DNA of 64,000 bases, taken from positions 1 through 64,000 of the forward strand of contig JAUCBJ010008278.1 in the NCBI GenBank assembly GCA_032718475.1, given 5' to 3'. Shown piece after piece: positions 1-64,000 of the stretch. The notes beneath the pieces were generated by a model. That model saw only the letters and a program-made list of their open reading frames with translations, made no database searches and was not told the origin of the DNA. Within the stretch, counting starts at the first letter, position 1. The number at the start of each line of letters is the position of its first letter. The stretch is from Nemertoderma westbladi. Lineage: Eukaryota; Animalia; Xenacoelomorpha. A program made the translations under genes and the position numbers.

Positions 1-14
1 CATATATAGCAGAT

Positions 15-1348
15 ATGACGGAGTTGATAGAAGATGGTCTTGGTATCGGGGAGCGATATACTCTACTTTTACAAGCGTTTGTTGATAGCTTAATACGCGG
101 CGACGTTAGTCCAACTGCTGCGGAGGACGATGGTCGTTATATCGAACCGCCAATGTCCCAAGAGCAGCTCACGCGTGAGTTGGACTATAGAAAATTCGCT
201 GCTCGATATACGCAGCGTAATGGTACGTATATGGGCTTCTTAACTACTGGTCATCCTATCGATTTACACAATACGGACTATGTCGATTATATATCCTGCC
301 CAGCGGAGTCGGAACCATAAACTGAAATTCGAATGCGAAAATTCTATTCGAAATCGACTCTAAAGAAAAGACTCTAAAGAAACAAATGGACGCGGTAACT
401 CCAACGTATATTTGGAATTCTTGATAGAAGCATTGTAACAACAAACAAATATCACCCGCGTTTACCCTACCAGACGTGCGTCTTTGGTATTATTACGATA
501 AACGCTCTAGACCCAGCCAATAAACGGAAAGACATAAACATCCACGGAAACGTTGTGTTAAACACCGTTGTGCTCGTTATATTTACTGGAGTTTCGAGCG
601 AAACTTGTTTGACGTATCACCTATGCTCACTCGGCTCGAACGATCCTGGAGTAAACCTACGATCAGAGTCCCGGAATACTCGGTCAAACCTCCTCATTCC
701 TTAGTTGGACCTCAGACCTGCGATCCTGGTGGTGTCGCGGATCCTCGCGGACTGTATTCACTGTTCAAAGATCTAGCGCTACCCTAACAATTAATCGGTA
801 ACACTCCGACAGTGATTTCTAGCTAGCCGCCCATCTTACCTAGCCGGATTGTGACGCGGACACCTAATATCACTATCCAACCGTATGGTCGTCCCGTTTA
901 ACGCGATACAACCCCTCATCAAGGTGAAGGAGAGCGTTGTACGAAACGAGTTAAACGCTATTCTATAAAGATCAAAAAAGAAACCTGCGTTTGTTCAGAT
1001 AAACGTAAGTTATAACAGTAAGTCCAATCGATAAACGAATTGGCCTTATCTCAATTCGATTGGGAAATCCAGAATCTCTAAGAAGTTATCGAACTTGGAC
1101 GATCCTATTCTCTGCGAGAGTTTTTGGATGAACGTATCCAGCTACGAGCGGAGGAAAATCAGCTCGAGGAGAAGCATATCGAAACGGCAGATACCTCGAC
1201 CATAAATCCTACACCTTCTGATGCAATCATATTGCACCCTTCACCCAGGAGTTATGGCCCTCCTAGTAAAGTGGCTCCCCCCAAAGAGAAAAGGACTCTT
1301 GCTAGCCTTAAGAAACTGCGTAAACGCCGTCCGCGCAAGAAAGACTAA
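15..1348 (+). pseudogene. Fragmented reading frames of unknown function (15-320, 605-787, 1124-1348), probably decayed cargo of a mobile element
   Basis: Consecutive same-strand ORF pieces separated by stops or frameshifts, ending in a basic tail (KKLRKRRPRKKD). No recognisable domain. Lies next to a segment shared with the BEL element interior. Confidence 0.3.
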
Positions 1349-1794
1349 CTGTTTAGAGTATTTTTATATTTTAGAAACTGTGATTTGTGTATATTTTATA
1401 GACTTAAATCCCATTTTCTGGGAGCGGTGTAAAAGCTTTTGTGGGATAACTGATTCGTTTGCCTTGTTGGCCAGTTCCCCCCCAGTCGCTAAGAATACTC
1501 TCAAAGTGATCTACAGCTAAAAATAGTGCAAGTTACCAGCTTATTGGCTGATTTGCTGTACGCAGGCATCTGGGCTCTGTTTAATCGGCCAACAAGCCTA
1601 GGGAGGTTGCGTCATAGCCTTGTTTTTGTATCTCCCAATAGAATTTGAGTTAGCCTTGATTTCGACCTATCACAGAGCTACTGAACTGAAAATTTCCTAT
1701 CTCACTGCTCTTTCTCTGTGTTGAACGGGAGCTTCGTGGAATAAGGGAGTTGGTATCCTCGTATAGAGCAGTAGTCACGAGTTTTTCAAAGCCA

Positions 1795-2620
1795 CGAAAG
1801 AACGGCTTTTTAGTGTTTTATGTTTTCTGCTTTTTAGCGCAACACTAGTAGGTTTAATTATAAGGACATATATCCTTTAACTGCACCTCGCATTTAACTC
1901 GCATTTGACACACCGTAGTCACGGCCTTTAATAACTGGCTTTGTGAATACTGCATACTGCTATTTGTTGTCGGTTATTCATTATATTTGTTGATGAATTA
2001 TTATATTGGAATAACGAGAAATAACCCCGACACCCAATATTCTTGATATACCGAAGGTAAGAGAGAAAGGTTACAGATAAACGATTGTGACTTATGTTAA
2101 AGTGGTTTGAAGTGAATCTAATGTTATTTGATAGACCCTACATGAGTCAGTCTGTGTTCCTTTTATATGTGACTAAAATCAGTGAAGATCGGCAGATTAG
2201 TGTGCAGTATTGTGCAGCATTGTGTATGAGTGAGTCTGTTAAAGAAGCATTCCTAAAGAATGCGCCATATATGTGAATTATAATTAAGCCATATCGTTGT
2301 GAGTAGTTTAAGTCATAACTCTGTTTATGTAGATAAAGCGCCACGTCCTAAAGGAACTGTTAATATTACCGAAGGTGAATAATATTGTCAGAGATTATAT
2401 AATACTGTCAGTCGAATAATACATTAGGCTTACATAGCAATAAAATTAAACCGTCGAACCCAATCTCCCGGGAATATCCAGCGGGTGAATGGTCGCGCAC
2501 GGATTGGTTTCGACTAGTGTAGTGAATCAAATACTTGTCATAGGCTAAAAAGCGATTTAATATCTAGAAGACATCTTAATTTGGCGGGTTAAACTGCCAA
2601 AGGTCTGAAAGCGCGAACAA
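1795..2620. repeat. Diverged direct copy of ~8290-9123 (3' end of the exonuclease-like ORF plus downstream spacer)
   Basis: Near-identical text, e.g. ORFs 2094-2276 and 8596-8790 encode almost the same peptide. Similarity stops abruptly after gcgcgaacaa (2620 / 9123). Confidence 0.9.
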
Positions 2621-3414
2621 TGTTATACTGCTAACATTTACACATAAAGTTAGCACTACAGAGGATTCAGCCAATATAGTGATGCACACATGAGACGCTA
2701 GGGGGCGCATCGCAATATACACATACACATGTCCGAGTTTGCAAAAACTTTAAAGTGCTAACAGCCAAACTGAAAGCAAATTTGGACCAATCATGGATTT
2801 AGAATTAATTTGGCAGGTTTGGTTACTACTTTAAGTTAGCACTTTAAAAAAGTTAGCAATTTAAAAAAGTTAGCACTTTACCCTAAACAGCTGCTGTGTA
2901 GTTGGACCTTTAGGGGTTCTACAAACAACCAAAAGTTTTTTTTGAAATTCTATACTGAGACAGTCTTCTATAGTTCATATGTTTGCCGCAAGGAGTCGAA
3001 TTGTCAGAAACATAAAAGTAGCTGTAATAAACAGAACCAAACATCAGATTAATCTAAAATCTGGTAGGTGTTAGCGCATTTGATAAAATGATCCAACAAT
3101 GAGTACCAAGAATACAATGAACCAGCATCCAACCAACCAAGCTACTGTATATATATTAAATTAACCGTAATAGAATGATACAGCCAATGGGAGGTAGGAT
3201 ATGTCTATAATGGCACTGAATGGTCCGGCAAGTTAATGTAGAAGTAGCTGTAATTATAGCACTATTCATTAGATTCATCCTAATGATGCATGTCCTGATC
3301 GTTGTTTAATTAGAAATCCTACACACAGACAGACTTTTATAGTTCCTTTGTCTGCCGCTAGGGGGCAAATTGCCGGTTAGCATTGCATAAATATAACAAG
3401 GAGGCAAGCTATCA

Positions 3415-4453
3415 CAGAACAGTAGTAGCTAATGGTTTTAAAGGGCTCGCGGTTTTATCATAGTCTGTTTTACTTCTCAGAGCTTCCCTGACAGCTACTT
3501 CATTAGCCTTGGAAGCGGATCGTTGCCAAGATGGCGAGAAACTGCGGTAATGGGCAGGAACTTGGGAACGTAGGGGGTGCCCATATAAAATGACCGCAGG
3601 TGACCGACCGTCTATTCTCGGGGTATTGCGTAGTTCGAGTAGGGCATGTAAAAATTCGTCAGAACCGATGTTACCATTGGTTTTGGCAACTAGATTTTTT
3701 AGGGTTTTGACTGTTACTTCAGCGAATCCGTTTGATTGGGGATAGTGTGGTGTTGATGCGATCCATGAAACGCCCCATATATTTAAGAATTCTTGGAATA
3801 ATTTGGCGCTATATTGCGGACCTCCATCCGATCGTAGACATACAGGTACTCCAGTTTGTACAAAATATTTGCGAATTTGACATCCTGGGATGTCGGAGTA
3901 TAACGCCAGCTAGTTATAAACGGAAACCCGGAGAGAAGATCAACATATGTTAAGTAATGGGAACCACCATACTGAAACAAGTCAGTGGAAACTGATTCAA
4001 ACACTCGGCTTGGTAAAGGATCCTTGATCAGTAGTTCTTTTGGGTTACTTGGTAAACGAACTTGACATTTAGTGCATAATTTCACTACAATTGTTAGATC
4101 ATTATTTATTTATTCCAGGCCAGTAAACAGCTTCTCTGGCACGTCGCTTAGTTCTCTCGATCCCTTGGTGGGAATCATGTAATCTAGCCATTACTTCTTT
4201 TCGCATAGCTTGTGGTATGATTAAACGTTTACCGAATAATATTATTCCTTCATCTGTGGTTAGTTGGTCCCAAATTTTCTTAAACATTAAAATATATTGA
4301 GAGTACTTTTCAGGGATTTGAAATCCTGATTCAATTGCATTAACTAATGCTAAAACTTAAACTAAACTAAAACTAAAATTAAAACTAAAACTAAAACTTA
4401 TCCACTGTTGAGTCTTCCTTAACAGTCGTCTACTGGAGGCATCAGGTATATTA
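3415..4453 (-). pseudogene. Ty3/Gypsy pol, integrase region (degenerate)
   Basis: RLHDSHQGIERTKRRAREAVYWPGIN...CTKC (HHCC zinc domain), VSTDLFQYGGSHYLTYVDLLSGFP (core), LLELRNTPRIDGRSPA. Contains frameshifts. Confidence 0.92.
4350..4400. repeat. (TAAAAC)n microsatellite inside Gypsy pol
   Basis: ctaaaacttaaactaaactaaaactaaaattaaaactaaaactaaaactta. Confidence 0.8.
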
Positions 4454-6061
4454 TGTTGCCGTTATCCCAACACCAGGGGGGAAAAACGCCGATGCTGGAG
4501 ACGTGACTTTACAGACCACCGAGCCCCGGCCAGTCACCGGATATTGATTGTGGAGAAGGAATGTTTTCTGAGATGCAAGTTTGCGGTTGATAAAAAGCTG
4601 CATTAGTTGGATATACTCTTTAATGTAACTTCCTATAGTTGAAACCTGTTCAACATCATTGAAACCTGAAACCTGATTAAGAATAATTTTGGGCTTCCCC
4701 AAATCAATATACACCAAATATTCACAATAATTATACACGATAATATAAATCCCTACAGTATATTATTTAATTACCCACTGTTCGCTCAGATTTTAGCCTA
4801 CCTAATGTTCCCCAGATTTTCCCTCGGTCCTAGTCTTAGTGCCGTAGTGTCGGTGTCGGTCGACCCTGTCGCGTGTCCGTTCCACCCCTCACGAACCCCG
4901 AAGGGAACGATCATCGAGAACCAGCACGGCTTGGCTAAGGGTCGGTCCAGTCGGTAGACTCTGTCGCGTATCCTTACCGCCCCTCTCGAACCCCGAAGGG
5001 ATCGGTCATCGAGAACCAGTACGGCTTAGCTAGGAGTCTGTCGTGTCGGTGGACCCGTTCGCGTGTCCGTTCCACCCCTCACGAACCCCGAAGGGTTCGA
5101 TCATCGAGAACCAGAACGGCTTGGCTAGGGGTCCGCCGGTTCATCGCAGAAACCCAACCACCTAGGCTTTCCGAGTCCCTTTCAGGCTCGTAGTCGCTTC
5201 GGCAGCCGAGAAACTGCTCCGAACAGTCGGTAGGCCAGTAGAGTCTAGTCCTTTGTCTATCGACCCCGTCGCGTGTCCGTTCCACCCCTCACGAACCCCG
5301 AAGGGAACGATCATCGAGAACCAGTACGGCTTGGCTAAGGGGTCTGTCGTCGGTTCCCGTCGCAGATCCCGGTACAAGCAGTCAGCGTTCCGAGTTCTTT
5401 TCAGTCTCGTAATAGCTGCCGTTGACCAGAGACCGCTAAGGGCAGTCCTCGTCAAACCCGTCCTGTGGCCAGCCCTTTCGCATGTCCGTCCCACCCCTCG
5501 CGAACCCCGAAGGGATCGGTCATCGAGAACCAGTACGGCTTAGCTCAGGGGGCAGTCGTTAGTTGGCCACCCGTTCGCGTGTCCGCTACACCCCTCACGA
5601 ACCCCGAAGGGTTCGATCATCGAGAACCAGAACGGCTTGGCTACTAAGGGGCCGTCGTTTCCCGTCGCAAATCCCTGACACAAGCAGTCAGCGTTCCGAG
5701 TTCTTTTCAGTCTCGTAATAACTGCTGTTGGCCAGGGACCGCTAAGGGCAGTCCTTGTCCTTTAGGCCTGGCGCATTACCAAATCCACCCCTACAGGCAG
5801 CAGGAAGTTGGCCAGGGCCTAATAGTACTCAGGCTAACCTGAATACTGCTTGCATTTTCCATCCCCCCCTGGCCCTTATAACTATGAAATTATTCCCGTA
5901 CCCTGTAAGTTCCCCCAAAGTTCGCCCATAAATCGCCCCCAGTTTATTGAATGTGCCCAAAACCCATGGTCCCGCACCCAGTAGTAATATCGGAATAATC
6001 AATTTTAATAAAATACAAAAATATTCAACTCGCGTTATGGAAAGTTGAAATACCGCGAACA
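4454..6061 (-). repeat. 3' LTR of BEL/Pao element (~1.6 kb)
   Basis: tgttgccgtt...taccgcgaaca, nearly identical to 17299-18903. Confidence 0.96.
4869..5760 (-). repeat. LTR-internal array: six ~72-bp hairpin repeats plus three ~115-bp second modules
   Basis: Repeat starts at 4869, 4964, 5059, 5269, 5478, 5575 (spacings 95, 95, 210, 209, 97). The same array is present in the 5' LTR at ~17714-18605. Confidence 0.92.
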
Positions 6062-6072
6062 GTCCCCCCCAA
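6062..6072 (-). promoter_or_regulatory. Polypurine tract (PPT)
   Basis: Minus strand reads ttgggggggac immediately before the 3' LTR TGT. Confidence 0.8.
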
Positions 6073-6354
6073 TGACCTTCGTGAAGTCTGTCGTTCGATT
6101 GAGTTTGCGTAGGTCATTCCCAATATAAAAAACCCAAATTTAATATTGCATAGTTTTAATTAATTTGGCCTAGAGTTTGTATAAAAATAAATGTTTGATA
6201 AATGTTCCTGGAATATCCCGATCCACTATTTCTTTCTCTGATACGCCTTTCGTCTCTTCGCCCGTCGACTCTCATCGATCGCTATAGCTGGTAGAGGAGC
6301 GTCCACATCCATCGTGAGTAGCGCTTCGGCTTGTCTCCTGGCGGCTCTTCCTTT

Positions 6355-7797
6355 CTATGGCATAGGGATCATGTCGGTTCGTCTTTCCAACTCAGACTTG
6401 CGTGCCTCTAGGAACCACTCTCCGTCACCGAACTCCTCTTTATACGAGTATAATCGTCTAATGACTTCAAATGGACCGAATAATCCGGCGCTCAGTAGCA
6501 GATCCACGTAATGGAAAGGTAGCGTGGCCGACGTGTGGAGGCGTTCCGGGAAGGAGAAATACCCGCACGCCATCTCCTGCGCGATATTCCAAGCGTTTCT
6601 CCGAACCTTGGTCTTTAAGTGGCTGTTTGCGTATGTTTCAAACATGACCATATTTCCCATAGCGGTTACGTCCTTGGTTGGACATTTGATATAGCAGCGG
6701 GGGCTAGAGGAATGTCCACGGAAACCGCACGTGGTGCAGAGGTTATAAAGGATCGGACAGACGGAAATGTCGTGGCCCGATGTCGCGCAGTATGGGCAAT
6801 AGAGTATCCCGAGGAGCTGGAGGCATGAATCGGTAACCCGATTCCTTCTGCCGCGTGGGCACTGCTCCGAACCACAGTCGCCGCATACCTCCAACTGCAT
6901 CTCTCGACCAGGAAATATCGGAATCGGGACGCCGACGTGATACTCGAGTCGTCGGTCGCTCTTCGGAATATTCGCGGTGGTCGGTAGCCCGCGGAATGCT
7001 AGGCTTTTGCGTAGTAGGTTCTCGCTCCGATAACCTTCTTTGTGTCCCGCTGGTCTCAACTCGGACGACCGTTTCTGGCGGTGGATCCATTCAGTTTGCT
7101 CGGCGTACCAACGGGTTAGTCGCATAGGGTCCTGAGGAACGGCGGGTGTAGTAGCCACCGCTGGTCGGCGAAGGGGTGCCGGGGTTTTAGACGGAGGGAT
7201 ACCGAGGAGATCGTCGGGTGTCGGCGCATCGCTGGGGCCCTCCTCGACCAGTATCGCTGAGCGGGTCCGTTGGTGGCTGGTACTCGGAATCTCCGACGAC
7301 CAATCTTCGCCACCCGGGAAAGGATACGGGGATAACCGTTGGCATATGTCGCCGAAGTCGCTCAATGCAGCTGTAGTGGCTACCTCCCTCGCGGGGCTAC
7401 CGGAGCCGCGTGGGGTGTAAACGCCTGCTCTCTTCATCGGTTCGGCCGAGGCAACCCGTTTGGCGGCCGGTCCATACGCGGCCTCCGGCTCGAGTTGTCG
7501 CTTCGGGGTGGAGAGTAGAACACCCTCGTTTAGCCATATCTCTTCCCCTTCCGAAGAGATCAGAGGCTCCTCCGCACCGAGAAGTTTGGTAATCGTAGGG
7601 ATGTCGTAAGGCCCGCTCTCGTCCCAGGAATCGATAACGGCGAGCGTTTTAGTCTCTCCCGGTGCGATGTTCTCGACCGCTTTGAACGCGTGGTGTATGA
7701 CCTCGTTCCAGTCGTAGTCGACGAAGGAAAGCGGGATCGCCGTAATAAGGTTATCGAGAGTTTTACAGATAAACTTAGCGACGGTGTAGCATTCCAT
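6355..7797 (-). CDS. Cargo ORF, 480 aa, with Cys-rich CCHC zinc-knuckle region
   Basis: Uninterrupted ORF. CPYCATSGHDISVC = CX2CX4HX4C, followed by CTTCGFRGHSSSPRC, with an upstream CGDC. The frame stays open past the TAG to 6226. Confidence 0.8.
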   Translation of the reverse strand: MECYTVAKFICKTLDNLITAIPLSFVDYDWNEVIHHAFKAVENIAPGETKTLAVIDSWDESGPYDIPTITKLLGAEEPLISSEGEEIWLNEGVLLSTPKRQLEPEAAYGPAAKRVASAEPMKRAGVYTPRGSGSPAREVATTAALSDFGDICQRLSPYPFPGGEDWSSEIPSTSHQRTRSAILVEEGPSDAPTPDDLLGIPPSKTPAPLRRPAVATTPAVPQDPMRLTRWYAEQTEWIHRQKRSSELRPAGHKEGYRSENLLRKSLAFRGLPTTANIPKSDRRLEYHVGVPIPIFPGREMQLEVCGDCGSEQCPRGRRNRVTDSCLQLLGILYCPYCATSGHDISVCPILYNLCTTCGFRGHSSSPRCYIKCPTKDVTAMGNMVMFETYANSHLKTKVRRNAWNIAQEMACGYFSFPERLHTSATLPFHYVDLLLSAGLFGPFEVIRRLYSYKEEFGDGEWFLEARKSELERRTDMIPMP

Positions 7798-9062
7798 AAC
7801 AACGTAAACGTAGTTCCGTCGATCGGGATTCTCCCACCTTTGGTGTATCGTCCACTTCCGATCAACGTCCTTCCATCGACCCTCTTGCTCGCTCTTTATT
7901 TCTAATCCCGGGTATCCACCGTTGTAAAAGCTTTTGCGTAATTAGCCGGTTATTTTCCCGTAAAGTACTCTGTAGTTGGTTTACCAGGCATAAAAGGGCC
8001 GTGTCCTTACTGTACTGGTGTTTTAGAGGACATAAAAGTCATTTCTTCCGTATGTGTACTTTAAAGGACATAATCCGTAATTTCGTGACGCAATAGCTAG
8101 ATACTCCTGAAAACAGTGTCGCTACCATGACGACGGCTAACAGCTGATATTGCCACGTCGAACATTTCTTTGTTTCTTTGTTCTCTCTTGTTCAGTCAAC
8201 CAATCAGAGCGTTTTATGGCTCTTGTACAGAAATTTCCTAGAAATCACGCAATGCGTTGTGGGCAGTGTTTACATTCTGTCCTAAGCCAGGAGAGAGCGG
8301 CTTTGGAATATTTTGTGCTTTTCTGTTTTAGCCTTACACTAGTAGGCTTAATTATAAGGACATATATCCGTTATCAAATCTTAACACTGCAAAACTCAAA
8401 CCAAAACATAACATACCATACCTAATCAAACAACCTGTGCATACTTTTATATTGTTATACTGCTATTTACTGTCAGTTCTTCATAATATGGTTGATGAAT
8501 TATTATATTTGGAATAACGATAAATAACCCCGAAACCCAATATTCTTGATATACCGAAGGTAAGAGAGAAAGGTTACATATAACGATTGTGACTTATGTT
8601 AAAGTGGTTTGAAGTGAATCTAATGTTATTTGATAGACCCTACATGAGTCGGTCTGTGTTCCTTTTATATGTGACTAAAATCAGTGAAGATTGGCAGATT
8701 AGTGTGCAGTATTGTGCAGCGTTGTGTATGAGTGAGACTGATAACGAAGCATTTCCTAAAGAATGCGCCATATATGTGAATTATAACTAAGCCATATCGT
8801 TGTGAGTAGTTTAAGTCATAACTCTGTTTATATAGATAGAACGCCACGTCCTAAAGGAACTGTTAATATTCCCCGAAGGTGAATAATATTGTCAGAGATT
8901 ATATAATACTGTCAGTCGAATAATACATTAGGCTTACATAGCAATAAGATTAAGCCGTCGAACCCAATCTCCCGGGTATATCCAGCGGGTGAATGATCGC
9001 GCACAGATTGGTTTCGACTAGTGTAGTGAATCAAATACTTGTCATAGGCTAAAAGCGATTTA

Positions 9063-10031
9063 TTATCTAGAAGACATCCTAATTTGGCGGGTTAAACTGC
9101 CAAAGGTCTGAAAGCGCGAACAACCGTATATTTTATTATAGTCCCGGAATTTCTGGGGTTTGAAGTCGATACCGCCGTTGAGCACAGCGAGGTAGCCGAT
9201 CCCTGATTTCGTCGGTCTCACCTCTTGGAATCCTCGCATGAACTCGGCGAATCGTAACCAGGCTAGTAGCGTTTGAGTGTCAATGCAATGGCTAAGGGCG
9301 TTGAGGTCGTCTCGTCGGTTTCTTCCTGCAGGAGCGTTTGCGTAGTCGTTCCGGACGTCCGCCTTGATATCCGACCCGATTTTAATGACGTCGAAGTCGA
9401 AGAGGATCTTTTGGATTTCTGGAGGTAGCAACCAGATCGCTCCGGCTGCCTGCACTTCCTGTCTGGGTGTCGGGAATATTCGGCACACCAGTACCAAACC
9501 GTCCAGGGTTCCGAGGACGATGACTAAGGATCGACCGTATTCTTTCGCCCCGTACTTTTCCTGGTAGTCGTCTCGGTTCTGGATAATCGATATGCGTTCC
9601 TCTCGAAGCGTCGCCGTACACTCCGACAGGTTTCCCCAGTGGGCGAGGTACGTACTCTTGTCGTCGACGAAACTTTGACATCTCGCCAACGTAATCGCTT
9701 TCGAGGTGGGCGTCGCGTTTCCCTCGTTGTCGTAGATCAAACATCGGGATCTGTAGACGCTCTGCCGGAACGTTTCCCAAAACGACGAATCGTCCCCTCC
9801 GGTTGCCTTTGCGTTCCGAGTTCTTTTCAGTCTCGTACTAGCATCGGCTAACCGGAGGGCTCGTAGATTCTTAGAATCCGGTCCCTCTCGCCCGGTGAAT
9901 TTAACGACTCGCACGTTCTCATTTAGCAGGGTGCTCCAATTTGTATCAAAGTCAGGGGATCCGGGTTGCGAATATTCCAGTAGATCTATCGTGTTACGTA
10001 ATTCGCCGATAATTTGGCGATTTGGGTCCAT
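9063..10031 (-). CDS. Cargo ORF, 322 aa, DnaQ/WRN-exo-like 3'-5' exonuclease domain (possibly C-terminally truncated)
   Basis: LIYDNEG is a candidate ExoI DxE. SLVIVLGTLDGLVLVCRIF, LPPEIQKILFDFDVIKIGSDIKADV (ExoII-like), CIDTQTL and SGIGYLA resemble the WRN/EXD pattern. No ExoIII YxxxD identified. Confidence 0.65.
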   Translation of the reverse strand: MDPNRQIIGELRNTIDLLEYSQPGSPDFDTNWSTLLNENVRVVKFTGREGPDSKNLRALRLADASTRLKRTRNAKATGGDDSSFWETFRQSVYRSRCLIYDNEGNATPTSKAITLARCQSFVDDKSTYLAHWGNLSECTATLREERISIIQNRDDYQEKYGAKEYGRSLVIVLGTLDGLVLVCRIFPTPRQEVQAAGAIWLLPPEIQKILFDFDVIKIGSDIKADVRNDYANAPAGRNRRDDLNALSHCIDTQTLLAWLRFAEFMRGFQEVRPTKSGIGYLAVLNGGIDFKPQKFRDYNKIYGCSRFQTFGSLTRQIRMSSR

Positions 10032-10579
10032 ATTTACGATTATATCCGTTACAAATTAGATCAGTTAATTATAAGTCCAGAAAGTCTGAAACTATAGCGA
10101 TAGCAGAATAATTCAGTTTTTTATTTAATTCAGTTTATTAAATAATATTGCTATATAGACATCTATCATCTTATTGCTAATACATTCAGCATTTACAGTT
10201 ACTATAGCTATACATAATATCCAACCAGTTTTTTATGACTTTTTTGTCCTTTCTTTTTTCAATTCTTTTCTTAGACTTTTTTATACCTTTTTTTTGTCTT
10301 TTTTCATTTCATTATTATTTCATCTCATTTCATTTATTTCCACATATATTTCAACACATTTAGTTCCACCATTTATTTCACATTTATTTATTTCCACATC
10401 ATCATTGGGTTTATAGCCCCCCGGCTATCATCATTTGTTATAAGCGCAGCACCAGGGTGCGCATCATTATATTTTCATCAGCATACGCGTCATCATTCAG
10501 GTTTATAGTAGAGTTGTCTGATCCTTTTCATCGTTTCCAATTATATTCAATCATTTTCTTTGGTTAATCTTTGTCGTGG

Positions 10580-10995
10580 AAGGGGTGTTACGCGGCAATC
10601 TGGGATCTACAGCTGGACTCGTTACACCGCCTACGCCCCAAACTGCGCACGTAACGGACAATGAAGACGCTGGGAGTGAAGTCACGTGGATGCACCATGG
10701 ACCCACCAGAATAACACTCCCAACAACATAAAGCTCAGTCGACGAAGTCATGTGGGATGGGGTTACGCAACATTCTGGGATCTACAGCTGGACTCGTTAC
10801 ACCGCCTACGCCCCAAAATCCACGCAACGGTCCCACCAGAATAACGCGACTGAGAAACATAAAACCCTCTATCGTCGAAGTCACGTGGATGCACCATGGA
10901 CCCACCAGAATAACGGGATAGAGGGGGTGTTGCGCGGCAATCCGGGATCTACAGCTGGACCGCCTACGCCCCGAACTGCGCACGCAACGGACAAC
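10580..10995. repeat. Imperfect triplicated repeat in the BEL 3' region
   Basis: gggatctacagctggac...ccgcctacgccc occurs three times, gaagtcacgtggatgcaccatggacccaccagaataac twice. Confidence 0.85.
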
Positions 10996-11267
10996 ATAAC
11001 ATACTACAATGAATACAATGAATTCCACTTCAAATCTTTTCCATTTCCAATAATCCAATATCATTGGTCCCGATGACCAAAATCAGGGTAAACTAAACAT
11101 AAACGACCCTGCGTCAGTCGAAACATCTGCAGGGTGATGCTGGACTCCACATAACACACGAGGAAACACAAATACCATTGCGTGGTTACAGTTGGTTTAA
11201 GGGGGGTCCATAATTCATTGTCGATAAATCACAGTTTAAAAGAGTTTGTCAACATGATGAGAAGGGT

Positions 11268-11753
11268 TTAAACGCATTTGTCATTGTCACCGATGTCTGC
11301 AGCAGGATCTTGAGTAGGGAACTTATCACCTCTCGTAGAGTCACCGCTATCATTGCCTTCAAGAAGGCACAGCTTTTGGATGGGGCGTTGGTAGTGGCCC
11401 GATGCCGTTCGTATCGTCACAGTCCTCGCAAGTCCGTCTTTGCTTGGGTGTATGGTCACGACCCGCGCCACAGGCCAGTGAACGCGGTCTTTGAGATCTT
11501 CTTTAACTAGTACCATGTTGCCAACTGCGACGTTCCGGTAGGTGTTGTTTCATTTCCTCCTGGTCCGGAGGGTTATGAGGTACTCCTGGGCCCAAATTCT
11601 CCACCAATGCGCTGCCAACGCTTGGGCCTTTTTCCAGTTTGTATGTTTCGCGATCTCGTTGGGATCCGGGAACATGGTTTCCGGGAGAACGTGGGTTTTG
11701 GGTCTCCCCAGTAGGTGGTTAGGAGTGAGTGACTCAACTGAGGCATTCGCCAT
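11268..11753 (-). pseudogene. BEL/Pao integrase C-terminal region (DUF5641-like), one in-frame stop
   Basis: LTPNHLLG...WWRIWAQEYLITLRTRRK*...GNMVLVKED...WPVARVVTIHPSKDGLARTVTIRTASGHYQRPIQKLCLL. Confidence 0.92.
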
Positions 11754-11792
11754 CCGGGTATTATGGCAGATTAGTCCGTGCTCTCCCGTTAA

Positions 11793-13346
11793 CCCTATTA
11801 AACCCGGGGGGGGGGGTCAATATGACCCCTCCCGTGGTTTTTTTATTATAATTCTGAAACAAACGCAGTTGGAAATCTGAAATTTTATGACTTTTCCTAA
11901 AAATCTATTGTCTTCCTAGTAGTGAAAACCGTTTTCAAAAATATTGGGTACTTTTCGAGTTATAGCACCATTTTTTAACCCTACTTTTGGCACTTTTTTT
12001 GAGACGTTTTTTGAAAATTACATTTCATTAAATATGAATTGTAACATCTCTAATTTTGATTTACACCGGTTTTTTGGTGTTAGAAATTTGATGGAATTCA
12101 TATCAATTGATTTAGAAATTTCAAACTTGTATTTTTCGGCGGGTACCAAATTTTGGTGCCAGCACCAAATTTTGAAATAAGTCAATTTTGTAAATTGAAC
12201 GTTTGAAACTTGTTTTTTACGCAATTGGGGTTTTTTGGGTTTCTGGATTCGATGAAATATATACGAGTTGCACCAAGCGTAGCAAACTTGCATTTTTCGG
12301 TACTGTGTGCAAATTTTGGTGCTAGCACGAAATTTTGAAAATCCATTCAATAGATAAAAATGCTTGTGACAATTTATTTCTTGCGTTTTAGAGGTTTATG
12401 GCTGTTCTGAATTCAATGGAAAATATAATTATCGAACTAGACATCTCAAACTTGTATTTTTCGGATGTGGGTGCAAAATGTGGTGCTAGCACCAAATTTT
12501 GAAAACCATCAAATATATCAATTGATTGTGTCACCTTGTTTCTTGCGTTATACGGGTTTGTGATGGTTCTGAATTCAATGGAATCAGTAAAAATTTCATA
12601 AGAGTTCTCAAACTTGTATTTTTCGCCGGTGGGTGAAAATTGTTGTGCCAGCACCAAATTTTGGAAAATATGCAAATTGATAAGTAGATAGTATCACCTT
12701 GTTTCTTGCGTTATACGGGTTTATGAGGGTCCTGAATCCGATGGAATCAATAAAAACAGCACTGGACATCGCAAACTTGTACTTTTTGGTGATGGGTACG
12801 AAATTTGGTGCTAGCACCAAAATTTGCCAAATTACGCCGAAAAATACAAGTAGCAATGATCTGGTATATTAGAAATGTATTCCATTAGAATCAGCGCCCT
12901 CGAAAACCTGAAAATGTGAATTTATAGCATCGTATAAGTGAATTAAAAATTTTGTGTTCTAACTGAAAAGTGCTGGTTACTTGTTTTTTTCATTTTTTTC
13001 CTACGCAGAGAGGACCCTACAGCCATTTATAGTAATCATATCATTTTTTAATATTTTCCAATGTATTTTGCACCCCAGAAAACCTGTATTGAAAAATAAT
13101 TAGCCGAAAATGTAACTTTCAAATTTGGTGAAAATTGTGCACTACTTGTAATTTTGGTGCTGCAATATAGCCACCCCAGTACATTTTTTCGAAAATTTTT
13201 TTTTTCGGTCGGATCCAGACAAGTGATACCTACGTACATACAAAAAATCAGACGTTTTCGTAAATATTTGTAGATTTTAGAGGGGGGGGTCAATATGACC
13301 CCCTCCCGGTATTTGTACAACATTTTATAGCCCGGTACTAATAGGG
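11793..13346. mobile_element. piggyBac-like non-autonomous TIR element
   Basis: TTAA on both flanks (11789-11792, 13347-13350). TIR ccctattaNNNccggg. Subterminal palindrome ggggtcaatatgacccc near both ends. Internal ~120-bp repeats; no transposase. Confidence 0.9.
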
Positions 13347-13400
13347 TTAATGGTGTCAATGTTATCAACATCATTATTATCATCAACAACCTTATTAGCC

Positions 13401-16400
13401 ACCAAAGCATGGGCACGCGCCAATGTCCGTCTTTGAACGTGGCCTGATCAAAAAAGTTGGTACAATATTGATCTTCCTCAGACGGATTCTCGTCCTTCTC
13501 GGCAAACTCTCGGGTCTCCACATTAAAGCATCCGGTCATCTCCCGCTGGGTTCTCTCGGTTTCGAGAAATAAATCCTCATCGAGGTTTGTAGCTGAGCAA
13601 TATCCCACGGATGTTACATTTTCTTTAATCTGACATTTAGGAAGATATGTATAGGTGTCAGTAGTTTCTTCCTTGATGCCGCAGAGGGTCCATCCCATTA
13701 TGGTTCGTTCAGCGTAAAAGCCGTCATCTTTCTTTATGGATCGGGCGACATCTCCGGTAGGTATGTGTAATTCCGGTGTATCAAGTCCGATCAGTAGGGT
13801 GATGCGGTTTACGTCCAACTGCGGACACCTCAGATCTACATCGTCTCGGTCCAATTGTATGAGGGGGGCGTACTCGGCTGATTGTCGGAACCGCACCCGG
13901 AGGTCTGTGTGTACCAAGGCGTTCTTGATGGTTAACTTAACCGTTTCGTAGCCCTTCATCACTCCTTCCATCTGGAGTTGCACCTCCCCGGACTCTACCT
14001 CTCTGTTATCGGTGATGGTTTGTATGGGCCGTTTACAAGGTTCATATTCTAGGCCGAGTTGCTCGAGGAAATCCCGGTCGATGATGGTTCCGTCGGACCC
14101 GTTATCGAGGAACGCGAGTGTCGTCAAGGATTTGCCGACTCCTTGGATCCTTACTGGGATTACCTTTGCGAAGACCATGTAGCGGCGATTTATAAGATTA
14201 ATCGTGGCCGAAATATTTGTTACTTGTGGTGTATCGGTGGAGATTTTAAACGGGTTGGTTTCTCTCTGTTGGGTTGTCCGGGTTCCTTTGAAAACGTGGT
14301 TTGTTTCTCCTCTTCGCTTGGCTTCGATCCGAAAGGGGAGGGTAGTAAAATCGAAGTTCGCGGGGATGTGGAGGAGCGTGTGATGGCGTTGGTCGTTACA
14401 GACGGCACAGCATGATCTTTGGTCGCACTCCCGAACATAGTGACCTGTTCCAAGACACCGGAAGCATCCTCGGTGTTTCATTATCGCCTCGAAGCGTGGG
14501 ACGAGTTCGGCGAACTGAAACTTTCTGCAGAATTCCACTTTATGTTTCTCTCCACAGAAGAGACAGAGCAGGGAATTTGTGATGCCTTCCCTTTCGGGTG
14601 CCCAACTCGCGAGATAACATGCACATTCCTCGGCGGATGTCGGTTCCTCGTAGTCTTTGTCGTCGGAATCCTCGGCCATGGTGATGGCCATCGTACTCAC
14701 CGGTGGGGGGCGGAATCTCGGTTTCGGAGGGGTTATCTTACTCCTGGAGTTGCTCTCTATTCCGTCCAACTTGGCGAGACTCTGTTTTGAAAACATCGAG
14801 TCATTCATGGCTTCGGAGATATCGTCCAGGAATGCCGACATTTCAAGGAAGCTAGGATCTCGATCTGGATGTCTGCGCCGGAGATCTACACATTTATAAG
14901 CCCACTTACTTTGTAGCCATCCGGGGAACTTCCGGGCGATCTGTCGGAGGTTTAGAATGTTGTTCACCTGGTCCTCCTTATTTAAGGGTTTCAGAGTATA
15001 GTAGGCATCCTTCATAGAGTCGGAGAATTCCTGGATGTTCTGTGGGTCCCCTAGTGATCCCGCGTCCTGTATCAGTCTCTCTAGAGTTTTATTAATTATA
15101 GTCCCGGTATTTCTGTATCTTTTGTCTAGAGTTTTCCATGCGTCGTAGTATGCTTCATGAGAACCTCCCTCAAAACAAGCGATGATTCGGCGTGGTTTGT
15201 CACCCAGGTATTGCGATAAATATACCACTTTCTGTGCATCGGCTATGTCCGTTGATCCAATCTGCGCAAAGAACCGTTTCTTGAATCTGAGGTAATCTAC
15301 GGGATCTCCTTCGAAGGTGCGGATCTCCATCTTGGGCATGGAGAGGCGGTTTTCCAATGCCCGGATAATGCCGATGTTGTCCGAACTGGAGTGGTTCGGA
15401 GGGTTATAGTTATTGGCACTCTCTCCCATACTCGATGGATCAATGGTAGGTGGAGTTTTAATGATGACGCGACTACGGGTTTGTGGTGTGGATGTGAACG
15501 GGTTGTTGGATCGAGGAGTGGCGTCCGGTTCCGAGTCCCTTTCAGGCTCGTACTTGGGTACACTCGCTGTCGTGGTGTTGGATGGGAAATAAGGTTCCTC
15601 ATTCTTTAGCGTAGCCGGTGGGGGATGGAACACCGGTGCTAGTGCCGATAGCGTAGACTGTTTGGTAGGCGGGATCTCGGGTTTCGGAAGTTTCGCCGCT
15701 GTCGGTATAAATGACTTTTCTAATTCCGGTACCGGGATTGGTTCATATTCCTGATCTATATCCCTTTCCCAGTCCTCGTAGAGTTGAATATCTCGTTCTA
15801 TAAGTGCGGCTTCGTATTTCGCGAGTTTTGCAATATCCGAATTCTTTTTGTGGATGAGAATTGCTTGGGCCTCGGCGTGTTGTTTACGCATTTCTGCTTC
15901 CCAATTACGTTGTTCGATCTCTCGTTTGGCCTCTCGTCCGCGCTGTTCGGCCTCCTGTTTGCGTTGTTCGGCCTCCTGTTTGCGTTGTTCGGCCTGCCGT
16001 TCGTCCTCTCGTTTGCGTTGTTCGGGCTGTCGTTCGGCCTCTCGTCTATGTTGTTCGGCCTCCTGTTTGCGTTGTTCGGCCTGCCATTCGTCCTCTCGTT
16101 TGCGTTGTTCGGCCTGCCGTTCGTCCTCTCGTCTATGTTGTTCGGCCTCTCGTCTATGTTGTTCGGCCTCCTGTTCGCGTTGTTCGGCCTGCCGTTCGGC
16201 CGCTTGTTCGGCCTCTCGCTTTTGTGTTTCGGCGGCTAATACATCTTGCTCGGCTTGCAGTTGAATATACTCATCTTCCATCCGAGCTTTGAGGGCTAAT
16301 GCCTTCCGTTCTCGCAGTTGGTCTCGGAGTGGCGGGGCCCCTTGAGAACTGCGCGCTGAGCCGGATATCTCGCTCCTAGCGCTGGAGTGCTGATTTCTAG

Positions 16401-16860
16401 CGGACCCCGTTCTCTTTCGATGTACTGCTGTCCTGATGCTGGAGGATCGTACTGATTCCGCGTCTGTTCTTTCAGCCCTCTTGTAATACTGTTCTTCATA
16501 GCCTCTCACAAGGCTGAGGGTCCTCCGGTGTTGTTTGCGGAACCCATCTAGATGTACAATGTGTTCTTCCAACTTGGGGTAGTTTTCCTGATCGGTGGAG
16601 GGAACGAGCTCTTGGTACGCCTGTATCATTCTTTCGTACTGCTGGAGGATATTTCGGATACTTTGAAGCTGAGTTTGTACCTCATTGAGGGGGGTTTTGA
16701 CTCCCTTGAGTTGTTTCTCCATCCGTTGATACGCTCGGGTTACTCCGCCTTTGAGAGCCCCTAGCCGACGGGTCATGTTCTTGACGTTTGGTACCTCGTC
16801 GGCTTCCGAGTCTGTGTGGTGATCCATCTCGTCGGTATCGGATACGTTATTTGTCGTCAT
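13401..16860 (-). CDS. gag-pro: BEL/Pao Gag-protease polyprotein (computed ORF 13048-16860 reads through into filler and the piggyBac-like insert)
   Basis: DUF1759-like TFEGDPVDYLRFKKRF...KVVYLSQYL. Knuckles CLFCGEKHKVEFC, CFRCLGTGHYVREC, CAVCNDQRHHTLLH. Protease AFLDNGSDGT. AERTIMGWTLCG. BEL-like sequence ends at DGHWRVPMLW. Confidence 0.93.
15910..16220 (-). repeat. In-frame 21/33-bp repeats encoding a coiled-coil tract in Gag
   Basis: Iterated EAEQRKQ / EDERQAEQRKR. Confidence 0.9.
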
Positions 16861-17048
16861 TGTAACGCCTTGTCGATAGCTAGATACGCGATGTCATAAA
16901 ACTGTTCCTCGTAGGTATTGTACTCAGCTTGGACCACCCGAACGGTAATCCTGAATCGTCCGACGTTCGTTCCTTGTACTTCAACTTCGACGTGCCAGAT
17001 TCCTGGCTCAACTTGGATTATATCAATGGGTGTGATCGATACTTCCAT
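16857..17048 (-). CDS. 63-aa upstream ORF whose stop overlaps the gag start (ATGA)
   Basis: ATG start; TGA at 16859-16857 overlaps the gag ATG at 16860-16858; protein-like composition. Confidence 0.45.
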   Translation of the reverse strand: MEVSITPIDIIQVEPGIWHVEVEVQGTNVGRFRITVRVVQAEYNTYEEQFYDIAYLAIDKALQ

Positions 17049-17298
17049 TCCCTGTTAACAACTCTCCAAATATGTGATCTGCCGACTACGAGTTGGTTAG
17101 ATCGAGTTTGTTGATTAATTAAACCACGACTTCGTCTCAACTCAAATACTAGAGTTTCCTCGTAGTGGGTGCTGGCAAGCACGTAGAGAGTTTTGAAGAG
17201 TATTGAAGGATTCTCAACTTCCACCAGTTGAAGTTGACCGTAATTATTCTTAATTTTGACACCCTGTCAAAATTGACCACATTAATTATTCTTAATTT

Positions 17299-18903
17299 TG
17301 TTGCCGTTATCCCAACACCAGGGGGGAAAAACGCCGATGCTGGAGACGTGACTTTACAGACCACCGAGCCCAGGCCAGTCACCGGATATTGATTGTGGAG
17401 AAGGAATGTTTTCTGAGATGCAAGTTTGCGGTTGATAAAAAGCTGCATTAGTTGGATATACTCTTTAATGTAACTTCCTATAGTTGAAACCTGTTCAACA
17501 TCATTGAAACCTGAAACCTGATTAAGAATAATTTTGGGCTTCCCCAAATCAATATACACCAAATATTCACAATAATTATACACGATAATATAAATCCCTA
17601 CAGTATATTATTTAATTACCCACTATTCGCTCAGATTTTAGCCTACCTAATGTTCCCCAGATTTTCCCTCGGTCCTAGTCTTAGTGCCGTAGTGTCGGTG
17701 TCGGTCGACCCTGTCGCGTGTCCGTTCCACCCCTCACGAACCCCGAAGGGAACGATCATCGAGAACCAGCACGGCTTGGCTAAGGGTCGGTCCATTCGGT
17801 AGACTCTGTTGCGTATCCGTACCGCCCCTCTCGAACCCTGAAGGGATCGGTGATCGAGAACCAGTACGGCTTAGCTAGGAGTCTGTCGTGTCGGTGGACC
17901 CATTCGCGTGTCCGTTCCACCCCTCACGAACCCCGAAGGGTTCGATCATCGAGAACCAGAACGGCTTGGCTAGGGGTCCGTCGGTTCATCGCAGAAACCC
18001 AACCACCTAGGCTTTCCGAGTCCCTTTCAGGCTCGTAGTCGCTTCGGCAGCCGAGAAACTGCTCCGAACAGTCGGTAGGCCAGTAGAGTCTAGTCCTTTG
18101 TCTTTCGACCCCGTCGCGTGTCCGTTCCACCCCTCACGAACCCCAAAGGGAACGATCATCGAGAACCAGTACGGCTTGGCTAAGGGGTCTGTCGTTGGTT
18201 CCCGTCGCAGATCCCGGTACAAGCAGTCAGCGTTCCGAGTTCTTTTCAGTCTCGTAATAGCTGCCGTTGACCAGAGACCGCTAAGGGCAGTCCTCGTCAA
18301 ACCAGTCCTGTGGCCAGCCCTTTCGCATGTCCGTCCCACCCCTCGCGAACCCCGAAGGGATCGGTCATTGAGAACCAGTACGGCTTAGCTCAGGGGGCAG
18401 TCGTTAGTTGGCCACCCGTTCGCGTGTCCGCTCCACCCCTCACGAACCCCGAAGGGTTCGATCATCAAGAACCAGAACGGCTTGGCTACTAAGGGGCCGT
18501 CGTTTCCCGTCGCAAATCCCTGACACAAGCAGTCAGCGTTCCGAGTTCTTTTCAGTCTCGTAATAACTGCTGTTGGCCAGGGACCGCTAAGGGCAGTCCT
18601 TGTCCTTTAGGCCTGGCGCATTACCAAATCCACCCCTACAGGCAGCAGGAAGTTGGCCTGCTAATAGTACTCAGGCTAACCTGAATACTGCTTGCATTTT
18701 CCTTCCCCCCCTGGCCCTTATAACTATGAAATTATTCCCGTACCCTGTAAGTTCCCCCAAAGTTCGCCCATAAATCGCCCCCAGTTTATTGAATGTGCCC
18801 AAAACCCATGGTCCCGCACCCAGTAGTAATATCGGAATAATCAATTTTAATAAAATACAAAAATATTCAACTCGCGTTATGGAAAGTTGAAATACCGCGA
18901 ACA
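17299..18903 (-). repeat. 5' LTR of BEL/Pao element
   Basis: tgttgccgtt...taccgcgaaca, followed by TSD tatta. Confidence 0.96.
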
Positions 18904-19110
18904 TATTATGTTCAGTACCTTTACGCCATATGACCTTAAATTGGTATGCGCTAAGTTGCATTTTATAATTTTGCAGTTTTACATTATCAATCATGTCCAG
19001 GGTGTATTTGTTGAAAATCGTGACTAATGAACAGTGATCAGTTACTATGGAATATGTTGGAAGTCCAGCAAGGTAGAGGTGTGATTTCTTTGTTGCCCAA
19101 ACAATAGCAA
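18904..19110 (-). pseudogene. Ty3/Gypsy RNase H fragment
   Basis: AIVWATKKSHLYLAGLPTYSIVTDHCSLVTIFNKYTLDMIDNVKLQNYKMQLSAYQFKVIWRKGTEHN. Confidence 0.92.
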
Positions 19111-22067
19111 CCCGGGTTGAGATTCTTAGTATATTTCCTAAGTTCTAAACAAGTCTGCTTAGAAAGGCTTAGAACGCTTAGCAACGCTGGTGCAAAGGGT
19201 GAGTAAAGTACTTAACAAATTTTCCAATTTCATAAAAATGACATTGCAAGTTTATAATGTTTAGTAAGTTGTTGCTATGTGACTGACAAGTATTACAGGA
19301 TATATAAACGTGCTTTATATGTAACCGATGATATATGCAAGCACTTTGCAAGTGTAATGAACTAATAACATGCGCATTACAAATCTAGCATATATCTGTA
19401 ACCTATATATTCCCGGCACTAGTTCGAACCTGCGTCGCAAATTTTTTTAAGTAATAATTATTTTTGAAAAATAAATGTTGTGGGAAGAGTGGCGGTTAGC
19501 TTTCGAATGAAAGTAAATGATGACCCCCCCCCCCCCCCCCCTCTGAGACAAGAGAAACAACACACGGAACATCATAGTGAGTGATGTACTGTATGCTATG
19601 CACTTGTGTTTGGTTTGATACTCTTTGTTGCAACCCCCCCCCCCCCCCCTCCCCTATGACATATGTAAACAAATTAATACCGAGACTCAATGTTTTTAAT
19701 ATAAACAACATATAAACAAACATATTATTACTGTACGTTACATACACATCAGATCTAAACGCGTAAATACTGTAGGTCTACACTAAAACACAGTTACGTC
19801 GGAAAAATTTATCCAAAAAGTTCAAAAATGGTATTCCTCATTTCTGTTTATGCAATAATACTATTTAATTCAAATTTGTAATCTTATCAAGCGCTACAGT
19901 AGATTACGATTTGAGCACGAAATAAAATAGAAAATTTATCACCCGTCATATAAAGTTACCAATAACATCATCATATTATATTATAACTATATGGATTGCA
20001 GCAATTGTATTTTGAACATTAGGGTTAACTTTTCCCAACGAAAATAGTGGTTCAATGAATACATTAAAATTAGAAATACATACACAGAAACATTAAAAAT
20101 GATTTTAGACATGTTCAAAATCATTAATACAAGGAATTCCAAATAATGAAGTGCTACGGCTACCATTCATAGTACTGGTATTGTAGATATAGATATAAGG
20201 TTATTATTGAGATTAGATGCAGGATAACTAGCGGTTCATTGTGGTGGTCCAGTTGAATTTTAGAGCATTTTTTTACAATTTCGTTACCGGTACTACCCGG
20301 TGTCTGTGAGAAAAGACGGTTTCCTTGGGAAAATGTCTGGAAAACACAGAATAAAAAATCAGGGAAAATATTTTTAAAGTAGGCCTACTTTTTTATCTTC
20401 ATTTTGTTATTTTTTATTGGGAGCTGCCGCTCCCATACCCCAGACCCCCGTTTAGTACAATGAAACAGCTTTAACAATAATATAATATAAAGCAAAATTA
20501 CAATTAATATTATACTCTGAGAGTTTTACAAGAACCTACAGTAACTATAATGCCAAATAGATAACACAGATACAAATAAGAGAAAGCACAACACAACATA
20601 GTTTACAGATTCAGTTTACAGCGTCAGACGAGTGGAGTGATCGGCAATCCATCCTCCGTACCCAGACCACTGTGCCACTATAGCCTCGACTCCCTGATGC
20701 AATGAGAAGCCCCTCGAACTATGGCGAACTGCACACGGCGGCGAACCCACTCCATGACGGTGCTATAAGGTCTGTCCCAGTTGTGGTGTAACCTATCAGC
20801 GAAGATACTCGGGAGCTTGTTGGCATGCGGTGCCAGAACTCCATTCTACGGAGAGACAAGAGACTACGAAGGGTGCAAAAGTCCGCTCTCCTCTGTCTCG
20901 CTGGTTCCACATATAGTGCGGTTTTAGCGTCCTCCACAGATTCTAGGACCCTCATCGGGGGGCGTCCCGCATATGGCTCGGCGTCATCGGTTTACGACCC
21001 TGATATCTAACAACGCCTGAGTCTGCCGGTTGAATGCCCCCCGAACTCATACATCACACCAAGTCCTGCCTCTCCACTTAATCCAGGCTGGTCTCTGACT
21101 ATGGGTTCCGACTGTCACGTTTCGTGGTCCAAATGCTAGAGAGGCCAGATCCCCAACAACATCACGGAGTTCAATATATGTCTTTGGATTATGAGGCCTT
21201 TTTTAAATTCCAATTCTTCCAAAGTCAATTGTTATTAATCAAATTTCACTAACATTCAAATAACTTGAATTTTAATTGTATCAATTAGGCATTAATTCAA
21301 TTAAATTGTCAATTAGCAACAATCGGACAATTAGGCAAACCATAAATATTTCATTAACGATATAGACAGTACAAACAAAACAAATAAACAATAAACAAAA
21401 CAAGTATACAAAAGGCACTAAACAATTAAAGATTACAAAACTCTATAAATAATAACAAAATTAAAGAGTACAAAATACAATAAACAATTGAATTGAAGTA
21501 AACAAACAGCAATAAAGCTACCAGTATAAATTAAAGTAACAAAACGCTATACACTATTTATTAAAGTAAGCAAAACTCATTAAACAATTAAACGTAAATA
21601 AAGAAAACTCAATAAACGCAACTCTGCAGTTCAGCAGTAGGCCTACTGACCACAAAATGACTGAATGAGTCATTTATTGGCGGTGGATCATGTGACTGAT
21701 TTTTAATTGCAATGCGTGTCAAGCACCACTAAAGTTCTTATTAAATTTTTGTCAAGTTATAAAGTCAACGAAAGTATGTTCTAGGTATACAAAATTTGTT
21801 AAAAATTTGCTAAGTGCATTGCATGATTATAAAGTCATCGAAATTATATTCTAGGTATACAAAATTTGTTAAGAATTTGTTAAGTGCATTGCATGATAAG
21901 TGCCCACCCAAATATTTCTTAAAATCTATACTGTACTTGGCAAGTATTTTTTAATTCCTTAACAAATAATGCAAAATGTGGTAATTGTAAAAATTTAGTA
22001 AAATTATCATGCCAGTACCTTGCCATTAGGTAGTACTTTACTAATATGATAAGATTCTCAACCCGGG
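19111..22067. mobile_element. Non-autonomous TIR DNA element with CCC...GGG ends, CACTA/EnSpm (CMC)-like
   Basis: 25-bp TIR cccgggttgagattcttagtatatt versus cccgggttgagaatcttatcatatt (reverse complement of the right end). Apparent 2-bp AA TSD. Interrupts the Gypsy ELE|ALAIVW motif. Superfamily assignment is tentative. Confidence 0.75.
20620..21180 (-). pseudogene. 3' fragment of a restriction-like-endonuclease non-LTR retrotransposon (CRE-like)
   Basis: VRGAFNRQTQALLDIRVVN, VLESVEDAKTALY...RRADFCTL and NWDRPYSTVMEWVRRRVQFAIVRGASHCIRESR, spread across shifted frames. Confidence 0.75.
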
Positions 22068-22512
22068 AAGGGCTTTCCAATTCTATCATTCATATCTACT
22101 TTCTGCATCAGATAAAAAACGTGATCCACATTGTATTAGCTTCCATTCATCATCAAATTTTTGCAATAGTGCAAATCCAATGCCGTTTTTGCGTGATGCA
22201 TCAGTTTGGAGACTGGTTTCTGCATTTGGGTCGTAATTTGCCAAAATTGGTGGTGAAGTAAGTGCTGATTTTATAGCTTCAAAGGCCAATTCATGATTAG
22301 TTGTCCAACTGAATTAATTTCTAATTTTCAGAATATCACGAAGTGGAGCTGCTGTTTTACTAATTTTATTGGAGAATTGAGCCAATTGTTGTACTAATCC
22401 CATAAAGGAGCGCAACTCTGTGCGGTTAGTTGGAACCAGAAATGACGTTATAGCTTTGATCTTATCAGGGTCTGCTTTATTCCATCATTGGTCAAAATAA
22501 AACCAGCAAATT
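22068..22512 (-). pseudogene. Ty3/Gypsy RT C-terminus and RNase H start; upstream part missing
   Basis: ADPDKIKAI...ELRSFMGLVQQL...AFEAIKSALTSPPILANYDPNAETSLQTDASRKNGIGFALLQ...CGSRFLSDAESRY. Confidence 0.93.
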
Positions 22513-22559
22513 TGGGGGCCACATGTCTAAATGTTATATACCCTGCCATTTCTTTGCTT

Positions 22560-23125
22560 TTAATCAGTTTAAGTTGAAACTTGACTGATATATACTAGAC
22601 CGAAGACCTTCAGCTGTGTCTTTCAAATGAGGCTAATCTGTAGTTCTCCAGCCTGCTGCTGGAGAGCGAAATGTCTGAGTGAAATCCATCCCTGATTTAG
22701 TTACATATTTATGACCCGTTCAAGCTGAAACTTATGAGATACAGGATCTATCTAGAATACAGCCTGCGTCTTCGTGGGGATTGTAAACGGTCTGCATTTC
22801 TCCAGTCTACCACTAGAGGGCGAAATGTCTAAAAGTGTAAACCTTCCCAATTGTGTTGTTTAAACTGAATATTGGTACTGTACATATTTATTAGACCACA
22901 TGATGCGTCTTTGTGAGGAAGGTGATCGTTCTGCAGTTCTCCATTCTGCCGATAGAGGGCGAAATACCTGAAAGTGAAAAACTTATCTCATTTTATTATT
23001 TGTTATCCGTTCAAGCTGAAACTTGGCAGATATATACATGTTAGACCAACCATAATGGGCGTTATTGTGGTGACGGTTATCCGACGGTAGTTCTCCATTA
23101 TACCGCTAGAGGGCTGAAATTAAAA
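22560..23125 (+). repeat. Four degenerate ~150-bp tandem repeats, each with a CTCF-like motif
   Basis: Recurring aagctgaaactt...tagacc...gttctcca...ccactagagggcgaaa. Confidence 0.65.
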
Positions 23126-23747
23126 AGGTATTTTAGGTCTTAAACAGACTGCAGTTACCTCTGTGGTAAAGTAAAGTAGAGGGGGGGGGGGGGGGGGGGG
23201 GGGAAATCTAAATCTGCTTATAATTTGCTAATAATTGACACTTGACATAAGTTTTACAGTATCTCGGGTGCTGCGCGAATGCCCAACTTCGTGTAGATAA
23301 TGTTACATAGATTCGACATACCCGTAATGAGGGAGGCCTATAATTATGGCTACGATACCTACTGTAGATATTAGTGGAACTGAAACAGGTTGTGGGAATA
23401 GGCGCACACGGAGTTAATTAAATTAACCTTTATCATAGAGTTTATAGTTCCAGTAAGCGTATGGTTCAAATAGGCATTGTATGGTATGAAAATTATTTAT
23501 GGGGTGGGTTGATCAGATTTGAAATCCTTTTGAAAATGTTTAAAATTCACCATAACGCTTTTTATACTAGAACATTATGTATACCGGTATATTTCCATTT
23601 ACTTTCCATTTCCTTGGTCAGACACCTACGGTAACAAAATAGGTGCTTCTGATTGTCTAATAGTCATAATTGCAAAATATTTGGATTGGTCCGTTCTTAA
23701 AATGTATCTCCTCCTACAATTCTGAAAATTGGTGAGTGAAAATTGGG

Positions 23748-24469
23748 GCACTGACACAGTACGTGCACTGACACAGTACGTGCACTGACACAGTACGTGC
23801 ACTGACACAGTACGTGCACTGACACAGTACGTGCACTGACACAGTACGTGCACTGACACAGTACGTGCACTGACACAGTACGTGCACTGACACAGTACGT
23901 GCACTGAGACAGTACGTGAACTGACACTGTACGTGCACTGACACAGTACGTGCACTGACACAGTACGCGCGCTGACACAGTACGTGCACTGACACAGTAC
24001 GCGCACTGACACAGTACGTGCACTGACACAGTACGCGCACTGACACAGTACGCGCACTGACACAGTACGTGCACTGACACAGTACGTGCACTGACACAGT
24101 ACGTGCACTGACACAGTACGTGCACTGACACAGTACGTGCACTGACACAGTACGTGCACTGACACAGTACGTGCACTGATACAGTACGTGCACTGACACA
24201 GTACGTGCACTGACACAGTACGTGCACTGACACAGTACGTGAACTGAGACAGTACGTGAACTGACACAGTACGTGCACTGACACAGTACGTGCACTGACA
24301 CTGTACGTGCACTGACACAGTACGTGCACTGACACAGTACGCGCGCTGACACAGTACGTGCACTGACACAGTACGTGCACTGACACAGTACGTGCACTGA
24401 CACAGTACGTGCACTGACACAGTACGTGCACTGACACAGTACGTGCACTGACACAGTACGTGCACTGAC
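23748..24469. repeat. 17-bp minisatellite (GCACTGACACAGTACGT), ~42 copies
   Basis: Direct tandem repeat with a few recurrent variants. Confidence 0.98.
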
Positions 24470-24994
24470 TATTCCTTTACAGAATCATTAAAGGATTTTC
24501 GAATTTCTTTTTCAAAATCATTATATTGCACTTTTCGTGACGCATTAATTTAACTTTTCTCGAGAATTTTTATAAAGGATCAATTCAGAAGTCCATCTAA
24601 AGAATTCCCTGGGTTTCCAAACTAAAAACCTAAACAAATAGGAAACGATTAAAGGAGGGGATACAATTTTAGTGACAACAAATTACCGCGAAATAAAACG
24701 GGAGTAATATTGGTTTAAAACAAAATGTATTTTATACATCCCGCGCAAACTATCCGTCAATTTCCTGGTCGGTAATCTCATTTCCAATGTTAATTTTAAT
24801 ATCTGGCGGAATTTAGCCTATCGGTCTGTATGTCCGTCTCGCTGTCCGTTTGTCAATCAGTTTTTCGTACAATCTACAGGCATTTGACGACTCTAGGACT
24901 TTTTGTTAGTATGCCAGTCAGTCAGACTGTCCAATTGTCCATAAAAAACCTTTACATTCGGAAACAGTTTTTGATGAGGGAAATCTTAATAGAA

Positions 24995-25190
24995 TAATGA
25001 ACGATATCGCCAAAGAAATAATTTTCCACTTCATTTCAAATCAAATCTATTTTGGGCTCTATTTTGAGTTGAAACGTTGGTTTTTGTTTGTATGTCTTAT
25101 TATGTATTATGTATTTGTTATTATTTAATTTAATATTAATTTGATTTGAAATGAAGTGGAAAATTATTTCTTTGGCGATATCGTTCATTA
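24995..25190. mobile_element. Small MITE-like inverted repeat
   Basis: 52-bp perfect inverted arms at 24995-25046 and 25139-25190 with an AT-rich spacer; outermost bases are TA. Confidence 0.7.
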
Positions 25191-27797
25191 CAAACCTTTA
25201 CTGCGTTTTACGACTTCCACTTTTTATCCCCGGAGTCAAAAACTCTTAGAATTCTTGGTTAGATTGTCTGAAAAATGTTAACCCCAAGAGAATTAAAAGA
25301 TTATATCATTTTTCTAGAAATCTAGAAGATTTTGAAATTCTGTTCTGGAATGAAAAGTACGAGCAGTGGAAAAAATAAACGTAAAAAGATATGGCAATAG
25401 ACCGCTATCCACCCCCCCCCCCCCCACCCCACCCCCCTTAAAACGAGCTTTTGTAGATTTGCGAACCCGCCTCTGCCATACTGTATTTTCTGTAATTATA
25501 AAACATATATTAATAACAATGTAATATTATATATTAGGCTAATATCGTGTACTGAATCAATCTAATCACCAGGATTCTAAAATTCGCACTTCAATTATGA
25601 ATTTAAAATTCTAATAAATATATACAGTTTGCCAATGAGTGCGTTTATATCCTAGGAAGGGATGTCGTTTGATTTAGAGACCGGATCATTCCTCAGTCCG
25701 ACTCCGACTCCGACGCTGTCCGACTCGTAGGATAATGGAGACATCGCATTAATACTTGAATTATTATATTATTTAATTATTAGTAGTGTTCATGTCTACA
25801 CTTACATTATTAATTACAGATAACTTTTAGCGAAACACAAATTTAAACGGGTGACAAAAATACCAAAAATATGGATATGTCCTCACCAGCAGCGATATGG
25901 AAATTTAAATCGAAACGGGGGTGGGGGGGGGGGGGGTCGCTGATTGGCCAGATCTCGTTGCTAGGGTTGGCCAGATCTCGTTCTATGATTGGTCAGAGCT
26001 CGTCCTCTGGATTGTTGATCCGTCCTTGTGGATTGGCTATAACTTATATTTGGTTCACATTAATCAAATGAAGTCTATCAGTGTTTAGCTTGCAGCAAGC
26101 ATAGTGAAGAAACGACGAGACCTCAGGGCCAACGCATGCATTATTATTCACAATGGCAGTATGAGTTGTATTTGACATAATGAATACTTTAACTTCAAAG
26201 TAGTAGTCGCAAATTTCACGAGGATTTCATGAGGATTTTGTTTTATATATGTTAATCCAATTAATAAGTGATATTAATTATGGGATATGCGGTAGTAATT
26301 GTTAGATTTGTCATAATATTTTACTAGTGACGGGCCTAGCGGCCCGATAAGGAACCGACTTTTTATTTTAATAAAAGAGACAACGAGAACTAGTATAGAA
26401 CTAATAATTATGTAAAAATTCAATCATATTTCATACAATAATTATTAATAAATTAGATCTATTATTAGTTGCTCAATTCTAGAACAAAATCGACCTGCAA
26501 CTAGTGAAGACCTCGTTTTGGAATTTCGAAACCACGCTGGTGCGATGCGCGATATCGTGTTTAGTTAATAAATTGAAAACTCAATTCATGTGCAACCAGT
26601 AATAAGAAATCGCTATAAATGTAATTAAATAAAAATTATTCTAGAAAAATTTTCCTCAAAACGTATGAAGTCTTGGCATTGGTGACGCGAAACTAGGCTA
26701 GTGAGATTCAGGATATTGCGTTTAATATAAAAATCGAAAACGCTATCGAATTCCGTAAAGGCGTTAATAAAATACTGCAACTTTTTTGAAATTTGTAAAA
26801 TTCTAGAACTAGAAAAAATTTATTTTTGAACGGCGCTGTTTGGGTTTTCGAAACATGGATAGGCTGAAAGAGGACATCGAATTAAGTTGAAAAATAAAAA
26901 CCCCATCGAATTTGGACAAAGCGTTCCGGAGTTATAGCGGATCGAAAAAAATTGACCCCCCCCCCAGTCGCCAAAAATTTACAGTAATTTAAAATTTTGC
27001 AAAAAAAATTTTTTGCGTTATTTTTGATGGCGAATCGATTGGCAGTACTGGCTACGAAAAATTTTTTTTGAAATTTTTGGTCAGAAAAAAAAACATGGAA
27101 AAAGTATCTTTTTAAAAAGATTTGATGTCTTTGCCTATGGTCAGAGAATGATCCAACTCTGTAACTTGGCAATCGCTCAAATCCATTCAGCTGAATGGCA
27201 CAGTAGAGTAAACTAAAGTAAATTCCCTATACAATGTTCTGAAGGGGAGACTGACTGAGAGTAATCCAACAATAAAACATTTTGCAATAATGTTGGCATT
27301 AATGTAGCCAACCACTCACTGTGTACTTAAGTCATTCAGCTTACATTAGCAGAGTAAGATATTCGCATAGAATGCATTGGGAAGAGTAATTCAGCTGAGG
27401 CGATAAACTAAACCAACCAGTTAATATTTGCTTTGACAGAGTGTCCTAGGGCCTAAACAAACAGTATGGGTGTACTAAGTACAATAATCTTGGCAACCTC
27501 ATCGATTTATACTAAGCCTTGTGTAGAAATCCATTACATAAGCCATTTTTCATCACGACACCAGCTGTTATTGGTGTTATTTTACCATTGCGCCTATGGC
27601 GTTTTTTCGTTTATGTCTATTTTTCGAGCCCACGGCTCATGGACGAAATAGCGGAACATACCAGGGACCTTAGAATCGCGGTATCCAGCCGCTGTGAAAA
27701 TTTCATCAAAATCGTTAGAGTAGTTTTGGCTATAGATTAACCAGCCAGCCAGTCAGCCACGAGCAATTCTTACAGTAATGAACCTCTCGGTTCCTAA

Positions 27798-29270
27798 CTA
27801 GTGACGGGCCTAGCGGCCCGATAAGGAACCGACTTTTTATTTTAAATAAAAGAGACAACGAGAATTAGTATAGAACTAATAATTATGTAAAAATACAATC
27901 ATATTTCATACAATAATTATTAATAAATTCGATCTATTATTAGTTGCTCCATTCTAGAACAAAATCGACCTGCAACTAGTGAAGACCTCGTTTTGGAATT
28001 TCGAAACCACGCTGGTGCGATGCGCGATATCGTGTTTAGTTAATAAATTGATAACTCCATCAATTCATGTGCATCCAGTAATAAGAAATCGCGATAAATG
28101 TAATTAAATAAAAATTATTCTAGAAAAATTTTCCTCAAAAAGTATGAAGTCTTGGCATTGGTGGCGCGAAACTAGGCTAGTGAGATTCAGGATATTGCGT
28201 GTAATATAAAAATCGAAAACGCTATCGAATTCCGTAAAGGCGTTAATAAAATACTGCAACTTTTTTGAAATTTGTAAAATTCTAGAACTAGAAAAAATTA
28301 ATTTTTGAACGGCGCTGTTTGGGGTTTCGAAACATGGATAGGCTGAAAGAGGACATCGAATTAAGTTGAAAAATGAAAACCCCATCGAATTTGGACAAAG
28401 CGTTCCGGAGTTATAGCGGATCGAAAAAAATTGACCCCCCCCCAGTCGCCAAAAATTTACAGTAATTTAAAATTTTGCAAAAAAAATTTTTTGCGTTATT
28501 TTTGATGGCGAATCGATTGGCAGTACTGGCTACGAAAAATTTTTTTTTGAAATTTTTGGTCAGAAAAAAAACATGGAAAAAGTATATTTTTAAAAAGATT
28601 TGATGTCTTTGCATGATGGTCAGAGAATGATCCAACTCTGTACTTGGCAATCGCTCAAATCCATTCAGCTGAATGGCACAGTAGAGTAAACTAAAGTAAA
28701 TTCCCTATACAATGTTCTGAAGGGGAGACTGACAGAGAGTATTCCAACAATAAAACATTTTGCAATAATGTTGGCATTAATGTAGCCAACACACTGTGTA
28801 CTTAAGTCATTCAGCTTACATTAGCAGAGTGAGATATTCGCATAGAACGCATTGGGAAGAGTAATTCAGCTGAGGCAATATTAGATTTCAAACTAAACCA
28901 ACGAGTTAATGTTTGCTTTGACAGAGAGTGGTGGCCTATACAAACAGTATGGGTGTACTGAGTATAATAATCTTGGCAACCTCATCGATTTATTACTAAG
29001 CCTTCTGTAGAAATGCATTACATAAGCCATTTTTCATCACGACACCAGCTGTTATTGGTGTTATTTTACCATTGCGCCAATGGCGTTTTTTCGTTTATGT
29101 CTATTTTTCGAGCCCACGGCTCATGGACGAAATAGCGGAACATACCAGGGACCTTAGAATCGCGGTATCTAGCCGCTGTGAAAATTTCATCAAAATCGTT
29201 AGAGTAGTTTTGGCTGTAGATTAGCCAGTCAGCCAACAATTCTTACAGTAATGAACCTCTCGGTTCCTAA
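27798..29270 (-). mobile_element. Representative family-A unit (1473 bp)
   Basis: 5' TTAGGAACCGAGAGGTTC; 3' GTCGGTTCCTTA-T-CGGGCCGCTAGGCCCG-TCACTAG. Confidence 0.88.
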
Positions 29271-32200
29271 CTAGTGACGGGCCTAGCGGCCCGATAAGGA
29301 ACCGACTTTTTATTTCAAATAAAAGAGACAACGAGCTCGGCTCAGTCTGGCACGATTGGGCTCGATTCAGTTTGACTTGGCTTGATCGGCTCGACTTGGC
29401 TCAATTGGGCTCGACTCGGGTCGATAGGGCTCGACTCGGCTCGATTGGGCTCGAAACGGCTCGATTGGGATTGATTGGGCTTGACTCGGCTCGATTTGGC
29501 TCAACTTGGCTCAGTCCGGCTTGATTGGGCTCGTCTGGGCTCGGTCCGGCTCAATTGGGCTAGACCAGGCTTGATTGGGCACGACTCGGCTCTATTGGGC
29601 TCGACTTGATTCGATTGGGCTTTGACTCGGCTCAGTCTGGCTCGACTTGGCTTGATTGGGCTCAACTCGGCTCCGTCCGGCTCAATTTGGCATGACACGG
29701 CTCGACTCGGCTCGATAGGGCTTGGCTCGGCTCGGTCTGAGTCGACTCAGCTCGATTCGGCTCAATCGGCTCGATTGGGTTCGACTGGGTTCGGTCCGGC
29801 TCGACTTGGCTCAATTGGGCTCGATTCGGATCAATCCGCTCGACTCGGCTCGACTGGGATTGATTGGGCTTGACTCGGCTCGATTTGGCTCAACTTGGCT
29901 CAGTCTGGCTCGATTGGGCTCAACTTGGCTCGGTCCGGCTCAATTGGGCTCGACTAGGATTGATTGGGCTCGACTCGGCTCTATTGGGCTAAACTCGACT
30001 CGATTTGGCTTGACTCGGCTCAGTCTGGCTCGACTCGGCTTGATTGGGCTCAACTCGGCTTTGACTCGGCTCGATTGGGCTCGACTCGGCTTGATCGCTT
30101 CAATTGGTTCTATTCGGCTCGATCGGTATGATTTGGCTCGATTGACACCCACTGCTGGAAGGGTCAAAGCCAAACTCACGTGCTGCTAGAATGGACAAAG
30201 TCAAACATTGTGTCTAATATTTGATTAACTCACGTGCTGCTCGAAGGGCGCAACTACATATATCGAAACAAGCCCCTGTCTTGTATTTTAATAATAATAT
30301 ACACTCCCCAACGGGGTAAATGAAATTCGGTAAAATCATATTATTATTTTATCAATAAAATAGATATAAAATAAAAATAAATCAATTTGTATTTTAATTA
30401 TATCAGAAATCGTTGCCATGCATAATGCACTATATTTGGGTCCCATGACCCACCCCATTGAACATCTTTGCTTACATCTGATAGAGAGCAATCCCAAATT
30501 AACTTCCCTCTACGAAAATTATTTTAATTAAATACATGCAACATAGCAGTCTACTCTACAGTCAACAGTAGTAGGCCTACACAATAACTAAAATGGCATT
30601 CAGCTTACCAGCTATTCGCATTAAGCTAATAGATATTCGATTTCATTGGATTCAGTGAGTGTGTGAGGGCTATTGGGAGAGCAATCAGCTTATGATGTAA
30701 TACATTAGAATCCCACGGCTTTTGTTTGCTTACTGTCTGAGTTGTAGAGTGAGGATAATACTTGGCAGAGAAAGCATTTCCTTGTTAGGTGGCCATTCCT
30801 ATAGAATAGCATTACTAGGCTATCTCTATCCATTTTTCATGAGTGCCAGCTGGTGTTTTTATCATTGCGCCTATGGCGTTTTTTCGTTTATGTCTATTTG
30901 TCGAGCCCACGGCTCATGGACGAAATAGCGGAACATACCAGGGACCTTAGAATCGCGGTATCTAGCCGCTGTTAAAATTTCATCAAAATCGTTAGAGTAG
31001 TTTTGTCTGTAGATCAGTCAGTCAGCCAGTCTCGAGCAATTCTTACAGTAATGAACCTCTCGGTTCCTAACTAGAGACGGCGTCAAGACGCCGTTAAGCA
31101 AGTCGGAAGTCATCAATCAAATATAAATTCCCTCAACAATGTTTACCTATGGTCAGAATGGAAGGGCTATTTACCTATGGTCAGAGAGAGATCCCACTCT
31201 GTAATTTGGCAATTGCTCAAATTCATTCAGTTGAATGGCACAGTAGAGTGAACTAAACTAAATTCCCTCAACAATGTTTGGCTATGGTCTGAAAGAACTA
31301 ACAGTCATTCAGCTTGCACAATGTCAATCACCTACAGTATAAAACATTTAGAATGCCACAGTGTGTATCCTGATACAGATAATAAGCAGTGATATATATA
31401 TTTCAAACTATAATGTTAGTGTTAGCCTTACACAGTATCAGTATGAGGCTGAGTAAACATTCCACCTTATAAGCATACTGCCTCCACAGAATTAATGTTG
31501 GCCGAAAGATTTAAAAATAAAACAATTATTATTATAAATACAGTGCAATCCAATAGTACCCAACACACTGTGTAACTAACAGTCAATCAGCTTACACGTC
31601 AATTAACATAGAAGAGAGAGTAACCTTGTAGATCGCCATAGAAAGCATTGGGAAGAGTTATTCAGCTGAGGCTGTAATAGCCGGCTAACCCAGTGAATGA
31701 TTATAAAGTTGGCACTGTATGTACTTCCTTGTTAGGTGGCTCCCTATAGAATAGCAAACCAACCAGTTGATGTTTGTTTGCACAGAGTGGTTGGTAGGGC
31801 CTAAACAAACAGTATGGGTGTACTGAGTATAATACTCTTGGCAACCTCATCTATTTAATACTAAGCCTTGTGTAGAATTGCATTACATAAGTCATTTTTC
31901 ATCAGGACACCAGCTGTCACGGGTGTTATTTTACCATTGCGCCTATGGCGTTTTTTTCGTTTATCTCTATTTTTCGAGCCCAGAGGCTATGGACGGAGTA
32001 GCCGATCATGCCAGGGACCTTAGAATCGCGGTATCTAGATGCTGTGAAAATTTCATCAAAATCGTTAGAGTAGTTTTGGCTGTAGATCAGCCAGCCAGCC
32101 AGCCAGCCAGTCAGCCAGCCAGCCAGCCAGTCAGTCAGTCAACAATTCTTACAGTAATCAAGTCTAACGACTTGAACGACTTGACGACTAAACCAACGAG

Positions 32201-35200
32201 TTAATGTTTGCTTTGACAGAGAGTGGTGGCCTATACAAACAGTATGGGTGTACTGAGTATAATAATCTTGGCAACCTCATCGATTTATTACTAAGCCTTC
32301 TGTAGAAATGCATTACATAAGCCATTTTTCATCACGACACCAGCTGTTATTGGTGTTATTTTACCATTGCGCCAATGGCGTTTTTTCGTTTATGTCTATT
32401 TTTCGAGCCCACGGCTCATGGACGAAATAGCGGAACATACCAGGGACCTTAGAATCGCGGTATCTAGCCGCTGTGAAAATTTCATCAAAATCGTTAGAGT
32501 AGTTTTGGCTGTAGATTAGCCAGTCAGCCAACAATTCTTACAGTAATGAACCTCTCGGTTCCTAACTAGTGACGGGCCTAGCGGCCCGATAAGGAACCGA
32601 CTTTTTATTTCAAATAAAAGAGACAACGAGCTCGGCTCAGTCTGGCACGATTGGGCTCGATTCAGTTTGACTTGGCTTGATCGGCTCGACTTGGCTCAAT
32701 TGGGCTCGACTCGGGTCGATAGGGCTCGACTCGGCTCGATTGGGCTCGAAACGGCTCGATTGGGATTGATTGGGCTTGACTCGGCTCGATTTGGCTCAAC
32801 TTGGCTCAGTCCGGCTTGATTGGGCTCGTCTGGGCTCGGTCCGGCTCAATTGGGCTAGACCAGGCTTGATTGGGCACGACTCGGCTCTATTGGGCTCGAC
32901 TTGATTCGATTGGGCTTTGACTCGGCTCAGTCTGGCTCGACTTGGCTTGATTGGGCTCAACTCGGCTCCGTCCGGCTCAATTTGGCATGACACGGCTCGA
33001 CTCGGCTCGATAGGGCTTGGCTCGGCTCGGTCTGAGTCGACTCAGCTCGATTCGGCTCAATCGGCTCGATTGGGTTCGACTGGGTTCGGTCCGGCTCGAC
33101 TTGGCTCAATTGGGCTCGATTCGGATCAATCCGCTCGACTCGGCTCGACTGGGATTGATTGGGCTTGACTCGGCTCGATTTGGCTCAACTTGGCTCAGTC
33201 TGGCTCGATTGGGCTCAACTTGGCTCGGTCCGGCTCAATTGGGCTCGACTAGGATTGATTGGGCTCGACTCGGCTCTATTGGGCTAAACTCGACTCGATT
33301 TGGCTTGACTCGGCTCAGTCTGGCTCGACTCGGCTTGATTGGGCTCAACTCGGCTTTGACTCGGCTCGATTGGGCTCGACTCGGCTTGATCGCTTCAATT
33401 GGTTCTATTCGGCTCGATCGGTATGATTTGGCTCGATTGACACCCACTGCTGGAAGGGTCAAAGCCAAACTCACGTGCTGCTAGAATGGACAAAGTCAAA
33501 CATTGTGTCTAATATTTGATTAACTCACGTGCTGCTCGAAGGGCGCAACTACATATATCGAAACAAGCCCCTGTCTTGTATTTTAATAATAATATACACT
33601 CCCCAACGGGGTAAATGAAATTCGGTAAAATCATATTATTATTTTATCAATAAAATAGATATAAAATAAAAATAAATCAATTTGTATTTTAATTATATCA
33701 GAAATCGTTGCCATGCATAATGCACTATATTTGGGTCCCATGACCCACCCCATTGAACATCTTTGCTTACATCTGATAGAGAGCAATCCCAAATTAACTT
33801 CCCTCTACGAAAATTATTTTAATTAAATACATGCAACATAGCAGTCTACTCTACAGTCAACAGTAGTAGGCCTACACAATAACTAAAATGGCATTCAGCT
33901 TACCAGCTATTCGCATTAAGCTAATAGATATTCGATTTCATTGGATTCAGTGAGTGTGTGAGGGCTATTGGGAGAGCAATCAGCTTATGATGTAATACAT
34001 TAGAATCCCACGGCTTTTGTTTGCTTACTGTCTGAGTTGTAGAGTGAGGATAATACTTGGCAGAGAAAGCATTTCCTTGTTAGGTGGCCATTCCTATAGA
34101 ATAGCATTACTAGGCTATCTCTATCCATTTTTCATGAGTGCCAGCTGGTGTTTTTATCATTGCGCCTATGGCGTTTTTTCGTTTATGTCTATTTGTCGAG
34201 CCCACGGCTCATGGACGAAATAGCGGAACATACCAGGGACCTTAGAATCGCGGTATCTAGCCGCTGTTAAAATTTCATCAAAATCGTTAGAGTAGTTTTG
34301 TCTGTAGATCAGTCAGTCAGCCAGTCTCGAGCAATTCTTACAGTAATGAACCTCTCGGTTCCTAACTAGAGACGGCGTCAAGACGCCGTTAAGCAAGTCG
34401 GAAGTCATCAATCAAATATAAATTCCCTCAACAATGTTTACCTATGGTCAGAATGGAAGGGCTATTTACCTATGGTCAGAGAGAGATCCCACTCTGTAAT
34501 TTGGCAATTGCTCAAATTCATTCAGTTGAATGGCACAGTAGAGTGAACTAAACTAAATTCCCTCAACAATGTTTGGCTATGGTCTGAAAGAACTAACAGT
34601 CATTCAGCTTGCACAATGTCAATCACCTACAGTATAAAACATTTAGAATGCCACAGTGTGTATCCTGATACAGATAATAAGCAGTGATATATATATTTCA
34701 AACTATAATGTTAGTGTTAGCCTTACACAGTATCAGTATGAGGCTGAGTAAACATTCCACCTTATAAGCATACTGCCTCCACAGAATTAATGTTGGCCGA
34801 AAGATTTAAAAATAAAACAATTATTATTATAAATACAGTGCAATCCAATAGTACCCAACACACTGTGTAACTAACAGTCAATCAGCTTACACGTCAATTA
34901 ACATAGAAGAGAGAGTAACCTTGTAGATCGCCATAGAAAGCATTGGGAAGAGTTATTCAGCTGAGGCTGTAATAGCCGGCTAACCCAGTGAATGATTATA
35001 AAGTTGGCACTGTATGTACTTCCTTGTTAGGTGGCTCCCTATAGAATAGCAAACCAACCAGTTGATGTTTGTTTGCACAGAGTGGTTGGTAGGGCCTAAA
35101 CAAACAGTATGGGTGTACTGAGTATAATACTCTTGGCAACCTCATCTATTTAATACTAAGCCTTGTGTAGAATTGCATTACATAAGTCATTTTTCATCAG

Positions 35201-35469
35201 GACACCAGCTGTCACGGGTGTTATTTTACCATTGCGCCTATGGCGTTTTTTTCGTTTATCTCTATTTTTCGAGCCCAGAGGCTATGGACGGAGTAGCCGA
35301 TCATGCCAGGGACCTTAGAATCGCGGTATCTAGATGCTGTGAAAATTTCATCAAAATCGTTAGAGTAGTTTTGGCTGTAGATCAGCCAGCCAGCCAGCCA
35401 GCCAGTCAGCCAGCCAGCCAGCCAGTCAGTCAGTCAACAATTCTTACAGTAATCAAGTCTAACGACTTG
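28892..35469. repeat. Tandem segmental duplication with 3295-bp offset (28892-32174 copied at 32187-35469)
   Basis: Identical ORF-track entries offset by 3295; 12-nt filler aacgacttgacg at 32175-32186. Confidence 0.92.
29334..30140. repeat. Degenerate (GGCTC)n pentamer tract inside a family-A unit; duplicated at ~32629-33435
   Basis: ggctc/gattg/gactc pentamers. Confidence 0.9.
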
Positions 35470-35473
35470 CTAA
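34366..35473 (-). mobile_element. Representative family-B unit (1108 bp)
   Basis: 5' TTAGCAAGTCGTTAGACTTG; 3' CGACTTGCTTA-ACGGCGTCTTGACGCCGT-CTCTAG. Confidence 0.88.
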
Positions 35474-37034
35474 CTAGTGACGGGCCTAGCGGCCCGATAA
35501 GGAACCGACTTTTTATTTCAAATAAAAGAGACAACGAGAATTATTATAGAACTAATAATTATGTAAAAATACAATCTTATTTCATACAATAATTAAATAA
35601 ATTCGATCTATTATTAGTTACTCAATTCTAGAACAAAATTGACCTGCAACTAGTGAAGACCTCGTTTTGGAATTTCGAAACCACGCTGGTGCGATGCGCG
35701 ATATCGTGTTTAGTTAATAAATTGAAAACTCCATCAATTCAAGTGCAACCAGTAATAAGAAATCGCGATAAATGTAATTAAATAAAAATTATTCTAGAAA
35801 AATTTTCCTCAAAAAGTATGAAGTCTTGGCGTTGGTGACGCGAAACTAGGCTAGTGAGATTCAGGATATTGCGTTTAATATAAAAATCGAAAACGCTATC
35901 GAATTCCGTAAAGGGGTTAATAAAATACTGCAACTTTTTTGAAATTTGTAAAATTCTAGAACTGGAAAAAATTAATTTTTGAACGGCGCTGTTTGGGGTT
36001 TGGAAACATGGATAGGCTGAAAGAGGACATCAAATTAAGTTGAAAAATGAAAACCCCATCGAATTTGGACAAAGCATTCCGGAGTTATAGCGGATCGAAA
36101 AAAATTGACCCCCCCCAGTCGCCAAAAATTTACAGTAATTTAAAATTTTGCAAAAAAAATTTTTTGCGTTATTTTTGATGGCGAATCGATTGGCAGTACT
36201 GGCTACGAAAAATTTTTTTTTGAAATTTTTGGTCAGAAAAAAAACATGGAAAAAGTATATTTTTAAAAACATTTGATGTCTTTGCCTATGGTCAGAGAAT
36301 GATCCAACTCTGTAACTTGGCAATCGCTCAAATCCATTCAGCTGAATGGCACAGTAGAGTAAACTAAAGTAAGTTCCCTATACAATGTTCTGAAGGGGTG
36401 ACTGACAGAGAGTAATCCAACAATAAAACATTTTGCAATAATGTTGGCATTAATGTAGCCAACTCACTGTGTAAGTAACAGTCATTCAGCTTACATTAGC
36501 AGAGTGAGATATTCCCATACAATGCATTGGGAAGAGTAATTCAGCTGAGGCGATATTAGATTTCAAACTAAAGCAACCAGTTAATATTTGCTTTGACAGA
36601 GTGTCCTAGGGCCTAAACAAACAGTATGGGTGTACTGAGTACAATAATCTTGGCAACCTCATCGATTTATACTAAGCCTTGTGTAGAAATCCATTACATA
36701 AGCCATTTTTCATCACGACACCAGCTGTTATTGGTGTTATTTTACCATTGCGCCTATGGCGTTTTTTCGTTTATGTCTATTTTTCGAGCCCACGGCTCAT
36801 GGACGAAATAGCGGAACATACCAGGGACCTTAGAATCGCGGTATCTAGCCGCTGTGAAAATTTCATCAAAATCGTTAGAGTAGTTTTGGCTGTGGGTCAG
36901 TCAGTCAGTCAGTCAGCCAGTCAATCAATCAGCAAACAATTCTTACAGTAATGAACCTTTCGGTTCCTAACTAGTGACGGGCCTAGCGGCCCGATAAGGA
37001 ACCGACTTTTTATTTCAAATAAAAGAGACAACAA

Positions 37035-37586
37035 GCTCGGATCGGTCTTGCACGATTGGGCACGATTAAGTTCGAATTGGCTTGATCGGCTCGGCTCGGC
37101 TCGGTTCGGTTCGGCTCGGCTCGGCTCGGCTCGGCTCGGCTCGGCTCGGTTTGGCTCGGCTCGGCTCGGCTTGGCTTGGCTCGGCTCGGCTCGGTTCGGC
37201 TCGGCTCGGCTCGGCTCGGCTCGGTTCGGCTCGGCTCGGCTCGGCTCGGCTCGGCTCGGCTTGGCTTGGCTCGGTTCGGCTTGGCTCGGCTCGGCTCGGC
37301 TCGGCTCGGCTTGGCTCGGCTCGGCTCGGCTCGGCTCGGCTCGGCTTGGCTCGGCTCGGTTCGGCTCGGCTCGGTTAGGCTCGGCTCGGCTCGGTTCGGC
37401 TCGGCTCGGCTCGGCTCGGCTCGGCTCGGCTCGGCTCGGCTCGGCTCGGCTCGGCTCTGCTCGGCTCAGGCTCGGCTCGGCTCGGCTCGGCTCGGCTCGG
37501 CTCGGCTCGGCTCGGCTCGGCTCGGCTCGGCTCGGCTCGGCTCGGCTCGGCTCGGCTTGGCTCGGCTCGGCTCGGTCTGAGTCGAC
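37035..37586. repeat. Nearly pure (GGCTC)n tract
   Basis: Long perfect ggctc runs. Confidence 0.95.
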
Positions 37587-37589
37587 TCC

Positions 37590-37845
37590 CCGTGCTGCTC
37601 GAAGGGCGCAAATACATATATCGAAGGGTCAAAGCAAAACTCACGTGCTGCTCGAAGGGACAAAGTCAAACAATGTGTCTATTATTTGATGTAATTCACG
37701 TGCTGCTCGAAGGGCGCAAATACATATATCGAAGGGTCAAAGCAAAACTCACGTGCTGCTCGAAGGGACAAAGTCAAACATTGTGTCTATTATTTGATTA
37801 TCTCACGTGCTGCTAGAAGGGCGCAACTACATATATCGAAACAAG
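37590..37845. repeat. ~50-bp minisatellite (AACTCACGTGCTGCTCGAAGGG core), also at ~30150-30270, 56490-56780 and 62290-62630
   Basis: Alternating unit types follow the GGCTC tract. Confidence 0.85.
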
Positions 37846-40800
37846 CCCCTGTCTTGTATTTTAATTATATCAGAAATCGTTGCCTTCAGTACAAATATCT
37901 AAAAATTCATTCACCTGAAGTATGGGTAACATTATAAATTCGTTTTTCGCACAGTAGAGTTAACTAAGCAAATACCCTCCAGGTTGACTGAATGATTTTA
38001 TTAATGTTTGCCATGCATAATGTACTATATTTGGGTCCCATGACCCACCCCATTGAACAGCTTTGCTTACATCTGATAGAAAGTAATCCCAAATTAACTT
38101 CCCTCTACGAAAATTATTTTAATTAAATACATACAACATAGCAGTCAACTCTGCAATCAACAGTACACAATAACTAAAATGGCATTCAGCTTACCAGCTA
38201 TTCGCATTAAGCTAATAGATATTCGATTTCATTCGATTCAGTGAGTGTGTGAGGGCTATTGGGAGAGCAATCAGCTTATGATGTAATACATTAGAATCCC
38301 ACGGCTTTTGTTTGCTTACTGTCTGAGTTGTAGAGTGAGGATAATACTTGGCAGAGAAAGCATTTCCTTGTTAGGTGGCCATTCCTATAGAATAGCATTA
38401 CTAGGCCATCTCTATCCATTTTTCATGAGTGCCAGCTGGTGTTTTTATCATTGCGCCTATGGCGTTTTTTCGTTTATGTCTATTTTTCGAGCCCACGGCT
38501 CATGGACGAAATAGCGGAACATACCAGGGACCTTAGAATCGCGGTATCTAGCCGCTGTGAAAATTTCATCAAAATCGTTAGAGTAGTTTTGGCTGTAGAT
38601 CAGCCAGCCAGTCAGCCAGCCAGAGCAATTCTTACAGTAATGAACCTCTCGGTTCCTAACTAGAGACGGCGTCAAGACGCCGTTAAGCAAGTCGGAAGTC
38701 GTCAATCAAAGGTAAGTTCCCTCAACAATGTTTACCTTTGTTCAGAAGGGAAGTGTTATTTATCTATGGTCAGAGAGAGATCCCACTCTGTAATTTGGCA
38801 ATTGCTCAAATCCATTCAGCTGAATGACTCAGTAGAGTAAACTAAAGTAAATTCCCTCAGCCTCAACAATGTTTGCCTATGGTGTGAAGGGAATCTGACA
38901 GAGAATAATCTTAGCCACTAAATGTCATTCACCTAACAAAACATTTTGAATGCCACAGTGATTAACCCAATACAGATAATAAGCAGTTATTTTTATATTT
39001 CAAACTATAATGTTAGTGTAAGCCTTACAGAGTATCAGTATGAGGCTGAGTAAACATTCCGCCTTATAAGCATACAGCCTCCACAGTATTAATGTTGGCC
39101 AAAAGATTTAAAAATAAAATACAGTGCAATAGTACTCTGTAACCTACAGTCATTCAGCTTGCACTAAATATCAATCACCTATAAAACATTTAAACATTTT
39201 GAATGCCACAGTGTGTAACCTGATACAGATAATAAGCAGTGATTTTTATGTTTTAAACTATAACGTTAGTGTTAGCCTTACAGTGTATCAGTATGAAGCT
39301 GAGTAAACATTCGCCTTATAAGCATACAACCTCCAAAGTATTAATGTTGGACGAAAGATTTAAAAATAAAATACAGTGCAGTAGTACTCTGTAACTAACA
39401 GTCATTCAGCTTGCACTAAATGTCAATCACCTATAAAACATTTTGAATGCCACAGTGATTATTAACCCAATACAGATAATAAGAAGTGATTTTTATATTT
39501 CAAACTATAATGTTAGTCTTAGCCTTACAGAGTATCAGTATAAGGCTGAGTAAACATTCCACCTTATAAGCATACAGCCTCCACAGTATTAATGTTGGCA
39601 TAATGTAGCCGATACACTGTATACCTAATAGTCATTCAGCAGGGGGAAGAGTTATTCAGCTGAGGCGGTAATAGATTGCAAACTAAACCAACCAGTTGGC
39701 AGCCTCATCGATTTATACTAAGCCTGTGTAGAACCACAAACTAAATCAACCAGTTAATATTTGCTTTGACAGAGAGTGCAGGGCCTAAACAAACAGTATG
39801 GGTGTACTAAGTACAATAATCTTGGCAACCTCATCGATTTATACTAAGCCTTGTGTAGAAATGCATTACATAAGCCATTTTTCATCAGGACACCAGCTGT
39901 CATGGGTGTTATTTTACCATTGCGCCTATGGCGTTTTTTCGTTTATCTCTATTTTTCGAGCCCAGAGGCTATGGACGGAGTAGCCGATCATGCCAGGGAC
40001 CTTAGAATCGCGGTATCTAGATGCTGTGAAAATTTCATCAAAATCGTTAGAGTAGTTTTGGCTGTAGATTAGCCAGTCAGCCAGCCAGTCAGCTAACAAT
40101 TCTTACAGTAATGAACCTCTCGGTTCCTAACTAGAGACGGCGTCAAGACGCCGTTAAGCAAGTCGGAAGTCATCAATCAAATATAAATTCCCTCAACAAT
40201 GTTTACCTATGGTCAGAATGGAAGGGCTATTTACCTATGGTCAGAGAGAGATCCCACTCTGTAATTTGGCAATTGCTCAAATTCATTCAGTTGAATGGCA
40301 CAGTAGAGTGAACTAAACTAAATTCCCTCAACAATGTTTGGCTATGGTCTGAAAGAACTAACAGTCATTCAGCTTGCACAATGTCAATCACCTACAGTAT
40401 AAAACATTTAGAATGCCACAGTGTGTATCCTGATACAGATAATAAGCAGTGATATATATATTTCAAACTATAATGTTAGTGTTAGCCTTACACAGTATCA
40501 GTATGAGGCTGAGTAAACATTCCACCTTATAAGCATACTGCCTCCACAGAATTAATGTTGGCCGAAAGATTTAAAAATAAAACAATTATTATTATAAATA
40601 CAGTGCAATCCAATAGTACCCAACACACTGTGTAACTAACAGTCAATCAGCTTACACGTCAATTAACATAGAAGAGAGAGTAACCTTGTAGATCGCCATA
40701 GAAAGCATTGGGAAGAGTTATTCAGCTGAGGCTGTAATAGCCGGCTAACCCAGTGAATGATTATAAAGTTGGCACTGTATGTACTTCCTTGTTAGGTGGC

Positions 40801-41300
40801 TCCCTATAGAATAGCAAACCAACCAGTTGATGTTTGTTTGCACAGAGTGGTTGGTAGGGCCTAAACAAACAGTATGGGTGTACTGAGTACAATAATCTTG
40901 GCAACCTCATCGATTTATACTAAGCCTTGTGTAGAATTGCATTACATAAGCCATTTTCCATCAGAACACCAGCTGTCATGGGTGTTATTTTACCATTGCG
41001 CCTATGGCGTTTTTTTCGTTTATCTCTATTTTTCGAGCCCAGAGGCTATGGACGGAGTAGCCGATCATGCCAGGGACCTTAGAATCGCGGTATCTAGATG
41101 CTGTGAAAATTTCATCAAAATCGTTAGAGTAGTTTTGGCTGTAGATCAGCCAGCCAGCCAGCCAGCCAGTCAGCCAGCCAGCCAGCCAGTCAGTCAGTCA
41201 ACAATTCTTACAGTAATCAAGTCTAACGACTTGCTAACTAGTGACGGGCCTAGCGGCCCGATAAGGAACCGACTTTTTATTTCAAATAAAAGAGACAATG

Positions 41301-41842
41301 AGCTCGGCTCGGTCTGGCACGATTGGGCTCGATTCAGTTCGACTTGGCTTGATCGGCTCGGTTTGGCTCGATTGGGCTAGACTCGGCTTGATTGGGCTCG
41401 ACTTGACACATCTCGATTCGGCTCAATCGGCTTGATTGGGTTCGACTAGGCTCGGTCCAGCTCGACTTGGCTCGAATTGGCTCGACGCGGCTCGATTGGG
41501 CTCGAATCGGCTCGATTGGGATTGATTGGGCTTAACTCGGCTCGATTTGGCTCAACTTGGCTCAGTCTGTCTCGACTGGGCTCGGTCCGGCTCTATTGGG
41601 CTAGACTCGATTCAATTGGGCTTAACTTGGCTCAGTCTGGCTCGACTTGGCTTGATTGGGCTCAACTCGGCTCCGTCCGGCTTGACTCAGCTCGATTGGG
41701 CTCGACTAGGCTTGATTGGTCTCGACTCGACTCAGTCCGGCTCAATTTGGCATGACACGGCTCGATTGGGTTCGGCTCGGCTCGGTCTGAGTCGACTCAG
41801 CTCGATTCGGCTCGGTTTGGCTCGATTGGGCTCGACTCGGCT
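41301..41842. repeat. Degenerate (GGCTC)n tract
   Basis: Pentamer periodicity. Confidence 0.9.
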
Positions 41843-44800
41843 AGGGATCTTAGAATCGCGGTATCTAGTCGCAGTGAAAATTTCATCAAAATCGTTAGAG
41901 TAGTTTTGGTTGTAGATGAGCCAGCCAGTCAGCCGGTCAATCCATCTTACAGTAATCAAGTCTTACGACTTTTTTAAACATACAGTCTCCACAGTATTAA
42001 TGTTTGGCATTAATGTAGCCATTTCGAAACCACGCTGGTGCGATGCGCGATATCGTGTTTAGTTAATAAATTGAAAACTCCATCAATTCATGTGCAACCA
42101 GTAATAAGAAATCGCGATAAATGTAATTAAATAAAAATTATTCTAGAAAAATTTTCTTCAAAAAGTATGAAGTCTTGGCGTTGGTGACGCGAAACTAGGC
42201 TAGTGAGATTCAGGATATTGCGTTTAATATAAGAATCGAAAACGCTATCGAATTCCGTAACGGCGTTAATAAAATACTGCAACTTTTTTGAAATTTGTAA
42301 AATTCTAGAACTAGAAAAAATTTAATTTTGAACGGCGCTGTTTGGGGTTTCGAAACATGGATAGACTGAAAGAGGACATCGAATTAAGTTGAAAAATAAA
42401 AACCCCATCGAATTTGGACAAAGCGTTCCGGAGTTATAGCGGATCGAAAAAAATTGACCCCCCCCAGTCGCCAAAAATTTACAGTAATTTAAAATTTTGC
42501 AAAAAAAATTTTTTGCGTTATTTTTGATGGCGAATCGATTGGCAGTACTGGCTACGAAAATTTTTTTTTGAAATTTTTGGTCAGAAAAAAAAACATGGAA
42601 AAATTATATTTTTAAAAAGATTTGTCTTTGCCTATGGTCAGAGAATGATCCAACTCTGTAACTTGGCAATCGCTCAAATCCATTCAGCTGAATGGCACAG
42701 TAGAGTAAACTAAAGTAAATTCCCTATACAATGTTCTGAAGGGGAGACTGACAGAGAGTAATCCAACAATAAAACATTTTGCAATAATGTTGGCATTAAT
42801 GTAGCCAACACACTGTGTACTTAAAGTCATTCAGCTTACATTAGCAGAGTGAGATATTCTCATAGAATGCATTGGGAAGAGTAATTCAGCTGAGGCGATA
42901 ATAGATTTCTAACTAAACCAACCAGTTAATATTTGCTTTGACAGAGTGTCCTAGGGCCTAAACAACAGTATGGGTGTACTAAGTACAATAATCTTGGCAA
43001 CCTCATCGATTTATACTAAGCCTTGTGTAGAAATCCATTACATAAGCCATTTTTCATCACGACACCAGCTGTTATTGGTGTTATTTTACCATTGCGCCTA
43101 TGGCGTTTTTTCGTTTATGTCTATTTTTCGAGCCCACGGCTCATGGACGAAATAGCGGAACATACCAGGGACCTTCGAATCGCGGTACCGGTATCAAGCC
43201 ACTGTGAAAATTTCATCAAAATCGTTAGAGTAGTTTTGGCTGTAGATTAGCCAGTCAGCCAGTCAGCCAGTCAATCAGCCAACAATTCTTACAGTAATGA
43301 ACCTCTCGGTTCCTAATGACGGGCCTAGCGGCCCGATAAGGAACCGACTTTTTATTTTAAATAAAAGAGCCAACGAGAATTAGTATAGAACTAATAATTA
43401 TGTAAAAATACAATCATATTTCATACAATAATTATTAATAAATTCGATCTATTATTAGTTACTCAATTCTGGAACAACATCGACCTGCAACTAGTGAAGA
43501 CCTCGTTTTGGAATTTTGAAACCACACTGGTGCGATGCGCGATATCGTGTTTAGTTAATAAATTGAAAACTCCATCAATTCATGTGCAACCAGTAATAAG
43601 AAATCGCTATAAATGTAATTAAATAAAAATTATTCACGAAAAATTTTCCTCAAAAAGTATGAAGTCTTGGCATTGGTGACGCGAAACTAGGCTAGTGAGA
43701 TTCAGGATATTGCGTTTAATATAAAAATCGAAAACGCTATCGAATTCCGTTAAGGCGTTAATAAAATACTGCAACTTTTTTGAAATTTGTAAAATTCTAG
43801 AACTAGAAAAAATTCATTTTTGAACGGCGCTGTTTGGGGTTTCGAAACATGGATAGGCTGAAAGAGGACATCGAATTAATTTGAAAAATAAAAACCCCAT
43901 CGAATTTGGAAATAGCGTTCCGGAGTTATAGCGGATCGAAAAAAATTGACCCCCCCCCAGTCGCCAAAAATTTACAGTAATTTAAAATTTTGCAAAAAAA
44001 AATTTTTGCGTTATTTTTGATGGCGAATCGATTGGCAGTACTGGCTACGAAAAATTTTTTTTGAAGTTTTTGGTCAGAAAAAAAAACATGGAAAAAGTAT
44101 CCTTTTAAAAAGATTTTATGTCTTTGCCTATGGTCAGAGAATGATCCAACTCTGTAACTTGGCAATCGCTCAAATCCATTCAGCTGAATGGCACAGTAGA
44201 GTAAACTAAAGTAAATTCCCTATACAATGTTCTGAAGGGGAGACTGGCAGAGAGTAATCCAACAATAAAACATTTTGCAATAATGTTGGCATTAATGTAG
44301 CCAACACACTGTGTACATAAGTCATTCAGCTTACATTAGCAGAGGGAGTAACTTGTAGGTATTCCCATAGATTGGATTGGGAAGAGTAATTCAGCTGAGG
44401 CGATAATAGATTTCAAACGAAATCGACCAGTTAATATTTGCTTTGACAGAGTGTCCTAGGGCCTAAACAAACAGTATGGGTGTACTAAGTACAATAATCT
44501 TGGCAACCTCATCGATTTATACTAAGCCTTGTGTAGAAATCCATTACATAAGCCATTTTTCATCACGACACCAGCTGTTATTGGTGTTATTTTACCATTG
44601 CGCCTATGGCGTTTTTTCGTTTATGTCTATTTTTCGAGCCCACGGCTCATGGACGAAATAGCGGAACATACCAGGGACCTTAGAATCGCGGTATCTAGCC
44701 GCTGTGAAAATTTCATCAAAATCGTTAGAGTAGTTTTGGCTGTAGATTAGCCAGTCAGCCAGTCAATCAATCAATCAATCAGCCAACAATTCTTACAGTA

Positions 44801-47800
44801 ATGAACCTCTCGGTTCCTAACTAGAGACGGCGTCAAGACGCCGTTAAGCAAGTCGGAAGTCGTCAATCAAAGGTAAGTTCCCTCAACAATGTTTACCTTT
44901 GTTCAGAAGGGAAGTGTTATTTATCTATGGTCAGAGAGAGATCCCACTCTGTAATTTGGCAATTGCTCAAATCCATTCAGCTGAATGACTCAGTAGAGTA
45001 AACTAAAGTAAATTCCCTCAGCCTCAACAATGTTTGCCTATGGTGTGAAGGGAATCTGACAGAGAATAATCTTAGCCACTAAATGTCATTCACCTAACAA
45101 AACATTTTGAATGCCACAGTGATTAACCCAATACAGATAATAAGCAGTTATTTTTATATTTCAAACTATAATGTTAGTGTAAGCCTTACAGAGTATCAGT
45201 ATGAGGCTGAGTAAACATTCCGCCTTATAAGCATACAGCCTCCACAGTATTAATGTTGGCCAAAAGATTTAAAAATAAAATACAGTGCAATAGTACTCTG
45301 TAACCTACAGTCATTCAGCTTGCACTAAATATCAATCACCTATAAAACATTTAAACATTTTGAATGCCACAGTGTGTAACCTGATACAGATAATAAGCAG
45401 TGATTTTTATGTTTTAAACTATAACGTTAGTGTTAGCCTTACAGTGTATCACTATGAAGCTGAGTAAACATTCGCCTTATAAGCATACAACCTCCAAAGT
45501 ATTAATGTTGGACGAAAGATTTAAAAATAAAATACAGTGCAGTAGTACTCTGTAACTAACAGTCATTCAGCTTGCACTAAATGTCAATCAACTATAAAAC
45601 ATTTTGAATGCCACAGTGATTATTAACCCAATACAGATAATAAGAAGTGATTTTTATATTTCAAACTATAATGTTAGTCTTAGCCTTACAGAGTATCAGT
45701 ATAAGGCTGAGTAAACATTCCACCTTATAAGCATACAGCCTCCACAGTATTAATGTTGGCATAATGTAGCCGATACACTGTATACCTAATAGTCATTCAG
45801 CAGGGGGAAGAGTTATTCAGCTGAGGCGGTAATAGATTGCAAACTAAACCAAACAGTTGACAGCCTCATCGATTTATACTAAGCCTGTGTAGAACCACAA
45901 ACTAAATCAACCAGTTAATATTTGCTTTGACAGAGAGTGCAGGGCCTAAACAAACAGTATGGGTGTACTAAGTACAATAATCTTGGCAACCTCATCGATT
46001 TATACTAAGCCTTGTGTAGAAATGCATTACATAAGCCATTTTTCATCAGGACACCAGCTGTCATTGATGTTATTTTACCATTGCGCCTATGGCGTTTTTT
46101 CGTTTATCTCTATTTTTCGAGCCCAGAGGCTATGGACGGAGTAGCCGATCATACCAGGGACCTTAGAATCGTGGTATCTAGTCGCTGTGAAAATTTCATC
46201 AAATTCGTTAGAGCAGTTTTGGCTGTAGATCAGTCAGTCAGTCAGCCAGCCAGTCAGCCAGCCAGTCAGCCAGCCAGTCAGCCAGTCAGTCAACAATTCT
46301 TACAGTAATCAAGTCTAACGACTTGCTAACTAGTGACGGGCCTAGCGGCCTGATAAGGAACCGACTTTTTATTTTAAATAAAAGAGACAACGAGAATTAG
46401 TATAGAACTAATAATTATCTAAAAATACAATCATATTTCATACAATAATTATTAATAAATTCGATCTATTATTAGTTGCTCAATTCTAGAACAAAATCGA
46501 CCTGCAACCAGTGAAGACCTCGTTTTGGAATTTCGAAACCACGCTGGTGCGATGCGCGATATCGTGTTTAGTTAATAAATTAAAAACTCCATCAATTCAT
46601 GTGCAATCAGTAATAAGAAATCGCTATAAATGTAATTAAATAAAAATTATTCTAGAAAAATTTTCCTCAAAAAGTATGAAATCTTGGCACTGGTGACGCG
46701 AAACTAGGCTAGTGAGATTCAGGATATTGCATTTAATATAAAAATCGAAAACGCTATCGAATTCCGTAAAGGCGTTAATAAAATACTGCAACTTTTTTGA
46801 AATTTGTAAAATTCTAGAACTAGAAAAAAATAATTTTTGAACGGCGCTGTTTGGGGTTTCGAAACATGGATAGGCTGAAAGAGGACATCGAATTAAGTTG
46901 AAAAATGAAAACCCCATCGAATTTGGACGAAGCGTTCCGGAGTTATAGCGGATCGAAAAAAATTGACCCCCCCCCAGTCGCCAAAAATTTACAGTAATTT
47001 AAAATTTTGCAAAAAAAATTTTTTGCGTTATTTTTGATGGCGAATCGATTGGCAGTACTGGCTACGAAAATTTTTTTTTGAAATTTTTGGTCAGAAAAAA
47101 AAACATGGAAAAAGTATATTTTTAAAAAGATTTGATGTCTTTGCCTATGGTCAGAGAATGATCCAACTCTGTAACTTGGCAATCGCTCAAATCCATTCAG
47201 CTGAATGGCACATTAGAGTAAACTAAAGTAAATTCCCTATACAATGTTCTGAAGGGGAGACTGACAGAGAGTTCAACAATAAAACATTTTGCAATAATGT
47301 TGACATTAATGTAGCCAACTCACTGTGTACTTAAGTCATTCAGCTTACATTAGCAGAGGGAGATATTCCCATAGAGTGCGCATTGGGAAGAGTAATTCAG
47401 CTGAGGCAATAATAGATTTCAAACTAAACCAACCAGTTAATATTTGCTTTGACAGAGTGTCCTAGGGCCTAAACAAACAGTATTGGTGTACTAAGTGAAT
47501 AATCTTGGCAACCTCATCGATTTATACTAAGCCTTGTGTAGAAATCCATTACGTAAGCCATTTTTCATCACGACACCAGCTGTTATTGGTGATATTTTAC
47601 CATTGCGCCTATGGCGTTTTTTCGTTTATGTCTATTTTTCGAGCCCACGGCTCATGGACGAAATAGCGGAACATACCAGAGACCTTAGAATCGCGGTATC
47701 CAGCCGCTGTGAAAATTTCATCAAAATCGTTAGAGTAGTTTTGGCTATAGATTAGCCAGCCAGTCAGCCAGCCAGTCAGCCAGTCAGCTAACAATTCTTA

Positions 47801-50800
47801 CAGTAATGAACCTCTCGGTTCCTAACTAGTGACGGGCCTAGCGGCCCGATAAGGAACCGACTTTTTATTTTAAATAAAAGAGACAACGAGAATTAGTATA
47901 GAACTAATAATTATGTAAAAATACAATCATATTTCATACAATAATTATTAATAAATTCGATCTATTATTAGTTGCTCAATTCTAGAACAAAATCGACCTG
48001 CAACTAGTGAAGACCTCGTTTTGGAATTTCGAAACCACGCTGGTGCGATGCGCGATATCGTGTTTAGTTAATAAATTGAAAACTCCATCAATTCATGTGC
48101 AACCAGTAATATGAAATCGCGATAAATGTAATTAAATAAAAATTATTCTAGAAAAATTTTCCTCAAAAAGTATGAAGTCTTGGCATTGGTGACGCGAAAC
48201 TAGGCAAGTGAAATTCAGGATATTGCGTTCATTATAAAAATCGAAAACGCTATCGAATTCCGTAAAGGCGTTAATAAAATACTGCAACTTTTTTGAAATT
48301 TGTAAAATTCTAGAACTAGAAAAAATTAATTTTTGAACGGCGCTGTTTAGGGTTTCGAAACATGGATAGGCTGAAAGAGGACATCGAATTAAGTTGAAAA
48401 ATGAAAACCCCATCGAATTTGGACAAAGCGTTCCGGAGTTACAGCGGATCGAAAAAAATTGACCCCCCCCCCCAGTCGCCAAAAATTTACAGTAATTTAT
48501 AATTTTGCAAAAAAATTTTTTTGCGTTATTTTTGATGGCGAATCGATTGGCAGTACTGGCTAAGAAAAATTTTTTTTTGAAATTTTTGGTCAGAAAAAAA
48601 AAATGGAAAAATGTATATTTTTAAAAAGATTTGATGTCTTTGCCTATGGTCAGAGAATGATCCAACTCTGTAACTTGGCAATCGCTCAAATCCATTCAGC
48701 TGAATGGCACAGTAGAGTAAACTAAAGTAAATTCCCTATACAATGTTCTGAAGGGGAGACTGACAGAGAGTAATCCAACAATAAAACATTTTGCAATAAT
48801 GTTGGCATTAATGTAGCCAACTCACTGTGTACGTAACAGTCATTCAGCTTACATTAGCAGAGTGAGATATTCGCATATAATGCATTGGGAAGAGTAATTC
48901 AGCTGAGGCGATAAACTAAACCAACCCGTTAATGTTTGCTTTGACAGAGAGTGGTGGCCTATACAAACAGTGGGTGTACTGAGTATAATAATCTTGGCAA
49001 CCTCATCGATTTATTACTAAGCCTTCTGTAGAAATCCATTACATAAGCCATTTTTCATCAGGACACCAGCTGCTGTCATTGGTGTTATTTTACCATTGCG
49101 CCTATGGCGTTTTTTCGTTTATCTCTATTTTTCGAGCCCAAGGCTCATGGACGAAATAGCGGAACATACCAGGTACCTTAGAATCGCGGTATCCAGCCGC
49201 TGTGAAAATTTCATCAAAATCGTTAGAGTAGTTTTGGCTATAGATTAGCCAGCCAGTCAGTCAACAATTCTTACAGTAATGAACCTCTCGGTTCCTAACT
49301 AGAGACGGCGTCAAGACGCCGTTAAGCAAGTCGGAAGTCATCAATCAAATATAAATTCCCTCAACAATGTTTACCTATGGTCAGAATGGAAGGGCTATTT
49401 ACCTATGGTCAGAGAGAGATCCCACTCTGTAATTTGGCAATTGCTCAAATTCATTCAGTTGAATGGCACAGTAGAGTGAACTAAACTAAATTCCCTCAAC
49501 AATGTTTGGCTATGGTCTGAAAGAACTAACAGTCATTCAGCTTGCACAATGTCAATCACCTACAGTATAAAACATTTAGAATGCCACAGTGTGTATCCTG
49601 ATACAGATAATAAGCAGTGATATATATATTTCAAACTATAATGTTAGTGTTAGCCTTACACAGTATCAGTATGAGGCTGAGTAAACATTCCACCTTATAA
49701 GCATACTGCCTCCACAGAATTAATGTTGGCCGAAAGATTTAAAAATAAAACAATTATTATTATAAATACAGTGCAATCCAATAGTACCCAACACACTGTG
49801 TAACTAACAGTCAATCAGCTTACACGTCAATTAACATAGAAGAGAGAGTAACCTTGTAGATCGCCATAGAAAGCATTGGGAAGAGTTATTCAGCTGAGGC
49901 TGTAATAGCCGGCTAACCCAGTGAATGATTATAAAGTTGGCACTGTATGTACTTCCTTGTTAGGTGGCTCCCTATAGAATAGCAAACCAACCAGTTGATG
50001 TTTGTTTGCACAGAGTGGTTGGTAGGGCCTAAACAAACAGTATGGGTGTACTGAGTATAATACTCTTGGCAACCTCATCTATTTAATACTAAGCCTTGTG
50101 TAGAATTGCATTACATAAGTCATTTTTCATCAGGACACCAGCTGTCACGGGTGTTATTTTACCATTGCGCCTATGGCGTTTTTTTCGTTTATCTCTATTT
50201 TTCGAGCCCAGAGGCTATGGACGGAGTAGCCGATCATGCCAGGGACCTTAGAATCGCGGTATCTAGATGCTGTGAAAATTTCATCAAAATCGTTAGAGTA
50301 GTTTTGGCTGTAGATCAGCCAGCCAGCCAGCCAGCCAGTCAGCCAGCCAGCCAGCCAGTCAGTCAGTCAACAATTCTTACAGTAATCAAGTCTAACGACT
50401 TGCTAACTAGTGACGGGCCTAGTGGCCCGATAAGGAACCGACTTTTTATTTTAAATAAAAGAGACAACGAGAATTAGTATAGAACTAATAATTATGTAAA
50501 AATACAATCATATTTCATACAATAATTATTAATAAATTCGATCTATTATTAGTTGCTCAATTCTAGAACAACTCGTTTTGGAATTTCGAAACCAAGCTGG
50601 TGCGATGCGCGATATCGTGTTTAGTTAATAAATTGAAAACTCCATCAATTCATGTGCAAGCAGTAATAAGAAATCGCTATAAATGTAATTAAGTAAAAAT
50701 TATTCTAGAAAAATTTTCCTCAAAAAGTATGAAGTCTTGGCATTGGTGACGCGAAACTAGGCTAGTGAGATTCAGGATATTGCGTTTAATATAAAAATCG

Positions 50801-53800
50801 AAAACGCTATCGAATTCCGTAAAGGCGTTAATAAAATACTGCAACTTTTTTAAAATTTGTAAAATTCTAGAACTAGAAAAAATCAATTTTTGAACGGCGC
50901 TGTTTGGGGTTTCGAAACATGGTTAGGCTGAAAGAGGACGTCGAATTAAGTTGAAAAATGAAAACCCCATCGAATTTGGACAAAGCGTTCCGGAGTTATA
51001 GCGGATCGAAAAAAATTGACCCCCCCCAGTCGCCAAAAATTTACAGCAATTTAAAATTTTGCAAAAAAATTTTTTTGCGTTATTTTTGATGGCGAATCGA
51101 TTGGCAGTACTGGCTACGAAAAAATTTTTTTTGAAATTTTTGGTCAAAAAAAAAACATGGAAAAAGTATATTTTTAAAAAGATTTCATGTCTTTGCCTAT
51201 GGTCAGAGAATGATCCAACTCTGTAACTTGGCAATCGCTCAAATCCATTCAGCTGAATGGCACAGTAGAGTAAACTAAATTAAATTCCCTATACAATGTT
51301 CTGAAGGGGAGACTGACAGAGAGTAATCCAACAATAAAACGGCATTAATGTAGCCAACACACTGTGTACTTAAGTCATTCAGCTTACATTAGCAGAGGGA
51401 GATATTCCCATAGAATGCGCATTGGGAAGAGTAATTCAGCTGAGGCAATAATAGATTTCAAACTAAACCAACCAGTTAATATTTGCTTTGACAGAGTGTC
51501 ATAGGGCCTAAACAAACAGTATGGGTGTACTAAGTATAATAATCTTGGCAACCTCATCGATTTATACTAAGCCTTGTGTAGAAATCCATTACATAAGCCA
51601 TTTTTCATCACGACACCAGCTGTTATTGGTGATATTTTACCATTGCACCAATGGCGTTTTTTCGTTTATGTCTATTTTTCGAGCCCATGGCTCATGGACG
51701 AAATAGCGGAACATACCAGGGACCTTCGAATCGCGGTATCTAGATGCTGTGAAAATTTCATCAAAATCGTTAGAGCAGTTTTGGCTGTAGATCAGTCAGC
51801 CAGCCAGTCAGCCAGTCAGCTAACAATTCTTACAGTAATGAACCTCTCGGTTCCTAACTAGAGACGGCGTCAAGACGCCGTTAAGCAAGTCGGAAGTCAT
51901 CAATCAAATATAAATTCCCTCAACAATGTTTACCTATGGTCAGAATGGAAGGGCTATTTACCTATGGTCAGAGAGAGATCCCACTCTGTAATTTGGCAAT
52001 TGCTCAAATTCATTCAGTTGAATGGCACAGTAGAGTGAACTAAACTAAATTCCCTCAACAATGTTTGGCTATGGTCTGAAAGAACTAACAGTCATTCAGC
52101 TTGCACAATGTCAATCACCTACAGTATAAAACATTTAGAATGCCACAGTGTGTATCCTGATACAGATAATAAGCAGTGATATATATATTTCAAACTATAA
52201 TGTTAGTGTTAGCCTTACACAGTATCAGTATGAGGCTGAGTAAACATTCCACCTTATAAGCATACTGCCTCCACAGAATTAATGTTGGCCGAAAGATTTA
52301 AAAATAAAACAATTATTATTATAAATACAGTGCAATCCAATAGTACCCAACACACTGTGTAACTAACAGTCAATCAGCTTACACGTCAATTAACATAGAA
52401 GAGAGAGTAACCTTGTAGATCGCCATAGAAAGCATTGGGAAGAGTTATTCAGCTGAGGCTGTAATAGCCGGCTAACCCAGTGAATGATTATAAAGTTGGC
52501 ACTGTATGTACTTCCTTGTTAGGTGGCTCCCTATAGAATAGCAAACCAACCAGTTGATGTTTGTTTGCACAGAGTGGTTGGTAGGGCCTAAACAAACAGT
52601 ATGGGTGTACTGAGTACAATAATCTTGGCAACCTCATCGATTTATACTAAGCCTTGTGTAGAATTGCATTACATAAGCCATTTTCCATCAGAACACCAGC
52701 TGTCATGGGTGTTATTTTACCATTGCGCCTATGGCGTTTTTTTCGTTTATCTCTATTTTTCGAGCCCAGAGGCTATGGACGGAGTAGCCGATCATGCCAG
52801 GGACCTTAGAATCGCGGTATCTAGATGCTGTGAAAATTTCATCAAAATCGTTAGAGTAGTTTTGGCTGTAGATCAGCCAGCCAGCCAGCCAGCCAGTCAG
52901 CCAGCCAGCCAGCCAGTCAGTCAGTCAACAATTCTTACAGTAATCAAGTCTAACGACTTGCTAACTAGAGACGGCGTCAAGACGCCGTTAAGCAAGTCGG
53001 AAGTCATCAATCAAATATAAATTCCCTCAACAATGTTTACCTATGGTCAGAATGGAAGGGCTATTTACCTATGGTCAGAGAGAGATCCCACTCTGTAATT
53101 TGGCAATTGCTCAAATTCATTCAGTTGAATGGCACAGTAGAGTGAACTAAACTAAATTCCCTCAACAATGTTTGGCTATGGTCTGAAAGAACTAACAGTC
53201 ATTCAGCTTGCACAATGTCAATCACCTACAGTATAAAACATTTAGAATGCCACAGTGTGTATCCTGATACAGATAATAAGCAGTGATATATATATTTCAA
53301 ACTATAATGTTAGTGTTAGCCTTACACAGTATCAGTATGAGGCTGAGTAAACATTCCACCTTATAAGCATACTGCCTCCACAGAATTAATGTTGGCCGAA
53401 AGATTTAAAAATAAAACAATTATTATTATAAATACAGTGCAATCCAATAGTACCCAACACACTGTGTAACTAACAGTCAATCAGCTTACACGTCAATTAA
53501 CATAGAAGAGAGAGTAACCTTGTAGATCGCCATAGAAAGCATTGGGAAGAGTTATTCAGCTGAGGCTGTAATAGCCGGCTAACCCAGTGAATGATTATAA
53601 AGTTGGCACTGTATGTACTTCCTTGTTAGGTGGCTCCCTATAGAATAGCAAACCAACCAGTTGATGTTTGTTTGCACAGAGTGGTTGGTAGGGCCTAAAC
53701 AAACAGTATGGGTGTACTGAGTACAATAATCTTGGCAACCTCATCGATTTATACTAAGCCTTGTGTAGAATTGCATTACATAAGCCATTTTCCATCAGAA

Positions 53801-55494
53801 CACCAGCTGTCATGGGTGTTATTTTACCATTGCGCCTATGGCGTTTTTTTCGTTTATCTCTATTTTTCGAGCCCAGAGGCTATGGACGGAGTAGCCGATC
53901 ATGCCAGGGACCTTAGAATCGCGGTATCTAGATGCTGTGAAAATTTCATCAAAATCGTTAGAGTAGTTTTGGCTGTAGATCAGCCAGCCAGCCAGCCAGC
54001 CAGTCAGCCAGCCAGCCAGCCAGTCAGTCAGTCAACAATTCTTACAGTAATCAAGTCTAACGACTTGCTAACTAGTGACGGGCCTAGCGGCCCGATAAGG
54101 AACCGACTTTTTATTTTAAATAAAAGAGACAACGAGAATTAGTATAGAACTAATAATTATCTAAAAATACAATCATATTTCATACAATAATTATTAATAA
54201 ATTCGATCCATTATTAGTTGCTCAATTCTAGAACAAAATCGACCTGCAACTAGTGAAGACCTCGTTTTGGAATTTCGAAACCACGCTGGTGCGATGCGCA
54301 ATATCGTGTTTAGTTAATAAATTGAAAACTCCATCAATTCATGTGCAATCAGTAATAAGAAATCGCGATAAATGTAATTAAATAAAAATTATTCTAGAAA
54401 AATTTTCCTCAAAAAGTATGAAATCTTGGCATTGGTGACGCGAAACTAGGCTAGTGAGATTCAGGATATTGCGTTTAATATAAAAATCGAAAACGCTATC
54501 GAATTCCGTAAAGGCGTTAATAAAATACTGCAACTTTTTTGAAATTTGTAAAATTCTAGAACTAGAAAAAAATAATTTTTGAACGGCGCTGTTTGGGGTT
54601 TCGAAACATGGATAGGCTGAAAGAGGACATCGAATTAAGTTGAAAAATGAAAACCCCATCGAATTTGGACAAAGCGTTCCGGAGTTATAGCGGATCGAAA
54701 AAAATTGACCCCCCCCAGTCGCCAAAAATTTACAGTAATTTAAAATTTTGCAAAAAAAATTTTTTGCGTTATTTTTTATGGCGAATCGATTGGCAGTACT
54801 GGCTACGAAAAATTTTTTTTGAAATTTTTGGTCAGAAAAAAAAACATGGAAAAAGTATATTCTTAAAAAGATTTGATGTCTTTGCCTATGGTCAGAGAAT
54901 GATCCAACTCTGTACTTGGCAATCGCTCAAATCCATTCAGCTGAATGGCACAGTAGAGTAAACTAAATTAAATTCCCTATACAATGTTCTGAAGGGGAGA
55001 CTGACAGAGAGTAATCCAACAATAAAACATTTTGCAATAATGTTGGCATTAATGTAGCCAACACACTGTGTACTTAAGTCATTCAGCTTACATTAGCAGA
55101 GTGAGATATTCGCATAGAATGCATTGGGAAGAGTAATTCAGCTGAGGCGATTAACTAAACCAACCAGTTAATGTTTGCTTTGACAGAGAGTGGTTGCCTA
55201 TACAAACAGTATCAGTGTACTGAGTATAATAATCTTGGCAACCTCATCGATTTATTACTAAGCCTTGTGTAGAAATGCATTACATAAGCCATTTTTCATG
55301 AGGACACCAGCTGTCATTGGTGTTATTTTACCATTGCGCCAATGGCGTTTTTTCGTTGATGTCTATTTTTCGAGACCATGGCTCATGGACGAAATAGCGG
55401 AACATACCAGGGACCTTAGAATCGCGGTATCTAGCCGCTGTGAAAATTTCATCAAAATCGTTAGAGTAGTTTTGGCTGTAGATTAGCCAGCCAG

Positions 55495-55529
<35 letters not shown>

Positions 55530-55631
55530 GCCAACAATTCTTACAGTAATGAACCTCTCGGTTCCTAACTAGTGACGGGCCTAGCGGCCCGATAAGGAAC
55601 CGACTTTTTATTTCAAATAAAAGAGACAACG

Positions 55632-56482
55632 AGCTCGGCTCGGTCTGGCATGATTGGGCTCGATTCAGTTCGACTTGGCTTGATGGGCTCGGTTTGGCTC
55701 GATTGGGCTCGACTCAGCTTGATTGGGCTCGACTCGACTCAGCTCGATTCGTCTCAATCGGCTTGATTGGGTTCGACTCGGTTCGGTCTGGCTCGACTTG
55801 GCTCAATTGGGCTCGACTCGGCTCGATTGGTCTCGACTCAGCTCGATTGGGCTTGATTGGTCTTGATTCGGCTCGATTTGGCTCAACTTGGCTCAGTCTA
55901 GCTCGACTGGGCTCGGTCCGGCTCAATTGGGCGCGACTAGGCTTGATTTGGCTCGACTCGGCTCTATTGGGCTCGACTCGATTCGATTAGGCTCAACTCG
56001 GCTCCGTCCGGCTCGACTCGGCTCGACTCGGCTTGATTGGTCTCGACTCGACTCAGTCCGGCTCAATTTGGCGTGACATGGCTCGATTGGGTTCGGCTCG
56101 GCTCGATCTGAGTCGACTCAGCTCGATTCGGCTCAATCGGCTCGATTGGGTTTGACTCGGCTCGGTTCAGCTCGACTCGGCTCAATCCACTCGACTCGGC
56201 TCGGTTTGGATTGATTTGGGCTTGACTCGGCTTGATTTGGCTCAACTTGGCACAGTATGGCTCGATTGGGCTCGACTTGGCTCGGTCCGGCTCAATTGGG
56301 CTCGACTAGGATTGATTGGGTTCGACTCGGCTCTATTGGGCTCGACTCAACTCGATTGGGCTTGTCTCGGCTCAGTTTGGATCGCTCGGCTTGATTGGGC
56401 TCAACTCGGTTCCATTCGGCTAACTCGGCTCGATTGGCTCGTCTCGGCTTGATCGCCTCGATTGGTTCTATTCGGCTCGATT
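55632..56482. repeat. Degenerate (GGCTC)n tract
   Basis: Pentamer periodicity. Confidence 0.9.
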
Positions 56483-59400
56483 GACACACGCTGCTGGAAG
56501 GGTCAAAGCCAAACCCACGTGCTGCTCGAAGGGACGAAGTCAAACAGTGAGTCTATTATTTGATGTAACTCACGTGCTGCTCGAAGGACGCAACATCATA
56601 TATCAAGGGTCAAAGCAAAACTCACGTGCTGCTCGAAGGGACAAAGTCAAACAGTGTGTCTATTATTTGATGTAACTCACGTGCTGCTCGATGGGTCAAA
56701 GCCAAACTCACGTGCTGCTCGAAGGGACAAAGTCAAACATTGTGTCTAATATTTGATTAACTCACTTGCTGCTCGAAGGGCGAGTATAGAACTAATAATT
56801 ATGTAAAAATACAATCATATTTCATACAATAATTATTAATAAATTCGATCTATTATTAGTTGCTCAATTCTAGAACAAAATCGACCTGCAACTAGTGAAG
56901 ACCTCGTTTTGGAATTTCGAAACCACGCTGGTGCGATGCGCGATATCGTGTTTAGTTAATAAATTGAAAACTCCATCAATTCATGTGAAACCAGTAATAA
57001 GAAATCGCGATAAATGTAATTAAAAAAAATTATTCTAGAAAAATTTTCCTCAAAAAGTATGAAGTCTTGGCGTTGGTGACGCGAAACTAGGCTAGTGAGA
57101 TTCAGGATATTGCGTTTAATATAAAAATCGAAAACGCTATCGAATTCCGTAAAGGCGTTAATAAAATACTGCAACTTTTTTGAAATTTGTAAAATTCTAG
57201 AACTAGAAAAAATTAAATTTTGAACGGCGCTGTTTGGGGTTTCGAAACATGGATAGACTGAAAGAGGACATCGAATTAAGTTGAAAAATAAAAACCCCAT
57301 CGAATTTGGACAAAGCGTTCCGGAGTTATAGCGGATCGAAAAAAATTGACCCCCCCCCCCCCAGTCGCCAAAAATTTACAGTAATTTAAAATTTTGCAAA
57401 AAAAATTTTTTGCGTTATTTTTGATGGCGAATCGATTGGCAGTACTGGCTACGAAAAATTTTTTTTTGAAATTTTTGGTCAGAAAAAAAAACATGGAAAA
57501 AGTATATTTTTAAAAAGATTTGATGTCTTTGCCTATGGTCAGAGAATGATCCAACTCTGTAACTTGGCAATCGCTCAAATCCATTCAGCTGAATGGCACA
57601 ATAGAGTAAACTAAAGTAAATTCCCTATACAATGTTCTGAAGGGGAGACTGACAGAGAGTAATCCAACAATAAAACATTTTGCAATAATGTTGGCATTAA
57701 TGTAGCCAACACACTGTACTTAAAGTCATTCAGCTTACATTAGCAGAGTGAGATATTCTCATAGAATGCATTGGGAAGAGTAATTCAGCTGAGGCGATAA
57801 TAGATTTCTAACTAAACCAACCAGTTAATATTTGCTTTGACAGAGTGTCCTAGGGCCTAAACAAACAGTATGGGAGTACTGAGTACAATAATCTTGGCAA
57901 CCTCATCGATTTATACTAAGCCTTGTGTAGAAATCCATTACATAAGCCATTTTTCATCACGACACCAGCTGTTATTGGTGTTATTTTACCATTGCGCCTA
58001 TGGCGTTTTTTCGTTTATGTCTATTTTTCGAGCCCACGGCTCATGGACGAAATAGCGGAACATACAAGGGACCTTAGAATCGCGGTATCCAGCCGCTGTG
58101 AAAATTTCATCAAAATCGTTAGAGTAGTTCTGGCTATAGATTAACCAGCCAGCCAGTCAATCAATCAATCAGCCAACAATTCTTACAGTAATGAACCTCT
58201 CGGTTCCTAACTAGTGACGGGCCTAGCGGCCCGATAAGGAACCGACTTTTTATTTCAAATAAAAGAGACAACGAGAATTAGTATAGAACTAATAATTATG
58301 TAAAAATACAATCATATTTCATACAATAATTATTAATAAATTCGATCTATTATTAGTTGCTCAATTCTAGAACAAAATCGACCTGCAACTAGTGAAGACC
58401 TCGTTTTGGAATTTCGAAAACACTCTGGTGCGATGCGCGATATCGTGTTTAGTTAATAAATTGAAAACTCCTTCAGTTCATGTGCAACCAGTAATAAGAA
58501 ATCGCGATAAATGTAATTAAATAAAAATTATTCTAGAAAAAATTTCCTCAAAAAGTATGAAGTCTTGGCATTGGTGACGCGAAACTAGGCAAGTGAGATT
58601 CAGGATATTGCGTTCATTATAAAAATCGAAAACGCTATCGAATTCCGTAAAGGCGTTAATAAAATACTGCAACTTTTTTGAAATTTGTAAAATTCTAGAA
58701 CTAGAAAAAATTAATTTTTGAACGGCGCTGTTTAGGGTTTCGAAACATGGATAGGCTGAAAGAGGACATCGAATTAAGTTGAAAAATGAAAACCCCATCA
58801 AATTTGGACAAAGCATTCCGGAGTTATAGCGGATCGAAAAAAATTGACCCCCCCCCCAGTCGCCAAAAATTTACAGTAATTTAAAATTTTGCAAAAAAAA
58901 TTTTTTGCGTTATTTTTGATGGCGAATCGATTGGCAGTACTGGCTACGAAAAATTTTTTTTTGAAATTTTTGGTCAGAAAAAAAAACATGGAAAAGTATA
59001 TTTTTAAAAAGATTTGATGTCTTTGCCTATGGTCAGAGAATGATCCAACTCTGTAACTTGGCAATCGCTCAAATCCATTCAGCTGAATGGCACAGTAGAG
59101 TAAACTAAAGTAAATTCCCTTTACAATGTTCTGAAGGGGAGACTGACAGAGAGTAATCCAACAATAAAACATTTTGCAATAATGTTGGTCTTAGCCTTAC
59201 AGAGTATCAGTATAAGGCTGAGTAAACATTCCACCTTATAAGCATACAGCCTCCACAGTATTAATGTTGGCATTAATGTAGCCGATACACTGTATACCTA
59301 ATAGTCATTCAGCAGGGGGAAGAGTTATTCAGCTGAGGCGGTAATAGATTGCAAACTAAACCAACCAGTTGGCAGCCTCATCGATTTATACTAAGCCTGT

Positions 59401-60280
59401 GTAGAACCACAAACTAAATCAACCAGTTAATATTTGCTTTGACAGAGTGTCCTAGGGCCTAAACAAACAGTATGGGTGTACTAAGTACAATAATCTTGGC
59501 AACCTCATCGATTTATACTAAGCCTTGTGTAGAAATCCATTACGTAAGCCATTTTTCATCACGACACCAGCTGTTATTGGTGATATTTTACCATTGCGCC
59601 TATGGCGTTTTTTCGTTTATGTCTATTTTTCGAGCCCACGGCTCATGGACGAAATAGCGGAACATACCAGAGACCTTAGAATCGCGGTATCCAGCCGCTG
59701 TGAAAATTTCATCAAAATCGTTAGAGTAGTTTTGGCTATAGATTAGCCAGCCAGTCAGCCAGCCAGTCAGCCAGTCAGCTAACAATTCTTACAGTAATGA
59801 ACCTCTCGGTTCCTAACTAGAGACGGCGTCAAGACGCCGTTAAGCAAGTCGGAAGTCATCAATCAAATATAAATTCCCTCAACAATGTTTACCTATGGTC
59901 AGAATGGAAGGGCTATTTACCTATGGTCAGAGAGAGATCCCACTCTGTAATTTGGCAATTGCTCAAATTCATTCAGTTGAATGGCACAGTAGAGTGAACT
60001 AAACTAAATTCCCTCAACAATGTTTGGCTATGGTCTGAAAGAACTAACAGTCATTCAGCTTGCACAATGTCAATCACCTACAGTATAAAACATTTAGAAT
60101 GCCACAGTGTGTATCCTGATACAGATAATAAGCAGTGATATATATATTTCAAACTATAATGTTAGTGTTAGCCTTACACAGTATCAGTATGAGGCTGAGT
60201 AAACATTCCACCTTATAAGCATACTGCCTCCACAGAATTAATGTTGGCCGAAAGATTTAAAAATAAAACAATTATTATTA

Positions 60281-60614
60281 TTAGCAAGTCGTAGGACTTG
60301 ATTACTGTAAGAATTGTTGGCTGATTGACTGGCTGGCTGGCTGGCTGACTGGCTGGCTGGCTGGCTGGCTGATCTACAGCCAAAACTACTCTAACGATTT
60401 TGATGAAATTTTCACAGCGGCTAGATACCGCGATTCTAAGGTCCCTGGTATGTTCCGCTATTTCGTCCATGAGCCGTGGGCTCGAAAAATAGACATAAAC
60501 GAAAAAACGCCATAGGCGCAATGGTAAAATAACACCAATGACAGCTTGTTGATGGAATTTACATTTGATTGATGACTTCCGACTTGCTTAACGGCGTCTT
60601 GACGCCGTCTCTAG
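60281..60614 (+). mobile_element. 334-bp minimal family-B element inserted in inverted orientation into another B unit
   Basis: TTAGCAAGTC...GACGCCGTCTCTAG. The empty site in sibling units is attattattA|Taaatacag; no TSD. Confidence 0.95.
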
Positions 60615-61321
60615 TAAATACAGTGCAATCCAATAGTACCCAACACACTGTGTAACTAACAGTCAATCAGCTTACACGTCAATTAACATAGAAGAGAGAG
60701 TAACCTTGTAGATCGCCATAGAAAGCATTGGGAAGAGTTATTCAGCTGAGGCTGTAATAGCCGGCTAACCCAGTGAATGATTATAAAGTTGGCACTGTAT
60801 GTACTTCCTTGTTAGGTGGCTCCCTATAGAATAGCAAACCAACCAGTTGATGTTTGTTTGCACAGAGTGGTTGGTAGGGCCTAAACAAACAGTATGGGTG
60901 TACTGAGTACAATAATCTTGGCAACCTCATCGATTTATACTAAGCCTTGTGTAGAAATCCATTACATAAGCCATTTTTCATCACGACACCAGCTGTTATT
61001 GGTGTTATTTTACCATTGCGCCTATGGCGTTTTTTTCGTTTATGTCTATTTTTCGAGCCCAGCGGCTCATGGACGAAGTAGCGGAACATACCAGGGACCT
61101 TAGAATCGCGGTATCTAGCCGCTGTGAAAATTTCATCAAAATCGTTAGAGTAGTTTTGGCTGTAGATCAGCCAGCCAGCCAGCCAGCCAGTCAGCCAGCC
61201 AGCCAGCCAGTCAGTCAGTCAACAATTCTTACAGTAATCAAGTCTAACGACTTGCTAACTAGTGACGGGCCTAGCGGCCCGATAAGGAACCGACTTTTTA
61301 TTTCAAATAAAAGAGACAACG

Positions 61322-62284
61322 AGCTCGGCTCGGTCTTGCACGATTGGGCACGATTTAGTTCGACTTGGTTTGATCGGCTCGGTTTGGCTCGATTAGGCTC
61401 GGCTCGGCTCGATCTGACTCGACTCAGCTTGATTCGGCTCAATCAGCTCGATTGGGTTCGACTCGGCTCGGTCCAGCTCGACTTGGCTCAATTGGGCTCG
61501 ATTCAGCTCAATCTGCTCGACTCAGCTCGAATCGGCTCAATTGGGATTGATTGGGCTTGACTCGGATCGATTTGGCGCAACTTGGCTCAGTCTGGCTCGA
61601 TTGGGCTCGACTTGGCTCGGTCCGGCTCAATTGGGCTCGACTAGGCTTGATTGGGCTCGACCCGGCTCGATTGGGCTCGACTCGATTCGATTTGGGCTTG
61701 ACTCGGCTCAGTCTGGCTCGACTCGGCTCGATTGGGCTCGACTCAGCTTGATTGGGCTCAATCCGGGCTCAATTTGGCGTGACACGGTCGACACGGCTCG
61801 GCTCGGCTCGGATCGGCTTGGCTCGGCTCGGCTCGGCTCGGCTCGGATCGGCTCGGCTCGGCTCGGCCCGGCTCGGCTCGGCTCGGTCTGAGTCGACTCA
61901 GCTCGATTCGGCTCGATTGGGTTCGACTTGGCTCGGTCCGGCTTGACTAGGCTCAATTGGGCTCGATTCGGCTCAATCGACACGACTCGGCTCGAATGGG
62001 ATTGATTGGGCTTGACTTGGCTCGATTTGGCTCAACTTGGCTCAGTCCGGCTCAATTGGGTTCGACTTGGCTCGGTCCAGCTCAATTGGGCTCGACTAGG
62101 CTTGATTGGGCTCGACTCGGCTCTATTGGGCTCGACTCGACTCGATTGGGCTTGACTCGGCTCAGTCTGGCTCGACTCGGCTTAATTGGGCTCAACTCGG
62201 CTCTGTTCGGCTCGATTGGGCTCGACTCGGCTTGATCACCTCGATTGGTTCTATTCGGCTCAATCGGTATGATTCGGCTCGATT
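61322..62284. repeat. Degenerate (GGCTC)n tract
   Basis: Pentamer periodicity. Confidence 0.9.
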
Positions 62285-64000
62285 GACACACGATGCTGGA
62301 AGGGTTAAAGCCAAACTCACGTGCTGCTCGAAGGGACAAAGTCAAACAGTGTGTCTATTATTTGATGTAACTCATGAGCTGCTCGAAGGGCGCAACATCA
62401 TATATCAAGGGACAAAGCAAAACTCACGTGCTGCTCGAAGGGACAAAGTCAAACAGTGTGTCTATTATTTGATGTAACTCACGCGCTGCTCGAAAGGCGC
62501 AAATACATTATATCGAAGGGTCAAAGCCAAACTCACGTGCTGCTCGAAGTGACAAAGTCAAACATTGTGTCTAATATTTGATTAACTCACGTGCTGCTCG
62601 AAGGGCGCAACTACATATATCGAAACAAGCCCCTGTCTTGTATTTTAATTATAACAGAAATCCTTGCCTTCAGTACAAAATATCTAAAAATTAATTTACC
62701 TGAAGTATGGGTAACATTATAAATTCGCTTTTCACACACAGTAGTTAACTAAAGCAAATACCATTCAGGTTGACTGAATGATTTTATTAATGTTTGCCAT
62801 GCATAATGTACTATATTTGGGTCCCATGGCCCACCCCATTGAACAGCTTTGCTTACATCTGATAGAGAGTAATCCCAAATTAACTTCCCTCTACGAAAAT
62901 TATTTTAATTAAATACATACAACATAGCAGACAACTCTGCAATCAACAGTACGCAATAACTAAAATGGCATTCAGCTTACCAGCTATTCGCATTAAGCTA
63001 ATAGATATTCGATTTCATTCGATTCATTGAGTGTGTGAGGGCTATTGGGAGAGCAATCAGCTTATGATGTAATACATTAGAATCCCACGGCTTTTGTTTG
63101 CTTACTGTCTGAGTTGTAGAGTGAGGATAATACTTGGCAGAGAAAGCATTTCCTTGTTAGGTGGCCATTCCTATAGAATAGCATTACTAGGCTATCTCGA
63201 TCCATTTTTCATGAGTGCCAGCTGGTGTTTTTATCATTGCGCCTATGGCGTTTTTTCGTTTATGTCTATTTTTCGAGCCCACGGCTCATGGACGAAATAG
63301 CGGAACATACCAGGGACCTTAGAATCCGGTCAGCCAGCCGCTGTGAAAATTTCATCAAAATCGTTAGAGTAGTTTTGGCTATAGATTAACCAGCCAGTCA
63401 ATCAGCCAACAATTCTTACAGTAATGAACCTCTCGAACCTCTCGGTTCCTAACTAGTGACGGCGTCAAGACGCCGTTAAGCAAGTCGGAAGTCGTCAATC
63501 AAAGGTAAGTTCCCTCAACAATGTTTACCTTTGTTCAGAAGGGAAGTGTTATTTATCTATGGTCAGAGAGAGATCCCACTCTGTAATTTGGCAATTGCTC
63601 AAATCCATTCAGCTGAATGACTCAGTAGAGTAAACTAAAGTAAATTCCCTCAGCCTCAACAATGTTTGCCTATGGTGTGAAGGGAATCTGACAGAGAATA
63701 ATCTTAGCCACTAAATGTCATTCACCTAACAAAGCATTTTGAATGCCGCAGTGATTAACCCAATACAGATAATAAGCAGTTATTTTTATATTTCAAACTA
63801 TAATGTTAGTGTAAGCCTTACAGAGTATCAGTATGAGGCTGAGTAAACATTCCGCCTTATAAGCATACAGCCTCCACAGTATTAATGTTGGCATTAATGT
63901 AGCCGATACACTGTATACCTAATAGTCATTCAGCAGGGGGAAGAGTTATTCAGCTGAGGCGGTAATAGATTGCAAACTAAACCAACCAGTTGGCAGCCTC

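Follow-up and report, generated by a model that had tools for sequence, protein, structure and literature searches.

A 26-nt unit is shared by the two LTRs, the gag gene and a cargo gene of a BEL/Pao-type retrotransposon, and is a real, non-chance feature whose likely kind is that of a cis-acting retroelement RNA signal. It is probably a structured module of the element's RNA, serving as a multi-copy protein-docking tag for export or packaging, and it would most likely be read by a zinc-knuckle protein of the element itself (Gag or the cargo protein). The window (the whole 64-kb stretch of DNA that was analysed) contains eight copies, three per LTR, one in gag and one in the cargo gene, all on the same strand of this minus-strand element and referred to below as B modules:

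5169..5194, minus strand: B1, gag-type variant, with predicted sarcin-ricin-type loop ACUA/GAA, bulged-A stem and GAAA tetraloop
5385..5413, minus strand: B2, cargo-type variant, AUUA/GAA, predicted tip of a 70-nt hairpin (z -3.5)
5691..5719, minus strand: B3, cargo-type variant, AUUA/GAA, the copy retained in the short LTR form
9814-9839, minus strand: cargo-gene B module, AGUA/GAA, within the coding-region hairpin 9789..9862
15529..15554, minus strand: gag B module, AGUA/GAA, outer stem weak
18014-18039, 18233-18258 and 18539-18564, minus strand: B1 to B3 of the 5' LTR, located by motif scan

The exact LTR/ORF matches in direct orientation that the first-pass annotation had reported were recovered, with 5169-5192 identical to 15529-15552 (24/24 nt) and 5385-5411, 5691-5717 and 9811-9837 identical to one another (27/27 nt); the chance expectation for matches of these lengths is approximately 1e-7 and 2e-9. 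All the copies listed in that annotation are present, but it missed the three in the other LTR (18014, 18233, 18539), and its 24- and 27-nt matches stand, but the unit that is really shared measures 26 nt, with an extra invariant A in the five aligned contexts, which on the sense strand lies 5' of the 24-mer by two bases. A scan of the window tolerating 7 mismatches returned the same eight copies and added none, and the degenerate 24-mer gave eight matches versus none in 100 dinucleotide shuffles. The unit is read as YEPERDSE at gag codon 437 and as TRLKRTRN after cargo codon 65; the frames differ, hence conservation is at the nucleotide level, as had been argued, and both the proposal of a cis signal and the tie of the cargo ORF to this element are likewise supported. 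[quoted passage not shown]

Other exact matches between the LTR and the interior reach at most 12 nt (direct) and 13 nt (inverted), so the remaining inter-repeat segments of the LTR are not copies of the interior, and the motif, which had been described as a spacer copied from the ORFs, is instead the most conserved repeat of the array. The motif pattern (one version of which left aside the AUUA form) had no matches in metagenome, viral and prokaryote collections, and a covariance model of the B module found no further copies: 8 of its 11 matches were the training copies and their LTR twins, and the rest had E values of at least 2.

The retrotransposon and its cargo gene

By type the element, which runs along the minus strand, is a BEL/Pao LTR retrotransposon, of which this is a non-autonomous copy with the pol core missing. 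It comprises the following features:

4454..6061, minus strand: 3' LTR, TG...CA, about 1.6 kb, with 21 differing columns versus the 5' LTR
17299..18903, minus strand: 5' LTR, TG...CA, paired with the 3' LTR
13048..16860, minus strand: gag-protease ORF with DUF1759, CCHC knuckle and aspartyl protease, its 3' end entering an insertion
11793..13346, no strand assigned: non-coding insertion flanked by TTAA sites, bearing inverted repeats at its termini and repeats of 163 nt inside; its ends are those of a piggyBac-like MITE
11271..11789, minus strand: DUF5641 remnant (BEL/Pao pol end), containing a stop
9123..10031, minus strand: N-terminal part of the cargo gene, with a DEDDy/WRN-like exonuclease-like domain and no Pfam match of its own
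7923..9122, minus strand: 1.2-kb solo LTR (TG...CA) from a different high-copy family, which splits the cargo gene and has the duplication ACCGT
6355..7917, minus strand: C-terminal part of the cargo gene, with a low-complexity linker and a Cys-rich zinc-knuckle-like domain

The LTRs are bordered by a 5-bp target duplication (TATTA at 4449-4453 and 18904-18908), and a G-rich tract precedes the 3' LTR. Homologs of gag (9 of 7790 candidates) are BEL/Pao polyproteins with Peptidase_A17, which at 19-26% identity are too distant for testing the motif. No ORF or domain of the reverse transcriptase, RNase H or integrase core was found between the LTRs. Three DNA runs labelled as one organism contain the element family in abundance, a run labelled as another contains it in part, and no RNA run with it appeared among the nine runs listed. 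TATA-like sites (5880, 4735), AATAAA (5948) and ATTAAA (6009, 4771, 4624) are spread across the LTR, which allows the array to lie in U3, R or U5; because no LTR base is missing from the full-length RNA, whatever the position of the start and poly(A) sites, this RNA has at least five B modules.

The "exonuclease ORF" of the first-pass annotation does carry the motif, but it is only the N-terminal part of a longer gene: together with the next ORF it forms one exonuclease-like/zinc-knuckle gene that is split by the solo LTR. The two parts match the N- and C-terminal halves of a single 648-aa protein (P0010; E 2e-16 and 3e-11), the one relative found in the representative library; no cargo homolog was found among 1608 candidates, and further searches yielded neither another homolog nor a cargo locus. 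Contigs of runs X1 and X3 skip the solo LTR (7923-9122), an 88% copy of which is located at 1789-2619. The exonuclease identity of the cargo is weakly indicated (a WRN-like Atlas match at 0.92 whose recognition fell short of the threshold, and a Pfam match at E 0.2 that concerns P0010 only), and any ExoI/II/III acidic (catalytic) residues are putative; the single-sequence fold of this part has a pLDDT of 32.9, which makes the model useless, and a PDB search with it gave three weak, unrelated matches. The C-terminal domain resembles nucleocapsid (NC) knuckles (profile E 2.4e-4), and domain searches found no DNA-binding domain in the cargo. A DEDDy-like cargo ORF 3' of pol is likewise found in the bdelloid Juno and Vesta LTR elements and in Terminons, as DEDDy ORF3 (PMC5408684), from which the present element differs in being BEL/Pao, in its zinc-knuckle fusion and in a domain whose catalytic residues are putative. 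The activity of exonuclease cargo genes is described as undemonstrated in that paper, and the word "hairpin" is absent from its main text (PMC5408684).

A possible splice acceptor (TTTCAG on the sense strand, 10043-10115) lies about 55 nt before the cargo ATG and suggests a spliced subgenomic mRNA. The stretch 10576-10994, which separates the cargo gene from the pol remnant, contains imperfect repeats about 70-170 nt long, and the leader inside the 5' LTR (17190-17298) displays palindromes at 17214-17237 and 17252-17274 and a repeated 13-mer at the expected primer-binding site.

Predicted fold of the shared module and of its neighbours

On the sense strand the motif is predicted to fold into a hairpin that is capped by a GAAA tetraloop and has a bulged A, and that an A-N-UA/GAA 5x4 internal loop of the sarcin-ricin (loop E) type closes off. 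The order is A-N-UA, CGAG, a short upper stem (bearing the GAAA loop and the bulged A), CUCG and GAA. Minimum free energy folding and RNAalifold both gave the 5x4 internal loop, which is the standard sarcin-ricin size (PMC8450098), and the sequence signature of sarcin-ricin/loop E (A-N-UA/GAA in a 5x4 or 6x5 loop between helices) fits 8/8 copies. Outside the upper stem the invariant columns are exactly A-N-UA and GAA, the bulged base being the sole variable position there (gag and cargo have G, B1 has C, and B2 and B3 have U); in known motifs this base is usually G, although U, A or C occur, and a non-G bulge destabilises the motif (PMC8450098). The flanking pairs (U.C, U.C, U.C, A.C and G.A) match, or reverse the order of, the tSH combinations listed in the same paper, among whose flanking mismatches are UC, AC and AG (PMC8450098).

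Conservation ends where the 5x4 loop ends. Beyond it the outer stems diverge in sequence yet pair in 48/55 cells, a number of paired cells equalled in none of 500 shuffles, with three pairs changed on both sides; these counts are small and come from five distinct contexts of one element, the same rows from which the structure was derived. A literature-based descriptor of the sarcin-ricin geometry matched all eight copies, compared with 25, 25 and 6 of 5000 shuffled modules; it also matches two other sense sites in the element, and its window-wide matches number 31 on the minus strand and 8 on the plus strand. B2 has a z of -3.5 in sense versus -0.4 in antisense, and the LTR displays six C(UUCG)G and three GAAA loops in sense versus one and none in antisense. 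The cargo hairpin (9789..9862) has a z of -6.6, is the most stable of the 139 windows of its ORF part and is equalled in stability by 1 of 500 synonymous shuffles; its other strand is nearly as stable (-33.4 vs -35.2). In gag the upper stem is predicted to pair at 0.75-0.79 in context, and the outer stem is not significant (z -0.55; 45/500 synonymous shuffles as stable; rank 126 of 564).

[quoted passage not shown] It differs from them in the 6-7-pair bulged-A stem below the tetraloop and in its position in a retrotransposon LTR and two ORFs, and its fold is a prediction only. The ribosomal SRL proper was considered and rejected, since 6-7 pairs lie between loop and GNRA tetraloop in place of the single C-G pair described (PMC4227780).

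In the LTRs the B modules are accompanied by a second repeat, the A module:

4856-4946, 4951-5041, 5046-5136, 5256-5347, 5465-5556 and 5562-5652, minus strand: six A modules of about 91 nt in the 3' LTR, irregular hairpins with a C(UUCG)G loop
17701..18497, minus strand: six A modules in the 5' LTR, located by covariance model

Pairing extends to 89.9% of the 168 cells in these modules, with five pairs changed on both sides. The A modules carry k-turn-like sequence (C-stem, GAU bulge and tandem GA) and in a k-turn register would share with the standard k-turn the 3-nt bulge, the tandem G.A/A.G, C:G at -1b:-1n and, in 4/6, U:U at 3b:3n (PMC5689011). In contrast to the standard k-turn (PMC5689011), they have a competing register predicted to be 4.2-7.5 kcal/mol more stable in 6/6 copies, and their k-turn stem never varies and so offers no covariation; a k-turn descriptor matched 10/12 A copies, and of 5000 shuffles it matched 194 in its loose form and 8 in its strict form. 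A k-turn in the A modules is accordingly to be regarded as a lead and not as a result. The covariance model of the A module gave 13 matches, 12 of them training copies and their LTR twins and the rest with E of at least 2, and hence no further copies.

Variation in sister copies and template switching

Sister copies were compared over 9762-9886 (125 bases) in four runs, 21 of 215 records being listed, with gag lying outside the comparison. Five places vary at 5% or more, and three of these five are motif positions, namely the bulged base and the two partners that form the A.A mismatch; LTR contigs also pile onto the motif here, so that depth shares are not assignable to cargo copies. A cargo-flanked contig (run X5, depth 3) has all three changes: A.A becomes C-G, which is the pair of the gag-type variant, the bulged base is changed and the U-A above is kept, at the cost of two amino-acid changes (S65T and R67S). 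A deep contig of run X3 over 9814-9868 also shows three differences, given as a number and not by position. One LTR contig of run X4 has the C without its G partner, and the B2 loop reads ACUA in LTR contigs of this run versus AUUA here. An 83%-identical cargo contig of run X4 spans the motif and is not among the three X4 records of the 9762-9886 comparison; in this cargo subfamily the motif is perhaps not intact. Adjacent variants at 9848-9849 (5-10%, similar depths; phase not shown) together could shift the bulge and keep the cargo outer stem.

The array grows and shrinks between repeats among copies. A short LTR form skips 4908-5613 (run X4, depth 98.8; also X5 and X1) and keeps one A module and a cargo-type B module. 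A low-depth joint, 5417>9806 (runs X1 and X3), has 0 shared letters and would place two motifs in tandem.

Template switching in reverse transcription could have seeded the LTR and internal copies, or could homogenise them. It had been proposed in the first-pass annotation and may account for the exact LTR-ORF identities, in a manner compatible with function; among the 15 listed of 26 joints, however, none crosses over inside the shared tract. Pressed further, only the LTR copies would matter, the internal ones being relics or hot spots of template switching, or else the LTR modules would be copies taken from the ORFs that multiplied without serving any function. This we consider unlikely, although several observations speak for it: each LTR variant equals one ORF variant (B2/cargo 31/32 nt), the three-site cargo variant adopts states found in LTR copies, the array expands and contracts between repeats, and a low-depth joint, 5417>9806, occurs in X1 and X3. 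Against it stands the cargo copy's own, unrelated and very stable outer stem in coding sequence, which is not expected from passive copying. Moreover, the 5417>9806 joint, with 0 shared letters, sets the motifs in tandem without a crossover inside the motif, and of the gag-type changes the third (9824) is absent from the differences listed for the three-site variant, so that B1 as seen here is not the donor.

Proposed protein docking and competing readings

A protein-binding site on RNA is the best reading of the B module, since a compact hairpin is predicted to be kept in five unrelated contexts regardless of frame. This reading is supported by the 5x4 fit, the conservation limited to the loop, the pairing of divergent stems, the strand bias and the stability of the cargo hairpin, together with the compensatory cargo variant, the short LTR that retains a B module, the NC-like knuckles of the cargo and the precedents of RcRE/Rec and CERV. 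It is weakened by the number of contexts, only five, by the weak outer stem in gag, the C without G in run X4, the 83%-identical cargo contig in whose subfamily the motif may not be intact, the less stable k-turn register of the A modules, the non-G bulges of the LTR copies and the folding of the cargo hairpin on both strands.

The 26-nt module would thus present a sarcin-ricin/loop-E internal loop, a short bulged-A stem and a GAAA tetraloop to its likely readers, Gag and the exonuclease-like cargo protein, which are the two zinc-knuckle proteins of the element. By analogy with RcRE/Rec and CERV, docking would probably serve RNA export or packaging, and a subgenomic cargo mRNA would carry a B module of its own. 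Structured export elements are known in retroviruses and MusD (PMC3362945). With RcRE/Rec of HERV-K(HML-2), RRE/Rev and CTE (PMC11379458, PMC10309623) the present system shares a structured sense RNA, here predicted, in LTR or coding sequence and an accessory gene 3' of pol, whereas the B module is small and occurs three times per LTR and once per gene, with no sequence or protein homology shown and its export role suggested by analogy. CERV of the C. elegans element Cer1 belongs to a Ty3/Gypsy element and has a G-protein-like domain (PMC10309623), in contrast to the BEL/Pao affiliation and the exonuclease-like domain found here, and no RNA element is named for CERV in the accessible text of that paper (PMC10309623).

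RNA marking for export or packaging is barely known in invertebrate LTR elements, and a 26-nt module that turns up in five unrelated settings, of which two are coding, provides a small defined candidate ligand for Gag, the cargo protein or host factors. A search of full texts outside subscription journals and supplements returned no title or abstract on LTRs with arrays of sarcin-ricin or k-turn hairpins, and likewise none on a DEDDy-zinc-knuckle cargo or on tandem stem-loop packaging signals like these. It is conceivable, though we hold it only tentatively, that a BEL/Pao lineage has evolved a Rev/RRE-like system assembled from ribosome-style parts, in which k-turn and sarcin-ricin-type hairpins arrayed in the LTR, with one operator in each of the two genes, would be read by the exonuclease-zinc-knuckle cargo protein, and template switching would keep the operators in step.

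Mimicry of the ribosomal sarcin-ricin loop directed at host factors, by which the module would achieve internal initiation by recruiting a loop-E-binding protein or translation GTPases, or act as a decoy for a host ribonuclease, appears improbable. In its favour, the leader is AUG-rich (17 ATG counted from 18700), and the loop-E RNA of an enterovirus is reportedly an inhibitor of RNase L. Both arms match the rat SRL, the cargo copy amounting to the core of the SRL, interrupted behind GAGA by 13 extra nt, and the gag copy sharing 8 + 7 nt (PMC4227780). AGUAC/GGAA is, however, required by the motif itself, so that only 3-4 extra bases match; the SRL has one C-G pair between loop and GNRA tetraloop where the B module has 6-7, with GAG paired (PMC4227780); and copies deep in coding regions are ill-suited to an IRES.

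A VANC/VANDAL-like site where a protein of the element binds, as the first-pass annotation suggested, here taken as a site on DNA that would counter silencing or drive transcription, is a poor fit and very unlikely. The B modules do share with VANC targets same-orientation copies amplified in tandem repeats of changing number (PMC5735166), and the CGAG...CTCG dyad could suit a dimer. VANC, however, binds dense, non-coding 8-9-nt motifs of double-stranded DNA in DNA transposons (PMC5735166), whereas the unit here is 26 nt long and has eight copies, two of them in ORFs and thus in exons, and the cargo has no DNA-binding domain detected. The U.G versus U-A variation, the non-canonical loop, the UUCG and GAAA loops and the fold bias towards the transcribed strand are features of RNA on one strand. 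Least probable of all is that the LTR targets the element's own gag and cargo mRNAs through a small-RNA guide or a repeat/spacer array of CRISPR-like kind: the size of 24-27 nt is that of small RNAs, there is one LTR variant per gene and spacers alternate with hairpin repeats, but the copies are sense-oriented, the motif forms the predicted hairpin tip while the stems differ between copies, short LTRs are without the gag-type copy, Rfam gives nothing, and one repeated motif alone matches the interior, no other inter-repeat segment doing so beyond 13 nt, for which reason the CRISPR-like array was rejected.

The Rfam scan, which covered 4300-19200, gave one chance-level match (RsmY, E 2.6), and a tRNA search found none. 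A decayed Gypsy-like pol surrounds the element, with integrase and RNase H remnants at 3412-4109 and 18671-19144, and the first 8 sense bases of the solo LTR, which is very high-copy, are those of the LTR of the element that hosts it. Further along the window, a 17-nt tandem array (23748-24469) lies together with a complex satellite comprised of units of about 1.5 kb with 10-nt repeats (23600-64000).

Follow-up and report, generated by a model that had tools for sequence, protein, structure and literature searches.

A base-exact mixed chain of two Helitron-like families in Nemertoderma westbladi and a tentative case for insertion at its junctions

Tandem Helitron arrays are usually credited to rolling-circle overrun of a single element. 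How a chain mixing different elements could arise is the question raised by a locus of Nemertoderma westbladi (assembly GCA_032718475.1, contig JAUCBJ010008278.1). In the whole 64,000-nucleotide stretch of DNA that was analysed (the window), the minus strand of positions 26324-64000 carries an unbroken chain of 25 head-to-tail units with 24 junctions, more than 37 kb long and open at the right, where it continues beyond the window edge at 64000. The units and the features within them are as follows.

26324..27797, minus strand: U1, family A; its 3' CTAG abuts a host T at the left array end
27798..29270, minus strand: U2, family A
29271..31070, minus strand: U3, G type (A termini with a GGCTC-repeat body)
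31071..32565, minus strand: U4, B-short ending 4 bases short of its 5' terminus, a 12-base seam and a copy of the U2 5' part
28892..35469, no strand: perfect tandem duplication of 3283 bp (28892-32174 = 32187-35469)
32566..34365, minus strand: U5, G type, duplicate of U3
34366..35473, minus strand: U6, B-short haplotype 1
35474..36970, minus strand: U7, family A
36971..38659, minus strand: U8, G type
38660..40130, minus strand: U9, chimera of a B-long body (three 252-bp repeats), a B 3' end and an A 5' terminus
40131..41237, minus strand: U10, B-short haplotype 2
41238..43316, minus strand: U11, composite of a G-type 3' part, a third-terminus-variant fragment (41843-42020) and a truncated A body
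43317..44820, minus strand: U12, family A without terminal CTAG
44821..46329, minus strand: U13, B-long
46330..47825, minus strand: U14, family A
47826..49298, minus strand: U15, family A
49299..50406, minus strand: U16, B-short haplotype 1, equal to U6, with unrelated neighbours on both sides
50407..51857, minus strand: U17, family A; its 3' hairpin has a stem-breaking change
51858..54071, minus strand: U18 and U19, B-short dimer, both copies identical
54072..55568, minus strand: U20, family A
55569..58210, minus strand: U21, composite in which a G-type 3' part meets an A body near 56782
58211..59816, minus strand: U22, A body, B-long piece and a 5' region equal to that of U14 over 328 bases
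59817..61258, minus strand: U23, B-short; a tract of its 5' core is converted, and it holds the nested mini-B
60281..60614, plus strand: mini-B, 334 bp, with both B termini, nested inside U23
61259..63452, minus strand: U24, G type; 9 bases are duplicated at the 5' terminus
63453..64000, minus strand: U25, B-long variant, truncated where the window ends; its B end carries an A-family letter at position 5

The mixed chain of two families is real and is confirmed here. Junctions read exactly CTAG|TTAG in 23 of 24 cases, the exception being 43316/7, an A5'|A3' junction that has lost its CTAG. The junction octamer occurs 23 times, on a single strand only and always inside 27794-63456, whereas shuffled sequence averages 1.85 and never exceeds 7. 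By type, there are 8 A5'|A3', 9 A5'|B3', 6 B5'|A3' and 1 B5'|B3' junctions, the last lying at 52964/5 between U18 and U19; B|B joints are not significantly avoided (Fisher p = 0.17). The units are not all copies of one donor, as a homotypic concatemer would be, with 15 of 24 junctions heterotypic (A to B family) and each of the 11 A bodies distinct. Unit lengths are 1107-1108 for B, 1471-1509 for B-long, 1451-1504 for A and 1689-2194 for the GGCTC type. Because the A and GGCTC types have both termini in common, the units form two terminus families rather than four; these differ in the sequence of their subterminal inverted repeats (subTIRs), yet both are joined base-exactly. Between the units (26324-64000) no non-element DNA was identified, the units had no match in positions 1-26323, and no Rfam family was found in 25000-46500.

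Much of the original prediction agrees with these measurements: the same-strand chain of Helitron-like elements (with one nested exception on the opposite strand), the six junctions placed at 31070/1, 35473/4, 44820/1, 46329/30, 59816/7 and 61258/9 (all exact), the roughly 15 joints between different families, the unit sizes and the lack of host DNA between units. The claim that junctions read CTAG|TTAG without added bases holds at all but 43316/7. Likewise, uniform orientation was found for the 25 chain units and fails for the mini-B in U23. Four unit types had also been listed; U4, U9, U11, U21, U22 and U23 are composites or mosaics rather than clean elements, and by their termini the units form two families.

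Each family has an 11-bp subTIR with one mismatch (10/11 matches in A and in B) and a family-specific sequence. Read from its 5' end, U2 comprises TTAG, the subTIR within a 5' hairpin, a microsatellite, a shared core and the body, followed by the 3' subTIR, a hairpin with a 6-bp stem, and CTAG. The hairpins near the 3' end have stems of 6-7 bp (-8.3 kcal/mol, z = -2.7 and -3.3), and the same pair of hairpins forms in the folds of all four junction types (z = -4.0 to -5.8). The 5' inverted repeat nested in the subTIR, the microsatellite and the central repeats correspond to DINE-1 anatomy. Of the features that define HLE1, the units have the 3'-CTRR end (CTAG in 24 of 25 units) and the A|T target (A|T at the mini-B, T after U1); all ends begin with TT instead of 5'-TC, and inverted repeats are present through the 11-bp subTIR of both families. 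With respect to HLE2, the short subterminal inverted repeats (11-17 nt) are present, and insertion is at A|T (T|A with the ambiguous T moved over) rather than T-T. Judged by termini and anatomy, the units are best classed as putative non-autonomous, gene-less Helitron-like elements of Helitron2/DINE-1 type.

The insertion site was examined at the mini-B and in Logan contigs from five runs and three samples, one run of which may be the source sample. Compared with the empty paralogous site in other B copies, the filled mini-B site shows insertion at A|T without target-site duplication. Among the contigs, B-family copies with plain A|T solo 5' flanks numbered 16 in run X1 and 19 in run X3, so the use of joints is not exclusive. 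Solo flanks are AT-rich, the first bases of the element resemble the 3' target flank, and TTA follows CTAG in five contigs of X3. The predicted A|T target is therefore borne out by the empty site and the solo flanks, and the absence of target duplication, the 3' hairpin, the CTAG ends and this target uphold the view that the units are Helitron-like.

The two families differ sharply in divergence. The 11 A bodies show 8-32 differences per 760 columns and lie 1.4% from their consensus. In contrast, seven B-short copies spread over 30 kb have no variable column in the first 758, where about 64 substitutions would be expected in the six non-duplicate copies if B-short had the age of A. All seven copies carry the same B microsatellites, whereas those of the flanking units all differ. 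The identical B units, the youngest of the array, are scattered from 31 to 61 kb among old, all-different A units, at joints reading G|T. The divergence of the A units shows no age gradient along the array (Spearman 0.12, p = 0.72, n = 11).

Being perfect duplicates, U4 and U5 were excluded from the trees and the flank tests; the 3'-end test was run without U12 (no CTAG) and the 5'-end null without U24 (terminal duplication). Between B copies, exact identity runs through the whole unit. On the left it reaches 34-65 bp beyond the unit in 10 pairs, against a median of 36 for other A ends (n = 81, p = 0.16), and on the right 16-65 bp in 10 pairs, against a median of 45 (n = 68, p = 0.87); only the pair within the 3283-bp duplicate shares its flanks. 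Similarly, B-long U13 and the U9 body differ at 2 of 1031 positions, and their left neighbours match over only 34 bp. Junction type is unclustered on the trees, requiring four changes for 8 of 15 rows (a number that 137 of 500 shuffles reach or undercut) and three changes for 4 rows (381 of 500). Well-supported (starred) branches force only two origins per junction class. The three full G-type 5' ends, each beside a unit of B type, group in one starred clade (99/96), consistent with a single old joint. With U9, U17 and U22 having a near-junction haplotype of 49-65 bp in common, B-short may have as few as three left contexts. The A bodies of U14 and U20 are sisters, and each follows a B 5' end. 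From the flank comparisons, the heterotypic junctions appear to reflect several separate placements rather than one or two events copied with their flanks. The original prediction of multiple heterotypic origins fits the flanks, whereas the trees force only the two origins per class; its amplification by segmental duplication accounts for one junction pair, and no other large duplication explains junctions.

The short-read contigs suggest that B-short is uniform outside the window too. Among the matches listed for X1-X3, contigs of 93-271 letters from its body carried 0-1 other letters at depths of 1710-4528, and several long flank-bearing contigs had depths of 5-34 (depth is not copy number). 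Run X4 gave little B-short body among its contigs, which is not taken as absence. The marker letters of B haplotype 1 (U6 and U16) are absent or near absent in X1-X3 contigs, which points to local copying. The B|B junction was found in X3 as an exact 51-letter piece at depth 2986 and in a 79-letter bridging contig at depth 146; under a bridging bar of 31 letters the 51-letter piece falls below, and only record 10 of the X3 listing passes. No B|B piece occurred among the eight matches listed for X1. The A|A joint appeared as a loose end in X1 and an A-type end before B in X3, and among the matches listed in one contig search no heterotypic joint was bridged at that bar.

Identical young copies between older, unrelated neighbours make addition at existing joints likely, as opposed to one growing end. 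Our leading explanation, to which we give slightly less than an even chance, is that a Rep-helicase transposase, encoded elsewhere, repeatedly placed single young B units into CTAG|TTAG joints in the interior of an older A chain. It builds on the Helitron-like ends, the duplication-free insertion of a solo copy at A|T, the contrast between identical B and all-different A units, and B flanks that are unrelated within ~65 bp of each joint. The chain of A and G-type units would have come first, through rolling-circle overrun and/or the same use of joints, and then aged. A chromosomal joint would equal the junction of a transposon circle in sequence and twin-hairpin layout, and the transposase would cut the latter reversibly; a nick at the joint could leave a 3' end able to accept an incoming unit, and every addition would turn one joint into two. 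Since the CTAG|TTAG core and hairpin layout are common to A and B, B could use A joints. The transposase is the likely agent because Helraiser cleaves the equivalent circle junction: the excerpted report describes reversible cleavage in vitro of the plus strand of a precise end-to-end junction (PMC5876387). Counting against joint use are the recombination inside the array, the two origins forced per junction class, the G-type clade, the near-junction haplotype of U9, U17 and U22, the sister bodies of U14 and U20, the plain A|T insertions of the B family, and the lack of an autonomous partner among the ORFs scanned and in the metagenome scans. Moreover, haplotype 1 looks local and Helraiser showed no local hopping (PMC4778049), and G|T is not among its named alternative targets (TT, AC, AA). 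Later reshuffling by recombination is seen in the chimeric units, the conversion tracts and the one 3.3-kb duplication.

Such conversion and recombination within the array are evident, with six composite or mosaic units and 12 added bases at the seam of the perfect duplicate, one end of which lies 4 bases from a B terminus. Could ordinary recombination alone have built the chain, one or two chance insertions beside a resident being spread by unequal crossover and gene conversion via a ~400-bp common core? The chimeric units, the perfect duplication, the two origins forced by starred branches and the G-type 5' ends beside a B-type unit (3/3) would all fit. However, identity ends at most 65 bp from both B ends in every non-duplicate pair, the homologous B core contains just two exchange tracts among six copies, and B microsatellites agree in 7/7 copies next to units whose microsatellites all differ. 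A crude bound on the probability of spread by randomly placed exchanges alone is about 6e-4, the estimates running from there to 1e-7 and depending on the assumptions, and we regard this explanation as improbable. An unlikely account, though the one to which we give more weight, is that an A|A joint was broken, by transposase or fragility, and that host repair copied a neighbouring A|B|A joint into the break, so that B spread unit-precisely from local donors without new transposition each time. The rare haplotype 1 at two unrelated array positions speaks for it, although a B-to-B conversion tract of ~91 bp would explain that haplotype equally well. Lesions at or beside joints (the duplication end, the CTAG loss at 43316/7, the 9-base duplication in U24) also agree with repair, but their tally is post hoc and lacks a comparison with other indels. 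The A letter at position 5 of the U25 B end and the 49-65 bp flank shared by U9, U17 and U22 point the same way; nevertheless, flank co-conversion is not significant (p = 0.16 and 0.87), and separate entries would still be needed for B-short and B-long.

The original prediction envisaged polar growth, with each new element from genome-wide donors inserting at the A|T that the preceding one re-creates at its 5' edge. We consider this decidedly improbable. The A|T target is demonstrated, solo flanks are AT-rich, the element start resembles the 3' target flank (the TTA contigs of X3), and old genomic A copies could in principle be recent donors. However, the age gradient is absent, the young B units are interior at G|T joints, and identical B over 30 kb would need ~20 insertions within <0.07% divergence. 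The 11 differing A bodies, U12 without CTAG and the broken hairpin stems of U14 and U17 also argue against it. The original interpretation as a whole is partly supported. It is very improbable that the transposase linked circles from different families extrachromosomally into mixed concatemers, which then inserted blockwise. X3 seems rich in end-to-end B|B junctions, and precise junction circles serve as donors in the excerpted Helraiser work (PMC4778049, PMC5876387). Yet simultaneous mobility of A and B would be required, while A is old and all distinct, and no multi-unit block is repeated beyond the one duplication. An assembly artefact seems the remotest of the explanations. It would draw on the perfect 3283-bp duplicate and on a unit order known from the assembly; each A unit has private variants, the duplicate has a novel 12-base seam, and junction classes recur in short-read contigs (A|A in X1; B|B and an A-type end before B in X3), all of which speak against it.

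Generalizing insertion at joints, Helitron transposases may prefer chromosomal head-to-tail junctions as a family-crossing integration site, a dimer acting as a landing pad whose sites multiply with each insertion; we hold this as possible, with the balance somewhat against it. Analogous behaviour exists in viral and plasmid systems, where the HUH nucleases AAV Rep (at AAVS1) and TrwC (at oriT) integrate DNA at a chromosomal copy of their own nick site, at single sites unlike the growing arrays here. If true, junction landing pads would build cassette-like arrays that record successive family waves and give rise to satellite DNA; for rolling-circle transposons, such a self-made safe haven is not described in the literature searched. 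Junction targeting would also represent a sequence-specific mode of Helitron integration, would explain satellite-like blocks, and predicts that strands can be transferred into CTAG|TTAG joints. Should recombination alone account for the array, it is an ordinary transposon-derived satellite.

Homotypic Helitron arrays are already published. In the literature searched, no account of Helitron chains that mix families at base-exact joints came up; Dias et al. 2016, reportedly on DINE tandem insertions, and Xiong et al. 2016, said to concern plant centromeric arrays, may already report mixed junctions. Head-to-tail arrays are described from the D. pseudoobscura Y (bioRxiv 2021.06.02.446622), Xenopus (PMC12001565), Hydractinia (bioRxiv 2024.11.21.624632), and plants and bats (as cited in PMC5876387). 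In the excerpts of these sources the arrays are single-family and ascribed to rolling-circle overrun, unlike the mixed array here, and they describe neither joints exact to the base between families that differ in their subTIRs nor young units among old ones. Base-exact mixing, together with identical young units between old unrelated ones, makes overrun alone insufficient and points to junction targeting. In the double-insertion model of McGurk and Barbash 2018, as excerpted, the target is preserved and a new one made, seeding tandems as here (PMC5932611); that model needs target-site duplications and includes no Helitron case, whereas here the reusable site would be the joint.

In terms of anatomy, the excerpted account of Fusarium FoHeli1/2 (HLE2/Helitron2) matches in a hairpin per terminus, an asymmetric inverted repeat of 11-12 bp, a 3' repeat and hairpin located 30-40 bp inside the terminus, and insertion without target duplication. 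Shifting the ambiguous T brings the mini-B site into line with the TNAT|A reading of that account; the ends differ (TTAG...CTAG here, TCAG...ATTTT there). That account found no FoHeli1 tandems and reports nesting and one three-copy tandem in Metarhizium (PMC5148889). DINE-1/HINE elements (non-autonomous Helentrons), in the portion of PMC4067079 consulted, likewise have subTIRs that define families, a nested 5' inverted repeat, a microsatellite, a conserved core, central tandem repeats and a 3' stem-loop, but target TT with variable T runs instead of A|T with a fixed CTAG end. Their Helentron partner bears an endonuclease (PMC4067079); no such partner was found here in the ORFs or metagenome scans, the latter giving 0 matches each for the B and A 3' ends. 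Pfam detected no RepHel in the five long ORFs scanned of 47 listed, three of which have retrotransposon domains and two nothing. Proto-Helentrons, as excerpted, share 5'-TT, 3'-CTAG, insertion between A and T and an inverted repeat of ~12 nt with one mismatch, and differ in being autonomous, ~14 kb long, limited to Phytophthora and with the hairpin elsewhere (PMC4067079, PMC11417382). In the literature searched, as far as its excerpts go, the combination of HLE2-type subTIRs, TT...CTAG ends and an A|T target is reported only for these oomycete elements. The ORFs inside the array are repeat read-throughs.

From position 26324 to the right edge of the window, the minus strand carries a chain of 25 head-to-tail units (U1-U25), in a provisional order taken from the assembly. 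Copies of the junction octamer number 23, all of them on the same strand (shuffles: mean 1.85, maximum 7); at the 24th junction, 43316/7, the CTAG has been lost. With A and B denoting two terminus families, the 24 junctions comprise 8 A|A, 9 A|B, 6 B|A and 1 B|B. The original count of about 15 heterotypic junctions thus agrees with the 15 of 24 counted here, and its six quoted junction coordinates are all exact. The chain is not plain throughout: U23 contains a nested mini-B element on the opposite strand (60281-60614, plus), six units are composites or mosaics, and a 3283-bp stretch is perfectly duplicated (28892-32174 and 32187-35469) with a 12-base seam. The seam (32175-32186) repeats adjacent terminal sequence and resembles a templated repair insertion; 4 bases separate the duplication break from a B 5' terminus.

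Junctions were checked in Logan contigs of short-read runs (X1-X4), one of which may be the source of the assembly. A|A joints are present in X1 as loose ends. In X3, one contig of 79 letters bridges B|B, and in three contigs a B 3' end follows an A-type 5' end; the junction classes therefore exist in reads. A B|B piece of 51 letters, exact but below the bridging bar, also occurs in X3 at depth 2986, and that sample appears rich in B|B joints. The mixed-family array is a real feature, and an artefact is highly improbable.

On the minus strand, each unit begins with TTAG, a 5' hairpin overlapping an 11-bp subterminal inverted repeat (subTIR) and a tetranucleotide microsatellite, followed by a core of ~400 bp common to all unit types and by a variable body containing tandem repeats; the 3' subTIR, a hairpin and CTAG close the unit. 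Families A (including the G type, which has a GGCTC-repeat body) and B (short, long and mini) differ in their subTIR and hairpin sequences within an identical layout. The same anatomy is described in the available text on DINE-1/HINE (PMC4067079) and FoHeli1/2 (PMC5148889), and we infer unit orientation from the DINE-1 layout. A filled/empty pair inside the window shows that mini-B was inserted between A and T without duplication, and solo B 5' flanks in contigs of two runs (16 and 19) have a consensus A before the element. Proto-Helentron likewise has TT...CTAG ends and an A|T target, whereas the HLE2 rule is T|T (both PMC11417382, in part). Based on this anatomy, the mini-B site, the solo flanks and the termini, we call the units putative Helitron2-like non-autonomous elements. 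No RepHel was found among the 5 long ORFs scanned of the 47 listed for the window, and two metagenome scans, one for the 3' end of each family, returned 0 matches. At 41843-42020, a third 5'-terminus variant is embedded in B-long-type sequence; an X1 contig of depth 203 carries an identical join, so this piece is likely part of another multicopy element. The GGCTC body of U8 (37086-37575) consists almost purely of a 5-bp repeat (92% matches), unlike the degenerate 10/20-bp arrays of the remaining G units.

Across seven B-short copies the first 758 positions are invariant, where ~64 substitutions would be expected in the 6 non-duplicate copies were B as old as A; the seven represent two haplotypes, separated by 7 substitutions, and one mosaic. 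Between the two full B-long bodies there are 2 differences in 1031 sites. Pairs of the 11 A bodies show 8-32 differences over ~760 columns; every A body has private changes, and their mean distance from their own majority sequence is 1.4%. Three G bodies show 7-13 differences per 429. Listed X1-X3 contigs have 0-1 other letters against the B-short body, which is uniform outside the window as well. Their depths are 1710-4528, several long flank-bearing contigs lie far lower at 5-34, and contig depth is a rough guide only. Over 49150-50560, X4 strongly covers the A 3' end and very little of the B-short body (contigs cannot prove absence); B-short may have expanded in some populations only.

Maximal exact matches between B copies span one whole unit and stop where the adjoining terminus first varies. 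Excluding the duplicate units U4 and U5, five left neighbours of B match over 34-65 bp (other A ends: median 36, 81 pairs, p 0.16) and five right neighbours over 16-65 bp (median 45, 68 pairs, p 0.87). Left flanks of B copies carry 4-18 differences per ~220 sites, and only the 3283-bp duplicate shares flanks. Counting shared near-junction haplotypes as single events, our own reading of flanks and haplotypes gives at least 3 left contexts for B-short and 2 for B-long. Junction class is unclustered on the trees (4 changes for 8 of 15 rows, 137/500 shuffles as low; 3 changes for 4 rows, 381/500), which are weak and whose starred branches force only 2 origins. Random exchanges would need breakpoints crowded within ~50 bp of joints, with a probability of ~6e-4 on a conservative but crude count scaled from 2 tracts inside B's own core. 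We therefore judge it unlikely that the mixed junctions all go back to one or two ancestral events multiplied by crossover.

Several results speak against the junction-directed addition of B units that we favour below. Recombination is active in the array: U9 joins a B body to an A terminus, the end of U22 copies the 5' region of U14, and U23 has a converted tract. The three full G-type 5' ends group in a starred clade and each adjoins a B-type unit, and the sisters U14 and U20 each follow a B end. B haplotype 1 occurs at U6 and U16; its marker letter at 50080 is in no placed X1-X3 contig and those at 50120 and 50148 reach depths of at most 45 (contigs drop rare variants). This pattern implies that the whole unit or a 91-bp tract was copied locally. 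For Helraiser, in contrast, 701 events gave no local hopping (PMC4778049, available part); its alternative targets are named as TT, AC and AA, a list without the G|T of the joints here.

One and the same hairpin pair forms in the folds of all four junction types, and the 5' stem is predicted to reach over the joint. Helraiser makes circles joined precisely end to end, cleaves the plus strand of their junction reversibly, and appears to favour precise junctions as substrates (PMC5876387, in part). A chromosomal joint would present the same substrate as such a circle junction, at which B transposase may nick A|A joints and join an incoming unit, each addition turning one site into two. We advance this enzymatic route tentatively, by analogy with Helraiser; junction-directed addition is likely, albeit unproven, and the insertion of B elements at ordinary A|T sites also counts against it. 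Repair-based homing, in which a break at the joint is followed by copying from local donors, is unlikely, though ahead of the other rivals. Recombination alone is improbable given the breakpoint crowding it demands, and we rate polar growth at the A|T edge marginally lower. The polarity originally proposed lacks support, as A divergence shows no relation to position in the array (rho 0.12, p 0.72, n=11). Moreover, polar growth would need ~20 insertions within <0.07% divergence from all-different A donors, including one without CTAG and two with broken hairpins. Mixed concatemers are very unlikely.

Tandem Helitron arrays are already known from Drosophila, Xenopus, Hydractinia, plants and bats, and for fungi the accessible account raises self-insertion, with the 5' end of another element among the possible sites. 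The available part of PMC5932611 describes target-preserving double insertion for elements that duplicate their target; the available portions of PMC13085455 and PMC4224331 held nothing further on junctions. The apparently new aspect is the base-exact mixed-family chain, of which the literature searched, with incomplete coverage, gave no account.

Outside the array, direct repeats at 4450-6061 and 17295-18903 (1612 bp at 98.6% identity, 95-bp repeats inside) are likely retrotransposon LTRs, and a second pair (1789-2620 and 8284-9123) is 88% identical.

Coding features in and around the direct repeats
6355-7941: long ORF between the 1612-bp repeats, no Pfam hits
9063-10055: long ORF between the 1612-bp repeats, no Pfam hits
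13048-16893: 1281-aa ORF between the 1612-bp repeats, DUF1759 and aspartyl protease domains
3412-3909, 18671-19144: integrase and RNase H fragments

The 1281-aa ORF is putatively BEL/Pao-like, and the integrase and RNase H fragments suggest nested retroelements. A 17-bp minisatellite (42.5 copies, 96% matches) occupies 23748-24469.
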